Below are positions 1 to 64,000 of a DNA stretch of 64,000 bases, piece after piece; position 1 is the first letter of the stretch; each line of letters opens with the position of its first letter. The position numbers and the translations under genes are program-made. The notes below the pieces were generated by a model that was not told the origin of the DNA, did no database searches, and saw only the letters and a program-made list of their open reading frames with translations. The DNA comes from an uncultured Chloroflexia bacterium. GTDB taxonomy: Bacteria; Chloroflexota; Anaerolineae; CG2-30-64-16. The stretch is taken from contig CAVZDU010000009.1 of the NCBI GenBank assembly GCA_963774265.1, forward strand, positions 1-64,000, in the 5' to 3' direction.

Positions 1-443
1 TGCGTGGACCTCTATCTTGCGAAACGTGCTGGCAGGAGCCGGCCTGGCAGCGTGGTTCCCGGCGCTGGTCGCGTCGTTCCGGTGGGCCGTGCTCAGCGGC
101 GCACCCGGCGAAGCGGTCGACCCGCTGCTGCCGCCCGATGCGCACGTGATGCGCGGGCGAACGCAGCGATCCAGGCCGCGCCGTGGCGCTGGCCGCTTTC
201 CCGCTGCTCACCGCAGCGCTGCTCGTGGGGGGCATCGGGGACTTGCTGGCCTTCGCGGCGCCCTGGCGCGCTGTGGCAGGTGAGTTGTGGGTATTCGCCG
301 CGTGGTGCATGGCCGCAGCCTATCTCCATGCAACTTCGGGCTGGCGGCCTCTGCGCGTGCCATCCTGGCTCCCGGTAACGCTGGCGGCCGCGACGCTGGC
401 AGCCGGGGTCGCCGCTGCACTGGCAGCAGCGTCTCTGCCCTGA
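1..443 (+). CDS. C-terminal part of a membrane protein, CcsA/CcmC cytochrome c assembly-like (degenerate); 5'-truncated, frameshift ~180
   Basis: Hydrophobic helices; 'PWRAVAGELWVFAAWCMAAAYLH' resembles the WWD-domain 'W..W...aYLH' segment of CcsA. Confidence 0.45.
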
Positions 444-492
444 TCCAGACATTCGGTCATCCGCGCGATGTGTGACGCTTTGTGAGGTGCGC

Positions 493-1123
493 ATGAAACC
501 GATCACTTTGGGTGTATGTGGCGGCACCGGGTCCGGCAAGACAACCGTGGCGCGGCGAATCCTGGAACGCGTCGGTGTAAACCGGGTGGCATTCCTGCCC
601 CACGACGCATACTACAAACCTGCGGCGCATCTGCCGCCCGAAGAACGGGCGAAACTTAACTTCGACCATCCTGACTCACTGGACAATGATCTGCTCATCG
701 AGCACCTGATCGAATTGCAGGCGGGCCGGCCTGTCGAAATTCCCGTCTACGACTTCAAGATCCACAGCCGCCGGTCGGAAACGCTCCACGTCGACCCACA
801 GCCTGTGATCCTGGTCGATGGTATCCTGATCTTCGCGGACAAGCGTCTGCGCGACCTCATGGACGTCAAGATTTATGTCGACGCGGACGCAGACATCCGG
901 CTCCTGCGCCGCCTCGAGCGCGAACATCAGCGAACGCGGGCGCTCGATCCAGTCTGTCATCAACCAGTACATGACCACAGTCCGGCCGATGCACCTGGAG
1001 TTCGTGGAACCGAGCAAGCGCTATGCCGACGTGATCATCCCCGAAGGCGGCTTTAACGAGATCGCGATCGACATGGTGGCCAGCCGGCTGCGCGCACTCA
1101 TCAGCGACGCGCCTGGCCTGTGA
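493..1123 (+). CDS. udk: Uridine kinase (frameshift ~920)
   Basis: [10 protein letters not shown]-loop, NFDHPDSLD, then [24 protein letters not shown] in the second frame. Confidence 0.93.
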
Positions 1124-1136
1124 AAGAGGTCCAACT

Positions 1137-2127
<991 letters not shown>

Positions 2128-2138
2128 GGGGTTGAAGA

Positions 2139-2764
2139 GTGACTGACCAAAATATCTCTGTACATCCGAGCGCCTACGTGGATGAGCCGTGCGAGATCGG
2201 CGCGGGCACCAAGATCTGGCACTTCTGCCACGTCATGACAGGCGCGACGCATCGGTCGCGCGCTGCAACCTGGGGCAGAACGTCTTCGTGGCGAACGATG
2301 TGGTCATCGGGAACAACGTCAAGATCCAGAACAATGTCTCGGTCTACACCGGCGTGAAGCTGGAGGATGACGTGTTCTGCGGCCCGTCGTGCGTGTTCAC
2401 CAACGTGATCAACCCGCGCTCGCAGATCGTCCGGCACAGCCAGTATCATGCGGACGCTGGTGCGCCGCGGCGCGACGATCGGCGCCAACGCGACCATCGT
2501 CTGCGGCGCGACCATCGGCCGCTACGCGTTCATCGGCGCGGGCGCGGTGGTGCGGGGCGATGTGCCCGACTATGCGCTGATGCTCGGCGTGCCGGCGCGG
2601 CGCCGCGGCTGGATGAGCCGCCACGGCCACCGCCTGCCGCCCCCGGACGCGGCCGGCATCATGGTCTGCCCGGAAAGCGGTTGGCGCTATCAGGAAGTCG
2701 AGCCGGACGTGCTCCGCTGCCTCGACTGGCCGGAAGATACACCGTTGCACGTTGGGACGGTTGA
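2139..2764 (+). CDS. Hexapeptide-repeat N-acetyltransferase, WbpD/WlbB-like (frameshifts; 3' end uncertain)
   Basis: [58 protein letters not shown] across frames. Confidence 0.88.
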
Positions 2765-2795
2765 ACGTTCAACGTGCAACTGCAATGATGCAAAG

Positions 2796-3962
2796 ATGTC
2801 CGACACTCAACCCATTCCCACTGCTTCGACCTGAAGGCGCAGTACGCGCCGATCCGCGAGGAGATCCGCGCGGCGATGGATCGCGTGGCCGATGCGCAGT
2901 ACTTCATCGGCGGCCCGGAGGTCGAGGCGCTGGAGAAGCGAGGTCGCCGCCTATTCGCAGTGCCAGTTCGGCATCGGCGTCTCGTCGGGCACCGACGCGC
3001 TGCTCGTGGCGCTGATGGCCGATCGGCATCCGGCCCGGCGACGAGGTGATCACCACGCCGTACACCTTCTTCGCCACCGGCCGGCTGCATCGCACCGCCT
3101 GGGCGCCGATGCCGGTCTTCGTCGACATCGACCCGCTCACCTACAACATCGACCCGGCGCAGATCGAGGCCGCGATCACCGCGCAGACGAAGGCGATCAT
3201 CCCCGTGCACCTCTACGGCCAGATGGCCGACATGGACCCGATCATGGAGATCGCCGCGCGGCACAACCTGGTCGTGATCGAGGACGCCGCGCAGGCCATC
3301 GGCGCGGAGTACCACGGCCGGCGCGCCGGCTCCATCGGCCACTTCGGCTGCTTCAGCTTCTTCCCCTCGAAGAACCTGGGCGGCTTCGGCGACGGCGGCA
3401 TGGTCACGACCAACGATCCCGACCCTGGCGCAGCAAGGTCGAAGCTGCTGCGCAACCACGGCGCGGAGCCGAAGTACTACCACAAGCTCGTCGGCGGCAA
3501 CTTCCGGCTGGACGCGCTGCAGGCCGCCGATCCTGCGGATCAAGCTGCAAGTACCTGGACGGCTGGACCGCGGGCCGCCAGCGGAACGCCGCGCGCTATC
3601 GCCAGTTGTTCGCCGGCGCCAACCTGGTCGCCGTCGGCGTATCAGCTGCGGGCCAGGACGGCGTAATCCTCCCGACCGAGGCGTCCAAGCGGCGGCACAT
3701 CTACAACCAGTTCGTGATCCGCACCGACCGCCGCGATGCAGTTATGGCGAAGCTCAAGGAACGCAGAATCGGGTGCGAGATCTACTATCCCGTGCCGCTG
3801 CACCTGCAGGAGTGCTTCGCGGAGCTGGGATACGCGCCCGGCCGCATGCCCCATGCGGAGCTTGCAGCCAGGGAGACCCTGGCCCTGCCGATCTATCCGG
3901 AGCTGACGGAAGAGATGCAGGCAGCCGTGGTCCAGGCGGTCGCCGACGCGTACGCAGCTTAG
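2796..3962 (+). CDS. DegT/DnrJ/EryC1/StrS aminotransferase, WbpE-like (several frameshifts)
   Basis: [47 protein letters not shown] (PLP lysine), [10 protein letters not shown]. Confidence 0.9.
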
Positions 3963-3986
3963 AGATTCACCGTTCTTTGTGATGTC

Positions 3987-5057
3987 ATGAAGATCGTTAC
4001 CGTGGTTGGCGCCAGGCCGCAGTTCATCAAAGCTGCGGCCGTCGGCCGCGCCCTGCGTGCGCCCGGGGCCGGCCACACCGAGGTGCTGGTGCACACGGGA
4101 CAGCACTATGACCGGGAGATGTCCGACCGCTTCTTCGAAGAGCTCGCCATCCCCCGGCCGGACTACGAGCTGGGCGTGGGATCGGGCGGGCACGGCTGGC
4201 AGACCGGGCAGATGTTGATCCACATCGAAGAGGTGCTGCAGGTCGAACGCCCTGCCTGGGTCCTGGTCTACGGAGACACCAACTCCACACTGGCAGGCGC
4301 GCTGGCCGCGGCCAAGCTGGGGATACGCGTGGCGCACGTCGAAGCCGGACTGCGTAGCTTCAACCGGTCCATGCCCGAGGAGCACAACCGCGTGCTCACC
4401 GACCACTGCTCAGACCTGCTCTTCTGCCCCACCCGCGGCGCGGCAGAGCAACTGGCGCGGGAGGGCGTCACAAGCGGCATCCACGTTGTCGGCGACGTCA
4501 TGTTCGACGCTGCGCTGCAGTTTGCCGGCCTCGCCCGCGAGCGTTCGACCGCCCTGCAAAGGTTGGGACTGGCTCCGAAGACCTATGCTCTGGCCACGCT
4601 ACACCGGCCGTACAACGTCGATGATCCGGAGCGCCTCCGCCAGGTGTTGGATGCGCTGGGCCGGTTGGCGATGCCGGTGGTGTTCCCGGTGCATCCGCGC
4701 ACGCGGTCGCGCCTGGCCGAAATCGGCAATCCGCAATCGTCGATCCTCAGTCTTCAATGCATCGACCCCATCGGCTACCTCGACATGTTGGCCCTCGAAC
4801 AGAACGCAGCGTTGATCCTGACCGACTCGGGCGGCGTGCAGAAAGAGGCCTACTTCTTCGCCACGCCCTGCATCACCCTCCGCCCGGAGACGGAGTGGGT
4901 GGAGACCGTGGCCGCGGGATGGAATCGGCTGGCATGGGGGGATGCGGATGTGGTGCTCGAAGCCGCGCGGCGGCCCTGGCCCACCGAAGCGCCGCCGCCC
5001 ACATTCGGCGATGGTCAAGCCAGCGAAAAAATCGTCGTACACCTGCAGGAGAGTTGA
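3987..5057 (+). CDS. wecB: UDP-N-acetylglucosamine 2-epimerase (non-hydrolysing; WecB/WbpI-like)
   Basis: VVGARPQFIK, HTGQHYD, YGDTNST, HVEAGLRS, TDSGGVQKEA. Confidence 0.93.
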   Translation: MKIVTVVGARPQFIKAAAVGRALRAPGAGHTEVLVHTGQHYDREMSDRFFEELAIPRPDYELGVGSGGHGWQTGQMLIHIEEVLQVERPAWVLVYGDTNSTLAGALAAAKLGIRVAHVEAGLRSFNRSMPEEHNRVLTDHCSDLLFCPTRGAAEQLAREGVTSGIHVVGDVMFDAALQFAGLARERSTALQRLGLAPKTYALATLHRPYNVDDPERLRQVLDALGRLAMPVVFPVHPRTRSRLAEIGNPQSSILSLQCIDPIGYLDMLALEQNAALILTDSGGVQKEAYFFATPCITLRPETEWVETVAAGWNRLAWGDADVVLEAARRPWPTEAPPPTFGDGQASEKIVVHLQES

Positions 5058-5105
5058 GCCATTCGCGCACTGGTCAAGGCCACACTTACGATCGGCGCGG
5101 CCACG

Positions 5106-6563
5106 GTGGCGACCATGGCCATCAACCTCGTGCGTGTCAAAATCGTAGCCGTGCTCCTGTTGCCTTACGGCGTGGGCATCACCTCGCAAGTCACCAACCT
5201 GATCAACACCCTCACCGTGCTCTTGTTTCTCGGGCTCGGACCGGGTGTGGCCAAGTTCCTGGCCAGCCACCGCGAGACTGGGGATGAGGCGGCCGCGGCC
5301 CGGGTGGTCACGACCAGCACCGCGGTCTTGCTCGTCACCTCGTTCATGGGGCTGGTCATCGGCTTGGCGCTCGCCCGCCCGATCGCGGGCTGGGCGCTTC
5401 AGGACACATCACTCGTCATTCTCGTCCTCATCGGCCTGATCGGCGTCCCCTTCTCCGTGTTCTACAATCTCGGCCGCGCGTTTCTGCAGGGTCATAAGGC
5501 CGTGCGGGCGATTGCGGTTGCTAACGTGGCGAGCGCGGCGCTCAGCTTCGCCACGGTTGTGCCCCTGGTCTATTGGCTGGGCGTCCGGGGTGCCGTGATC
5601 AACATCGGCCTTACATGGGCGCTCAACGCCGGGTTTTATTGGTACTTCTGGCTGCGGGGAGACGGGGCACGGTTCTTCCGCCGCGGCGCGTTCGATTGGC
5701 CCGTGGCGCGCGAGCTCGTGCGATACGGCGCGGCCAGCCTGGCTGTCGGTGCAGCCGCCTCGTTGGCACTCCTGGCTGTGCGCAGCCTCATCATCAATCA
5801 ATTTGGCGCGGAGCAAAACGGGCTGTACCAGGCAGTGTATGGGCTCTCGGTGCAATACATGACGCTGGTGACGGGCGCAATGGCCACGTACTCGTTCGCG
5901 CAAATCTCAGGCATCGCCAGCCGGCTGGAGCGAGATACATCCAGCCGCGGGGAGCTCGAACGGGAGATCAACAACAACGTCCGCCTGGTGCTGCTGGTCA
6001 TCGTGCCGGTGCTTGCCGGCGTCGTGCTGCTGCGCAAGGTGGGTCTGATCGTCTTCTACAGCCCGGCGTTCTTGCCCGCGGCTCCCTTGTTCTCGCTGCA
6101 GGCCCTCGGAGACCTCTTCCTGGCGTGCGCGTGGGCCTTCGGGCTGGCGCTCCTGCCGCTCGGCCGTGTTGGCCCGTGGCTGCTGATCAATCTGAGCGCG
6201 CCCCTGGTGCTCCTGGTGGGCTCGTCCGCGCTGCTGCCCCAGATTGGGCTGGCCGGGGTCGTGACAGCGTACGCGGTCGGGCAGGCGCTCCAGGCCGCGC
6301 TGAGCTGGTGGTATCTCCGCCGTGTGACAGGGTTCCGGCTGTCGCGGATGAACCTGCGACTGCTGAGCATGTCGGTCGTCACGATGGCCGCGCTGGCCGT
6401 GTTCTCGCGGGGCGATCTCGCCGGATACCTCATCTCAGGGGCCTTCCTGGTGCTGTGGGCGCTGCTTGCACCGACGCGTGACGAGTTGCGGCACGCCACC
6501 CTGGCGGTGCGGGTGCGGATCGACAGGCTCGCTGCGGCCCTGCGCAAGGGGAGGGACAAGTGA
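5106..6563 (+). CDS. Polysaccharide flippase (Wzx/MATE-like); true start probably ~5054-5061
   Basis: About 12 hydrophobic segments, inside a sugar-synthesis operon. Confidence 0.8.
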   Translation: MATMAINLVRVKIVAVLLLPYGVGITSQVTNLINTLTVLLFLGLGPGVAKFLASHRETGDEAAAARVVTTSTAVLLVTSFMGLVIGLALARPIAGWALQDTSLVILVLIGLIGVPFSVFYNLGRAFLQGHKAVRAIAVANVASAALSFATVVPLVYWLGVRGAVINIGLTWALNAGFYWYFWLRGDGARFFRRGAFDWPVARELVRYGAASLAVGAAASLALLAVRSLIINQFGAEQNGLYQAVYGLSVQYMTLVTGAMATYSFAQISGIASRLERDTSSRGELEREINNNVRLVLLVIVPVLAGVVLLRKVGLIVFYSPAFLPAAPLFSLQALGDLFLACAWAFGLALLPLGRVGPWLLINLSAPLVLLVGSSALLPQIGLAGVVTAYAVGQALQAALSWWYLRRVTGFRLSRMNLRLLSMSVVTMAALAVFSRGDLAGYLISGAFLVLWALLAPTRDELRHATLAVRVRIDRLAAALRKGRDK

Positions 6564-7450
6564 CGACTGTGGCAGTCCTGGGCACGTTCGACACGGCCGC
6601 GGAGAACAGCGAGATCGTCGCGCGCCATATCGAAGCTGCCGGCGGTCGGGCGATCCGCATCCACCGCGACGAACCCTGGGGCAGTAAGATCCGCAAGATA
6701 CTGCCCAGCCAGGTGGTGTATGGCACGGGTTTCGGGTTCGCGGCCAGGCTTTGGGCGCTGGCGCGGGTGATGGGCAAGCGGACGATCAACCACTGGGTGG
6801 GGACCGATGTGCTCATGGTGCTGGAGGACGCGAGGCTGCAGCCGATGGCGCGGGGGGCAGCGCGTTTCATCAGCCAACACCTGACCGTCGCGCCGTGGCT
6901 GGTCGAGGAACTCGCGACGGCCGGCATTCGCGCGGACCTCCTCCCGCTGGTGACGCCGGAGCGCTACAATCTGCGCACGCGACCGGCCCCGGCAGGCGTG
7001 CTGGCCTACCTGCCGGATGACCGTGCGGATTTCTACGGCGGCCAGATCGTCTACGCGGCGGCGCGCCAATTGCCCGAGATTCCTTTCGCCGTGGTCGCGG
7101 GCACGCAGGAGCGACAGCCCGCGCTCCCGAACGTGCGCTACTTCGGCTGGGTCAGCGACATAGCGCCCCTGTACGAACAATACCCGATCCTGCTGCGGGT
7201 TGCACGCCACGATGGGCTTCCGAAGATGGTGCTGGAGGCGCTGGCGTTCGGCAACCAGGTCATCTTCGAATATCCCCTTGGGGGCTGCCGCCACGCGACC
7301 ACAGCGGCCGGGGTGCTGGCAGCCGTCCATGCCATCATCGCCGAGGGGTGTCCGGTCAACATCGCCGGAGCCGAGCATGTGCGGGAGCACTACCGGCACG
7401 ATCAGCTCGTCGGCGCACTGCTGGGGACGCTGGGGGTGGAGGGGCGATGA
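6560..7450 (+). CDS. Putative GT-B glycosyltransferase
   Basis: HWVGTDV; 'HDGLPKMVLEALAFG' acceptor/nucleotide motif; overlaps neighbours. Confidence 0.65.
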   Translation: MTTVAVLGTFDTAAENSEIVARHIEAAGGRAIRIHRDEPWGSKIRKILPSQVVYGTGFGFAARLWALARVMGKRTINHWVGTDVLMVLEDARLQPMARGAARFISQHLTVAPWLVEELATAGIRADLLPLVTPERYNLRTRPAPAGVLAYLPDDRADFYGGQIVYAAARQLPEIPFAVVAGTQERQPALPNVRYFGWVSDIAPLYEQYPILLRVARHDGLPKMVLEALAFGNQVIFEYPLGGCRHATTAAGVLAAVHAIIAEGCPVNIAGAEHVREHYRHDQLVGALLGTLGVEGR

Positions 7451-8736
7451 GCGAGCGCACCGTGTTGATCGTCGTCCACGACTACCCGCCGATCCGCTCC
7501 GCGGGGACGGAGCGCGTGCTCAAGTTCTGCCAGTACCTGCCTGACTTCGGTTACCGGCCGGTCATCCTGACGACGGGGCGCTATGGCGGACTCCCCGACG
7601 ACGCGACGAGGGGCGTCCACCGCGCGGACGACCTGGTGCACGCGCTGTTCAGCCCATTGCGTCGTGGCAAGGCGGCCGGCGTCGCGGCTGAGGAGCAGGT
7701 GCGCATCGCCACCGTGTCCGGCGGCAGCCACCTGGGCCGGCTGCGTGACCGCTGGATGATCCCGGATACGAAGATCGGCTGGCTGCCCCCCGCGGTGCAC
7801 CTTGGCCGGCGGCTCATAGCCGGGCGCCGTCCCGACCTGATATTCAGCAGCTCACCCCCGGAGACCACACACCTCATCGCAGGGCGGTTGGCACGCGCCA
7901 GCGGTGTTCCGTGGGTGGCGGACCTGCGCGATGGCTGGCTGTTCGAGCCGCCAGTGCCCAGCTTGCGCAGCGGCCGGCTCCGCCGCTCCGTTGAATCAGG
8001 CATGGAAGCGGGCATGGTCGAAACCGCCGCGACGGTGGTGGCTGTCACGGATCCGATCGCCGAGGATTTGCGGGCGCGCTATGCAGGACGCATCCGCCGG
8101 ACCGCAACGATCAGCAACGGGTATGACGCCGCGGACTTCGCCGCCCTCTCGACGCAGCGCGGCGCCGACGGCCTGTTCCGGCTGACCTATACCGGCGCCT
8201 TTTCCGGCAGCAGCCAGGGACGGTCGGCCGGCGCCCTGTTCGCGGCCGCCGGGCAAATCCTCCGTGCCGACCCGCAGACGTCCTTGCGGCTGGAGATCGT
8301 CGGGCCGACCAGCGAAGGGGAGCGCGGGCTGGCGGAGGCACACGGTGTGGCGTCCATCGTCTCGTTTGTCGCCCCCGTACCGCGGCGGCAGGCCTACCAG
8401 CACCAGCTTGACGCGGACGCGCTGCTCCTGGTCACCGTGCCGGGGGTGCGCAGTGTCGCCACGTCCAAGCTGTATGATTACATCGGCGCGGGCAGGCCGA
8501 TCCTGGCGCTGGCACAGGGCAACGCGGCCGCGGAGACCGTCGAGCGCTTCGGGCTGGGGCTGATCGTGTCCCCGGATGACGCGACCGCGATTGCGGCCGC
8601 GCTGCACGAGCTGATGCGACGGCACGCCTCGGGGGATGCGTGGCCGGGCTTCGACGAAGCGCGAGGACATTTCGAGCGCCGGGCGTTGACGGGCGCACTT
8701 GCGGCCCTGTTTGACGAGGTATTGGAGGCCGCCTGA
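7447..8736 (+). CDS. Glycosyltransferase family 4
   Basis: YPP..SAG..R, PWVADLRDGW, ISNGYD, SKLYDYIGAGRPIL. Confidence 0.85.
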   Translation: MSERTVLIVVHDYPPIRSAGTERVLKFCQYLPDFGYRPVILTTGRYGGLPDDATRGVHRADDLVHALFSPLRRGKAAGVAAEEQVRIATVSGGSHLGRLRDRWMIPDTKIGWLPPAVHLGRRLIAGRRPDLIFSSSPPETTHLIAGRLARASGVPWVADLRDGWLFEPPVPSLRSGRLRRSVESGMEAGMVETAATVVAVTDPIAEDLRARYAGRIRRTATISNGYDAADFAALSTQRGADGLFRLTYTGAFSGSSQGRSAGALFAAAGQILRADPQTSLRLEIVGPTSEGERGLAEAHGVASIVSFVAPVPRRQAYQHQLDADALLLVTVPGVRSVATSKLYDYIGAGRPILALAQGNAAAETVERFGLGLIVSPDDATAIAAALHELMRRHASGDAWPGFDEARGHFERRALTGALAALFDEVLEAA

Positions 8737-8737
8737 C

Positions 8738-9532
8738 GTGGATCTCTCCGTCATCATCGTCACGTGGAACGTGCGGGAGCAGCTGCGCACCTGCCTCCTT
8801 GCCCTGCCCGCGGCCACCAAAGGGCTCTCCACGGAGATCATTGCGATCGACAACGGATCGACCGACGCTGCAGCGGAGATGTTCGCAGACGAATTTCCCG
8901 AGGTTCGCCTGCTCCGCAACACGGAGAATGCCGGCTTTGCACGGGCGAATAATCAGGGACTGGCCCTGGCCGGCGGACGGTATGTCGTCTTGCTCAACCC
9001 CGACACCGAGCCGCCGCCCCAGTCGCTGACCGATATGGTGCAGTTCATGGACGCGCACCCCGGGGCCGGTGCGGCCGGCCCGCGGCTGGTGCGGCCCGAC
9101 GGGACGCCCCAACCCTACGCGTTCGGCGAGGATCCCTCACCCATCTACCTGCTGCGCCGGGCGCTCGCCCACCGCCGGGGAGGCTATCTGCACGACTGGG
9201 GTGTGACCGAACCGCTGCAGGCCGGCTGGGTTTCCGGTGCGTGCCTGGTCGCGCGGCGCGCGGCGGTCGAGCAGGTGGGCGGCCTGGACGAGCGCATCTT
9301 CATGTACTTCGAAGACAACGACTGGTGCCGGCGGATGCGCCAGGGGGGATGGGAAGTGTGGTACAACCCACGCGCCCAGATGCTGCACATCGGCGGCGCA
9401 AGCTTGAACCAGAATCCCCGCGCCCGCGCCGCCTACTATGATAGCCTCGTCTATTTCTACCGGAAACATTATGGCCGCCTGGCCGGCGCGGCGATGCAAG
9501 GGGTGGTGAGGGTGACGCAACCCATCCGTTGA
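8738..9532 (+). CDS. Glycosyltransferase family 2 (rhamnosyltransferase-like)
   Basis: SVIIVTWN, DNGSTD, NAGFARANN, LLNPDT, FMYFEDNDWC. Confidence 0.9.
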   Translation: MDLSVIIVTWNVREQLRTCLLALPAATKGLSTEIIAIDNGSTDAAAEMFADEFPEVRLLRNTENAGFARANNQGLALAGGRYVVLLNPDTEPPPQSLTDMVQFMDAHPGAGAAGPRLVRPDGTPQPYAFGEDPSPIYLLRRALAHRRGGYLHDWGVTEPLQAGWVSGACLVARRAAVEQVGGLDERIFMYFEDNDWCRRMRQGGWEVWYNPRAQMLHIGGASLNQNPRARAAYYDSLVYFYRKHYGRLAGAAMQGVVRVTQPIR

Positions 9533-9536
9533 TCCG

Positions 9537-10536
9537 CTAAGCTGCACGTTGCGGCGCAGCCCTCTCCATCGCCGCGACGATGTCATCCATCGCGCGGTCA
9601 TATTCCCCATTGACCACCTGGCGCGCGGGATCTGCGTCGTACCACGCCATGATCTCCTCCGCGCCGCGGCGCAAAGGGGATGGTGCAGACGAAATCGGGC
9701 ACGAAAAGCTTGATCTTGCTGTTGTCGAACAGGACGCTATGCGCTTTGTCGCCCAGCAGGCCCGCACCCCATTCCGTATGGTATTGTGCGATCAGCTCTG
9801 ACGGCGCATGCACGATCTTCGGCTCGACGCCCGCGGCCTTGCCCAGCATGCCGTACATCTGGTTCCACGTCAGCAGCTCATCCGAGGTGATCTGGAAGAC
9901 CTCGCCCAGCGCGCGCGTATTGCCGAGCAGGCCGACGAATCCCTTGGCGAAGTCCGTGTGATGCGTGAGGACCCAGGTGGAGGTCCCATCGCCATGGATG
10001 ACGATCGGCTTGCCCGCGCGCATGCGCGCGATCTGGGTGTAACCGCCGGGGCACGGCAGCTTGGTGCGATCGTAGGTGTGAGACGGCCGCACGATGACCG
10101 CGGGAAAATCCTCGTTCCGATAGGCCGCCACGAGCGCATCCTCGCACGCGGCTTTGTCCTGCGCATAGCTCCAGAAGCGATTGCCCACCGGGGTGGATTC
10201 CGTGATCGGTAGCCTGGCAAATGGCTTGCGGTAGACACTCGCCGAGCTGATGAAGATGTACTGCCCGGTGCAGCCGCGAAACAGATCGATGTCGGCCTGC
10301 ACCTGATCGGGCGTGAAGGCGATCCAATCGACGACCGCGTCGAATGAGAGGCCCCGGAGCGCCGCGCGCACGGCCTCGACGTCCCGGATATCGCCGCTAA
10401 TGACACGCGCGCCGTCGGGCGCAGCCCTGGCGGACTGACCGCGAGTGAGCAGATAGAGATCGATGCCCCGCTGAAGCGCCAGCTCGGAGCAGGCGGAGCT
10501 GATGACGCCGGTGCCGCCGATGAAGAGAACGCGCAT
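9537..10536 (-). CDS. NAD-dependent epimerase/dehydratase (extended SDR; frameshift ~9665)
   Basis: MRVLFIGGTGVIS, YIFISSASVY, YxxxK (YAQDK), VRPSHTY. Confidence 0.85.
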
Positions 10537-10649
10537 GCTTGCCTCCGGATGGGAATAATGAAGGGAATCTGGCTGGGCCTGATCGCCCAACTCCATTCTA
10601 CCAAAAAGAAATCGGCGTTCTGTTGGCAAAGAACCCGAAGTGGTGCTGA

Positions 10650-11389
10650 TCAATGATCTTCGTCTGGCGCCGTATTCTTGAGCACGCCGAGGCGGACCCC
10701 CATCTTGTAGAGTCCGCGGCCCATATGGGTGGTCTGCAGCCCCTCCTCGAAGCTGAGCGTTATTCCGTCCTTGCGATACTGCAAATATGTCCTGATTTCC
10801 GGGATCATCGCAAAGACAAAAAGGATGTTGATGACCAGGGCAAAAAGGGCATAGCGCCAATCATGCGTGCGAAACCACAGCCACGGAATCATCAGCCACA
10901 TCCAGCCGATGAAGGTCACCATCCCATCGCGGAGGACAAGCAAGCCCAGGAGGGTGCCCACTAACCAGGTCACCAATGCGCCCAGGGGTGCAACCGCCAC
11001 GAACGCGCCAAACGCGGCGGACAGGCCGCGTCCCCCCTGAACCGGAAGTAGATGGGCCAGATGTGTCCTACCATGCCTGCCGTCGCCGTGAGCAGAAAGT
11101 AGGGTGGCTCGGGCCCGAGGAGAAAGCGAAAAGCCAGCACCGGCAGTAGTACCTTCAGAACATCCAGCATGCCGGCCGTGGCCCCAGCCCAAGGACCAGC
11201 GCGATTGCCCAGCGTCGTGGCGCTCACGAGGTGCAGGCGCATCGGCCGGGCCGCATCATTTGACGAGATCATGGTGTCCTCGGTCAGGTTGGCGCCGGGA
11301 GCTACGAACCGTCCGACGACACGCGCGAAAGAGATCGATCCGAACAGATAGCCGATCAGGATGGCCAGCCCGGCCGTTACCGGTTCCAT
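10650..11389 (-). CDS. PlsY-like glycerol-3-phosphate acyltransferase (frameshift ~11035)
   Basis: GYLFGSISFA, DVLK, GHIWPIYFRF(R)GGRG; motif 1 divergent (VSATT instead of GSGNxGATN). Confidence 0.7.
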
Positions 11390-13917
11390 GCTTCACCTCC
11401 ATCGCTGCCCGCCTGCGGTTCAAGATAGACGCGGCCCCGGTCGCCATCTACGGACACCAGTTGCCCTTCCCGGATCAGCCGGGTGGCGCCCTTGACGCCG
11501 ACAACGGCAGGAAGGCAGTACTCCCGCGCTACGATCGCCGCGTGCGATAATTGCCCACCCGTCTCCGCGATGATCCCACCGATACTCGAAAAGAGCGGTG
11601 TCCAACCGACGTCGCTGTAGGGGACGATCAGAATATCAGCTCGGCCCAAGACGGCGGGTGCCTCGGCCGGATCGTTGACCACGCGTGCCCGGCCTTGCGC
11701 CGTCCCTGCGCTCCCCGGGATTCCGCTCAGATAGGCGGCGGCCTGTGGTTCGGGCGTCGACGCGTGGCGGGCCTGGCAAAGATCGCCAGAGATCACGCTG
11801 GGTGGAGAGATCGACGCGTCCACCTCCATCTCGGCTCGCCGCTCGGCAACGCGCGCCCGGGCCTCACGCGCTGGCAGGCGCTCGCCTGCCAGCGTGTGCA
11901 TTTCATCGTAGGTGAGGAAGAACAGATCGTCGCGGGCGGCCAGGTCTCCCTGGGCGATGAACCGATCGGCGATGCTCAGGAAGATCCGCCGCATCTGATA
12001 CGAGTATTCCGATATCAGCAGGCCGACCGCTTCCCGCAACTCGATGGCCGCCACGTTCGACGCCAGCAGGCGCTCGAACACCAGACGTGCCGCCGGGCTC
12101 AAGCAAGTGCGAACGCGCCGGCGCGCTTCGGCGCGCGCGGCGGCCGCAACCTCGGACGATACAACGTCGAAACTTGCCGAAGCTCGGGCAACGGCACGCC
12201 AAATCAACGCCGGGTTTTCGGCCCACGTGCTGGCGGTGAAGTCGGAGCCGTTGCTGCTCAGGAAGCCGAAGCGCTCGAGGAAGGCGTCAACTTCGGCCAG
12301 CAGCACGCGCCCCGCCGCGGAAGCAGTCAGGCGATCCCGGAGCTCGTCCGGTTGGGCCACAGGCAGAACTTCTCGGAGATCAGATGGCAGTTGTCTGGCG
12401 AGCTCCGCCAACCTTCCGATCTCATGCAGCGGTTCCAGGCTCCGCAGGCCGGTCAAGCCCCGGATCAGGTCGTTGCACGAAACATCACCGGTCCGCGCCT
12501 TCACCCAACGGCGCAACAGCGCGTTGCGCACTGCCATGCCCATGGCACTCACAAAGAAGAGCCAATATGTGCTGTTCCGGGATGCCACCAGCTCATCAAG
12601 CTGGGCCAGCAGCTCGGCCAGAGGCGTCGCTGACCAATTGCGGCCGCGGTAGGGCCTCAGCACGGCTCGCCAGCGCGCCAACAGCTCAGCCTGGTGGCGC
12701 GGCAGCCGGCCGTGGCGGAACGCCAGGTGAGCCATCCGCATGATGGCGAGCAGCATTCGGGGCTCCATGCGCATCGTGTGCCGCTCGGCGCGCTCGGATC
12801 GCAGCATCATCTCCATGAAGTTGGGGGGCAGGCCGACGCGTGCCAGCAGCTCGCCCATCTGGGTCATGTCGGCATAGACGCGTGAGCAGATGCGTGGCGT
12901 CAGACTTGTGAAGTCGTAGTCGTTGGGGCCGATGAGATCGGTGAACAGCCGGCCGAACACCTCGCGTGCTACGGCATGGGTGTTGGTGCTGTAAACCATC
13001 GGCTTCACTAGGCCGGGCGCCATGTCGGCAGTCAGGCGATTGGAGTAGATATGCCGGCCGGCCAGAGAAGTGATCGGACGACACTGGAGGATGTAAAAAT
13101 CGGTCCCGTCGTACGCCCACTCGACATCCTGCGGGCGGCCAGCGCGGGAGTCCAGGTTGCGCACGGTCTCCGCCAGACGCAGGACTTGGGCCTCGCCCAG
13201 CACCGGCGTCTCCGGGTTGACGGGAACGGTCTCAGCTAGCACGCCGCGGCTGTCAACCACGTAACGGTCGGCTGCCACCCTGCCGCCCACCACGGCATCC
13301 CCGAGGCCGCGACCCGCCTCTATGATCACACAAAGCTCCCCCGAGACAGGGTCGGCGCTGAAGGCCACACCTGCGGCGGTTGCGGCAACCATCCGCTGCA
13401 CGACCACCGCCATCGCCGGCCCGTATGCGTCGTGCGCGACGCCGGCCTGCTGCCGGGCCAGGTACGCGGCTGCGCCGCCCTCAAATACTGATGCCCAGCA
13501 GGCGCGGACCGCGGCCAGCAGGGCTACCTCCCCCTCAACCTGGAGATAAGTGCTGAACTGGCCGGCAAATGAGGCGGCGCCCGCATCTTCGCCTTCCAAC
13601 GAGGAACGCACGGCCACCGGCCCTCCAAAACGCCGGTAAGCCCGGACGATGGCTCGTGCGATCGGAGGCGGAAAGGGAGCGGTTTCGACGGCACGACACA
13701 ACGCAGCCGCGTCATTTGCGTTCAACCTGCGCCAGTCGCGCCCCAGTTCCAGTACACCGGCAGCAAGGAAATCCTGGAACGCCTGCGTGGTGATGACAAA
13801 GCCAGCAGGCACGTTGACGTGTTGCCGATGCAACCAGGCCAGTCCAGCACCCTTGCCACCGGAAAGTGCCGGCTGTAGCGCGGCCCGATGGGCCAGATCA
13901 ACCACGTAGCGCGGCAT
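11377..13917 (-). CDS. PEP-synthase/rifampicin-phosphotransferase-like enzyme (ATP-grasp N-terminus, C-terminal His swivel domain)
   Basis: GGKG, VAVRSS..ED...SFAGQF, QDVEWA, ILQCRPIT; C-terminal GGQLSHAAIVAREY. Confidence 0.85.
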   Translation of the reverse strand: MPRYVVDLAHRAALQPALSGGKGAGLAWLHRQHVNVPAGFVITTQAFQDFLAAGVLELGRDWRRLNANDAAALCRAVETAPFPPPIARAIVRAYRRFGGPVAVRSSLEGEDAGAASFAGQFSTYLQVEGEVALLAAVRACWASVFEGGAAAYLARQQAGVAHDAYGPAMAVVVQRMVAATAAGVAFSADPVSGELCVIIEAGRGLGDAVVGGRVAADRYVVDSRGVLAETVPVNPETPVLGEAQVLRLAETVRNLDSRAGRPQDVEWAYDGTDFYILQCRPITSLAGRHIYSNRLTADMAPGLVKPMVYSTNTHAVAREVFGRLFTDLIGPNDYDFTSLTPRICSRVYADMTQMGELLARVGLPPNFMEMMLRSERAERHTMRMEPRMLLAIMRMAHLAFRHGRLPRHQAELLARWRAVLRPYRGRNWSATPLAELLAQLDELVASRNSTYWLFFVSAMGMAVRNALLRRWVKARTGDVSCNDLIRGLTGLRSLEPLHEIGRLAELARQLPSDLREVLPVAQPDELRDRLTASAAGRVLLAEVDAFLERFGFLSSNGSDFTASTWAENPALIWRAVARASASFDVVSSEVAAAARAEARRRVRTCLSPAARLVFERLLASNVAAIELREAVGLLISEYSYQMRRIFLSIADRFIAQGDLAARDDLFFLTYDEMHTLAGERLPAREARARVAERRAEMEVDASISPPSVISGDLCQARHASTPEPQAAAYLSGIPGSAGTAQGRARVVNDPAEAPAVLGRADILIVPYSDVGWTPLFSSIGGIIAETGGQLSHAAIVAREYCLPAVVGVKGATRLIREGQLVSVDGDRGRVYLEPQAGSDGGEAWNR

Positions 13918-14025
13918 GGAGACCTCCTGAAGAACACTTGACTGGCAGCGTCCAATGGGCTAGCGGAGGAGGCAGATCCCTATCTCACGACGAGCCCCAC
14001 GATGACTCCGACTGATGAGACATAT

Positions 14026-16647
14026 CTACTCAAACTGGATAGCCTCGATGATCCGGACGCGCGCCGCGCGGCGAGCCGGCCAAAGGGCAGCCAGTTGAGA
14101 GACGATCAGCGCGATGACCAGGCTGACAACCACTCCCCCCACCGGCAGCGTGAACTCAAGCCGCAGGCCGGCCATGCGGTTCATGCTGCTCAACACCGTG
14201 CGCGACATCAGGACGCCGAACAAAATCCCCAGGACTCCTCCCACGATGCCCATCATCCCGGCTTCGGCCAGGATCATCTTGGCAATCTGGCGGCGGGTCA
14301 TGCCCAGGCTTCGGAGCATCCCGATCTCGCGCGTGCGCTCCACCACGTTCATCGTGAGGGTGTTGATGACACCCAGCGCGGCGACGATCATGGTGATAAC
14401 GGACATCACATCGAAAAGGCTGGTCGTCTGAGAGATCAGGCCCATGGCACGGGAACGAATGGCCTCGTTGGACTCGATCGTAAGGCGCTGCCTGTGCCCG
14501 TATAGCTGATCGATGCGCTCTCGCACCTGTTGCGGCGACTGTCCCGGTTCCACCTTCAGGAAGAACGCGCTCACGTCGTTGATACTGAAGTAGCGGCGCA
14601 GATCCTTCCAACTCCCCAGGACCACAAGGCCCTGATTGTTGAAGTCCACCACCACTGCGGCGATCTCGAAGTCCTGCTCTCCCCGCCGCGTGGCCAACCG
14701 GATTGTATCGCCCGCCTTCAGACCGTACTTCTCCGACAATACACTGGAGACAAACACCGTATTGCCTTCTGCCAGGCGATTCGCCAGCTCGGTTGGATCA
14801 CCCTGCTCGCCGCTGAAAACGAAAGAAGTCACCTCGCGATAGGAAACCGGGTCCACCGCCATGAAGCTCAGCCGTTCGTCGGCTTCACCCGGACGGATGC
14901 GCCTGACATCCAGGTAGCGGATCGGGGTCACGGCTGCCACGCCGTCCACCACTGCCAGCCGCCGCGCAAGGTCGGCATCCATATTGAGGGATGAGTGCAC
15001 GTAGACGTCCCCGCCGATGTACTTCTGGATCCAGGAGCCAATGTCCTGGCTGAACGCCGCCGTGATGGCCCGGATGCTCAGCACCATGGCAACGCCGGTC
15101 ATCAATGCGGCAACCGTCAGGGCCGTACGCAGACGCGCCCGTTGAACGTTGCGGCTGCCAAGTTGGCCCTCGGCGCCGTAGATGCGATGCAGACCCGGTC
15201 GCAGGGTGCGCTCGGCGACGCTGACAACCGCGGGAACCAGCAACGTACCGCCAAGAAACAGGTTCATGACCATCATGTCGCGCATCTGCTCCTGCACGGG
15301 CAGCGGGAAAGGCGCAGTCATCAACAAAAGCACCGAGATAGCCAGAAGGATCGTCCCAGCCAGCCAACCGCGCCGGACGAACCACCCCTCTCGGGTGTTG
15401 CCGCGTACGCGCAGGGCTTCCAATGGTGAGACCCGGCCGGCTTGCCAGGCTGGGATGGCCGCGGCGACGAGGGTAACGCTCACGCCGACAAACAGGGCAA
15501 TAACAATCCCTGACATGGGAACGCGCACTGTCCCCACATTTTGGGCAACGACCAGCTCCATGACCCGGATCAGCCCCCTGGAAAGCAGGATGCCTGCCCC
15601 GATGCCCAGAAGCGAACCGGCCACGCCGATCATGGCAGCTTCGGCGAGAATCTGCTGTAGAATCTGGCGTCGCGTCATCCCGAGGGTGCGCAGCATGCCG
15701 ATCTCGCGCGTGCGCTCAACCACGGTCATCGAAAAGGCGTTGTAGACCAGGAACCCGCCGACGAAAATGGCGATCGCACTGAACATGTTCAGCCCCATCT
15801 GGTAGCCGCTGAGCATCTGCGAGACACGTTGGCCTTGAGCCGCCGGGTAGGTGACGGTGTAATCGGAACCCAGGCGTTCCTGTAGCGCACCCTTCAACGC
15901 TTCCAACGCCGCGCCGGCTGAGGCCTGAGGCTGGACCACAACATCTATCTGATCCAGGTTCCCGGCACGCAGGAATACCTCCTGCGCTGTCTCCAGGGGA
16001 ATCGCCGCGAACGCACCGTTGTTGAGAAGACCTGGCCCATCCCTATCAATAAGGCCCACAACATCGAAACCGACAGTCCCGCTAGGGGTGATAAACGTCA
16101 CCTCGCTGCCCAGCCGGATCTCCTTCTCGTCGGCAAAGTCCTTGACCAGCAGGATATCGTAGGCGGCCCGGTCCGACGACAGGAATTCCCCTTCAAGGAG
16201 CTTGTAGTCACGGGCCAGGACATCCAGCTTGGGATCGATGCCGTAGATCAGCATGCCCCCAGACGCCGCACCGAGCATGCTGAGCTCCATCTGCGCCGGG
16301 GCGTCTTCATCGACCAGAGGCGCCTGACCGCGCACGACAGGCACGAGCGCTGCCACGCCAGCAACCGCTGATATTCGGTCCAGCGCGCCCTCAGTGAACC
16401 CTTGGGCATCTGCGTCCAAAAGGGTGACCGTCAGATGAGCCTTACCGGAGGCCTGGCTGAAGACATTGGTAAGGGCTGCCAAAGTGCTGACGTTGGTCGT
16501 GCTGATCGCCAGGATGACCGCCACCCCGAGGATAACGCCACAGGCCGTCAAGACGGTGCGCAGCGGCCGTGATCGCATCGAACCCAAGGCAAGCGATACG
16601 ACAAGCCTCAAACCGGCGAATTGGCGGCGGGGATGCAGTGCAGCCAT
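14026..16647 (-). CDS. ABC transporter permease, duplicated MacB-PCD/FtsX architecture
   Basis: Two 'VVERTREIGMLR(T/S)LGMTRRQI' FtsX motifs. Confidence 0.88.
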   Translation of the reverse strand: MAALHPRRQFAGLRLVVSLALGSMRSRPLRTVLTACGVILGVAVILAISTTNVSTLAALTNVFSQASGKAHLTVTLLDADAQGFTEGALDRISAVAGVAALVPVVRGQAPLVDEDAPAQMELSMLGAASGGMLIYGIDPKLDVLARDYKLLEGEFLSSDRAAYDILLVKDFADEKEIRLGSEVTFITPSGTVGFDVVGLIDRDGPGLLNNGAFAAIPLETAQEVFLRAGNLDQIDVVVQPQASAGAALEALKGALQERLGSDYTVTYPAAQGQRVSQMLSGYQMGLNMFSAIAIFVGGFLVYNAFSMTVVERTREIGMLRTLGMTRRQILQQILAEAAMIGVAGSLLGIGAGILLSRGLIRVMELVVAQNVGTVRVPMSGIVIALFVGVSVTLVAAAIPAWQAGRVSPLEALRVRGNTREGWFVRRGWLAGTILLAISVLLLMTAPFPLPVQEQMRDMMVMNLFLGGTLLVPAVVSVAERTLRPGLHRIYGAEGQLGSRNVQRARLRTALTVAALMTGVAMVLSIRAITAAFSQDIGSWIQKYIGGDVYVHSSLNMDADLARRLAVVDGVAAVTPIRYLDVRRIRPGEADERLSFMAVDPVSYREVTSFVFSGEQGDPTELANRLAEGNTVFVSSVLSEKYGLKAGDTIRLATRRGEQDFEIAAVVVDFNNQGLVVLGSWKDLRRYFSINDVSAFFLKVEPGQSPQQVRERIDQLYGHRQRLTIESNEAIRSRAMGLISQTTSLFDVMSVITMIVAALGVINTLTMNVVERTREIGMLRSLGMTRRQIAKMILAEAGMMGIVGGVLGILFGVLMSRTVLSSMNRMAGLRLEFTLPVGGVVVSLVIALIVSQLAALWPARRAARVRIIEAIQFE

Positions 16648-16664
16648 TGCGAGCTGTCTACTTC

Positions 16665-16865
16665 CTACACGATGTCGATTGCTGTACGCAGGCGCTGGCT
16701 TATGCCCTGCTCGGCGTCAAGGATGATATCGCGGCTGATGGACCCATCGGACAGAAACAAGACGTCGCCACGCTGCAGGGCGGAGCCAACTCCTGCCTGC
16801 GCGTGTACGGGCTGATCACCCGGCCCGTACTGCTTCCGAAGCTGCGCAGCCTCCAAAATGACCAC
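16665..16865 (-). pseudogene. Remnant of a LolD/MacB-type ABC ATPase with a large internal deletion
   Basis: N-terminal 'ILEAAQLRKQYG..VHA..GV' joined to C-terminal 'VLFLSDGSI'; no Walker A/B; directly upstream of the permease. Confidence 0.65.
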
Positions 16866-17141
16866 TTATCTCTCCACAAGGATATGGGGATGGAAAAAAT
16901 CATATATTGAGCGGCGGGGCTTGTCAAATCTTGCATCCCTTAAGTGAGAAAAGTCACTAATTCTCGTGAAGCGCCGGTTTCCGGGTCGCAAGCCAATATG
17001 ATGTTTTTTCAGTGCCTACAATCGAGATGACACCGGTCGCTGGCGTGCGTGCCGGCGCGGGTCAAGCAGACGCATCGATCGGCATCAGAGGGCCTGTGGG
17101 ATCTCGCCGACCTTTTTATTATACAAACATGAATCATAATA

Positions 17142-17170
17142 TTGACAAACATTCGATTTCGTGGTAATCT
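17142..17170 (+). promoter_or_regulatory. Sigma70-type promoter of the selenoprotein gene
   Basis: TTGACA-17 nt-TAATCT with an extended TG. Confidence 0.55.
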
Positions 17171-17231
17171 AATGCCAATGAGTGTGTTCACGGGTAATCA
17201 TTGGCTCTGCGATGTGAAGAGGAGAACAAAT

Positions 17232-17723
17232 ATGCCACGCGTATCCCTTAACCAAATTGCACCCGACTTCTGCCTGGTCGACTATGGCAACCGGCCGGTC
17301 AGCCTGGCGGACTTCCGCGGCAAGAAGAACGTTTTGCTGGTCTTCAACCGCACCTTTACCTGACCGTTCTGCCGCGCGCATATGGCGCAGTTGCGCCAAG
17401 ATTATTCCCAGTTCCTCGCCCGAGATATCGAAGTCGTTGTGGTCGGCCCCGAAGACGCCAGGGCTTTCGCCGACTACTTTCGCAAGGAGTCGCTGCCTTT
17501 CATCGGCCTGCCCGATCCCAAGGCCAGCGTACTCAAGCTGTATGGGCAGGAGGTGAACCTGTTCAAGCTGGGGCGTATGCCGGCTCAGGTGCTCATCGAC
17601 AAGGCGGGTGTTGCCCGTTACGTCCACTATGGACATGCCATGAGCGACATCCCCAACAACGAAGAACTGCTGGCCTTGGGCGAGGAGATCAACGCCTCTG
17701 TCGGTGCAGCCACGACGGCTTAG
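17232..17723 (+). CDS. AhpC/TSA peroxiredoxin-like selenoprotein (Sec at TGA 17361-17363, UxxC)
   Basis: ORFs 17142-17363 and 17382-17723 share a frame; read-through gives APDF..SLADFRGKKNVLLVFNRTFT-U-PFC. Confidence 0.82.
17383..17398 (+). promoter_or_regulatory. Candidate bacterial SECIS hairpin
   Basis: tggcgca-gt-tgcgcca perfect stem; loop G 27 nt after the UGA. Confidence 0.6.
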
Positions 17724-17847
17724 TCATCCGCCAAATGAGCCACTGATGCGCCGGTTGCCGCTTCGATCCGCACGTGCGAACCGTCCCCGGCGCACACCCC
17801 CACGACTTCCTCTTGCCGAATTGGGATGCAGCTTACTTCGCAAACAT

Positions 17848-17880
17848 TATACATAGTCTATACATAGATTATAAATCGGT
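17848..17880 (+). promoter_or_regulatory. Three direct repeats with 11-bp period upstream of the fasciclin gene
   Basis: TATACATAGTC TATACATAGAT TATAAATCGGT. Confidence 0.5.
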
Positions 17881-17933
17881 GACGTGATTGTGCCAGAGGA
17901 AAACAATACGATTACATGAGGAGAGATACGATC

Positions 17934-19073
17934 ATGACAGTGAAGCGAAGTGGTGCACGAGTGCTGTTCCTGGCCCTGGTGGCGGTCCTGCTATTGAGCC
18001 TACCCCTGGCGGCGGGCGCGGCAACGACAAACGGTATTACCAGCCCAAAGGATGGGGCTACGGTGAGTGGTCAAGTCGAGGTAAAGGGTTACGCGAGCGA
18101 TCCGAGCTTCAGTAAATGGCAGTTGGATCTACTGCCGGGCGGCGACTCCAATGCGGCGATCTTCCTCGCGTTGGGCGAGCAATCGGGCGAGTTCAGCTAC
18201 ACCCTGGACACTGTGGGCCTCCCGAACGGCGATCACGCCTTCCGGCTCCGTGTGGTGCGGGCCGATGGCAACTACGACGAATACGTCAGCAAGTTCACCA
18301 TCGCCAACGGCGAGGTCAGAACTGCAGCTCCTGCTGCCACCCCGGCTGTGGCCAAAGACATCGTAGCAACGGCGGTCGGTGCAGGCCAGTTCAAGACGCT
18401 GGTAGCCGCGGTCCAGGCGGCCGGCCTGGTTGAGGCGCTACAGGGCAAGGGCCCATTCACGGTTTTCGCCCCGACCGATGAGGCGTTTGCGAAGCTGCCG
18501 GCGGGCACGGTGGAAGCACTGTTGAAGGACCCGAAGGCGCTTGGTAACATCTTGCTGTACCACGTGGTTCCTGGTGAGGTGAAGGCGGCGGCTGTGAAGG
18601 ACGGTCTCACTGCCAAGACCCTTCAAGGATCGGCCGTCACTTTCAAGGTGATGGACGGTAAGGCGATGATTGATGGCGCCAACATCGTTGCTACCGACGT
18701 GATGGCTTCCAACGGTGTGATCCATGTTATCGACGCCGTGATTCTGCCCCCGGCAGCGCCGGCTGCGGCGCCAGCGGCTCAAATGGCCAACGGCTTTAGC
18801 GCTCCGAGGGACGGTGCAACGGTTTCCGGCAAGGTGGAAATCAAGGGTTACGCAAGCGATCCGAGCTTCAATAAATGGCAGTTGGATCTGTTGCCGGGCG
18901 GCGACTCCAATGCGGCGATCTTCCTCGCGCTGGGCGAAACGGCAGGCGAGTTCAGCTACACCCTGGACACAATGGGTCTCCCGAACGGCGAGCATGCCTT
19001 CCGGCTCCGTATGGTGCGGGCCGATAGCAACTACGACGAATACGTCAGCAAGTTCACTATCGCCAACAAGTAA
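17934..19073 (+). CDS. Secreted fasciclin (FAS1) protein flanked by two near-identical Ig-like domains
   Basis: Signal peptide; [31 protein letters not shown]; ~93-aa domain duplicated at both ends. Confidence 0.88.
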
Positions 19074-19096
19074 CAACTGATGTAGCTTTCTGATCG

Positions 19097-19134
19097 CAGA
19101 TGCGGAGCGCCCAAGCGCTTCGCATCTGTGGTTT
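19097..19134 (+). terminator. Probable intrinsic terminator
   Basis: cagatgcggagcgc-ccaa-gcgcttcgcatctg followed by a short T run. Confidence 0.55.
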
Positions 19135-19289
19135 GGGGATCAGAGCGGCGGGCGACCGCGAGGTCGGCGCCGATGCCGCTGAAGTACAGCCAGGGGTGTC
19201 AACATAACCACTGCGCCAGGTGCTTGCCCAACCTCCTGATCTGATATATAATCGGCTATACTGAGTTCCGCTGAAAGGAGTTCCGAGCC

Positions 19290-20656
19290 ATGAGGAAGTC
19301 CACAAGAACCATGAAGTCACTGCTTTGCGTGTTGGCGGCCTTCATCCTGCTGGCCGCTTGTGCGCCGATCCCCGTTGCGCCGGCTCAGCCTGCGGCGACC
19401 GCGCAACCCGCCGGCCGCACCAGCCGAGGCCGCGCCAGCCGAGGCTGGCAAGATCATCCTGCGCGTCGGCACCGGCGACAGCGGCGAGGGCCTTACGCCC
19501 CACCAGGAAATCATCAGCCGGTTCGAGAAGGCCAATCCCGATATCCTGGTGCAGCTTGAAGCCGTGTCCGGCAACGACTACTACACCCGTCTGCTGACCC
19601 AGATCGCGGCCAAGCGGCCGCCGGACATCATGCAGATCGGCGATGATGCGGTGCCCATGTTCGTGGACAAGGGCGCGTTCCTGCCATTGGACGACTTTAT
19701 CAAGGGCCAGGACGGCCTGGACATCGGCATCTACCTGCCCGGTCTGACGGACCCCGGCCGGTGGAACGGCAAGCAGTATCTGATGCCAAAGGACTACTCA
19801 CCGCTGGGCGTCTACTTCAACAAGAAGATCTTCGATCAGTTCAAGGTGCCGTACCCGCAAGACGGATGGACCTGGGACGACCTGCTGGCCACAGCCAAGG
19901 CGCTGACCCAGGACACCAACGGCGACGGCAAGACCGATGTCTGGGGCATTCAGCTCCCGGCGACGTGGACCTCCGGTTTCGAGTACTGGGTGGCGGCAGC
20001 AGGCGGCCGGCTGATCAGCGAGGACGGCAAGCAGTTCGTGGGCTACATGGACTCGCCTGAGGTGCAGTCCGCGCTGAAGTTCTACGCCGATCTGTACAAC
20101 GTGCACAAGGTGGCCCCGCCCGCGGCCGATCTGGCCATGTTCGGCGGCGGCAACACCGAGTTCGACCAGGGCAAGGCCGCCATGCGCATCTTTGGGCGCT
20201 GGCCTCAGGCCGGCTACAAGACGAACCCCAACATCGACCTGGGCGTGGTCGGGACCACCGGCAGGCAAGGTGCGGGCCAATGTGCTGTTCTGGGGCGGCT
20301 TCGGCATCGCGGCGACCACCGAGAATCCCGACGCGGCCTGGCGCTTCCTGAAGTTCTACACCGGCACGGAGGGCGCCGAGGTATGGAAAGACTGGGCGCT
20401 GCCAGGTGTCAAGTCGGTGGCCGAATCCTCGGGGCTGAGCAAAGATCCCATCGAAGGCGTCTGGATCGGCGAGTTGTCGCACCTGGCGCCGCGCGCCTAC
20501 GTCTCCACCCCCTACTGGGGCCAGACGGCCGATCCCGCGCTGCGCAAGGCGCTGGAAACCGTGCTCATCGACCCCAACGCCGATGTGGCCGCAGTGCTGA
20601 AGACCGCTGCCGCCGAGGCCCAGAAGGCGCTGGACGAGCAGTTGGCGCAGAAGTAG
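19290..20656 (+). CDS. Sugar ABC transporter substrate-binding lipoprotein (frameshifts ~19410, ~20255)
   Basis: LAAC lipobox, FEKANPDI, YFNKKIFD, WTWDDLL. Confidence 0.85.
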
Positions 20657-20720
20657 GCTCGCTATCAGCAGACTGGTCGTTTGGCGAGACGATAGACTGT
20701 GACAAGGCTAGACCGGCAGG

Positions 20721-21653
20721 TTGGCAGAGGCTAACCTGCTAGTCTACCCGCCGACCCCTTTACCGCGTATGTCATCACACCGTCGCGAAGCCATCACCTT
20801 CTACCTGACCATCTCGCCGTGGCTGATCGGGTTCCTGGCATTCACACTCGCGCCAATGGTGATTGCGCTCTACCTGGGTTTCACCCGCTGGGATCTGTTC
20901 GGCGCGCCGCAGTGGATCGGCCTCGACAACTACGCCCGCATGGCGCGCGACCCGCTCTTCGCGCAGGCACTGAAGGTCACGACGATCTACACCCTGGTCT
21001 ACGTGCCGATGGAGATGATCGGCGGGATCAGCCTGGCGCTGCTGGTCAATCAGAAGGTGCGCGGGGTGGGCGTCTTCCGCACGATCTTCTACCTGCCGTC
21101 GGTGCTGGCCGGCGTGGCCTACGTGGTGCTGTGGATGTGGATCTTCAATCCCCAGGGTGGGTTGCTCAACACGCTCCTGGGAGCCATCGGCATCCAGGGC
21201 CCGCGCTGGCTGATCGACCCCCAATGGGCGTTGCCCTCGCTGCTGCTGATGACGTTCTGGGGCTGGGGCCGCGCGATGGTGATTTACCTGGCCGGTCTGC
21301 AGGGGGTGCCGCCGGAGCTGTACGAGGCCGCGGCCATCGACGGCGCGGGGGCTGTCGCCAAGTTCCGGCGCATCACCGTGCCCATGATCACGCCGACGAT
21401 CCTGTTTGCCCTGATCCTGAGCATCATCAGCACGTTTCAGACCTTCACCAGCGCGTTCGTCGCCACCAACGGCGGCCCGCTGGATGCAACACTGTTCTAT
21501 GTGCTCTATATCTACCGTCAGGCGTTCCAGTTCTTTCGCATGGGCTACGCCGCCGCGCTGGCCTGGGTGTTGTTCGCGATCATCATGGCCCTGACGTTGG
21601 TGCTGTTTCGCAGCGGACAGTTTTGGGTGTACTACGAGGGGAAGCGGGAATGA
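20721..21653 (+). CDS. Carbohydrate ABC transporter permease
   Basis: YLAGLQGVPPELYEAAAIDGAG EAA motif. Confidence 0.92.
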   Translation: MAEANLLVYPPTPLPRMSSHRREAITFYLTISPWLIGFLAFTLAPMVIALYLGFTRWDLFGAPQWIGLDNYARMARDPLFAQALKVTTIYTLVYVPMEMIGGISLALLVNQKVRGVGVFRTIFYLPSVLAGVAYVVLWMWIFNPQGGLLNTLLGAIGIQGPRWLIDPQWALPSLLLMTFWGWGRAMVIYLAGLQGVPPELYEAAAIDGAGAVAKFRRITVPMITPTILFALILSIISTFQTFTSAFVATNGGPLDATLFYVLYIYRQAFQFFRMGYAAALAWVLFAIIMALTLVLFRSGQFWVYYEGKRE

Positions 21654-22484
21654 AAGGTCTTTCCCAGTCGCCCAAGACAGTTCTGCGCTATGCCTTACTC
21701 TTTCTCGTCGCAGTGATCTTTCTGTTGCCGTTGTTTTGGATGCTCTCGTCGTCGCTCAAACCTGAATGGCAGGTGCTCGCCAATCCGCCGGTGTGGATTC
21801 CGAACCCGCTGCGGTGGGCAAACTACCGCGAGGCGCTCACCTATCTGCCGTTCGGACGTTATACGCTCAACACGCTGATCATCAGCCTGGGCGCTATCGT
21901 CGGGCATCTGTTGTCGTGCACCATCGTGGCCTATGGCTTCGCTCGGCTGGCGCGCGCCCGGCAAGGGCTACTTCTTTGCGCTGCTGCTCTCCACCCTGAT
22001 GTTGCCCTACCCGGTGACGATGGTGCCGCTGTTTGCGTTGTTCAACTGGCTGGGCTGGATCGACACCTTCCTGCCGCTGATCGTGCCGACCTTCTTCGGC
22101 AACGCGTTCTACATCTTCCTGCTGCGCCAGTTCTTCCTCACCCTGCCGCCCGATCTGGAGGACGCGGCCCGCATCGACGGCGCAAACACCCTCCAGATCC
22201 TCCGCTTTGTGATACTGCCCATCTCCACCCCCGCGCTGGCGACCGTCGTGATCTTCACTTTCCAGGCCAGTTGGAATGACTTCCTTCAACCGTTGATCTT
22301 CCTGCAGGACCAATCCCGCTATACGCTGACCCTGGGCCTCAACTTCTTTCGCGGCAGCTTCCAGGTGCAGTGGAGCTACCTGATGGCCGCGTCGCTGGTG
22401 GTGGTGCTGCCGGTGGTGATCGTCTTTTTCCTCGCACAGCGGTTGTTCATCCAGGGGATCGCGATGTCGGGAACAAAAGGATAG
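21650..22484 (+). CDS. Carbohydrate ABC transporter permease (frameshift ~21950)
   Basis: LRQFFLTLPPDLEDAARIDGA, WNDF. Confidence 0.9.
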
Positions 22485-22542
22485 GGTTGTGGGCCAACGA
22501 AGTGACGTAGGTTTCTGATAATGTGAAAGACGAGATGAAGTC

Positions 22543-24536
22543 ATGAGACCGGTCAACGATACCGTCTTGCGCGACACATACGATGTTGTTGTCGTCGGAG
22601 CCGGCCTGGGCGGCATGACCGCGGCCAGCCTGCTGGCCAAGCGCGGCCTCTCGGTGCTGATGATCGAGCAACAGGCCAAGCCGGGCGGTTCGTGCACCTC
22701 CTTCCGCCGCGACGGTGTCACGTTCGACGTGGGCACGGCCATGCTGTACGGTTTCGGCGAGCGCGGGTTCAAGCCGTTTCGCTTCCTGTTCAACGAGCTG
22801 GAGGAGCCGATCGAGGTGGTGGCGCACGCCACCCTGGCGCGCATGACCTTCGAAGGCCAGCCGATCATCTTCTGGCCGGACGTGGAGCGCTTCCTGCAGG
22901 AGCTCGACCGCCTCTTCCCGGAGGAGCATGACGGCCTGCGCGCGTTCTACCGCGACCTGTACGTGATGTACGAGAACATCGTCCTCAAGAACGAGGTGAT
23001 CGTCCCGCCGTCCGAGTTCTCCCCGCGCCAGGGCCTGCGCCGCCTGCTGAGCGGCCCCGTGGCGATGCTGAAGATGCAGAAGCTGCTGGACACCAGCGTG
23101 CGCTCGCTGCTCGACCGCTACTTCAAGAGCGAGGGGGTCATCCACTTCTTCGACAAGCTGTGCTCGGCCTACTGCTACACCACCTCGGACGAGACCCCCG
23201 CGGTGCTGGCCGCGACCATGTTCCTGGATAACCACATCGGCGGCGTGTACTATCCCGCGGGCGGCGCGCAGATGCTGCCGAACAAGATCGAGAAGGCCTT
23301 CGAGCGGCTGGGCGGGCAGGTGCTCTACCACACGCTGGTGGACGAGATCCTGATTCGCGACGGCCAGGCCTACGGCGTGCGGCTTCAGAATGGCGTCGAG
23401 ATTCGCGCCGAGCGAGTCGTTGCCAACACCACGGTGTGGAACCTGTACGGCAAGCTGGTGCGCCCCGAGCACATCCCCCCGGAGCGGCTGGCATGGGCCC
23501 ACGGCCTTGTGCCCACCTTCCCGAGCATGACGCTCTACATGGTGGTGGATCGCGCGGCCCTGCCCGCGGATGTGCTGCCCTGGGAGGTCTTCATCGAGAA
23601 CCGGGCGGTGATCGACAGCTCCGATCTGACGCTCTACATCAACTCGCTGGTCGATGAGACGCTGTGCCCGCCGGGCAAGCGCCCTGCCGAAGGCAGGGTC
23701 GTCATCACGGCCATCGCGCCCAACCTGGAACGGTGGCCCGCCCGGGATCGCCTGAGGACCACTCGCCCGCGTACTTCGAGCAGAAGCAGGCCCAGGCGCA
23801 GCGGATGCTCGACCAGATCGAGCAGCATTTCCCCGGCTTTGGCAGCCACATCGAGACGCTGATCGTCGGCACCCCGACCACCATCGAGCGCTATCTGCTG
23901 AAGAACGGCGGCGCGGTAGGCGGCCCCAAGAACATGCTCGGACAGCATATGCTCAAGCGACTGCACGCACGCAGCGAGTGGAAGAACCTGTACGTGTGCG
24001 GTGACTCGACCGTGATGGCCACCGGCGCGCCGGCCACCGTGGTTTCCGGCGTCGGCGCAGCCAACATGGTGCTGCGATCCTTGGATCGCCGAGATCTGCG
24101 TAAACGCGAATACGACACGCGCAAATTCCCGCGGCAGTTCGTCCATTTCGTCGAGACGCCCTACCGCGGCCCCTGCGGGGGTGCGGCCGTCAGCCCGGAT
24201 GAACCGATCACGGCTGGCTCCAGCCCAGAGATCGTTAGCCTGGCGGCTGCCCAGTGCCAGGGCTGCGAAGATCCGGCCTGCGTGCGCGATTGCCCGGTGC
24301 ACAACGATATCCCGGGCATCCTGCGGCGGATGGAAGCCGGCAACTTCACCGGCGCCGCGCGTGAGCTGCACCTGCGCAGCCCGTACGGCGAGTTGTGCGG
24401 GACTGCCTGTCCGTCCGGACAGCTCTGTGAGCGCCACTGCTACCGGCGCAATTTCGCCGGGCAGCCGGTGCGCATCGCCGAGCTGCTTCAGTGGGTCGCT
24501 GAACTTGCCGGGGGACAGGAAAGTAGGGTTTCTTGA
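22543..24536 (+). CDS. Phytoene desaturase/CrtISO-like FAD oxidoreductase with a C-terminal GltD/DPD-type 4Fe-4S domain (frameshift ~23750)
   Basis: VVVGAGLGG, YYPAGGA, TPTTIERY, LYVCGDS, then CQGCEDPACVRDCP...LCGTACP..LCERHC. Confidence 0.75.
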
Positions 24537-25432
24537 TGGGCATTTTGCTGGAAAAAGTTGTTGTGATCACCGGCAGCAGCCGGGGGTTGGGGCTGGCGAT
24601 CGCGCAGGCAGCCGCGGCCGAAGGGGCGCGGGTCGTAGTTTCCTCCCGCACGGCCGATGCGGTGGAAGCCGCGGTCACCAGTCTGCGGGCTGCCGGCCAC
24701 GAGGCGAGCGGCGTCGCCTGCGACGTGAGCGACCTGGACCAGGTCGAAGCGCTGGCCGACTTCGCCGCGGCCACGTATGGCCGGTTTGATGTATGGGTCA
24801 ACAACGCCGGTTACGCGCCGCCCTTCGGTCCCACGGCCCACGTGCCGCCTGCGCTGTTCTTGCGTGCGGTGCAAACCAACGTCATCGGCACCTACAACGG
24901 CTCGATCGTGGCGTTGCGTGCCTTCCTGCCTGAGGGACGGGGCAAGCTGATCAACATTTTGGGCCGCGGCTCGGATGGCAAGCCCGCGCCCATGCAAAAC
25001 GGCTACGCCGCGACCAAGGCGTGGGAACGCAGCTTCTCGAAGGCGTTAGCCGACGAATACAAGGACACCGGCGTTGGCATCTTCGCCATCAACCCAGGCA
25101 TGATGAGAACGGATTTCCTGACCGATCTGACCGCAGTCTCAGGCTACGAGAAGCGACTGAGCGTGATGCCGACCATCATTCGGATGTGGGCTGTGCCGCC
25201 GGCGGTGCCGGCCCGGCGCGTGGTATGGCTGGCATCAGGCGCGACAGATGGCAAGACCGGGCTCATCCTCAACGAAGTGGGGCCTGGCCGGATGCTCGGC
25301 GGCGCATTGCGCGAAGGTTTCCGACGCCTGACCCGCCGTCCCGCTCCGCCGCTCGACATGAAGATCGCCGTAATCCCGGCCGCGCTGCCACTGCCCAACC
25401 GGCGCGGTCCTGCACTTGGCGAGAAAAAATGA
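24533..25432 (+). CDS. Short-chain dehydrogenase/reductase
   Basis: TGSSRGLG, WVNNAG, YAATK. Confidence 0.9.
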   Translation: MMGILLEKVVVITGSSRGLGLAIAQAAAAEGARVVVSSRTADAVEAAVTSLRAAGHEASGVACDVSDLDQVEALADFAAATYGRFDVWVNNAGYAPPFGPTAHVPPALFLRAVQTNVIGTYNGSIVALRAFLPEGRGKLINILGRGSDGKPAPMQNGYAATKAWERSFSKALADEYKDTGVGIFAINPGMMRTDFLTDLTAVSGYEKRLSVMPTIIRMWAVPPAVPARRVVWLASGATDGKTGLILNEVGPGRMLGGALREGFRRLTRRPAPPLDMKIAVIPAALPLPNRRGPALGEKK

Positions 25433-25447
25433 GGTCCATCGTAGCCG

Positions 25448-26023
25448 TCAACGATTGTCCCGCTCCCAGCGCGCGATAGCTACTTCCAGAAGCTCTGCCT
25501 TTGTTGCGTGGGGGTACCGTGCGCGCTCGTACGCAACAAGCCTATTCACCAAGGCTTTGTCACCGCGTGCTTTGCTCAGAAGCAGCGACTCGAGGCGTCT
25601 CTCGACCTCAGTCATCGACGCGGAGACGGTGGCGGTGGACGCTCCTCGTGTCGCGGCAGTCGGCTGCCGGTTGGCCGAGGGTGTCTGTTGTCCGGTGCGA
25701 GGGGGATGCTCAACTTGTCGAACCTGATCGGAGGGAAGGGGCGGCTCGAGGTTCGATGTGCGCCGGCGCCGATCATCGGACGGCGTAGCGCGGACCGCAG
25801 CACGCGCCAGGGGCCTTCTTGCCGCCGGCAGGTAAGAATCAGGATCGCGTGTCAACGCGATGATCAGCAGAATCATTCCGGACCAGAGCGCCAGAGGCAA
25901 CCGCGTTTCGGGCCATAGCCGCGGCAGCAGGATCGGGATCGCAATGAAGTAACTCATCGCCATAACTGCGATCACGATGACCGCCAAGCGACCCCACCTC
26001 AGTAGCAACTTCGCGCTGGACAT
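25448..26023 (-). CDS. Hypothetical membrane protein (2 TM helices, linker, small helical C-terminal domain)
   Basis: GGAGG RBS before the ATG at 26023; C-terminal 'GDKALVNRLVAYER..P..AIARWERDNR'. Confidence 0.55.
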   Translation of the reverse strand: MSSAKLLLRWGRLAVIVIAVMAMSYFIAIPILLPRLWPETRLPLALWSGMILLIIALTRDPDSYLPAARRPLARAAVRATPSDDRRRRTSNLEPPLPSDQVRQVEHPPRTGQQTPSANRQPTAATRGASTATVSASMTEVERRLESLLLSKARGDKALVNRLVAYERARYPHATKAELLEVAIARWERDNR

Positions 26024-26430
26024 CTCCCTCCTCCTGTGTAATCCTAGGGATGCTGTGAGTCCTGCTAAATCCCATGCAACCGGGCATGTTCTGCGCACAG
26101 CCACAGGATGTTGCCGTCATTGGCGATCACCTTTTGCAGGCGCACCGGTGCTGGGTCTTGTCTGCGCGGGTTCTGGCTTCAGGGGGTCCCGGCACGCCAT
26201 CGCTCCATGTTCGTTGTATTTTCTGGCAACCGATTCTACCACACTCCAATTGTCACAGAAAACCGACAAGCCGGAACCACAACGCAAGAAGCGGATGACG
26301 CGCGCCCGCATCTATCCGAGGTCCCAGGCCTTTCGACAACGCCACCCCCTCGCTCGTGCCGACCCGGCCACACCCTCGAGCTTGCGTGCAGACGACCCCG
26401 CGCGGTCAGCGCGCCATCGCACCTGCGGCG

Positions 26431-27409
26431 TCACCCCTTGGCCGCGTCGATGAGCGCCTGCCGCCGGCGGCGATACGCGATGACGGGAGCGTCGCCCGGG
26501 ATCAGCTTCTCGCCTATCCGCAGGTCGCTGCGCATGGGCCGCTGCGTCACGACGACCCGGCGGTCCTGGTGCGCGACGATCGTGTTGAAGATCATGGCTG
26601 ATTTGTTGATGAGGCCGCGTACGCCGGGCGTGCGCATGAAGTTCTGGTAAAAACGCAGGTACATCATCGTGTTCTCGTCGTCCACCGGCGCGAACGCGAC
26701 GACCACCCGCACCTTGGGGCTGATCCAGTTCTGCCACAGGTTGGGGTAGATGAACTCCAGGTGAAACGGCTTTTCCGGCGCCGCCATCTCGTTCGCGCGG
26801 CGCGGCGGGCGTGCCGTCGTCCGGGCGCATGGCGGTGCGGACGAAGAAGCGATCGGGGTCCTGCCACTCGACCCACGGACCATCGACCACCGTGCGGTTG
26901 CCCCGGCCGATGGTGTTGTGGTGGATCAAAGGAACGTGCGGCACATCGAGCTGGTTCTCGATGACGCGCGAGTAGTGCGCATGCCACGGATCTCGCACCG
27001 AGCCGTAGCTGAAGCTATCGTCGAGGTCCTCGAACCAGCGCGGCGGCGGCACCTCACCTTCCGCCTGACCCCAGTAGATGAAGATCAACCCGTGCGCCTC
27101 ATGGGTGGGGTAAGCCTGCACTTTGAACGCCCTGGGCACGGGCGCGGCTTTGCCGTTGGCCGGGATCACCGTGCAGCGGCCGCTGGCGTCGTACTCGAAC
27201 CCGTGGAACGGACACCAGATGCAGTCGCCGTGCACCTCGCCGGCGCTGAGCGCCACCCCGCGGTGCGGGCACAGGTCGTGCATCACGGTCACTTTCCCCT
27301 GGCTGTCGCGCCACGCGACCAGCTTCTCGCCCATGCGCGTCACGCCGATCGGCTTGCCGCGATGGACTTCACTCGATTCCAGAATGGCATACCATTGGTT
27401 GCGAATCAT
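26431..27409 (-). CDS. Rieske non-heme iron oxygenase alpha subunit (VanA-like; frameshift ~26805)
   Basis: CPHRG...CPFHG Rieske motif; ENQLDVPHVPLIH iron site; VAHQD. Confidence 0.9.
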
Positions 27410-27852
27410 TTCTCCCCCTCCAAGAGGGCGGCCTGCTCGGTCAATACGCGCAACGCCTGGCCGATGGCCTGGCGCTGTTCTTCGCTCAGCGAACCCACCA
27501 GCCGCTCCACCCACTGTTGCCGCGCGCGAATGCTCTCATCCACCGCCTGGCGCCCTCGCTCGGTCAGATGCACGAGCCGCACGCGGCGATCGTCCGGCGA
27601 CTCACAGCGCCGCACCAGCCCCTGCTGCACCAGCCGCTCGATCATCTGGCTCGCGCCCGCGGGCGACACCTGCAGCAGCTCGCCAAACGCCATCACCTCG
27701 CGCGGGCCGCGATAGTAGAGGTGCATCAGCACGTTCATTTGCACGAACGAGAACCCCGCGCCGCGCGCATAACGGTTGAAGTCGTGCATCGACATCCGCA
27801 AGAAGACCGTCGACCAATCCAGGACGGCTTGCATTGTTTCGCGATCGTCCAT
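27406..27852 (-). CDS. MarR-family transcriptional regulator
   Basis: SQMIERLVQQGLVRR...DDRRVRLVHLTERG. Confidence 0.9.
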   Translation of the reverse strand: MDDRETMQAVLDWSTVFLRMSMHDFNRYARGAGFSFVQMNVLMHLYYRGPREVMAFGELLQVSPAGASQMIERLVQQGLVRRCESPDDRRVRLVHLTERGRQAVDESIRARQQWVERLVGSLSEEQRQAIGQALRVLTEQAALLEGEK

Positions 27853-28158
27853 AACACCTCGAATTTGACAGCCGCGCCGCATCGGCATATAGTTCATTTC
27901 TCTGAAATATCTACTTGAGTGAATTATACACCGATAATGAAATCACAAAAAACCGCGCTCACGCTCCTGTCCGCAACATTGGTCATCGTCATGAGTTGAT
28001 TCAGTTCATCGCGCTGCTGGCGTCGCTACGGATGCTCCCGCGCCTGGCGCCCATGCCCGCCTCCGTTGCGCCCGCGACGTAGGTGGTTATCGCGATCATC
28101 GCGTCCCGCAGCCTGTTCATGCGGGGAGCAGCCGCGGTGAGGGGTGCACTAAGGCCGG

Positions 28159-28498
28159 TCAGGTGTCTGGCTGCCGAAGAATAGCCACGATGGCGGTTTC
28201 CAGCGGCGCGAAGATCTTTCTCGATGACTGCCCAGACGATGTCCAGGTCGATCTCGAAGTAGCCGTGAACCAGTACGTGGCGCATACCGATGATTTGTTC
28301 CCAGGGGATCTCAGGGTGGTGAGCTTTTATTCGTTGAGACAAACCATAGGCCGCCTCACCGATGATTTGAAGATGATGGATGACCCAGACCTGCTGCATC
28401 TCATCATCAGCAAAGCCATTAATGTCGCTACTGATATGCTGCTCGATTTTGTCGATCGCTGCGAGAATGTCCAGCAGGCGTTCGAGATCGTTTCTCAC
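28159..28498 (-). CDS. HEPN (DUF86/HepT-like) toxin (frameshift ~28210)
   Basis: [23 protein letters not shown] (RX4H), IDLDIVW. Confidence 0.88.
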
Positions 28499-28785
28499 AG
28501 CGAAACGGCCTCCCGCATCACCTGCTCTCGGATGCGAGGGCGCAGTCCCTTCTCGGTGACCACGTCCACTTCCATATCCAGCAGTGTCTGCAGATCATAG
28601 AGCAGACCGCCGAGGTCGAACAGGCTACGGCCCGGTTCCATGTCTACGAGGATGTCCACATCGCTATCAGCTCGCGCATCCCCACGCGCAACCGAGCCGA
28701 AGAGGCGCACGTTGCGAGCGCCATGGCGTGAAGCAAGGCTGAGGATCTCCTCTCGGCGGGACTGCAAAATGACACGAGTGTCCAT
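28495..28785 (-). CDS. Minimal nucleotidyltransferase (MntA-like) antitoxin
   Basis: [20 protein letters not shown]; overlaps the HEPN gene. Confidence 0.9.
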
Positions 28786-29028
28786 ACAGTAGATTATACG
28801 TGCAGTTCAGGTTTCCGCAACTCGTCATCACCCAGGGACTTCCTACGCTGACGTTGTCATGCATGATCCCCAAAACCTGCGCGTGCGTGGCCAGCGCGAA
28901 CAGCGTGTACCGGGCGCTCTACATGCGCCAGCCGCACACGAAGTCGTTTATTGTACCCACAGCAGGTAGAATATAATCTCACAACAGCGAACCACAAACG
29001 GCAGCTGACTCAAGGGAGGAGAGACGAC

Positions 29029-29859
29029 ATGATCAACAGTATGAAAGATTGCACCGTGCTCAATAACGGGCTCGAGATGCCCTGGTTGGGATTCGGCGTT
29101 TTCAAGGTTCCCGACGGCGAGGTCGTGGAGTATGCGATCGGACAGGCCCTGAAAATCGGCTATCGCAGCCTGGATACCGCGGCATTCTACCGAAATGAAC
29201 GCGGGGTCGGCAAGGCGATGCGAGAGAGCGGCGTCCCGCGCGAGGAGATCTTCCTGACCACCAAGGTGTGGAACGATGACCAGCGCGCGAAGCGGACGAT
29301 GGCCGCGTTCGAAGAAAGCCTGGAGAGCCTGGGAACAGACTACGTGGATTTATACCTGATCCACTGGCCGGTCAAGGGCTGCTACAAAGAGACCTGGAAG
29401 GTGCTGGAGGAGATTTATCGGAGCGGCCGGGCGAGAGCGATCGGGGTCAGCAATTTCCTGGTGCATCAGCTTGAGGACCTCCTGGCCGACGCCGCGATCG
29501 TTCCGGCCGTGAACCAGGTGGAGTTTCACCCGCGGCTCCGCCAACCCGACCTGTTGAAGTTCTGCCGGGAGCAAGGGATCCAATTGGAGGCCTGGAGCCC
29601 GCTGGCGCAAGGACAGATCATCCATGAGCCGCGCGTTCAGAAGCTGGCCGCAAAATACCACAAGACCCCGGTGCAGATTGTGCTGCGCTGGGACCTGCAG
29701 CATGAAGTCGTCACAATTCCCAAGTCAATCCACGCGGATCGCATCGCCGAGAACACGCAGATTTTCGATTTCGAGCTCTCGCAAGAGGACATGGACGCGC
29801 TGGACGCCCTGGATGCGGGCAGGCGCGTGGGGTCAGATCCGGGCAATTTCAATTTCTAG
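29029..29859 (+). CDS. Aldo/keto reductase
   Basis: DTAAFYRNE, FLTTKVWN, DLYLIHWP, IGVSNF, IPKS. Confidence 0.93.
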   Translation: MINSMKDCTVLNNGLEMPWLGFGVFKVPDGEVVEYAIGQALKIGYRSLDTAAFYRNERGVGKAMRESGVPREEIFLTTKVWNDDQRAKRTMAAFEESLESLGTDYVDLYLIHWPVKGCYKETWKVLEEIYRSGRARAIGVSNFLVHQLEDLLADAAIVPAVNQVEFHPRLRQPDLLKFCREQGIQLEAWSPLAQGQIIHEPRVQKLAAKYHKTPVQIVLRWDLQHEVVTIPKSIHADRIAENTQIFDFELSQEDMDALDALDAGRRVGSDPGNFNF

Positions 29860-30146
29860 TGGAGGCGAACCTCACGCGTGTCCGGCGACGCTGGCAACGC
29901 CGCCGGACACCCTGCCCCAACCCCCCCGGAAAACGCCGCCGCCACTGCGAACAGGCATCCGAGGCGGCGACCGCCGCGCGCGAATAGATGAATAGTAATT
30001 GTGCCCAGCTGACAGAGCGAAGAAAGTACAGCATTGACAATAACCTGTGCGAGACCGTAGAGAGCGGGCACTCTGAAACCATGCCCAATGTCGACCAAAT
30101 AATACTACATTATTTTGAAAAGTGCAAACCTCAAAGTAGACCACGC

Positions 30147-30193
30147 TTGACCCACGTCATACATGAAGTTATCATCTACTCCTACATGATGTA
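30147..30193 (+). promoter_or_regulatory. Sigma70 promoter plus inverted-repeat operator
   Basis: TTGACC-17 nt-TATCAT (30147-30175); TACAT-G-ATGTA at 30183-30193. Confidence 0.55.
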
Positions 30194-30205
30194 CTTGAGG
30201 TCCCT

Positions 30206-30313
30206 ATGATCCGCACGCAGGTGCAACTGACCGGGGAGCAGACCTCGATGGCCGAACTGATTCGTCGCTGGGTCAGCATTGTCGATGCCGTCAGCTTCGA
30301 GCGGCTGCCGTGA
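30206..30313 (+). pseudogene. Collapsed RHH-antitoxin/PIN-toxin (vapBC-like) remnant, 35 aa
   Basis: MIRTQVQLTGEQ-TSMAELIRR (RHH-like) plus SIVDAVSF-ERLP (PIN-like); stop overlaps the next GTG. Confidence 0.5.
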
Positions 30314-31443
30314 CGATCTACTTCGACATCTCCGCCGCCGTCCATCGCCGCGCCGGGCTGGGCCGCTACGCCGAGAGCCTGGCACGCGCGCTCTTCCGCT
30401 GCTCGGCGACCGGCTGGCCTTCTTCTACAATCGGAGGAAGGCGTGCAGCCGTTGAGCGGGCTGGAGCATGTTCCGACGCGCACGGTCGCCCTGGGCTACA
30501 AGCCGTGGCGGATGCTGGTCTGGCTGGGGCAGTTGGCGCACATCCCGTTCAACCGCCTGCTGCCCGGCGCCGCGCTGTTCCACGCCACCGAGCACCTGCT
30601 GATGCCGCTGCGCGGCGTCCCGACCGTGCTCACCGTCCACGACCTGATCTTCCGGCGCTACCCCAGCCACCACAAGCCGCTCAACCGCTGGTACCTCAAC
30701 CCGACCATGCCGCTCTTTTGCCGCCGCGCGAGCCACATCATCGCCGTCTCGGAGCAGACCAGGGCGACGTGATGGACGCCTACGACGTACCCGCACAGAA
30801 GATCACGGTGATCTACGAGGCCGCCAGCCCGCACTTCACGCCGCAAGGCTGGAGGTCGTCGCAGCCGCGCGGCAGCGCTACGCCCTGCCGGAGCGCTATC
30901 TTCTGTTCGTCGGCACCATCGAGCCGCGGAAAAACCTGGGCCGCCTGCTGGCGGCCTTCGAGCGAGCTGCGCGGCGAGGGCCTGACCGATGCGCTGGTGA
31001 TCGTGGGCAAGCAGGGCTGGCTGTACGACGACTTCTTCGCGCAGTTGGAGCGCTCGCCGGCCAGGGACGCGGTGATCTTCCCCGGCTGGGTGCCCGATGC
31101 CGACCTGCCTGCGGTCTACGCCGGCGCGGCCGCGCTCGCCTTCCCCAGCGAGTTCGAGGGGTTCGGGCTGCCGGTGCTGGAGGCGATGGCGTGCGGCACG
31201 CCGGTCGTGTGCTCGAACACATCCAGCCTGCCGGAGGTCGCCGGCGATGCCGCGCTGCTGGTCGATCCGCTGGACACCGACGCGATTGCGGCGGCGCTGC
31301 GCCGGGTGTTGAGCGAGCCTGGTCTGTCCGCCACGCTGCGAACGCGCGGGTACGCACAGGCGGCGAAGTTCTCCTGGGACCGAACCGCTCGCGAGACAGT
31401 GGGGGTATATGAGCGCGTCCTGGCCGGGCAAGGCAAAGGCTAG
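30310..31443 (+). CDS. Glycosyltransferase family 4 (mannosyltransferase-like; several frameshifts)
   Basis: [34 protein letters not shown]. Confidence 0.88.
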   Translation: MTIYFDISAAVHRRAGLGRYAESLARALFRCSATGWPSSTIGGRRAAVERAGACSDAHGRPGLQAVADAGLAGAVGAHPVQPPAARRRAVPRHRAPADAAARRPDRAHRPRPDLPALPQPPQAAQPLVPQPDHAALLPPREPHHRRLGADQGDVMDAYDVPAQKITVIYEAASPHFTPQGWRSSQPRGSATPCRSAIFCSSAPSSRGKTWAACWRPSSELRGEGLTDALVIVGKQGWLYDDFFAQLERSPARDAVIFPGWVPDADLPAVYAGAAALAFPSEFEGFGLPVLEAMACGTPVVCSNTSSLPEVAGDAALLVDPLDTDAIAAALRRVLSEPGLSATLRTRGYAQAAKFSWDRTARETVGVYERVLAGQGKG

Positions 31444-31448
31444 AAAAC

Positions 31449-32625
31449 ATGTCGCAGTTCGTCCTCGACGCGCGCACCGCCACCGCCCACTTCCCCGGCA
31501 TCGGCCGCTACGTGCGCAGCCTGGCCGCTGCGATGGCGCCGCTGCTCGACCAGGACGAGCAACTGACCCTGCTGACCGATCCGCGGCAACCGTTGAACCT
31601 CCCTGGCCTGGCCGCGGTTCCTGCCGCGGCGTCGCCCTTCTCCCTCGCGCAACAATGGATGATCCCCGCACTCCTGCGCCAGCTCGGGGCGACCGTCTAC
31701 CACAGCCCTTACTATCTGATGCCCTACCTGCCGGCCGCGCCGGCGCTGCTCACCGTCTACGACCTCATCCCCCTGCGCCACCCGGAGCACAGCAGGCCGC
31801 GGGCGAGGCTGCTGTTCCGCTGGGCGACGCGGTTGGCCCTTCGCACAGCGCGCCATGTGGTGGCGATCACCGAGACCACCCGCGCAGGATTTCATGTCGG
31901 AGTTCCGCCTATCGCCGGGGCGCATCACCGCCATCCCCTTAGCGGCCGATCCCGCTTTTCGACCCCAGGGGGACCAGGCCGTGGCCGCACTGCGGGAGAA
32001 GTATCAATTGCCCGCGCGCTTCGTCCTGTATCTGGGCAGCAACAAGCCGCACAAGAACCTCGTCGGGCTGGTGCGGGCGTGGGCAGCGGTTACCGGACCT
32101 GGTGCGAATCCCTCGGATCATGTCGGTCAGGCAGGTCTGATCGTGCGAGTTGGTGATTGCCGGCGCGTGGGATGAGCGCTATCCTGAAGCGCGGCAGCTT
32201 GCCCATTCGCTGGAGGCTCACCGGCATCCGCTGGCTGGGGCCCATCGCCGAGGCAGACCTGCCGGCGCTCTATTCGGCGGCCGACCGTGTTCGTCTTCCC
32301 CAGCCTGTTCGAGGGCTTCGGGCTGCCGGTGATCGAGGCGATGGCCTGCGGGACGCCGGTGATCTGCTCGAACGTCACCGCCCTCCCGGAGGTCGCGGGA
32401 GACGCGGCGATCCTGTTTGATCCCATCGCGCCACCAGCTGTAGAGACGTTGCATGCAACGTCTCTACAAACCGCGCTCGAGCGCGTCCTGGACGATGGGG
32501 CGCTGCGGGCCAAGCTCCGCGAGAAGGGCCTGGCCCGCGCGGCGCAGTTCTCGTGGCAAGACACTGCGGCACGGACGTTCGGATTGTACCGTCGCATCGC
32601 GAACGCAGGGACTGGATGGGACCTC
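31449..32625 (+). CDS. Glycosyltransferase family 4 (frameshifts; reads in frame into the next GT)
   Basis: [40 protein letters not shown]. Confidence 0.85.
32439..32468. repeat. 30-bp perfect palindrome, GTAG-type REP-like, inside a GT coding region
   Basis: tgtagagacgttgca|tgcaacgtctctaca. Confidence 0.8.
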
Positions 32626-33754
32626 TTGAAGATTCTCCACATCTACAAAGACTACTGGCCCATCCTGGGCGGCATCGAGAACCACGTGAAGCTGCTGGCT
32701 GAAGGACAGGCAGCTCGCGGCCACGCGGTCACGGCCCTGGTGACGAACTCCGCCAACAACGCGCGGGGCTTTCCGGCCGGGCTGAAATCGACCGTGAGCC
32801 AGGAAAACGACGTGCGCGTGGTCCGCGCCGGGCGGCTCGCCACGGTCGCCTCGACGCCGCTGAGCCTGGCGCTCCCCTGGCGGCTGCTACGCGAGCAGCC
32901 GGATGTGGTCCACCTGCACTTCCCCTACCCTGTCGGCGAGATCGCCCAGTGGCTGTTGCGCCGTGGCCGGGCAACGGTGATGACCTATCACAGCGACGTC
33001 GTGCGCCAGGCGAGCATCCTCGCTTCTACCGCCCGCTCATGGAGCGAGTCCTCCGCCAGGTCGATGCGATCATCATTGGCAGCCCACCCATGCGCAATAG
33101 CACGTATCTGGCCGAACACGCAGCCCAGGCTGCACCTGATCCCGTACGGGATTCCGCTGTCACGGTTTGAGCCGCACCGGACAGTGTCGCCTTCGGCTGG
33201 GCCTGGCTCGGACGCGGCCTTCACGCTTCTCTTCGTCGGCCGCCTGCGCTATTACAAGGGCCTGGACACCCTGATCCGCGCGCTCCCCCAGATCCCCGCA
33301 CGACTCCTGGTGGTCGGCATCGGGCCGATGGAGGCGGAGTGGAAGGCGCTGGCCCGGGAATTGGGTGTGGCCGAGCGCGATCTCGTGGCTCGGTGAGGTC
33401 TCGGACGACGATCTACCCGGGCTGTACCACCCGGCAGACCTGTTCGTGCTGCCGGCCAGCCACCCGAGCGAGGCGTTCGGGTTGGTGCAGGTGGAGGCGA
33501 TGGCCGCGGGGCTGCCGGTGGTCTGCACGGAGCTGGGCACCGGGACGACTTACGTCAACCACGACGGCGTCACCGGCCTGGTGGTTCCCCCGCGCGACCC
33601 GGACCGGCTGGCTGCGGCCATCAATACCTTGATCGCTGACCCCGAACGACGGGCCGCACTGGGCCGCGCCGCACAGGCACGCGCCAGGGATGAGTTCGAT
33701 CTCAACGTGATGGTCGACCGGATTCTGGAGCTATATAGTGACCTAATTCGTTGA
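32626..33754 (+). CDS. Glycosyltransferase family 4 (frameshifts)
   Basis: [44 protein letters not shown]. Confidence 0.88.
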
Positions 33755-33811
33755 CTTTGTCCTGCACGTGGTAGAATGGCCTGACGTTCGTTCGCCGGGT
33801 GCAAGGATAGG

Positions 33812-36800
33812 ATGCAGACCAAGCTCAGCCGGATCTGCGACGCCATCATCGAATCGGGCTGGTTAGCCGTGCTGGTGGTGGCGCCTCTTTTCTTCAATAC
33901 GTTCTCCAATCGCGTCTTCGAGCCGGATAAGATTCATCTCGTGCGCTCCATCGCGCTCGTGATGGCCGTGGCGTGGCTGGTGCAGCTGATAGATGGCCGG
34001 CTTGCCGGCGAGGCGGGCGAAGGCGGCTTCTGGTCTCGCATACGGAGCACCCCGCTGGTCCTGCCCGCCCTGATACTGGTGGTCAGCTACCTTCTGAGCA
34101 CAGCGCTGTCCCTCGTACCCCGCATCAGCTTCTTCGGGTCATATGTGCGGCTGCAAGGGACATTCACGTTTCTCAGCTACGTGCTGATCTTCGGCGTGGT
34201 CCTGACCCACATGCGCACGCTGACCCAGGTCAACCGGTTGCTGCACGCGGTGATCATCACCTCCCTGCCCATCGCGATTTACGGCATCATCCAGAACGCC
34301 GGGCTGGACCCGCTGCCGTGGGGCGGCGATGTAGTCGAACGCGTGGCCGCCAACATGGGCAACGCGATCTTCGTCGCAGCCTATCTCATCATGGCTGCCT
34401 TCCTGACCCTGGAGCGGTTGCTCAACAGCGTGGTTGGGCTGCTTAAGACGGAAAACAGCGGGATGGGCGACGCGTTCCGCGCCGGCGCGTACCTGTTCGT
34501 CCTGATCGTGCAACTGATCGCGATCATATTCACGCAGAGCCGCGGCCCCCAGATCGGATTCGCCGCCGGAATATACGTATTCAGCATGCTGGGGCTCTTG
34601 CTGCTGGCGCGCTGGGCGCGACGCAAAAACGCGGGCCGGCCTTCCTGCGCTGGCTGAGCGCACACGTGCGCGGGGCGTGGAGCGCGCTGATCGGACTGAC
34701 GGTCGCCGGGTTGATCTTTCTCGTGGTGCTCAACGTACCCAACGGCCCGCTCAAAGGTGTGTGCCAGGTGCGCTACGTCAGCCGGACCTGCACGCTCTTC
34801 AGCCTGAATGAAGGCACCAACGCGGTGCGCGCCTTGATCTGGGAGGGCGTGGTCGAGCTGATGTCGCCGCACGCGGCGCTCCAGACACCCGACGGCCAGC
34901 CCGATGTGTTCAATGTCCTCAGGCCCCTGGTTGGCTATGGGCCCGAATCGTTGTGGGTCGCGTTCAACCGCTTCTATCCCGCCGAGCTGGGGCGCTTCGA
35001 GTCGCGCAACGCCTCGCCCGATCGTTCGCACAACGAAACCTTCGATGCGCTCGCGCGCGGGGGCCTGATCCAGTTCGCTGCGGAGATCTTCCTCTACGCG
35101 AGCGTCTTCTACTACGCGCTCCGCTGGCTGGGGCTGATCCGTGACCGGCGATCGCGCAACCAGTTCATCGGATTCCTCATTGCCGGCGGCGCGCTCGGCG
35201 TGATCCTGCCGTTGATCTTCGACCGGAGCCTGCGGCTCGCGGGCATCGGGCTGCCGGCGGGTCTGATCGCTGGATTGATGCTGTACGTCACAGTGGATCT
35301 GCTGGCCAGCCGCCGCGCGCTGACCGAGGGTTCCCAGCCGAACGGCAGCCCGCGACAACAACTGCTGGTGCTGGCTTTGTTCTCTGCGATCGCGGCCCAC
35401 TTTGTCGAAGTTCACTTCGGCATTGCCATCGTTTCCACGTTGACGCATTTCTGGGCGCTGATCGGCGTGCTGGTCGCAGTGGGCCTGGGGTGGGTGCGCA
35501 TGGAGGAGATTGTCGTTACGACGCCCGGTCCGGCCGCTGTGCCGGCTCGATCCGCCCCATTAAGCGCAGCCTCGTCTGCGGGCCCGAAGCGCAAAGCCGG
35601 CGACGGCAAACAGCGGGCTGCGAGCCAGGGGAGCGACCCCCGATCGACGCAGCCAGGGTCAGTTCGGCCGGCCGCCACGGCACGGGAGAAAACCAACGCT
35701 CTTCCTGCGATCTTGCCTTACGCGGTCATCATCGCCATCATTTCGGCTGTCTTCGCCTGGGATTTCACCATCAATCAGAGCGGCGCGGTCGGTCCATTCG
35801 CTATCCTGTGGGACGCGTTCACCACGCGGAAAACCGATTTCCAGGTTGTCCGTTCGTCGATGCTGCTGGTGATGGTGTTATTCACATGGTTCATTGGCGG
35901 GATCATTGCGATCGGTGAGGTTCGAGAGAACGCGAAAAATCGCTTCTCTGTGCCCGCAGCGGCGCTGCTCTACTTCGGCGCGGCGCTGGTTACCTTCCTG
36001 GTCTTCGGACTGATCCATGCCGCAGCCATCGATCTGGGCGACCTGCAAGGGCTCGACGTCTTTGCTCACCTGGCGAGCCGCATCGTTGTCTTCGATGGGG
36101 TGCTGTTCTTGCTGATGCTGGCGCTGGCCGCGAGCATCGCGCTGGCACGGCCGGAACCGTGGCCGCAGCGCTTCGCCCACCGGACCGCGGTGTCGTCGGG
36201 AGCTGGCGTCGTCCTGACCGCCCTGGCCGTCTTCCTGATCGTAAGCCTCAACATCCGCTCGGTGCAGGCCGACACTTACTACAAGCAGGGGCTCGGATAC
36301 GAGGCTGCAGGCCAATGGGAGGGCTCCGTAGTCCTGTACCGCGAGGCCGGCCGCCTCCAACCCCAGGAGGACTATTATTGCCTGTTTCTCGGCCGGGCGC
36401 TGCTGCAGCTCTCGGATTTGGCGGTGCCCGGTGCAGCCGTGTTGCCCGACGACCTGTCCAATGTGCGCACCGGTGACTTATTGGACCTGGTGGACAGGGG
36501 CATCCAGGCGCGCGACCGCGAGGACATCCTGCGTGCTGCCCATGCCGCCCTGATCGGCGCCCAACGGTTGAACCCGCTGAACACGGATCACACCGCCAAC
36601 CTCGCCCGCCTGCACCGGGCATGGGCGTTCGCCAACGCGGCGACAACAGCCGAAAGCAGCGATCCGAGCCGGCTTGCGGAAATCCTGGCGACGGAGCCGG
36701 ATAAGGTGGACCAGGCGCACCTGCCGCGCAGCCTGGACTACTACCAGCAGGCCCTGGCGCTCAGCCCCCACAATGCCGGGCTGTGGAATGAGTTGGCTAC

Positions 36801-37373
36801 CCTCCAATTTATCCTGGGTGACCTGTCGGCCGCGCAAAAGACCCTCGACAGCTCGCTGGCCGTGGATGATCGCTTCTATCCCACGCATCTGCTGCTCGGC
36901 GACGTGCTGACCGCAGGTGGCGACATGCGGGCTGCGTTGGCTGCTTACAAGGAGGCAGCACAAATCTCGCCCAAAAATCTGGGCGTGCTGAGTGCGGTGG
37001 GCGTCACAGGTGTCGAGGCTGGGGAGCCAGGGGCGTCGATTGATGCATTCCAACGTATGATCGCGTTGGAGACGCCGGCCCTGGCTGGAACGCAAGCCCA
37101 GCTCAGTCAACTCAATGCCCAGGTTGCCTCAGCAGGTGGGTATGAAAACGCAGAAGGTTCGGCCACCAGCAGTCGCGCCATGCTGGAACAGCAGATCGCC
37201 AGCCATGAGCGACAGCTATTCCTGGCCCATCGCAACCTGGCACTCGTGCTGCGGGAGTTGGGCCAAACAGCCGATGCCCTGGCTGCAGCGCAGAGAGCGC
37301 TGGGTTACGCACCCGAATCGGAGCTGGCAAGCACGGAATCGCTGATCGCCGACCTGAAAGGTCGAGGCACGCC

Positions 37374-37377
<4 letters not shown>
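33812..37377 (+). CDS. O-antigen-ligase-like (GT-C) polytopic membrane protein with C-terminal TPRs (frameshift ~34640)
   Basis: [28 protein letters not shown] motifs; TPR-like helical tail. Confidence 0.8.
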
Positions 37378-38384
<1,007 letters not shown>

Positions 38385-38412
38385 AAGAATCGGGCGGAAG
38401 AAGGAGAGTATC

Positions 38413-39784
38413 TTGAAGAAGCATGTTCTGATCCTACTGGTCCTGTTGGCTTTTGCGGGGGCGCTGGCTGCATGCAGCCCGATGCCCGCTGCACCGATCG
38501 CCGCGCCGACCAGCGCGGCAGTGGCCGCAACACCCGCGCCGCCGGCCACCGAGGCGCCTGCCATTGCCGCTACGGCGGAGATGACCGCGACGGTGGAAAT
38601 GCCCCCGACGGTAGTGGTCGGTACGCCCACCCCCGACACCCGGCCCATCGTGCCTGCGCCCGTTGAGGGTAAGCGGCCCCTTGCCGACGTCGAAGCCAAG
38701 GACCGCAATGAGCGGTTCTCCGGCCCGGCCGAGAAGTACGTGGAAGACAACACGATCTACGTCGCCACCATCGTGACCGACAAGGGCAATATCGTCGCGG
38801 AGCTGTACCAGGATACGCCCGAAGGCCTGAACAACTTCGTGACCCTGGCGCACAACGGCTATCTACGACGGCCTGACCTTCCACCGCGTCGAGGCGAAGT
38901 TCGTCATCCAGGGCGGCGATCCGGCGGGTGACGGCAGCGGCGGCCCCGGCTACACCATCCCGGCCGAGATCAACCATCTTCACCCGCGCGGTGCACTGGC
39001 CTGGGCGCGCACCGGCGACCAGGTCAATCCCGAGCGTCGCTCCAGCGGCAGCCAGTTCTACATCACTCTGGACCAGACCCCGTTCCTGGACGGCGCCTAC
39101 AGCGTGTTCGGCTACGTGATCGAGGGCATGGACGTCGTCGACAAGATCGCGGTCGGCGACAAGATCCAGCGCATCGACATCAAGAAGGCCACGGCTTCGA
39201 TGCTGCCAACCCCCACCCCCACCCCGACGCCTTATGCGCCGGCCAGCCAGGAAGGCCGCCCGCTGGCCACGGTGCCGATTGCGGAGCGCGAAAATTACTT
39301 CAACGCCGCACCTGAGATGACCATCGACGCAAGCAAGACGTACCAGGCGACCATCGAGACCGACAAGGGCAAGGTCGTCATGGACCTCGACGCGGCGCTG
39401 GCTCCAGTCACCGTCAACAACTTCGTGACGCTCGCCAACCTCGGCTACTACGATGGCATGCCCATTGCGTACGTCGAATCGGGCGTCTATGCCGTCCTCG
39501 GTTCGCCCGGCGGCAGCCCGGACAGCGACGTGGGCTATTCCTTGCCGCTGGAAGCCGGCGGAGGGACAACCGAGGTCATCACCGGCACCATTCTGATGTA
39601 CCCGGCAACTAATGTGGCGGGCGAACTGGCCGCAAGCGGCAGCCAGTTCTTCATCTCCTTCTCCGCGGTTCCCGACAGCGCCACGCCGATGAATCTCTTC
39701 GGCAAGGTGATGGAGGGCATGGACGTCGCAGAGAAGCTGGCCACCGGTGACATCATCAAATCGATCACGATCGCTGAAAAGTAA
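38413..39784 (+). CDS. Lipoprotein with two cyclophilin domains (frameshift ~38862)
   Basis: ALAAC lipobox; domain 1 [17 protein letters not shown]; domain 2 degenerate. Confidence 0.82.
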
Positions 39785-39810
39785 CGTATCGAAGAAGGAA
39801 AAAGGAAGAT

Positions 39811-40294
39811 ATGCCGAACCGCTATTCCAAACCGTTCGAGATGAAGATCGACCTGGCGAAGCAGCTACACGGCCACGATCGAGACGAATCGGGGCATCAT
39901 CGTGGTGAAGCTGTACGCAACGCAAACTCCGCGCACGGTCAACAACTTCGTGTGCCTGGCTCGTGACGGGTACTACGATGGCGTGACATTCCACCGGGTG
40001 ATCAAGGACTTCATGGTCCAGGGCGGCGACCCGACGGGCACCGGCCGCGGCGGTCCTGGCTACACGTTCAAGGACGAGTTCGACCCCAAGCTGAAGCACG
40101 ACAAGCCGGGCGTCCTCTCCATGGCAAACGCCGGACCTGGCACCAACGGCAGCCAGTTCTTCATCACGCACGTGCCCACGCCGTGGCTCGACGGCAAGCA
40201 CACCGTCTTCGGCCAGGTGACCACCGGCCAGGACGTGGTGAACAAGATCGAGCAGGGTGACGTGATGCTCTCGGTGACGATCGACGAAGCGTAA
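39811..40294 (+). CDS. Cyclophilin-type peptidyl-prolyl isomerase (frameshift ~39865)
   Basis: [42 protein letters not shown]. Confidence 0.93.
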
Positions 40295-40295
40295 G

Positions 40296-40931
40296 ATGAC
40301 CGCTCAGGAACTCGGGAAAAAAAGTGGCAAACCGGACGAAAGCGCGGACCAGCAGGCTGGGCGACCGCGCTTATCTCCCGGGCGCTCGAAACTGATTCGT
40401 ATCCTTGCGTTCCTGGGCGTCATTGTCCTTTCTCTTCTTATCATCCTATACGGCAGCCGGTTGGCAGGCCTGGGCGCGTATGGCTACCCGGGCCTGTTCC
40501 TGCTCAATCTCCTGGCCAGCGCAACCCTGATCCTGCCTGCACCTGGGATCGCGCTGGCCTTTGCAGCCGGCGCAGCGCTCAACCCATTCCTCGTTGGCCT
40601 CGCGGTGGGCAGCGGCTCCACGCTCGGCGAGCTCACCGGCTACATCGCCGGGGCGAGCGGTCGCGGGATCGTCAAGAATGACCCGTGGTACCCGCGGATG
40701 CAAGCCGCAATGGCCAGGTACGGGCTGTGGATCATCATCCTGCTAAGCCTCGTGCCCAACCCCATCTTCGATGTGGCGGGCATGGTGGCCGGAGCCACGC
40801 GCGTCCCTGTCTGGCAATTCCTCGCCGCAGCCTGGATCGGCAAAGTGACCAAGGCCACGCTGATCGCGCTGGCCGGCGCAGGAATGATCCAGGCGCTGGC
40901 GCCGCTGATCGAACGCTGGTTGATGCGGTAG
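40296..40931 (+). CDS. VTT/DedA (SNARE-associated) membrane protein
   Basis: GSTLGELTGY, PNPIFDVAG. Confidence 0.8.
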   Translation: MTAQELGKKSGKPDESADQQAGRPRLSPGRSKLIRILAFLGVIVLSLLIILYGSRLAGLGAYGYPGLFLLNLLASATLILPAPGIALAFAAGAALNPFLVGLAVGSGSTLGELTGYIAGASGRGIVKNDPWYPRMQAAMARYGLWIIILLSLVPNPIFDVAGMVAGATRVPVWQFLAAAWIGKVTKATLIALAGAGMIQALAPLIERWLMR

Positions 40932-40935
40932 CTCC

Positions 40936-41382
40936 ATGAGCAATGCAGTCGACGCAGCCCTGATTTTCGGTTTCCTGAGCTTCTTCCACTTCTGGGGGGG
41001 CGCAGCGCTGGGCGCGGGCATCCGGGCGGGGCGGATATCGCCCATCCTGTGGGGCGCCCTGATCGGCGGCGCGCCCTTGTATTTCGGAATCGAGCGCGGG
41101 GTGGCGTTGGGTGAATGGGGCTGGCTGAGCTGGCAGTCGCTCGTGCTCGCCGTAAGCGCCCTGTTGACCTTCTCCTGGCTGCCGCGGCTGCGGGCGTTGT
41201 TCCTGAGTCGCGGCATGACCACCCTGACGGTCGGGACGTTCATCATGGCGATCGGCGCAGTCATCGGCGCGTGGTTCTTCCGCCTGGGCTCCGAGTTCTG
41301 GTCCCTCACGGTCGGGGGCGCCGGTTTCCTGCTCGGGGCCATGTGGTTCGGAGCAGGCATCAAACAGTTGCGTGGTAAGTAG
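40936..41382 (+). CDS. Hypothetical membrane protein
   Basis: About 5 hydrophobic segments; tightly packed in the operon. Confidence 0.65.
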   Translation: MSNAVDAALIFGFLSFFHFWGGAALGAGIRAGRISPILWGALIGGAPLYFGIERGVALGEWGWLSWQSLVLAVSALLTFSWLPRLRALFLSRGMTTLTVGTFIMAIGAVIGAWFFRLGSEFWSLTVGGAGFLLGAMWFGAGIKQLRGK

Positions 41383-42372
41383 ATGTTCGAGCTCATCTTT
41401 CTGGGGACCTCGGCGTCGGCGCCCTCGGTGCAGCGCGGGTTATCGGCCGCGATGCTGCTGCACCGCGAATATCGTTTTCTGATCGACTGCGGCGAGGGCA
41501 CCCAGCGACAGATCCTGCGCAGCGGGCTGGGGTTCAAGCGACTGGAGCGCGTCCTGTTGACGCACGGCCACCTGGATCATATCCTCGGGCTGGGCGGCCT
41601 GGCCTCGACGTTCGGCCGCTGGGAAACCATCGAGGAAATGGAAATCCACGGCGGAGCGTCCGCGCTGGGCCGCGTGCGAGAGCTGATGCGCGTCGTCTTC
41701 GGGCCTGCCGAGGGTAAGATCAACATCGGGTATCACGCCGTGCATCCGGGCCTGCTTCTCGAAGACGAGATTTTCCGGGTTTCTGCGTTCCCTGTGGAGC
41801 ATCGCCGCACCGAGGCGTTCGGGTACATGTTCGAGGAAAAGCCGCGACGGCCCTTCCTGCCCGAAAAGGCGACCGCATTAGGTGTACCCGCCGGGCCGAT
41901 CCGCCGTGACCTGGTGAACGGCCAACCGGTGATCTTGCCCGACGGCCGGACGATCCAGCCGGACGAGGTGCTGGGCGAAGAGGTCCCCGGGATCAAGCTG
42001 GCCTTCATTGGCGACGCAGGCCGTGTGGACAATCTGGTGGCGCATGTGGCGGGCGCAGACCTGCTGGCCATCGAGGCGACCTACATCGATCAAGAGCGCG
42101 AAGTGGCCGCGTCGTTCGGCCACCTCACCGCAAAGCAGGCCGCATGGCTGGCCCGCGAGGCCGGGGTGAAGTCCCTCGTGCTGCATCATATCTCGCGGCG
42201 CTACAACGCGAAGCAGATCATGGAAGATGCCGCGCCGCTCTTCCCCGACACGGCGGTCGCGCGCGATTTCGATCTGTTCCGGCTGGTGAAGCAGAAGCCT
42301 CTGGAGCGCGAGGATGTCCGCGGGCGGCCGGAGCGAGAAATGGCAGGCGGCACGGGTGACGCCCCGGGCTAA
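41383..42372 (+). CDS. rnz: Ribonuclease Z
   Basis: FLGTSAS, DCGEGTQRQ, THGHLDHILG, exosite GVPAGP, HLTA, HHISRRY. Confidence 0.92.
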   Translation: MFELIFLGTSASAPSVQRGLSAAMLLHREYRFLIDCGEGTQRQILRSGLGFKRLERVLLTHGHLDHILGLGGLASTFGRWETIEEMEIHGGASALGRVRELMRVVFGPAEGKINIGYHAVHPGLLLEDEIFRVSAFPVEHRRTEAFGYMFEEKPRRPFLPEKATALGVPAGPIRRDLVNGQPVILPDGRTIQPDEVLGEEVPGIKLAFIGDAGRVDNLVAHVAGADLLAIEATYIDQEREVAASFGHLTAKQAAWLAREAGVKSLVLHHISRRYNAKQIMEDAAPLFPDTAVARDFDLFRLVKQKPLEREDVRGRPEREMAGGTGDAPG

Positions 42373-42378
42373 ACCGCC

Positions 42379-42979
42379 TTACCCGGCGAATGCCCGGCCT
42401 GCGCTGCCGTACAACTCGATCAGCTGCCCAATCTCAAGGCTCATCTTGCGCTTGCCGCACCACAAGTAGTCCATCTCCTCACGCGATCCCACGAACGGAT
42501 GAATATTCGTGACCGTGCTCGGGTCGGGCAGGGCCTTGGCCACCCCCTCCATGAAGATGCGTTTCAGCCGGGTGCCCACATTAATCTTGGCCACGCCCAT
42601 CGAGATGGCCGCGGCCACGGCGTCCGCGGGCAGGCCGGAGCCGCCGTGCAACACCAGGGGTGTCCGAATCGCAGCCAGCGTCCAGGGCCTCAGCGATCTG
42701 GTCCAGGTCCCGGGCCTCGTTGAAGAGCACCGCGGTCGGGACGCTGGCCCGCTCGGCCATGCGCCGAGCCATCCGCGCCAGGTCTTCCAGCGCGCCACGA
42801 TTCAGCCATTGCTGGTTGCAGACCGCCGCACCGAAGCCGATGATCGCGGGCGCCCCCAGGCGCTCCGCAGCCTCGATCGAGCCTTCGAGGGAATACTGGT
42901 CCCAGGACTCAAAATAGCCGATGGCGTAGCGGCGGTCGAGGGCGTTCTGTAGCAGGCCCGCCATGGATGCGACCGGCAT
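42379..42979 (-). pseudogene. Class II fructose/tagatose-bisphosphate aldolase-like gene with internal deletion
   Basis: N-terminal YAIGYFESWD...LFNE joined out of frame at ~42670 to PLVLHGGSG...AKINVGT; central region missing. Confidence 0.7.
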
Positions 42980-42997
42980 GAGGCCTCCGCGATTTCG

Positions 42998-43249
42998 TCA
43001 GGCGGCAGGTGGCGCCACGGGCAGTTGCCCGGCCGGCGTGCCCAGCCACTTCTCGCCCGTCTCAATCAGCATCTCCGGGATGTCGTTCACGACGGGGTAC
43101 TTGCGGCCGCAGCCAGGCTCCTGGCAGATCAGCCAGCTCTCCTTATAGAATTCCAGGCGGCCCGGATCAGCGCCCACGGCGCGCGTGTCGCCTGAAACGC
43201 AGTGAGGGCAACGCAAGATTTCGAGCAAGTCTTGTGGGATCATCTTCAC
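42998..43249 (-). CDS. Trm112-like small Zn-finger protein
   Basis: LLEILRCPHC...C..CGRKYPVVNDIPEML. Confidence 0.85.
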   Translation of the reverse strand: MKMIPQDLLEILRCPHCVSGDTRAVGADPGRLEFYKESWLICQEPGCGRKYPVVNDIPEMLIETGEKWLGTPAGQLPVAPPAA

Positions 43250-43381
43250 TCCGCAGTCTGAGAGGTTGCGGCCAGTTTAACACAACAGCCACTCATCGCC
43301 CAACTGCGGCGGTCGATCCTATTCTCTTCGCTGTTGAACGCGATCAGCGCTTGGCCACCCCATGCGCAGGCTCCCCCCTGC

Positions 43382-45127
43382 CTAACACCCCGGCGGCGGC
43401 GTCACGCTGGCCGGGCAGGCCCCCGTCCCCACCGGGTACGGCACGCTCATGCCGGCATCGTAGGACAGGATGATCAACGCGTCCGTGGAGTTGACAGACC
43501 CGTCTGCGTTCGCATCTCCGCAGTTCATCGGACAGAAGGCTGAGGTGTCCATGTCCGCATCGGCCGACAGGACGATCAGCGCATCGGTCGAGTTCGCAGC
43601 ACCATCGCCATTCACATCCCCCAGGGCCGGCGCACTGGCATTGGGTTCGATCGTGTACGAGTGAGAAACCCCCGTGGTATTGGATCTCACATATTCGACC
43701 GTCGCAAAGTTCGGGGCAACCTCAACGCGCAGATGGCCTGCGTTGGGCAGGACTTGGAGCGCATACGTCCCATTAGTCCCGGTGTAATAGCTACTGAACC
43801 CGGAACCGCTCATGCTGGGCGAGGGGAGTTCCTGGTAGACCACGCCGTCCCGCACTTCGTAGGCGTACACGTGATCGTGGCCGTGAAAAAAGGCGCTGAC
43901 GCCGTTGGCCACCATCAGTTGGTGAATCGGAACCCCTCCCCATCCGGGCCGTTCTGTATCGAACCCCCAGGTCGTGCCGTTGATGCTGTAGCCGCCCCAC
44001 TCGAACATGTGCGCCGGCGCAGCGCCGCCCCGGACGTAGTCTTCCGCGCCCCCCAGCCCATGATGGGCAAAGACGAACTTGAACCTGGCGTCACTGTTCT
44101 CCAAAGTCTGCTTGAACCAGTTGAACTGCGCCTGGCCCAGGGTCCAGTCCCACCGGTCACCGTAGACGGTTTCATCGCTCAGCTCTCCACCCGCAGTTCC
44201 GGCAAAGGGCTTGATCAGCGTGTACTGGTAGGGATCGATGAAGACAAAGAGCGCATCGCCCCACTCCCAGGCAAAATAGTCCTCACGCAGATGGTCGCCG
44301 CTGATCCCGGTGAGAGAGGCATCGGGATTTCCGGAGTAGAAGCTGTCCGGGATCGGATTGGGATAGTACCGCTTGCGGGCATTGATGCTCAGCAGGGCGA
44401 TGCTGTTGGTGTCATCCAGGTTCCAGCCCTCTTCGTTCTCGTGGTTTCCGGCAGCCAGGAAGATGGCCGCCGAATGACTGACTCCGCTCATCCACTGGCG
44501 CTGGGCCAGGTAGCGCTGGTTGGCTGCCGAGGAAGTCGTCACTCCGTCCGTCCAGGCGGTGTCGCCCAGGTCGAAATGGAAATCGGGCTGATCGGCGCTC
44601 ACGTTGGCCAGGGCCTGCTGATACAAACTGACAGTCCCTCCACCGCCGCTCATGTGCGCGTCCGAAGCGATCGTGAAGGTGAAGGTGCTGCCGCGCGCCC
44701 TCTGCGTGTGAAACGAATGCTGCGGCCGCGCGACCCAGCTATCTCCGGCTGTGCGGTATTGCATCCGGTAGAAGTACCTGGTATCCGGAGCAAGGTTGCT
44801 GAGGGTCACGTTGGCGGGCTCACCGGCGGGGGCCGTCGTGGAGCTGGTCTGCTCCGTATAGATCTCCGACGATGTGCCATATTCGTAGTACAGCTCGATT
44901 TCCGCGTCCGGCACCACATTGATCGTGACCGAGGTGTCGGTCGGCCGGCTGAGCAGCTCCTCGCCCGTGAAGGTGATCTCCGCGGCAGCCTTGATGCCGG
45001 TTGCCGATCCTCCAACCAACGATAGGAGGATGAGCAGGAAACTGAAGCGCCTCACAGCCCTGGCGGCTTGACCACGTGAGGAACAATAGCCCCGACTATT
45101 GCCGGGCAAGAACGGATAAACTGACAT
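43382..45127 (-). CDS. Secreted calcineurin-like metallophosphoesterase (PAP-type FN3 N-domain) + C-terminal dockerin [gene A]
   Basis: Signal peptide; SDAH, DLGD, GNHE, HGHDH; GDVNGDGAANSTDAL...GDANADGSVNSTDAL. Confidence 0.88.
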   Translation of the reverse strand: MSVYPFLPGNSRGYCSSRGQAARAVRRFSFLLILLSLVGGSATGIKAAAEITFTGEELLSRPTDTSVTINVVPDAEIELYYEYGTSSEIYTEQTSSTTAPAGEPANVTLSNLAPDTRYFYRMQYRTAGDSWVARPQHSFHTQRARGSTFTFTIASDAHMSGGGGTVSLYQQALANVSADQPDFHFDLGDTAWTDGVTTSSAANQRYLAQRQWMSGVSHSAAIFLAAGNHENEEGWNLDDTNSIALLSINARKRYYPNPIPDSFYSGNPDASLTGISGDHLREDYFAWEWGDALFVFIDPYQYTLIKPFAGTAGGELSDETVYGDRWDWTLGQAQFNWFKQTLENSDARFKFVFAHHGLGGAEDYVRGGAAPAHMFEWGGYSINGTTWGFDTERPGWGGVPIHQLMVANGVSAFFHGHDHVYAYEVRDGVVYQELPSPSMSGSGFSSYYTGTNGTYALQVLPNAGHLRVEVAPNFATVEYVRSNTTGVSHSYTIEPNASAPALGDVNGDGAANSTDALIVLSADADMDTSAFCPMNCGDANADGSVNSTDALIILSYDAGMSVPYPVGTGACPASVTPPPGC

Positions 45128-45193
45128 CGTGCCCTCCTGAGGATTACTTCATTGGATGGTCAGGCTTGCCGCAAGCATCGCTTCGCAACAGTA

Positions 45194-45233
45194 GATGGTC
45201 AGGGTGCGGCGGACCGGACACACCCTGACCATC
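45194..45233. other. 13-bp intergenic stem-loop after gene B
   Basis: gatggtcagggtg...caccctgaccatc; no U-tract on the minus strand. Confidence 0.7.
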
Positions 45234-45279
45234 CGTGGCCATGACAAACGCCGAAGGACTCGCAATGGCATCGATTTTG

Positions 45280-48009
45280 TTATTTCAGCTCTTGGGCACG
45301 ATCACTGCGTGCCCACCAAGTGAGGAGACTCCCCGCTACCGAGCATCCCGGCGGCTGCTCCGTCAAGCTGGCCGGACACGCACCGGTCCCCACCGGGAAC
45401 GGCACGCTCATGAGTGCGTCGTAGGACAGGATGATCAAAGCATCCGTGGAATTGACCAGCCCGTCCGCGTTCGCATCCCCGCAGTTCATCGGACAGAACG
45501 CCGCGGTGTCCATGTCCGCATCCGCGGACAGCACGATCAACGCATCCGTCGAGTTCGCCAGCACATCCCCATTCACATCCCCCAGCACTCCCCCCGCACT
45601 CACCACCACCTGCCCGTCCGTGATCATTAACTGCGGCAGCAGGTTGGCGAAGGTCGTGGCCGCCGCCATCACCGTGTACCCCAGGTCCAGCCCGCTCGTC
45701 CCCGCAGCGATGGCGTTGAAGGTGACCTGGAAGACCACGGTGTTGCCGGTCGCGCCGGTAGCGTTGGCCCCATTGAACGAGAGCGAGCCGCTGCCGGTCT
45801 GCCCGGTGTTCACCGCACCCGTGAAGCCCCCCAGCAGGTCGGAGTGGCTGGCATATTGCAGCACCGCCGGGTCCCACGCCAGCGACCCCGTGAAGCTCCC
45901 CAGCTTGTCATTGGGCGCCACAGCCCCCGTCATGTCGATGTTGACGCTCACCACCACCTGCCCGCCCGCGGCCACCGTCCCCGCGGACGGCGTCGCCGCC
46001 GACGTGATGGCGCCAACCTCCACAAAGTTGGCGGTCACGGTCTTATCGGCATTCATTGTGACCGAGCAGCTGGTGCCGCTGCTGCTGTTGCAGCCGCTCC
46101 AGGAACTGAACGCGTAGCCGGTCAGCGGAGTCGCCGTCACGGGGACCACCGTCCCGTAGGCATAGGTGTGCACGCCCACCGCCGGATTGGTCGTCCCCGC
46201 GCCGCTCGGGTTCACCGCAATGGTCAGATCGTGGGTGACCGTGGCAAAGTGTGCGGTGACGCTCCGGTCCTCGTCCATCGTCACCAAGCAGGCGCCGCTG
46301 CCGGTGCAGTCGCCGCTCCAGTGGTCAAACGTGTGCCCGGGGTTCGCCGTCGCCGTCACGCTGACGCTCTGGCCCTGGGGATATGTATGGGTCCCCGCCG
46401 ACGGGCTAATCGTGCCACCCCCGGCCGGGTCGACCGCGGTCGTCAGCACCTGCGTCGGGCCGCTGATGTACGGATCAATCGTGTACGACAGCGAAAAGTT
46501 GGATGGAGTGCACGATCCCGTTGTGGACCTGACATATTCGACGGTCGCCAGATCCGACGCGATCGTGATCTTCAGGTGGCCCGAGTTGGGGCAAATGGCA
46601 ATCGTCTCATAGTCCGTGTAGGTACCCACGGTGTAGATGCCGCCGAATACGCCGCCGCCCATGCTGGGCGAGGGGACTTCCTGGTAGACGATGCCGTCCC
46701 GCTTCTCATAGACGTACCCGTGATCGTGCCCGTGGAAGTAGCCGCTGACGTGGTTGTCCAGCATCAACTGGTGGATCGGCACCGGAAAGTCCTCTGCAGT
46801 GCGGTTGTCCGCAAAGCCCTCGGTGCCGTCAAAGTTCTTTCCCCCCCACTCGAAATACCCGGCTGCCTCGGCGCCGCCGCGCACGTACCCTGCTCCACCG
46901 CTGACACTATTATCCGGAATCCCGCCTACCATCTGATGGGAGAACATGAACTTGTACCTGGCAGTGCTGTTCTCCAGAGTCTGCTTCAGCCAGGCGTACT
47001 GCTCGGCGCCCAGCGTCCAGAGCCACTGGTCGGCAACGACCGTTTCGTCGCTCTCTTCGTTGGCGATGGCGGTATAGGGCATGGTCATGGTGTACTGGAA
47101 CGGGTCGATGACCACGAACAGCGCATCGCCCCATTCCCAGGCGTAATAGTCCTCGCGGTACTCGTCACCGTAAGTCGCTTCGTCAATCGCAGCCAAGGGA
47201 TCCGTGTTCGCCGAGTAGAACCCGTCGTTGATCGGAGTGGGGTAGAACGCCTTGCGCGCCTGGATGCTGAGCAAGGCACGGCTGGGAGTATCATCCAGGT
47301 TCCAGCCCTCTTCTTCCTCGTGATTGCCCGACGACAGAAAGATCGGAACCGAATGGCCGATGCGGTCAAAGTACGTTGGCTCGCGGAAATTCAGATACCT
47401 GGTATTGACCGCACTCTGGGTCTCTGACGACGCGTTGTCCACCATGAAGGTGTCGCCCAGGTCGACAGCAAAGTCAGGCAGTTCACCGAGGATGTTGTTC
47501 ATCGTCGTTGACCCGGCGTTGCCATGCGCGTCGGAGGTGACGGTGAAGACAAACGGGCTGCCCGCAGCGCGCTGCGTCCAGAACGAGTGCTCCGTCCGCA
47601 CCACCCAGTCGTCCATGGCCTCTCCAGGAGCATGGTAGCGCAGGCGGTAAAAGTACTGGGTGTTGGCCGTCAGCCCGCTCATGGTGATCTCGTGCGGCTG
47701 GCCGCCGGTGGCCGTGACGTTGGGCGTCTGCAAAGTATAAGAAGGTGCTGACGCAGGCCGGTACTGGTAGTGATACTCGATCGTCGACACGGGAACGATG
47801 TTGATCGTCACCGCCGCGTCGGTCGGCTTGCCGAGGAGCTCCTCCGCGGTGAAGGTGATCGTCGTGGCGGCCTGCACAGAGAGGATGGATCCCCCCACCG
47901 ACGACAAGACCAGAATCAGGAGAATGAGGACTCTCCCAAGCGTCGTCGGCCGAATACCAGAAACGCTCTTGTTCCGGATCATGTTGAAAAATAGCTTCTT
48001 TGCGGACAC
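45280..48009 (-). CDS. Secreted metallophosphoesterase + 2 InlB-B-like repeats + cohesin + dockerin [gene B]
   Basis: GGAGG-GTG start; SDAH/DLGD/GNHE/HGHDH; cohesin-like ~45600-46010 (LGSFTGSLAWDPAVLQY...SFNGAN...FQVTF); dockerin ~45410-45582. Confidence 0.87.
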   Translation of the reverse strand: MSAKKLFFNMIRNKSVSGIRPTTLGRVLILLILVLSSVGGSILSVQAATTITFTAEELLGKPTDAAVTINIVPVSTIEYHYQYRPASAPSYTLQTPNVTATGGQPHEITMSGLTANTQYFYRLRYHAPGEAMDDWVVRTEHSFWTQRAAGSPFVFTVTSDAHGNAGSTTMNNILGELPDFAVDLGDTFMVDNASSETQSAVNTRYLNFREPTYFDRIGHSVPIFLSSGNHEEEEGWNLDDTPSRALLSIQARKAFYPTPINDGFYSANTDPLAAIDEATYGDEYREDYYAWEWGDALFVVIDPFQYTMTMPYTAIANEESDETVVADQWLWTLGAEQYAWLKQTLENSTARYKFMFSHQMVGGIPDNSVSGGAGYVRGGAEAAGYFEWGGKNFDGTEGFADNRTAEDFPVPIHQLMLDNHVSGYFHGHDHGYVYEKRDGIVYQEVPSPSMGGGVFGGIYTVGTYTDYETIAICPNSGHLKITIASDLATVEYVRSTTGSCTPSNFSLSYTIDPYISGPTQVLTTAVDPAGGGTISPSAGTHTYPQGQSVSVTATANPGHTFDHWSGDCTGSGACLVTMDEDRSVTAHFATVTHDLTIAVNPSGAGTTNPAVGVHTYAYGTVVPVTATPLTGYAFSSWSGCNSSSGTSCSVTMNADKTVTANFVEVGAITSAATPSAGTVAAGGQVVVSVNIDMTGAVAPNDKLGSFTGSLAWDPAVLQYASHSDLLGGFTGAVNTGQTGSGSLSFNGANATGATGNTVVFQVTFNAIAAGTSGLDLGYTVMAAATTFANLLPQLMITDGQVVVSAGGVLGDVNGDVLANSTDALIVLSADADMDTAAFCPMNCGDANADGLVNSTDALIILSYDALMSVPFPVGTGACPASLTEQPPGCSVAGSLLTWWARSDRAQELK

Positions 48010-48109
48010 GGTGTCCTCCACTGGTAAGATGATGTCGCCTCTCCCGGGTTGGGTCCAGCGATCGACGAAGCAGCAGGTTCACAGGATGGCTCTGCGCCCA
48101 CCCCCGGCG

Positions 48110-48658
48110 CTATATGTTCCTGACGATCATCGGGAGATAGATCGTCGTACCCACGACAACCTGCCCATCCCTGACCGTGAGAACTGGCAGCAGGCTCGCA
48201 AACGTCGTCGCGGCAGCCATGGTCGAGTAGCCCAGATTGAGGGGGCTGGTTCCGGCTCCCACCACGTCGAAGGTGATGGCGAGAACGGTGATATTGCCGG
48301 TGACCCCGGTTGCATTTGCCCCATTGAAGACAAGATGTCCGGGCGAGGGATTGACCACACCGGTGAAACCGGCCAGGATCCCCGAATGGCTGCTGTACTT
48401 GAGTACGGCAGTATTCCAATCCAGGGTGCCGGTGAACGATCCCAGTTTGTTATCGGGTGTATTGACGCCGGAGACGTCGATGTTGATGCTGACCACAATC
48501 TGTTGGCCGACGCTCGGCGCAGCATTTGAAGCCGCAGCCGTTGATGTCGCAACGCCGCTGACCGCGAAAGCCGGAGCACCTCCGCTCATCACGCCAGCGA
48601 GCACCAGAACGACAGCCGTCAGCAGGCGCCAACAAAGCGGGATACATGAAGATGCCAT
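48110..48658 (-). CDS. Single-cohesin mini-scaffoldin with C-terminal YLP motif [gene C]
   Basis: Signal peptide (...PAFA), one cohesin-like domain, ends TTIYLPMIVRNI. Confidence 0.82.
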   Translation of the reverse strand: MASSCIPLCWRLLTAVVLVLAGVMSGGAPAFAVSGVATSTAAASNAAPSVGQQIVVSINIDVSGVNTPDNKLGSFTGTLDWNTAVLKYSSHSGILAGFTGVVNPSPGHLVFNGANATGVTGNITVLAITFDVVGAGTSPLNLGYSTMAAATTFASLLPVLTVRDGQVVVGTTIYLPMIVRNI

Positions 48659-48748
48659 TCGTTAAGCTTCTCTCTTCTCAGAAGACTTGAGGATGCTTCC
48701 AGCACAGGGAAGCTTACGTCTTCCGTGTCGATCCGCGGCAATCAGCAA

Positions 48749-48785
48749 GGTTGGGGGGCCCAGAACAGTTCTGAGCCCCCCAACC
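48749..48785. other. GC-rich intergenic stem-loop after the scaffoldin gene
   Basis: ggttggggggcccagaac-a-gttctgagccccccaacc. Confidence 0.7.
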
Positions 48786-48791
48786 CCGACG

Positions 48792-51700
48792 CTACTGATT
48801 CTTGCTGATTAACGGTAAGTACAGGTAGTACGTCCGTACACTGAAATGGGCGGTGACGGTCTTGTTTGCGTCCATGGTGACCGAACAAGAACCGGCGCCG
48901 GTGCAGGCCCCACTCCAGGAGTCGAACTTGTACCCGGCCGCGGGGGTCGCCGTGACCGCGACGACGGCGCCTGACGTATAGGTGTGGACGCCCACCGCAG
49001 GATTCGTGGTGCCACTTCCTAGCGGGTCGACGGCGATGGTCAGGCTAAAGATCTGGACGTAGTTGACCGTGGCAGTGCGAGCGGCGGCAGGCATGGTGAC
49101 CGTGTTGGTGGTCGCCGTGCTGGCGTTGTTGTCCGTGCCGCTCCAGCTGCCCACAGTCCAGCCTGCGCCCGGCGTAGCGGTAAGGCTGACCACCGTGCCT
49201 GCCAGGTACTGCCCAGGAGCGCAGCCGGTCGAGTTGGCCGGGCTGGGTGCCGGGTCAGTGCCAGTGCCGGTGTGGGTCAGCGTCAGCGCGTAGCAGGTCG
49301 GCGGGATTTCGATGTAGTTGACTGTGACAGTCCGCACCGCTGCCGGCATGGTGACTTGGTTGGTAGTCGCCGCGCTGCCGTCGTTGTCGGTGCCGATCCA
49401 GCTACCCACGGTCCAGCCCGAGCCAGGCGTGGCGGTGAGGGTGATGACCGCGGCGGCCACGTACTGCCCGGAAGTGCAGCCGGTCGAGTTGGCCGGGCTA
49501 GCCACCGGGTCGGTGCCGTTGCCCGTGTGGATCCTGGTCAGCGCATAGCAGGTCGGCTGGATTTCGGTGTAGGTGACGCTCGCGGCGTGCGCCGCAGCCG
49601 GCATGGTCACCTGGTTAGTGGTCGAGGTGCTGGCATCGTCGTCGGTGCCGGTCCAGCTGCCCACCTTCCAGCCTGAGCCGGGTGCGGCCGTGAGGCTGAT
49701 GACCGCGCCCGCCACGTACTGCCCGGCAGAGCAGCCGGTCGAGTTCGTCGGGCTGGCTGCCGGATCGCTGCCCGTGCCCGTGTGGGTTAGCGTCAGCGCA
49801 TAGCAGACGGGCGGGATTTCGACGTAATTAACCGTGACCGTCTGCGGCCAATCGGGCATTACGACCGTGTTGGTGGTGGACGTGCTGGTATCGTCGTTGG
49901 TGCCAAGCCAGCTGCCCACGGTCCAGCCTGAGTCAGGGGCAGCGGTGAGCGTGATGACCTCGTCCGCCACATAGAGTCCAACGGCGCAGCCGGTCGAGCG
50001 GATCGGGCTGGCCACCGGGTTGGAGCCGGCGCCCGTGTGCGTCCTCACCAACCAATTGCACGCCGGTTGGATTTCAGTATAGGCGACGCTCGCGGCGTGT
50101 GCCGCAGCCGGCATGGTCACCTGGTTGGTGGTCGAGGTGCTGGCATCGTTGTCGGTGCCGGTCCAGCTGCCCACGGTCCAGCCGGAGGCAGGCGCGGCCG
50201 TGAGGCTGATCACCGCGCCCGCCGCGTACTGCCCAGCCGCACAGCCGGTCGAGTTCGCCGGGCTGGCTGTCGGGTCGGACCCGGTGCCCGTGTGGGTCAG
50301 CGTCAGCGCGTAGCAGGTCGCGGTCCACTGCCGCGTACAGCGTGATGTCTGCCGCAAACGAATAGGTCGCCCCGTTCGTATACGCCGTGCCCCCGCCGCC
50401 GGACGCCGTGTTCCAGCCGCCGAACGTGTAGCCCGCGCGTGAACGTGTTGAGCTTCAGCGCCGTCGGCACGCTGGCCGTCTGCGCCGTCATCGTGCCCGT
50501 CCCACCGTTGGCGTTGAACGTCACCGTGTGGTTGGCCGCGGTCGCAGTGACCGAATCGTCGGTCACCGTCACGCCCGGCAGCATGTTACAGATGCTTACC
50601 GCTGCCGCCATGGCCGTGTAGTTCAGGTCCAGCGCACTCGTCCCCGCTGCCACCACATTGAACGTGATGGCAGTGACGGTCACGTCCCCCGAACCACTCG
50701 CATTCGCCCCGTTGAACGTGATGCTCCCCGTCCCCGCATTGGCCGTGTTGACGTTGCCCGTGAAGCCGCTCGGCAGATTCGTGTTGCTCACGTACGTCAG
50801 CACCGCCGGGTTCCACGCCAGCGAGCCCGTGAAGCTCCCCAGCAAGACACCGGTCGGCACATCGATGGCGATCGTCGCCACGATCTGCTGGCCCACCCCC
50901 GGCGTGTCGTTCGATGCACTCACCGACGACGCCGCTCCACCGCAGGACGTGGATGCCCACTGCGCGTACAACGTGATGTCCGCCGCAAACGAGTAGACCT
51001 GGCCGTCGGTGTAGGCCGTCCCCGAACCGTTGGACGCCGTGTTCCACCCGCTGAACGTGTACCCCGTCCGCGTGCAACGTGTTTGCCTTCAGCGCCGTCG
51101 GCACCGCGGCGACCTGCGCCGTCATCGTGCCCGTCCCACCGTTCGCATTGAACGTCACCGTGTGGCTGACCCCTGTCGCAGTGACCGAATCGTCGGTCAC
51201 CGTCACGCCCGGCAGCATGTTACAGATGCTTACCGCTGCCGCCATGGCCGTGTAGTTCAGGTCCAGCGCACTCGTCCCCGCTGCCACCACATTGAACGTG
51301 ATGGCAGTGACGGTCACGTCCCCCGAACCACTCGCATTCGCCCCGTTGAACGTGATGCTCCCCGTCCCCGCATTGGCCGTGTTGATGACGCCCGTGAAGC
51401 CGCTCGGCAGAGTCGTGTTGCTCACGTACGTCAGCACCGCCGGGTTCCAGGTCAGCGAGCCCGTGAAGCTCCCCAGCAAGACACCGGTCGGCACATCGAT
51501 GGCGATCGTCGCCACGATCTGCTGGCCCACCGCCGGCGCGTCGTTCGATGCACTCACCGACGACGCCGCTCCACCGCAGGTCGCTTCGGCAAAGTTCGCC
51601 GTGACGCTCTTCGCCGCATCCATCGTCACCGCGCACGTCCCCGTCCCGCTGCACCCCGCACCGCTCCAGCCCGTAAACGTCGACCCCGCCGAAGCTGCGG

Positions 51701-53763
51701 CCGTCAGCGTCACCGACTGGTTGTAGTTGTAGGCCTCCGAGCAGTCTGCTCCGCAGCTGATGCCGGCCGGCGCACTCGTCACCGTCCCGCTCCCTGTGCC
51801 GGTCTTACTCACCGTCAGCGTGTACGTGTTCAGCGTGAAGTTCGCCGTGACGCTCTTCGCCGCATCCATCGTCACCGCGCACGTCCCCGTCCCGCTGCAC
51901 CCCGCACCGCTCCAGCCCGTAAACGTCGACCCCGCCGAAGCTGCGGCCGTCAGCGTCACCGACGAGCCGGCGTTGAAGCTCGCCGAGCACGTCGAGCCAC
52001 AGTTGATCCCCGCCGGTGCACTCGTCACCGTCCCGCTGCCCGTGCCGGTCTTGCTCACCGTCAGCGTGTACGTCGGCGCATTCACCGTCACCGAACTATC
52101 GTAGATCGTCAGAATGGGCAGCAGGCTCGGGAAGGGAGAGCCAGCCGCCGCCATGGCCGAGTAGTCCAGATCCAAGGCGCTAGTCCCTACTGCCGCCGCG
52201 GTGAAAGTCACCACCAGCACGGTCACGTCGCCGGTTGCACCGTCGGGATTGCTCCCGTTGAACGTGATGGTCCCGCTCCCGGCATTGGTGATATTCACGA
52301 TACCGGAAAAGCCCGCCGGCGGGGCGCCGGAGTAGCTTACGTACGTCAGGACAGCAGGATCCCGAATCTAGCGTGCCGCTGTAACTGCCCAGCTCGGCGC
52401 CGGAGGCGTTGGTCATGTCGATGTCAATGGTGACCACAACCTGTTGGCCGACCGTCCGTACACTGAAGTCAGGCGATGCCGACGACACCACGCTGTTGCT
52501 CGATGCGGCAAAGTTCGCCGTGACGCTCTTCGCCGCATCCATCGTCACCGCGCACGTCCCCGTCCCGCTGCACCCCGCACCGCTCCAGCCCGTAAACGTC
52601 GACCCCGCCGAAGCCGCGGCCGTCAGCGTCACCGACTGGTTGTAGTTGTAGGCCTCCGAGCAGTCTGCTCCGCAGCTGATGCCGGCCGGCGCACTCGTCA
52701 CCGTCCCGCTCCCTGTGCCGGTCTTGCTCACCGTCAGTGTGTAGGTGTTCAGCGTGAAGTTCGCCGTGACGCTCTTCGCCGCATCCATCGTCACCGTGCA
52801 CGTCCCCGTCCCGCTGCACCCCGCACCGCTCCAGCCCGTAAACGTCGACCCCGCCGAAGCTGCGGCCGTCAGCGTCACCGACTGGTTGTAGTTGTAGGCC
52901 TCCGAGCAGTCTGCTCCGCAGCTGATGCCGGCCGGCGCACTCGTCACCGTCCCGCTCCCTGTGCCGGTCTTACTCACCGTCAGCGTGTACGTGTTCAGCG
53001 TGAAGTTCGCCGTGACGCTCTTCGCCGCATCCATCGTCACCGCGCACGTCCCCGTCCCGCTGCACCCCGCACCGCTCCAGCCCGTAAACGTCGACCCCGC
53101 CGAAGCTGCGGCCGTCAGCGTCACCGACGAGCCGGCGTTGAAGCTCGCCGAGCACGTCGAGCCACAGTTGATCCCCGCCGGTGCACTCGTCACCGTCCCG
53201 CTGCCCGTGCCGGTCTTGCTCACCGTCAGGGTGTACGTCGACGCGGCCACAGTGACTGAACCATCCGTGACCGTAGTGATGTTGGCCATCAAGCTCTGCA
53301 GGTTAATCGCGGTAGCCATAGCGGAAAAGTTCAGGTCGAGGGTACTTGTCCCCGTTCCTATCACCAGGAAGGTAACGCGGTAGACCTCCACCACATCCTG
53401 CATGCCATCGACGTTGGTCCCGTTGATGGTCAGCAGCCCATTGTCAACCTGGCTGGTATTGGTAGACCCGCTGAAACCATTCTGGTATTGGCGGCTTTGA
53501 TAATCCAGGATGGCTGCGTCCCACTGCAACGTGGAGCTAAAACTCCCCAACAGGTCGTCGGGATACTGCATGTTGGTGACATCAATCGTGACGCTTACGG
53601 TGATCGTGTCACCGTTGTTCGGCGCCGCGTTCGAAGGCGTTGCCGCCGCGGTCACACTGCCCGTTGCAGCAAATGCCGGCACAGCTCCCAGCATCGCGGC
53701 GTTGAACGCCAGGGCGATCACCAGCAACAGACGCCAGTAAAACAAAGTGTGTTTGGTTTTCAT
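48792..53763 (-). CDS. Scaffoldin-like protein (~1,650 aa): 4 cohesins, 13 InlB-B-like spacer repeats, C-terminal YLP motif [gene D]; frameshifts ~52366, ~51075, ~50435, ~50332
   Basis: Four ORF pieces join into one protein; cohesins ~53250-53660, ~52085-52495, ~51180-51575, ~50545-50945; ends YYLYLPLISKNQ. Confidence 0.82.
49040..50320 (-). repeat. Five ~255-bp coding repeats (85 aa, Cys-containing beta modules)
   Basis: CYALTLTHTGTG.DP.ASP.NSTGC..GQY.AG.VI.LTA...W.VGSW.GTD. Confidence 0.85.
51590..53240 (-). repeat. Five 246-bp coding repeats (82 aa divergent InlB-B), in blocks of 3 and 2 around cohesin 2
   Basis: YTLTVSKTGTGSGTVTSAPAGI.CG..CS...FTGWSGAGCSGTGTC.VTMDAAKSVTANF. Confidence 0.85.
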
Positions 53764-53812
53764 GCTCTCAGCCTCTCCATTGTCTGAATTGTTCCAGCCT
53801 TGCGCCCTTCGC

Positions 53813-55574
53813 TCACGGGCATCCTGCTGGCTTGGTGACGGTGGCTGGGCACGCGCCGGTCTCAACCGGGAACGCCACGCTCATGCCCACGTCGAAGGAC
53901 AGGATGATCAGCGCGTCGGTAGAATTCACGTACCCGTCCGCATTCACATCGCCACAGTTCATGGGACAGTACTGCGTGCTGTCAATGCCTACGTCGGCCG
54001 AGAGGACGATCAGGGCATCGGTCGAGTTCGCCTCGCCGTCGTCATTGACGTCACCCAGGACCGAGACAGGCAGTTCCCCGCCCTCGATGGTGAAGCTGTG
54101 CACGGCCGTGGCCTGGTCCATGCGGAAGTACTGGACCGTCGTCTCATCCGGTGCCACGGTCACGAGCACGTGGCCGCAGTTGGGCTGAGTGGCGATGGTG
54201 TACCCGCTGCCGGCGGTGTACATGTTGAACCCGCTCCCGTTGTTGCCCCAGCCGGCGACGGGCATGGACAGGTAGACCACGTTATCCTTCTTCTCGTAGG
54301 CGTACTGGTGATCGTGGCCATGGAACACGGCGTCGACGCCGTAATTGTTAAAAATCGTGTGCAGCGGCTCGCTACCCCACCCGGCGCGCCTGGTGGCCCA
54401 GGAATAGGTGGTGCCATCCTCGTCGTAGCCGCCCATCTCCACCAGGTTCACGTGATTGGCGCCGGCATGGCCATAGTCCTCCTGGTTGTTTAGGCTGGCG
54501 TCGGTCGGCATCTGGTGGGTAAAGACGAACTTGTACGTGGCGTTGCTGTTCTGCAGGGTCGTCTTGACCCAGTTGAACTGCGTCTGCCCCAGGGTCCAGG
54601 ACCAGGCATCGCCGGTTCCCGTCCCGTTCGTCTCGCCGCCGCCCGGGTCGTTGACGTACGGCTTGGACGTCGTGTACCAGTAGGGGTCGATCACCATGAA
54701 CAGCGCGTCGCCCCAGGTCCAGGCGTAGTAGCTTTCCTTGTACTGATCGCCCCCCAGCAAGGGCTCAAGCGCCGTGTCGCCGGTGTAGAACCCGCCTGGC
54801 TGCGGCATCGGGAAGTACTTTTTCTGGGCTTTGGTACCGATGATGGGCAGGCTGTCCACGGGATCGCCGGCATCGTTCGGCGTGCCAGCGACGTGCCAGT
54901 TTTCCTTCTGCTCGTGGTTCCCGGGGATTAGGAACACCGGCGCCGAGTGGCTGAACAGGTTAGAAGTACTGGTACTGGTCGATGTAGGCCTGGTTGGCTC
55001 CCGCCTGATCGCTGGGATCCACATTGGTGTACATGGCCACGGTGTCGCCGAGGTCAAAGTGGAATTCCGGGTTATGAGCGGCGACCTCCTGGGCTACATT
55101 CGTCCATGTGGCCGACTGGCCCATCAGAATGCCCACGTGCGAGTCGGAGGTGAGGGTGAAGCTGAAGGTGCTGCCCGCCGCACGGGCCGTCTGGAAGGAG
55201 CGTTCCGTCCGCGTCTCCCAGGTGGAGCCACCATCGGTGCTGTATTGCATCCGGTAGTAGTACTTGGTGTTGGTGCTCAGGCTACCGAGGACTACGGTCG
55301 TGGGCGCATTGGCCGCCGCGGCCGTGTTGCCGGTAGTGGTGTATGGTCCCCCGGGCGCGGTGCCGTACTGGAAGCGCACGGTGATCGCCGTCTGGGGGAC
55401 GAAGGTGACGGAGATTGAATTGGCCGTCGGCCGGGTGAGCAGCTCCGTTCCGGTGAAGGTGATCGGCGCCGCATGAACAGGTGGTGCTGGCACGACCACC
55501 AGCGCAGAGAGCAGGACCAGGAGCGCCGTGAACCTCCCGATCGTGGCCAGATGAATCCATGATCTGTGTTGCAT
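53813..55574 (-). CDS. Secreted metallophosphoesterase + dockerin [gene E]; frameshift ~54962
   Basis: Signal peptide; SDSH, DLGD, GNHE, HGHDH; GDVNDDGEANSTDAL...GDVNADGYVNSTDAL. Confidence 0.86.
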
Positions 55575-55682
55575 TTTGGCCTCCTCAGGCTTGCGTAATG
55601 TAATGAATTTGGTGTTCTAGGCTGCTGCCACAAGGTTCTTTTTGGAACAATCCGGTGCATCCGGCGCGTCGCGGCCGCCGGC

Positions 55683-58073
55683 TCAAGGACCACACCCCGG
55701 CGGCGGCGTTACGGTGGCCGGGCACGCGGCCGTCCCCACCGGGAACTGCACACTCATCAGTGCATCGTAGGACAGGATGATCAGCGCATCGGTGGAATTG
55801 ACCAGCCCGTCCCCGTTCGCATCGCCGCAGTTCATCGGACAGAACGCCGCCGTGTCCATGTCGGCATCGGCCGACAGCACGATCAGCGCATCGGTCGAGT
55901 TTGCCGCGCCGTCGCCGTTGACATCCCCCAGCACCCTGTCCGCACTCACCACCACCTGGCCGTCGGTGATCGCCAACTGCGGCAGCAGATTCGCAAAGGT
56001 CGTCGCGGCGGCCATGACCGTATAGCCCAAGTCCAACACACTCGTGCCTGCACCCACCGCATTGAACGTGACCTGGTACACCACGGTGTTGCCGGTCGCG
56101 CCGCTTGAATTCGCCCCGTTGAACGACAGCGAGCCGCTTCCTGCGTTCACCGCACCGGTGAACCCACCCAGTGGACCCGAGTTGCTGACGTAGCTGAGCA
56201 CCGCCGGGTCCCACGCCAGCGACCCCGTGAAACTGCCCAGCTTCGCGCCGGATGGCGTCGCACCGCTCATGTCGATGTTGATGCTCACCACCACCTGCCC
56301 GCCCACGGCCACCGTCCCCGCAGACGGCGTCGCCGCCGACGTGATGGTCCCCACTTCCACGAAGTTGGCCGTCACCGTCTTGGCGGAGGTCATGGTGACC
56401 GAGCACGTGCTGCCGCTGCAATCGCCGCTCCACGAGCTAAAGGCGTAGCCGGTGTTGGGGGTGGCCGTGACATTGACCGCCGTGTCCTCGGGATAGCTGT
56501 GCACGCCTGCCGCCGGGTTGGTCGTGGCGGCACCCACCGGATTCACCGCGACGGTCAGATCGTAGACCGGCGGCGGCAAGGTGAAGGAGTAGAGGATCTC
56601 CCCATCGTTCCCGGATAGTAAGGACCGCACATAATCCACCTGGACCTGGTCCGCAGAGACATCCACGCGGATATGGCCGCAGGCGAGCTGGATGTTGTCC
56701 CCCGTGGGGTAACCGCCGCCGTCGTTGCGATAGTCGGTGGTGCTGGTGATGTCGTCCGGTTTCGGCACCTCAAGATACACGATGCCGTCGAGCTCTTCCT
56801 TAGAGAAAAAGTGGTCATGCCCATGGAAGAGGATGTCGACGTCGTTGGCCACCAGCAGGTCATGAATCGGCATTTCCCAGCCCGGCCGTTCCGTGGCAAA
56901 GCCCTCCGTGCCATCAGCGTTCTTGCCGCCCCACTCAAAGAGCTCGGCTGCAGCAATCCCACCCCGGCCATAGGGAATCACCCCGCCGGTCAGGTGGTGA
57001 GTAAATACGAATTTCCAGGTGGCATCGCTGTCTTCCAGCGTGGCCTTCAGCCAGTCGTACTGCTGCTTGCCCAGGGTCCAGTCCCAGCGGTCACCCGACG
57101 CCTCGCCATCCGCCCCTTCCCCGCCATATCCCGCTCCATTATCATTGGGCCAGGTCATGGAGTAGTGGAACGGGTCCAGAACCACGAACAGCGCATCGCC
57201 CCATTCCCAGGCATAGTAATCCTCGTGCAGGTGATCGCCCTCGATGAGCGTGTTGCTGGTGTCGGTGTTGCCGGTGTAGAAATCGTCCGGGACCGGGTTG
57301 GGGATGTACAGCTTGCGCGCCTTGATGCCGCGGATGGCCAGCGAGCCTTCGGGCGGGGTGAACACGTCATCCCAGTTCCAGCCCTCTTCATTCTCATGGT
57401 TGCCGATGGCCAGGAAGAACGGGATTTCGGCGCCGATGATGTTCAGGGAGGCGGGCTGGCGCTGGACACGATATGCCGCATCGGCGTTCGCTTCCGTCAT
57501 CCCGTTGCCCAGGCCAGTGCCGTAGGGCGCTAGTGGGTCCATGGCGAAGGTATCGCCCAGGTCGATGTGAAAGTCGGGCGGCTCGGCCGCGATGTGGGTC
57601 AGGCTGCGCTGGTACAGATTCCTCTGCTCCGTCGTCTGCCCGCCGTACTGCCCCAGGTGCGAGTCGGAGATGATGGTAAAGGTGAAGGGGCTGCCCGGCG
57701 CGCGCTGGGTGTGGAACGAGTGCTGGCCGCCCCCCGTCCACGGGTCGCCGCTGGTGGCCCGGAAGCGCACCTGGTAGTAGTACTCGGTATCGGCCGTAAG
57801 CCCGTCGATCACCACTTCGACGGGCTCGTTCGCGGTGCACGCGGTGGCGGTTGTCTCGGAGCCGTAAGAGGGCGTGGCGCCATACTCGAGAGAAATCTGG
57901 CCGCTCTGGTCCGGGATCACGTTGGCGGTGACCGAGTGATCCGTAGGCCGGCCCAGCAGGATGCTGAAGTCGGCCACCGCCTGAGGGGCGGACACGGAGC
58001 CGCTCGCGTTCAACACGAACGCAAACAGCAGCACCAGGATCACCGGCAGCGTCAGAACTCGCCTGCGTCTCAT
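55683..58073 (-). CDS. Secreted metallophosphoesterase + InlB-B-like repeat + cohesin + dockerin [gene F]
   Basis: SDSH/DLGD/GNHE/HGHDH; cohesin ~55945-56345; dockerin ~55760-55928. Confidence 0.87.
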   Translation of the reverse strand: MRRRRVLTLPVILVLLFAFVLNASGSVSAPQAVADFSILLGRPTDHSVTANVIPDQSGQISLEYGATPSYGSETTATACTANEPVEVVIDGLTADTEYYYQVRFRATSGDPWTGGGQHSFHTQRAPGSPFTFTIISDSHLGQYGGQTTEQRNLYQRSLTHIAAEPPDFHIDLGDTFAMDPLAPYGTGLGNGMTEANADAAYRVQRQPASLNIIGAEIPFFLAIGNHENEEGWNWDDVFTPPEGSLAIRGIKARKLYIPNPVPDDFYTGNTDTSNTLIEGDHLHEDYYAWEWGDALFVVLDPFHYSMTWPNDNGAGYGGEGADGEASGDRWDWTLGKQQYDWLKATLEDSDATWKFVFTHHLTGGVIPYGRGGIAAAELFEWGGKNADGTEGFATERPGWEMPIHDLLVANDVDILFHGHDHFFSKEELDGIVYLEVPKPDDITSTTDYRNDGGGYPTGDNIQLACGHIRVDVSADQVQVDYVRSLLSGNDGEILYSFTLPPPVYDLTVAVNPVGAATTNPAAGVHSYPEDTAVNVTATPNTGYAFSSWSGDCSGSTCSVTMTSAKTVTANFVEVGTITSAATPSAGTVAVGGQVVVSINIDMSGATPSGAKLGSFTGSLAWDPAVLSYVSNSGPLGGFTGAVNAGSGSLSFNGANSSGATGNTVVYQVTFNAVGAGTSVLDLGYTVMAAATTFANLLPQLAITDGQVVVSADRVLGDVNGDGAANSTDALIVLSADADMDTAAFCPMNCGDANGDGLVNSTDALIILSYDALMSVQFPVGTAACPATVTPPPGCGP

Positions 58074-58103
58074 CGATCCTCTCCTTTACTCGTCCGTCCC
58101 TCA

Positions 58104-58132
58104 GGCGTGAGGCCGGTCCCCGGCCTCACGCC
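58104..58132. other. 13-bp intergenic stem-loop after gene G
   Basis: ggcgtgaggccgg-tcc-ccggcctcacgcc. Confidence 0.72.
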
Positions 58133-58157
58133 CTTCCATCAAACGAGATCCTGCAGA

Positions 58158-61100
58158 TCAGCGCGGCAGCATGCCGAACCACTTGCGGAGGCCTTCCGGC
58201 GCGCCGACGACGCATCCAGCCGGCTGAGCGGTCAAGTCAGGCTCCTCGACCGGCTCTCCCACCGGGAGCGCACCGACGCCGTAACCCACATCGTACGTCA
58301 GGATGATCAGGGCATCTGTCGAATTAGCCAGCCCATCGGCGTTCACGTCACCGTAATTCATGGGGCAGAAATCGGCGCTCGCAGCAGGCAGTCCGGCGTC
58401 GACGGTAAGGACGATAAGTGCATCGGTGGAGTCCACCGAGCCATCCAAGTTGACATCGCCCAGCAGGCGGAGGTAGTTCACACCCGCGGAATGCGCCTCG
58501 GCCGGCATGGTCAGGCTGTTCGTGGCCGCCGTGCTCTCGTCGTTAGCGGTGCCGTACCAGCTCGCGATCCCCCAGCCCGTGGCCGGGACCGCCCCGCTCA
58601 GGTTGATCAGCTCACCCGCGGCGAACTGGCCGGTTGGGCAACTGATCGAGTTGATCGCTTCGCCGGTCGGATCCGTCCCGCTGCCGGTGTGCCCCAGGGT
58701 CAGCTCGTAGCAGACCGCCGTCCACTGCGCATACAGCGTGACGTTGGCTGAGCCGATTACGAACGTATCGCCGGCATTGTAGCTGGTGCCCAAGCCGTCA
58801 GCCTGGGTGTTCCACCCCGCGAAGGTGTAGCCGGTCTTCACCAACGAGCCGGTGTTGCCCAGCACCGTCACCGTCGCACCGAAATTGTAGGGGCTCGCGG
58901 GGTCGGTCGGGGCTGTGCCGCCGGTGCTGCCGTTGCCAGCGTAGGTCACGGTGTAGCTGTTGATCGTCCACTTGGCGTACAGCGTCACGTTGGCTGCGCC
59001 GATCACGAACGTGTCGCCAGCATTGTAGCTGGTGCCCAAGCCGTCAGCCTGGGTGTTCCACCCCGCGAAGGTGTAGCCGGTCTTCACCAACGAGCCGGTG
59101 TTGCCCAGCACCGTCACCGTCGCACCGAAATTGTAGGGACTGGAGGGGTCAGTTGGGGCTGTGCCGCCGGTGCTGCCGTTGCCAGCGTAGGTCACGGTAT
59201 AGCTGTTGATCGTCCACTTGGCGTACAGCGTGACGTTGGCTGCGCCGATCACGAACGTGTCGCCAGCATTGTAGCTGGTGCCCAAGCCGTCAGCCTGGGT
59301 GTTCCACCCCGCGAAGGTGTAGCCGGTCTTCACCAACGAGCCGGTGTTGCCCAGCACCGTCACCGTCGCACCGAAATTGTAGGGGCTCGCGGGGTCGGTC
59401 GGGGCTGTGCCGCCGGTGCTGCCGTTGCCAGCGTAGGTCACGGTGTAGCTGTTGATCGTCCACTTGGCGTACAGCGTCACGTTGGCTGCGCCGATCACGA
59501 ACGTGTCGCCAGCATTGTAGCTGGTGCCCAAGCCGTCAGCCTGGGTGTTCCAGCCCGCGAAGGTGTAGCCGGTCTTCACCAACGAGCCGGTGTTGCCCAG
59601 CACCGTCACCGTCGCACCGAAATTGTAGGGGCTCGCGGGGTCGGTCGGGGCTGTGCCGCCGGTGCTGCCGTTGCCAGCGTAGGTCACGGTATAGCTGTTG
59701 ATCGTCCACTTGGCGTACAGCGTCACGTTGGCTGCGCCGATCACGAACGTGTCGCCAGCATTGTAGCTGGTGCCCAAGCCGTCAGCCTGGGTGTTCCAGC
59801 CCGCGAAGGTGTAGCCGGTCTTCACCAACGAGCCGGTGTTGCCCAGCACCGTCACGGTCGATCCAGAATTGTAGGGACTGGAGGGGTCAGTTGGGGCTGT
59901 GCCGCCGGTGCTGCCGTTGCCAGCGTAGGTGACGGTGAAGGTCGGACTGCTGGCGGTAGTAAAGGTCCACGTCGGACCCTGGATGCCGTAGAAGCCGTCG
60001 TTAACCGTCACATACCACTCATACTGCGTCGATGCCGTGAGACCCGGCCAGCTCATCGTCGCATTGGTGCCGCTGGCAACGGCGTAAGCCGTGCCCAGAT
60101 TCGTCCAGGATCCGGCTCCCACTGCCCGGCCGTAGAACGTGACATCGGTCGCGTTCCCATCCGCGTCGTTGACCGTCACTTCCAGTGTCGGCGAGGTGCT
60201 GACACCCGTCGTGCCGGAGGGCGTAGGAGACACCAGCGTTGGCTGGCTGGGCGCGGTGTTGTTGGCGAGGCAGTAGGTGACGCTCAGTACGGGAGGGGTC
60301 GTCCCTTCGCGTGAATCAAAGACCAGTGGGTCCGTTGTACCGGTCGTGTAATTCTGGATGGTCACGCCATTGTTGACCCCACCGGACACCCAGCGCTGCA
60401 CAACAGGTACACCGCCGTTGGCCACAGTGGTCAGGGGCACCGTTCTGCTGCCAGCGGGGGTAAGGTTGCTCGTCGATGCAGTCCACAGGTTTACGGTGGC
60501 GCGATCAATGGACCCGGTGGTGTTTTTCGCGCCACCCGCCGTGGTCCACGCGACGGGGGCGGGGTCATAGTTGGTCCAGGAGGCGCCCGTACCCGCGGCG
60601 CCATCGTTGGTGCCCTCCACCCAGGGTTTTGCCACGTCATACATGCTTGGAGCGTACAATGTGACAGGATCCGTGACGTTAAGTGTGATGCTGGCACTGC
60701 TAACGGCAGCGAACCACGGGATACTGCTCACGTTCCATTTCAACAACGCCCCTCGCTGGGTAGCGGTCGTTCTATCAACCTGAATCGTTGTGGCGGCGCC
60801 ATAGTTGTAGGTAGTAGCGCCGCTGGCAGCGTTCATGTAGGTATCCGCCGCCGCGTTCAGATGAACAGTATTTGAGCATGGTGCTGTCTCAGTAGGAGCA
60901 AAGTTGGCGGTTACGGACTTGTCCCCGTTCATCACGATCGTAACGGCGCCGCCGCCGGCGCTGACAAGGTCGCCGGCGTTCGCACCCACCCAACCGCTAA
61001 AGAGATAGCCGGAGCTAGGGATTGGCCTAAGCGTGACCGTCCTGCCGGCGCAGATGGAAGTCTCGACGGGGCTTTGCGTTACAGTACCGTGGGCATCGTG

Positions 61101-61955
61101 GCCGACCGTCAACGTGTGGTAGTTCGAACCCGCGCAGACCGGGTTAATTGCCGCCGCGACATCTACCCAGATGCCGGTTGGTGGTGTCGTTCCGCCCACC
61201 GTCCAACTCATCGTGACCGAGTTGGCTAAGTTGGCATCCTGGGTGCTGGCATAACCCCCCGCCTGTCCAGCCGCGAGATTCCATCCAGTCAACTGCGTAT
61301 TGCCGCCACTGGCAGTCAAGGTAGAGCCGCCACCAATGAACGCGTCGTCAAATACCAACTCGTCGCCGACGAGCCCATTCAAAGTCACACCCAAGGCGTT
61401 GCTTACGTTATCAGCGCCGTTGGTCGGCCCAATTGGATTCGTCTGGTCAACATTATAGAACCTGGCGATGCCGCCTATGACGCCGTTCGTCCCTGGGGAG
61501 GTCTTGAAGGTGACCGTTACATACCCAACTTGCCCATCCGTTGGTTCTGTCGTATACCAGATCGAGGCCCATCGAAGGAGCCAGGTATTGCTTCGCGATA
61601 TGGCCTGTTTCAAGTTTATGACCGGCCCTGAAGTGGGAGTGAATGTCACCCCGGTGATAGGTGCATCAGCCGTAGCGGGATTCCAGGACACGCCAACCAC
61701 CATCAACCTGTTTGGGTTTGAACTGATCGTGATAGTTCCTGTCCCGGAAGGGATCCTAAGAGTAGCAGAACTAGTGGTCGATGAGACAACAGTAGGAGCG
61801 CCGTCCAGTGTAACGGTGGTTGCCGCCGGCGCAAGGTCCGGCAGCGGCAACGCAGGCGCGGCGAGGACCGGCGCGGCGCTGCCCATGACCAGGGCGAAGA
61901 CGACCAAAAGGATCCAGAAGCCGGAAACCGGGTGGACACGCTGTGAGTGGTTCAT
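58158..61955 (-). CDS. Large secreted adhesin-like protein: beta-rich N-domain, DNRLRE-like domain, FN3-like domain, 5 InlB-B repeats, dockerin [gene G]
   Basis: Signal peptide; AADTYM...NYG...RGALLKWNVSSIP; GDVNLDGSVDSTDAL...GDVNADGLANSTDAL. Confidence 0.8.
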   Translation of the reverse strand: MNHSQRVHPVSGFWILLVVFALVMGSAAPVLAAPALPLPDLAPAATTVTLDGAPTVVSSTTSSATLRIPSGTGTITISSNPNRLMVVGVSWNPATADAPITGVTFTPTSGPVINLKQAISRSNTWLLRWASIWYTTEPTDGQVGYVTVTFKTSPGTNGVIGGIARFYNVDQTNPIGPTNGADNVSNALGVTLNGLVGDELVFDDAFIGGGSTLTASGGNTQLTGWNLAAGQAGGYASTQDANLANSVTMSWTVGGTTPPTGIWVDVAAAINPVCAGSNYHTLTVGHDAHGTVTQSPVETSICAGRTVTLRPIPSSGYLFSGWVGANAGDLVSAGGGAVTIVMNGDKSVTANFAPTETAPCSNTVHLNAAADTYMNAASGATTYNYGAATTIQVDRTTATQRGALLKWNVSSIPWFAAVSSASITLNVTDPVTLYAPSMYDVAKPWVEGTNDGAAGTGASWTNYDPAPVAWTTAGGAKNTTGSIDRATVNLWTASTSNLTPAGSRTVPLTTVANGGVPVVQRWVSGGVNNGVTIQNYTTGTTDPLVFDSREGTTPPVLSVTYCLANNTAPSQPTLVSPTPSGTTGVSTSPTLEVTVNDADGNATDVTFYGRAVGAGSWTNLGTAYAVASGTNATMSWPGLTASTQYEWYVTVNDGFYGIQGPTWTFTTASSPTFTVTYAGNGSTGGTAPTDPSSPYNSGSTVTVLGNTGSLVKTGYTFAGWNTQADGLGTSYNAGDTFVIGAANVTLYAKWTINSYTVTYAGNGSTGGTAPTDPASPYNFGATVTVLGNTGSLVKTGYTFAGWNTQADGLGTSYNAGDTFVIGAANVTLYAKWTINSYTVTYAGNGSTGGTAPTDPASPYNFGATVTVLGNTGSLVKTGYTFAGWNTQADGLGTSYNAGDTFVIGAANVTLYAKWTINSYTVTYAGNGSTGGTAPTDPSSPYNFGATVTVLGNTGSLVKTGYTFAGWNTQADGLGTSYNAGDTFVIGAANVTLYAKWTINSYTVTYAGNGSTGGTAPTDPASPYNFGATVTVLGNTGSLVKTGYTFAGWNTQADGLGTSYNAGDTFVIGSANVTLYAQWTAVCYELTLGHTGSGTDPTGEAINSISCPTGQFAAGELINLSGAVPATGWGIASWYGTANDESTAATNSLTMPAEAHSAGVNYLRLLGDVNLDGSVDSTDALIVLTVDAGLPAASADFCPMNYGDVNADGLANSTDALIILTYDVGYGVGALPVGEPVEEPDLTAQPAGCVVGAPEGLRKWFGMLPR
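58720..59940 (-). repeat. Five near-identical 246-bp coding tandem repeats (82-aa InlB-B/Flg_new-like)
   Basis: YTVTYAGNGSTGGTAPTDP...KTGYTFAGWNTQADGLGTSY...VTLYAKW. Confidence 0.92.
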
Positions 61956-62297
61956 CGTTCCTCCTCCATGAAAATTTGGCGTTTTCCGAAGAGCGACCTA
62001 TGGACCGTCATCGTCTGGCTTCCACCTGGCGATCAGGGAGGTTCGATCACGCCAGGAGCCGTGGCTCGCTGAAAGCCAGTCAGGCGGCAGGGACGTATTC
62101 AGTTGTCAGGGACGAACGCGCAATTCGTAAGGGACAGGCGCGCATGCCGGCAAAAGGCAGCTGCCGGATGCTCAAGGCGAAGTTCTGATTGATCAGATCG
62201 ACACGACAGACAACTCATGCGGTCGCAAAGGTCTACCCATGGAGAGGCAATTGACACATTACGTAGTGGGTGCATTTGCAATTCAGCTTACAAAAAT

Positions 62298-62328
62298 ATT
62301 ATATCACAAGTGAAACGACTTAAGTCAA
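62298..62328 (-). promoter_or_regulatory. Candidate promoter of the cohesin-dockerin cluster
   Basis: Minus strand TTGACT-19 nt-TATAAT with extended TG; palindrome GACTTAAGTC (62317-62326) overlaps the -35. Confidence 0.55.
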
Positions 62329-62441
62329 GTGAGATTCCCGTGAAAATCCTTAAAGATTGCGGACCGCCAAGAGACCTGCCCTCTCTGTCACACGAGCACG
62401 AGTTCGGACAGCAAAGGAGCCACGGAAACCGCGCGCCCAAC

Positions 62442-62471
62442 TTGCCGCACGCCGGTCCCTTGTGCTATACT
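62442..62471 (+). promoter_or_regulatory. rpsB promoter
   Basis: TTGCCG-18 nt-TATACT with extended TG. Confidence 0.6.
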
Positions 62472-62494
62472 CTTTTGTCGGGCCAAAGGCCCAA

Positions 62495-62610
62495 GTATAC
62501 ACGCCTGCGCTCAGACTGGCCGTGCCCGGACGCCTGCGGTAAGGCGCCAAGCGGAAGCGCTAAACCGCACGTATGCCGGGTCCCAGGTCATTGTCGCAGG
62601 CGGAAGTCCA
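62495..62610 (+). ncRNA. Probable rpsB (S2) structured 5' leader
   Basis: cgcctgcg (~62502) pairs with cgcaggcg (~62595); position matches known S2 autoregulatory leaders. Confidence 0.45.
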
Positions 62611-62630
62611 AACGGAAAGGGAGAACTGTC

Positions 62631-63717
62631 GTGTCTGTTATTTCGATGAAGCAGTTGCTCGAAGCCGGTGTCCATTTCGGCCACCGAACCCGCCGCTGGC
62701 ATCCCAAGATGCGCACGTTCATCTTCACGGAACGCAACGGCATCCACATCATCGACCTCCAGCAGACCATGCGGCAGGTCAACAACGCCTACCAGATCGT
62801 GCGCGATACCGTGCGCGAGGGTGGGCTGGTGCTCTTCGTGGGCACCAAGAAGCAGGCGCAGGAAACGATTCGCGGCGAAGCCGAACGCTGCGGCATGCCC
62901 TTCATCACCACCCGCTGGCTCGGCGGCACGCTCACCAACTTCCGCACGATCCGCCTACGCGTCGAGTACATGCCGGACCTGGAGCGCCGCGAGACGCGCG
63001 GCGACCTGGATCGCCTGCCCAAGAAGGAAGCCCTGCTGCTGCGCAGCGAGCTCGTGCGCCTGAACAACCGCATCGGCGGCCTGCGCACTATGACGCACCT
63101 GCCCGACCTGCTCTTCATCGTCGATGTGCAGCGCGAATCACTGGCCGTCATCGAGGCCAACAAGCTGCACATCCCCATCGTGGCCATGGTCGACACCAAC
63201 TGCGACCCGGACCCGATCGATCTACCCGATCCCGTCGAACGACGACGCGATCCGCGCGATCAAGCTGATGGCGGGCAAGATGGCCGACGCGGTCGTCGAA
63301 GGCCTGCAGATGCGTGCAGTGGACGAGGCGGACCGCGCAGCGATGACGCCGGGCGCGGCAGAGCCTGAGCCGGTGGATGAGTTGGCCCAGGAAAAGCTGG
63401 ACCGCATCGCGTATATGGGCGTCGAAGACTTCTCCGTCGAAGAAGAGGGCCTTGCTGAAGACTACCTTGGGCCGTCCGTGCTGGAAAAGCTGGCCAAGGG
63501 ACTCGATACTCTGGACATTGAAGAAACCGTAACCGCACCTGCGATCGAGCCCGTGACCGCACCCGCGATCGAAGCCGCGACCGAGATCGAGCCTGTGACC
63601 GCACCCGCGATCGAAACTGAGATCGAAACCGCGGCCGAGATCGAAACCGCGGCCGAGATCGAGACCAAAACCGAGACTGCAACCGAAACCGGCGCCGAAA
63701 CCGTCGAAGAAGCGTAA
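62631..63717 (+). CDS. rpsB: 30S ribosomal protein S2 with acidic repetitive C-terminal tail (frameshift ~63222)
   Basis: [41 protein letters not shown]. Confidence 0.97.
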
Positions 63718-63735
63718 TACTCCAGGAGAACTGTT

Positions 63736-64000
63736 GTGGAAATCACTGCCGCAATGGTGAAAGAATTGCGCGCGCTTACAGACGCGGGCGTGTTGGACTG
63801 CCGAAAGGCGCTGGAAAAGGCTGAGGGCGACACCTCAAAGGCCGCCGAATTTCTGCGGGAGAAGGGCCTGTCCACTGCGGCCAAGAAGGCGGACCGCGAG
63901 ACCAAAGAAGGCCTCATCGGTCATTACATTCACACGGGCAGCAAGGTCGCCGCGCTGGTCGAGGTGAACTGCGAGACCGACTTCGTAGCCCGCACCGAGC
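63736..64000 (+). CDS. tsf: Elongation factor Ts (3'-truncated by the window end)
   Basis: [20 protein letters not shown]...[11 protein letters not shown]. Confidence 0.97.

Follow-up and report, generated by a model that had tools for sequence, protein, structure and literature searches.

A cohesin–dockerin locus with predicted phosphoesterase cargo in a probable Chloroflexota bacterium

Cohesin–dockerin complexes are a textbook form of extracellular enzyme organization, studied almost solely for plant-fibre breakdown, and some enzymes of the amylosome bear both a cohesin and a dockerin. Calcineurin-like metallophosphoesterases are recognized by five metal-ligand motifs (DxH, GD, GNH[ED], H and GHxH), and true purple acid phosphatases (PAPs) by a GDxxY motif that gives the tyrosinate ligand of their Fe(III). 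Non-cellulosomal cohesins and dockerins were reportedly studied by Peer et al. in 2009; our literature search, whose scope did not extend to that study, found no work linking dockerins to such phosphoesterases, and literature and database searches found no dockerin on known PhoD/PAP enzymes. For freshwater Planctomycetes, the ‘planctosome’ hypothesis proposes from genomes a non-cellulosomal cohesin–dockerin machine that comprises an anchor, an adaptor and hydrolases as cargo (PMC6461901). With non-cellulosomal assemblies of this kind already an accepted idea, the initial annotation of the locus described here, which knew of no described system like it, overstated the distance.

Here we analyse a window of 64,000 nucleotides in which positions 43382-61955 hold seven co-oriented genes (A to G) on the minus strand, encoding seven cohesin modules and five dockerins. 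The ORF coordinates agree with the initial inventory. D has four frame breaks and E has one, which the initial annotation did not mention, so that the count of seven is valid only when both are read through. We confirm a cohesin–dockerin scaffold with phosphoesterase cargo as a real observation at this locus. By our reading of the sequences, each of the seven products opens with a hydrophobic stretch resembling a signal peptide, and their features are as follows.

43382-45127, minus strand: gene A, 581 residues; signal-like N-terminus, PAP-type N-terminal domain, metallophosphoesterase domain, dockerin at 43385-43630
45280-48021, minus strand: gene B, 913 residues; A-type phosphoesterase, two Flg_new_2 repeats, cohesin at 45592-46014, directly followed by a dockerin at 45283-45591
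48110-48658, minus strand: gene C, 182 residues; signal-like N-terminus, one cohesin at 48143-48562, YLP-box tail at ~48119-48145; candidate anchor
~48792-53763, minus strand: gene D, scaffoldin of ~1650 codons if read through; many Flg_new_2/Flg_new repeats, YLP-like tail at 48795-48827
53239-53664, ~52077-52494, 51168-51578 and 50534-50944, minus strand: the four cohesins of D
Near 52364, 51075, 50434 and 50331: the four single-base frame breaks of D
49059-50320, 51592-52073 and 52511-53238: tandem arrays of D
53813-55574, minus strand: gene E; phosphoesterase, dockerin at 53816-54064, one single-base frame break near 54960-54965
55683-58073, minus strand: gene F, 796 residues; phosphoesterase, one Flg_new_2 repeat, cohesin at 55938-56351, directly followed by a dockerin at 55686-55937
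58158-61955, minus strand: gene G, 1265 residues; unnamed ‘GN’ domain at 61119-61820, Flg_new_2 repeats, CBM96-like stretch at 60666-60869, dockerin at 58161-58469
58719-59937: array of five Flg_new repeats in G

The seven cohesin modules (137-142 residues) are repeats of one family, in which the six intact ones are 43-59% identical to the module of C and a frameshift divides the seventh into pieces matching profile positions 3-47 and 49-141. The module of B scores 221.8 bits with the cohesin HMM. None of the six window modules scanned reaches the cut-off of Pfam Cohesin (PF00963, 24.1 bits); the one match, at 17.6 bits, spans profile positions 7-136 of 139, and a profile of the modules has 0 matches among PDB sequences. 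At the level of predicted structure, the module of C clearly adopts the nine-stranded β-sandwich fold of cohesins: its AlphaFold2 model (pLDDT 97.9, pTM 0.90) has 104 Foldseek matches in the PDB at E ≤ 0.001, with cohesins making up all of the matches listed, 4ums as the best (E = 4.4e-9) and the non-cellulosomal cohesin 2xdh of A. fulgidus at a TM-score of 0.78. This speaks against a concern raised early on, that these modules of ~135 residues might not fold as cohesins. The module family counts 1041 representative clusters at E ≤ 0.001 and 158 at E ≤ 1e-30, for which reason we reject a chance or low-complexity origin. The Pfam Cohesin cut-off is passed by 14 of its best 150 representatives, and in one relative (P0069) the Pfam match (60-183) overlies the module match (50-185).

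Paired 12-residue calcium-loop motifs are present in all five dockerins, as first described for A, B, E, F and G, and four exceed the cut-off of Pfam Dockerin_1 (PF00404, 22.9 bits), with 32.6 bits in A, 30.6 in E, 28.5 in F and 25.8 in G. The dockerin of B remains below it at 17.5 bits and scores 149.9 bits with the dockerin HMM. In the AlphaFold2 model of A (pLDDT 82.8), dockerin helices lie at residues 513-523 and 547-557. A complex prediction for the cohesin of C with the dockerin of A, run without controls, scored 0.15 against a mark of 0.32.

Pfam Metallophos (PF00149, cut-off 21.5) is exceeded by A (35.4 bits), B (21.9), E (28.7) and F (30.6), bearing out the view that four calcineurin-like phosphoesterases are the sole recognizable catalytic domains, and a Pfam scan of the 11 ORF pieces of the locus matched no glycoside hydrolase family, again as initially reported. 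The metal-ligand motifs are legible in all four, the two pieces of E matching successive parts of the phosphoesterase HMM, and across 50 homologues H158, D189, N228, H229, H355, H417 and H419 are invariant and D156 nearly so. Pfam PhoD (cut-off 27) is exceeded by B (31.1 bits), E (30.3) and F (35.9), with A just below at 26.7, and the best Foldseek matches of the A model are PhoD (2yeq, E = 9e-21) followed by purple acid phosphatases and phytases; searched by sequence, the catalytic part of A matched nothing meaningful in the PDB. A purple acid phosphatase proper is not supported, as the tyrosine motif GDxxY is absent from the four window copies (GDTAW, GDTFM, GDTVA and GDTFA) and Pur_ac_phosph_N scores 20-26 bits, below its cut-off of 30. 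As the NCBIfam PhoD equivalog (NF058638) also scores only 18.2 bits against a cut-off of 1000, we describe A, B, E and F no more closely than as predicted PhoD/PAP-like metallophosphoesterases. At least 4770 database clusters, among 8000 scored, are related to A at E ≤ 1e-10, and a dockerin of the type found at the locus is carried by 84 of its best 120 homologues.

With four cohesins and no catalytic family recognized by Pfam, D is a non-catalytic multi-cohesin scaffoldin, frame-broken as assembled. The locus genes showed neither an SLH nor a sortase anchor, and the ‘flexitail’ and choice-of-anchor families had no NCBIfam match in the eight locus proteins scanned. The tail of C matches two NCBI models (NF050076, NF053834) of a putative sorting motif of Chloroflexota, the YLP-box, with 11.3 bits for ultrashort_CTERM (NF053834, cut-off 10) and, for sort_motif_YLP (NF050076, cut-off 15), 15.5 bits when the 30-residue tail is scored by itself and 12.4 for the entire protein. 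The tail of D resembles it by eye and matches no NCBIfam YLP model. Tails of this type end 23 ORFs of this genome. Short relatives of C carry T9SS, SLH, PEP-CTERM or IPTL-CTERM signals at the position of its YLP-box, which by analogy makes an anchoring role of this tail a candidate function.

No catalytic family was recognized by Pfam in G, whose CBM96 match (27.2 bits) exceeds a cut-off of 26 and whose N-terminal, 225-residue GN domain is unnamed: its profile matched nothing meaningful among PDB sequences, and residues 33-280 of G matched only unnamed clusters in the ESM Atlas, at 0.91. The domain is found in 27 of 69 phosphoesterase loci, and the ORFs that bear it also carry a phosphoesterase domain in 21 of 39 cases and a cohesin in 9 of 39. 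This fusion in other genomes suggests that G, a dockerin protein classed here as non-catalytic, works with the phosphoesterases.

To put the locus into context, we surveyed dockerin cargo here and in relatives. This genome has six dockerin ORFs, five in the locus and one elsewhere, four of the six being the locus phosphoesterases. In the relative G001 (5.6 Mb), all eight Pfam dockerin matches fall within four phosphoesterase genes, the only dockerin cargo there, next to which lies a gene with two cohesins. Thus, dockerin cargo in these genomes is not made up mostly of CAZymes, and together with the lack of glycoside hydrolases in the locus ORFs this led us to reject an ordinary cellulosome. 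The linkage also recurs: related loci with a phosphoesterase–dockerin ORF, which come from Chloroflexota and Bacteroidota metagenome-assembled genomes (MAGs), have a cohesin within 10 kb in 14 of 20 cases, compared to 1 of 49 loci without such an ORF. The nearest loci are from Chloroflexota MAGs at 64-67% identity and, with the YLP-box tail of C, provide the best placement of the host as a probable Chloroflexota cell, in line with the first assignment. Related sequences come from wetlands, sediments and digesters, judging by record titles and run labels, and only small-share metagenome contigs from wetland, digester and sludge runs cover parts of the stretch, with no RNA data set among those listed.

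Taken together, the cluster probably encodes a self-contained cohesin–dockerin assembly that holds several secreted PhoD/PAP-like metallophosphoesterases on or near the surface of the cell. Its dockerins would bind cohesins via calcium, and B and F would restore the socket they fill through their own fused cohesin, so that the assembly could branch or extend. The YLP-box would retain C and D on the cell, and G may guide the complex towards what it acts on. On extracellular organic phosphorus, probably polymeric or particle-bound, the enzymes would release phosphate or cleave phosphodiester bonds; with such a substrate, holding several of them together near the cell would pay off. The surface multi-enzyme complex on phosphate esters that the initial annotation had proposed, with scaffold, anchor and cargo encoded in one locus, is partly supported: the scaffold (D), the single-cohesin protein (C) and the cargo (A, B, E, F and G) are identifiable, whereas we infer binding, surface location, activity and substrate from sequence.

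The substrate might instead be the cell's own envelope or matrix, the assembly trimming, for example, biofilm eDNA or phosphodiester-linked polymers of the wall or sheath and the cohesin–dockerin pairs serving as a general surface architecture rather than for phosphorus scavenging. No pst or pho genes flank the window locus or occur among the 44 flanking ORFs of nine conserved relatives, which leaves a link to phosphate starvation unsupported and fits such a role, as do the adhesin-type repeats in which the scaffold and G are rich (Flg_new, Flg_new_2 and the CBM96-like stretch) and the nearest structure, PhoD, which has both phosphodiesterase and monoesterase activity. However, the four to six paralogous phosphoesterases per locus fit a diversity of substrates at least equally well, and none of the data here separate self from foreign substrates; we regard a role on the own envelope as unlikely. 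Less probable still, with only a slight chance in our estimate, is that no intermolecular complex forms, the cohesin of B, F and most relatives stabilizing or masking its own dockerin and the other cohesins acting as Ig-like spacers. In B and F the cohesin is fused immediately N-terminal to the dockerin, and of 28 relatives whose dockerin is complete, 23 have it beginning 0-6 residues past the end of a cohesin (in one relative the two envelopes overlap by 2 residues), so the pair is inherited as one unit. Yet a linker this short would, on geometric grounds, make it unlikely that the dockerin docks in cis on the face of its cohesin, and the same cluster encodes dockerins without a cohesin (A, E and G) and five cohesins without a dockerin (C and D), an arrangement that recurs in other genomes.

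A different doubt concerns whether the assembly is made in this organism. The five single-base indels, all within ~5 kb of D and E, are probably sequencing errors; were they genuine, the system would be real as a type but decaying here, with a scaffold that ends after 1.5 cohesins and a complex that is not made. There is other damage as well: the adjoining class II aldolase-like gene is broken, its pieces covering profile positions 2-99 and 198-277 of 277 with the middle missing, and an in-frame TGA interrupts a fifth phosphoesterase paralogue, which lies on contig C7, while four long tRNA-synthetase genes elsewhere are intact, which means that errors are not everywhere. Decay nevertheless seems to us rather improbable, although somewhat less so than a role on the own envelope, as on either side of each break the corrected frames run on for hundreds of well-conserved codons, with no in-frame stops, and A, B, F and G are intact over 3555 codons together. 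Furthermore, three of the four breaks in D fall inside near-identical repeats or next to them, a setting in which consensus errors are to be expected. Four public metagenome runs that we aligned gave short pieces of relatives and almost no cover at the frame break of E.

More tentatively, the favoured reading of a surface-held phosphoesterase assembly may extend to a widespread extracellular ‘phosphatosome’, present in at least Chloroflexota and Bacteroidota, that would act on polymeric or particle-bound organic phosphorus (eDNA, teichoic-type polymers, phosphoglycans, phytate), extend itself via fused cassettes and use GN as a new substrate-recognition or catalytic module always working with these enzymes; we hold this wider version to be possible but doubtful. 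A conserved type of assembly with phosphoesterase cargo would carry the enzyme-organizing principle of cohesin and dockerin over to the phosphorus cycle of wetlands, sediments and digesters, and would assign a role to dockerin-tagged metallophosphoesterases now called ‘hypothetical’, a very large family (at least 4770 clusters). It would also supply orthogonal cohesin–dockerin pairs for protein engineering, and a test bed for the YLP-box tail and the unnamed GN domain.

The phosphoesterase-loaded cohesin–dockerin arrangement recurs in other bacteria and is, as far as we found, undescribed. Its architecture is close to that of the cellulosome of Clostridium (Acetivibrio) thermocellum (CipA, OlpA/OlpC), with which it shares a multi-cohesin non-catalytic scaffold, a small single-cohesin protein and duplicated calcium-loop dockerins at the ends of enzymes, all encoded together, and whose cohesins 1aoh, 1ohz, 3ul4 and 4dh2 match the model of C's module at TM-scores of ~0.7-0.76. 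Whereas the cargo of the cellulosome is glycoside hydrolases, that of the window is phosphoesterases; the window scaffold has no CBM3-type module and ends in a YLP-like tail in place of an SLH or sortase anchor, and two window enzymes carry a cohesin fused to the dockerin. All window cohesins and four of the five dockerins look like one sequence type, so that no type I/type II hierarchy is evident. The catalytic domains have their own counterparts in Bacillus subtilis PhoD (2yeq) and plant PAPs and phytases (6giz, 3zk4 and 1kbp), which, like A, combine a fibronectin-like N-domain with a metallophosphoesterase core and share the conserved metal-ligand motifs of the family, at 12-16% identity to A. 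The amylosome of Ruminococcus bromii is likewise a cohesin–dockerin complex built around another enzyme class, but with GH13 amylases acting on carbohydrate in a Firmicutes host (PMC4611034). The planctosome differs from the window in its peptidase cargo and lamin-tail domain anchor, and is, as here, a proposal from genomes alone (PMC6461901).

The window corresponds to the initial 64 kb of contig C9. The cluster lies in a genome of 5.5 Mb (G000; 10 contigs, 84% complete, 5.65% contamination), and all long high-GC3 ORFs between 43382 and 61955 of the window are on the minus strand, with intergenic gaps of roughly 50-150 bases. The seven genes, lettered in coordinate order, are as follows.

Genes of the cohesin-dockerin cluster (window coordinates)
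43382-45127, minus strand: A, phosphoesterase and dockerin
45280-48021, minus strand: B, phosphoesterase, two Flg_new_2 repeats, cohesin and dockerin
48110-48658, minus strand: C, cohesin alone
about 48792-53763, minus strand: D, four cohesins amid many Flg_new/Flg_new_2 repeats
53813-55574, minus strand: E, phosphoesterase and dockerin
55683-58073, minus strand: F, phosphoesterase, Flg_new_2 repeat, cohesin and dockerin
58158-61955, minus strand: G, repeat protein and dockerin

A, B, E and F exceed the Pfam cut-off for Metallophos, A, E, F and G exceed that for Dockerin_1 (B, at 17.5 bits, is below), and no glycoside hydrolase family of Pfam matches any ORF of the cluster. Taken together, Pfam, our own HMMs and a fold model bear out the inventory of the initial annotation: seven co-oriented genes with seven cohesins, five dockerins, four phosphoesterases and no glycoside hydrolase. 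Judged by eye, the N-termini of all seven proteins look like signal peptides. None of the flanking genes is related to the cluster: it is bordered at one end by the gene for ribosomal protein S2, and at the other by a broken aldolase-like gene together with genes for a metallo-beta-lactamase-fold and a VTT-domain protein.

At the sequence level, Pfam Cohesin matches one of six window modules, at 17.6 bits against a cut-off of 24.1 (positions 7-136 of the 139-position profile), and a profile built from the six has no match among PDB sequences. The same profile retrieves 1041 representative clusters at E <= 0.001, and 158 at E <= 1e-30, among 1.84 billion. The Pfam Cohesin cut-off is passed by 14 of the best 150 family representatives, and in the representative P0069 the Pfam match (residues 60-183) overlies the module match (50-185). 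An AlphaFold2 model of the module of C, computed from an alignment of 47 family members, has a pLDDT of 97.9 and a pTM of 0.90, and with it Foldseek finds 104 matches in the PDB at E <= 0.001, of which every one listed is a type I, II or III cohesin, the non-cellulosomal one from Archaeoglobus fulgidus (2xdh, TM 0.78) among them. Because of this model and these matches, the objection that the modules of about 140 residues do not have a cohesin fold fails, and their initial assignment as cohesins holds.

Four cysteines are conserved in the locus-type dockerins: two lie between the two calcium loops, the other two in a short C-terminal extension rich in proline, and they may form two disulfides. 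We know of no such four-cysteine pattern as a feature of cellulosomal dockerins.

Dockerin cysteines (window coordinates; also present in tails of the related loci L005, L006, L024, L026 and L060)
43385-43450, minus strand: dockerin cysteines
45330-45400, minus strand: dockerin cysteines
53816-53880, minus strand: dockerin cysteines
55686-55750, minus strand: dockerin cysteines

By sequence, the PDB contains no relative of the catalytic part of A. A model of the whole protein (pLDDT 82.8) is nearest in structure to Bacillus subtilis PhoD (2yeq, E 9e-21), followed by wheat purple acid phytase, lupin PPD1 and the kidney-bean, sweet-potato and mammalian purple acid phosphatases, with GpdQ and Rv0805 lower in the ranking. 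The metallophosphoesterase metal-ligand motif residues D156, H158, D189, N228, H229, H355, H417 and H419 (A numbering) are invariant or nearly so in 50 homologues, and all four window paralogues retain them. Purple acid phosphatases are defined by the motif GDxxY; the second motif of the window enzymes reads GDT-x-W/M/A instead, which rules them out as true purple acid phosphatases, and their scores for the NCBIfam PhoD equivalog are far under the cut-off. These two results underlie the label ‘PhoD/PAP-like’ that we use for A, B, E and F, predicted phosphoesterases on the evidence of motifs and model.

To establish what dockerins carry in this genome, HMMs from the window dockerins and cohesins were run over all six-frame ORFs. 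They detect five dockerins in the locus and one on contig C6, and seven cohesins in the locus, one close copy on contig C7 and two divergent cohesin proteins beside the C6 dockerin. Pfam Dockerin_1 matches three places, all within the HMM set, and a loose paired-loop pattern adds one more possible dockerin-like pair, within an ORF of 2674 residues on contig C1. In the genome of a relative (G001, about 5.6 Mb), four ORFs account for all eight Pfam dockerin matches; these are the phosphoesterase-dockerin genes of its locus L006, and the gene adjoining this set encodes a 2432-residue protein with two cohesins. With phosphoesterases accounting for four of the six dockerin proteins in G000, where recognised CAZymes account for none of the six, and for all four in G001, the concern that dockerin cargo might be mostly CAZymes falls away.

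The C6 matches form a second, divergent cohesin-dockerin cluster (G000:C6:19145-23391, equivalent to L071:7146-11392, minus strand). Its two adjacent cohesin proteins have two cohesin-like HMM matches each and score 28.1 and 46 bits with Pfam Cohesin; the dockerin protein beside them scores 22.4 bits, slightly below cut-off, and has an internal YLP-like motif followed by a proline-rich tail. An eighth locus-type cohesin stands alone on C7 (G000:C7:509230-510450, equivalent to L072:4231-5451, minus strand; 192 bits to the HMM), in a protein that also has RCC1/Kelch-type repeats and an unassigned C-terminal domain. By eye, this domain resembles the C-terminal part of a fifth PAP-like phosphoesterase paralogue on the same contig (G000:C7:248930-251146, minus strand), which is without a dockerin and has one in-frame TGA at a non-conserved position that could be a sequencing error, a pseudogene mutation or recoding.

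Relatives of A number at least 4770 database entries at E <= 1e-10 (among 8000 candidates scored), and 84 of the best 120 carry a locus-type dockerin by HMM. In one-genome-per-species contigs, 241 stretches encode such a relative, from which 69 loci were kept. Their hosts are Chloroflexota (Anaerolineae, Dehalococcoidia, Caldilineaceae and MAGs labelled ‘Chloroflexia’), Pirellulales, Draconibacterium and other Bacteroidales, Actinomycetota, Verrucomicrobiota, Polyangiaceae, Ignavibacteria, Calditrichota, Acidobacteriota and Bathyarchaeia. Wetland and digester samples, too, contain relatives. Phosphoesterase and dockerin share one ORF in 20 of the 69 loci, and a cohesin gene lies within the flank in 14 of these 20, compared to one of the other 49 (L037, fragmented). 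The 14 linked loci, eleven from Chloroflexota and three from Bacteroidota, represent fewer independent cases, as a single contig carries both L010 and L056, which overlap, and a single MAG both L002 and L057. Gene order recurs, with runs of phosphoesterase-dockerin genes leading to a cohesin scaffold and often a non-enzymatic dockerin protein between them; the genes flanking related clusters show no conservation. Two of nine flank-scanned loci have a sulfatase gene no more than 10 kb from the cluster (L010:3080-4519 and L060:13491-14963), and in one locus a 5'-nucleotidase and another metallophosphoesterase are present as well.

The non-enzymatic dockerin protein of the window, G, starts with an unnamed domain (the GN domain) that has no relative in Pfam or the PDB.

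61119-61820, minus strand: GN domain, the first roughly 225 mature residues of G

Across 24 loci (alignment A4) the domain is 36-49% identical to the copy in G. There are 55 copies in 27 of the 69 phosphoesterase loci; 21 of 39 GN-bearing ORFs also have a phosphoesterase domain and nine a cohesin, and 15 of 150 cohesin-family representatives contain it. Within G000 it occurs in G only. Since the domain is fused to the enzyme elsewhere and sits on a separate dockerin protein here, a Rosetta-stone style argument can be made that G and the phosphoesterases may act together. In many phyla, giant proteins encoded beside PAP-like phosphoesterase genes contain the GN domain in several copies, up to three or more; examples of the domain are L065:5616-6287 and, from the cultured Anaerolineae member Pelolinea submarina, L045:12836-13510. 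The P. submarina homologue (L045) has neither a cohesin nor a dockerin within 10 kb. G also has a CBM96-like stretch (27.2 bits against a Pfam cut-off of 26; the family name is as Pfam gives it).

Pfam finds no SLH domain, sortase signal or membrane helix in C or D; what the two proteins have at the C-terminus is a short, hydrophobic tail of Y-L-P type. In C, this tail scores 11.3 bits against NF053834 (cut-off 10), one of the NCBIfam models of the YLP-box, a putative Chloroflexota sorting motif; with NF050076 (cut-off 15), C scores 15.5 bits when only its final 30 residues are scanned and 12.4 over its full length. The tail of D matches none of the NCBIfam YLP-box models. A loose YLP pattern occurs 120 times in the six-frame ORFs of G000, 23 times within 12 residues of a stop; many of these 23 ORFs, with hydrophobic Y/F-L-P tails, are 800-1400 residues long (for example C2:343090-347340, C5:370813-374505 and C6:111204-114542). 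In the C-terminal position that this tail occupies in C, its short relatives in other phyla have a T9SS sorting domain, SLH repeats, PEP-CTERM or IPTL-CTERM, and this analogy is the best argument that the YLP-box would be the anchoring or sorting part of the cluster. In two ‘Chloroflexia’-labelled MAGs, giant phosphoesterase and cohesin proteins end in a different tail, W-x-K/Q-V ... H-T/N-W-x-V-x-Y, and have no YLP-box.

Proteins with the W-x-K/Q-V ... H-T/N-W-x-V-x-Y tail
L005:664-5484
L005:6705-9893
L006:6588-9917
L070:79-7374
L070:7389-14480

Taken as a whole, the cluster probably encodes a cohesin-dockerin assembly in which several phosphoesterases would stay together with a targeting subunit, presumably G, on or near the cell. 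Of the phosphoesterase complex proposed in the initial annotation, the domain content, cargo specialisation and conserved linkage are computed results; we infer that dockerins would bind cohesins, that the complex would sit at the surface, and its enzyme activity and substrate. The cohesin-dockerin junction is almost linkerless in B and F, and in 23 of 28 family representatives with a full dockerin the latter starts 0-6 residues past the cohesin end (one envelope overlap is 2). An enzyme with such a cassette would plug into one socket and present a new one, so that the four sockets of D and the one of C would set no upper limit on the number of cargo proteins. The dockerin of G and the first cohesin of D are divergent, and this pair might have a specificity of its own. 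It is very improbable that fused cohesins work in cis only, as five dockerin-less cohesins and three cohesin-less dockerins in one cluster would then go unexplained. Rather than scavenging phosphorus, the assembly might act on the cell's own envelope or matrix; this is consistent with finding no link of the cluster to the Pho regulon at the window locus or in the flanks of nine relatives, and we regard it as unlikely.

Somewhat less doubtful, though still not what we favour, is that the system is decaying in this strain. D changes frame at about 52364, 51075, 50434 and 50331 and E at about 54962, each time by a single-base insertion or deletion beyond which the protein sequence is seamless in the new frame; in cohesin 2 of D the split falls exactly between positions 47 and 49 of the profile, and the break in E has no cover in public runs. 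Damage also affects a class II fructose-bisphosphate-aldolase-like gene directly downstream (42382-42997, minus strand), of which one frame covers positions 2-99 of the 277-position profile and another 198-277, with the middle absent, and decay would fit the in-frame TGA of the C7 phosphoesterase paralogue. Against it, A, B, F and G are intact (3555 codons), as are four long tRNA-synthetase genes elsewhere in G000, and three of the four breaks in D lie in or beside duplicated cohesin/Flg_new units and tandem arrays. For the breaks in D and E themselves, we consider consensus errors likelier than real decay.

In our searches, which cover few subscription journals, no literature was found that links a dockerin to a metallophosphoesterase or calcineurin-like enzyme; the papers on dockerin with purple acid phosphatase or PhoD appear unrelated, and those on cohesin and dockerin in Chloroflexi or Anaerolineae appear to be CAZyme surveys only. 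The string ‘phosphat’ does not occur in a 2025 cellulosome review. The cluster would have a working principle similar to that of the cellulosome and the amylosome, but its cargo is not of the kind that defines either. It also resembles the ‘planctosome’, a cohesin-dockerin proposal that is itself a hypothesis and whose cargo would be peptidases (PMC6461901). In the window locus, a scaffold with several cohesins occurs together with four enzymes, fused cassettes and the GN domain as their companion.
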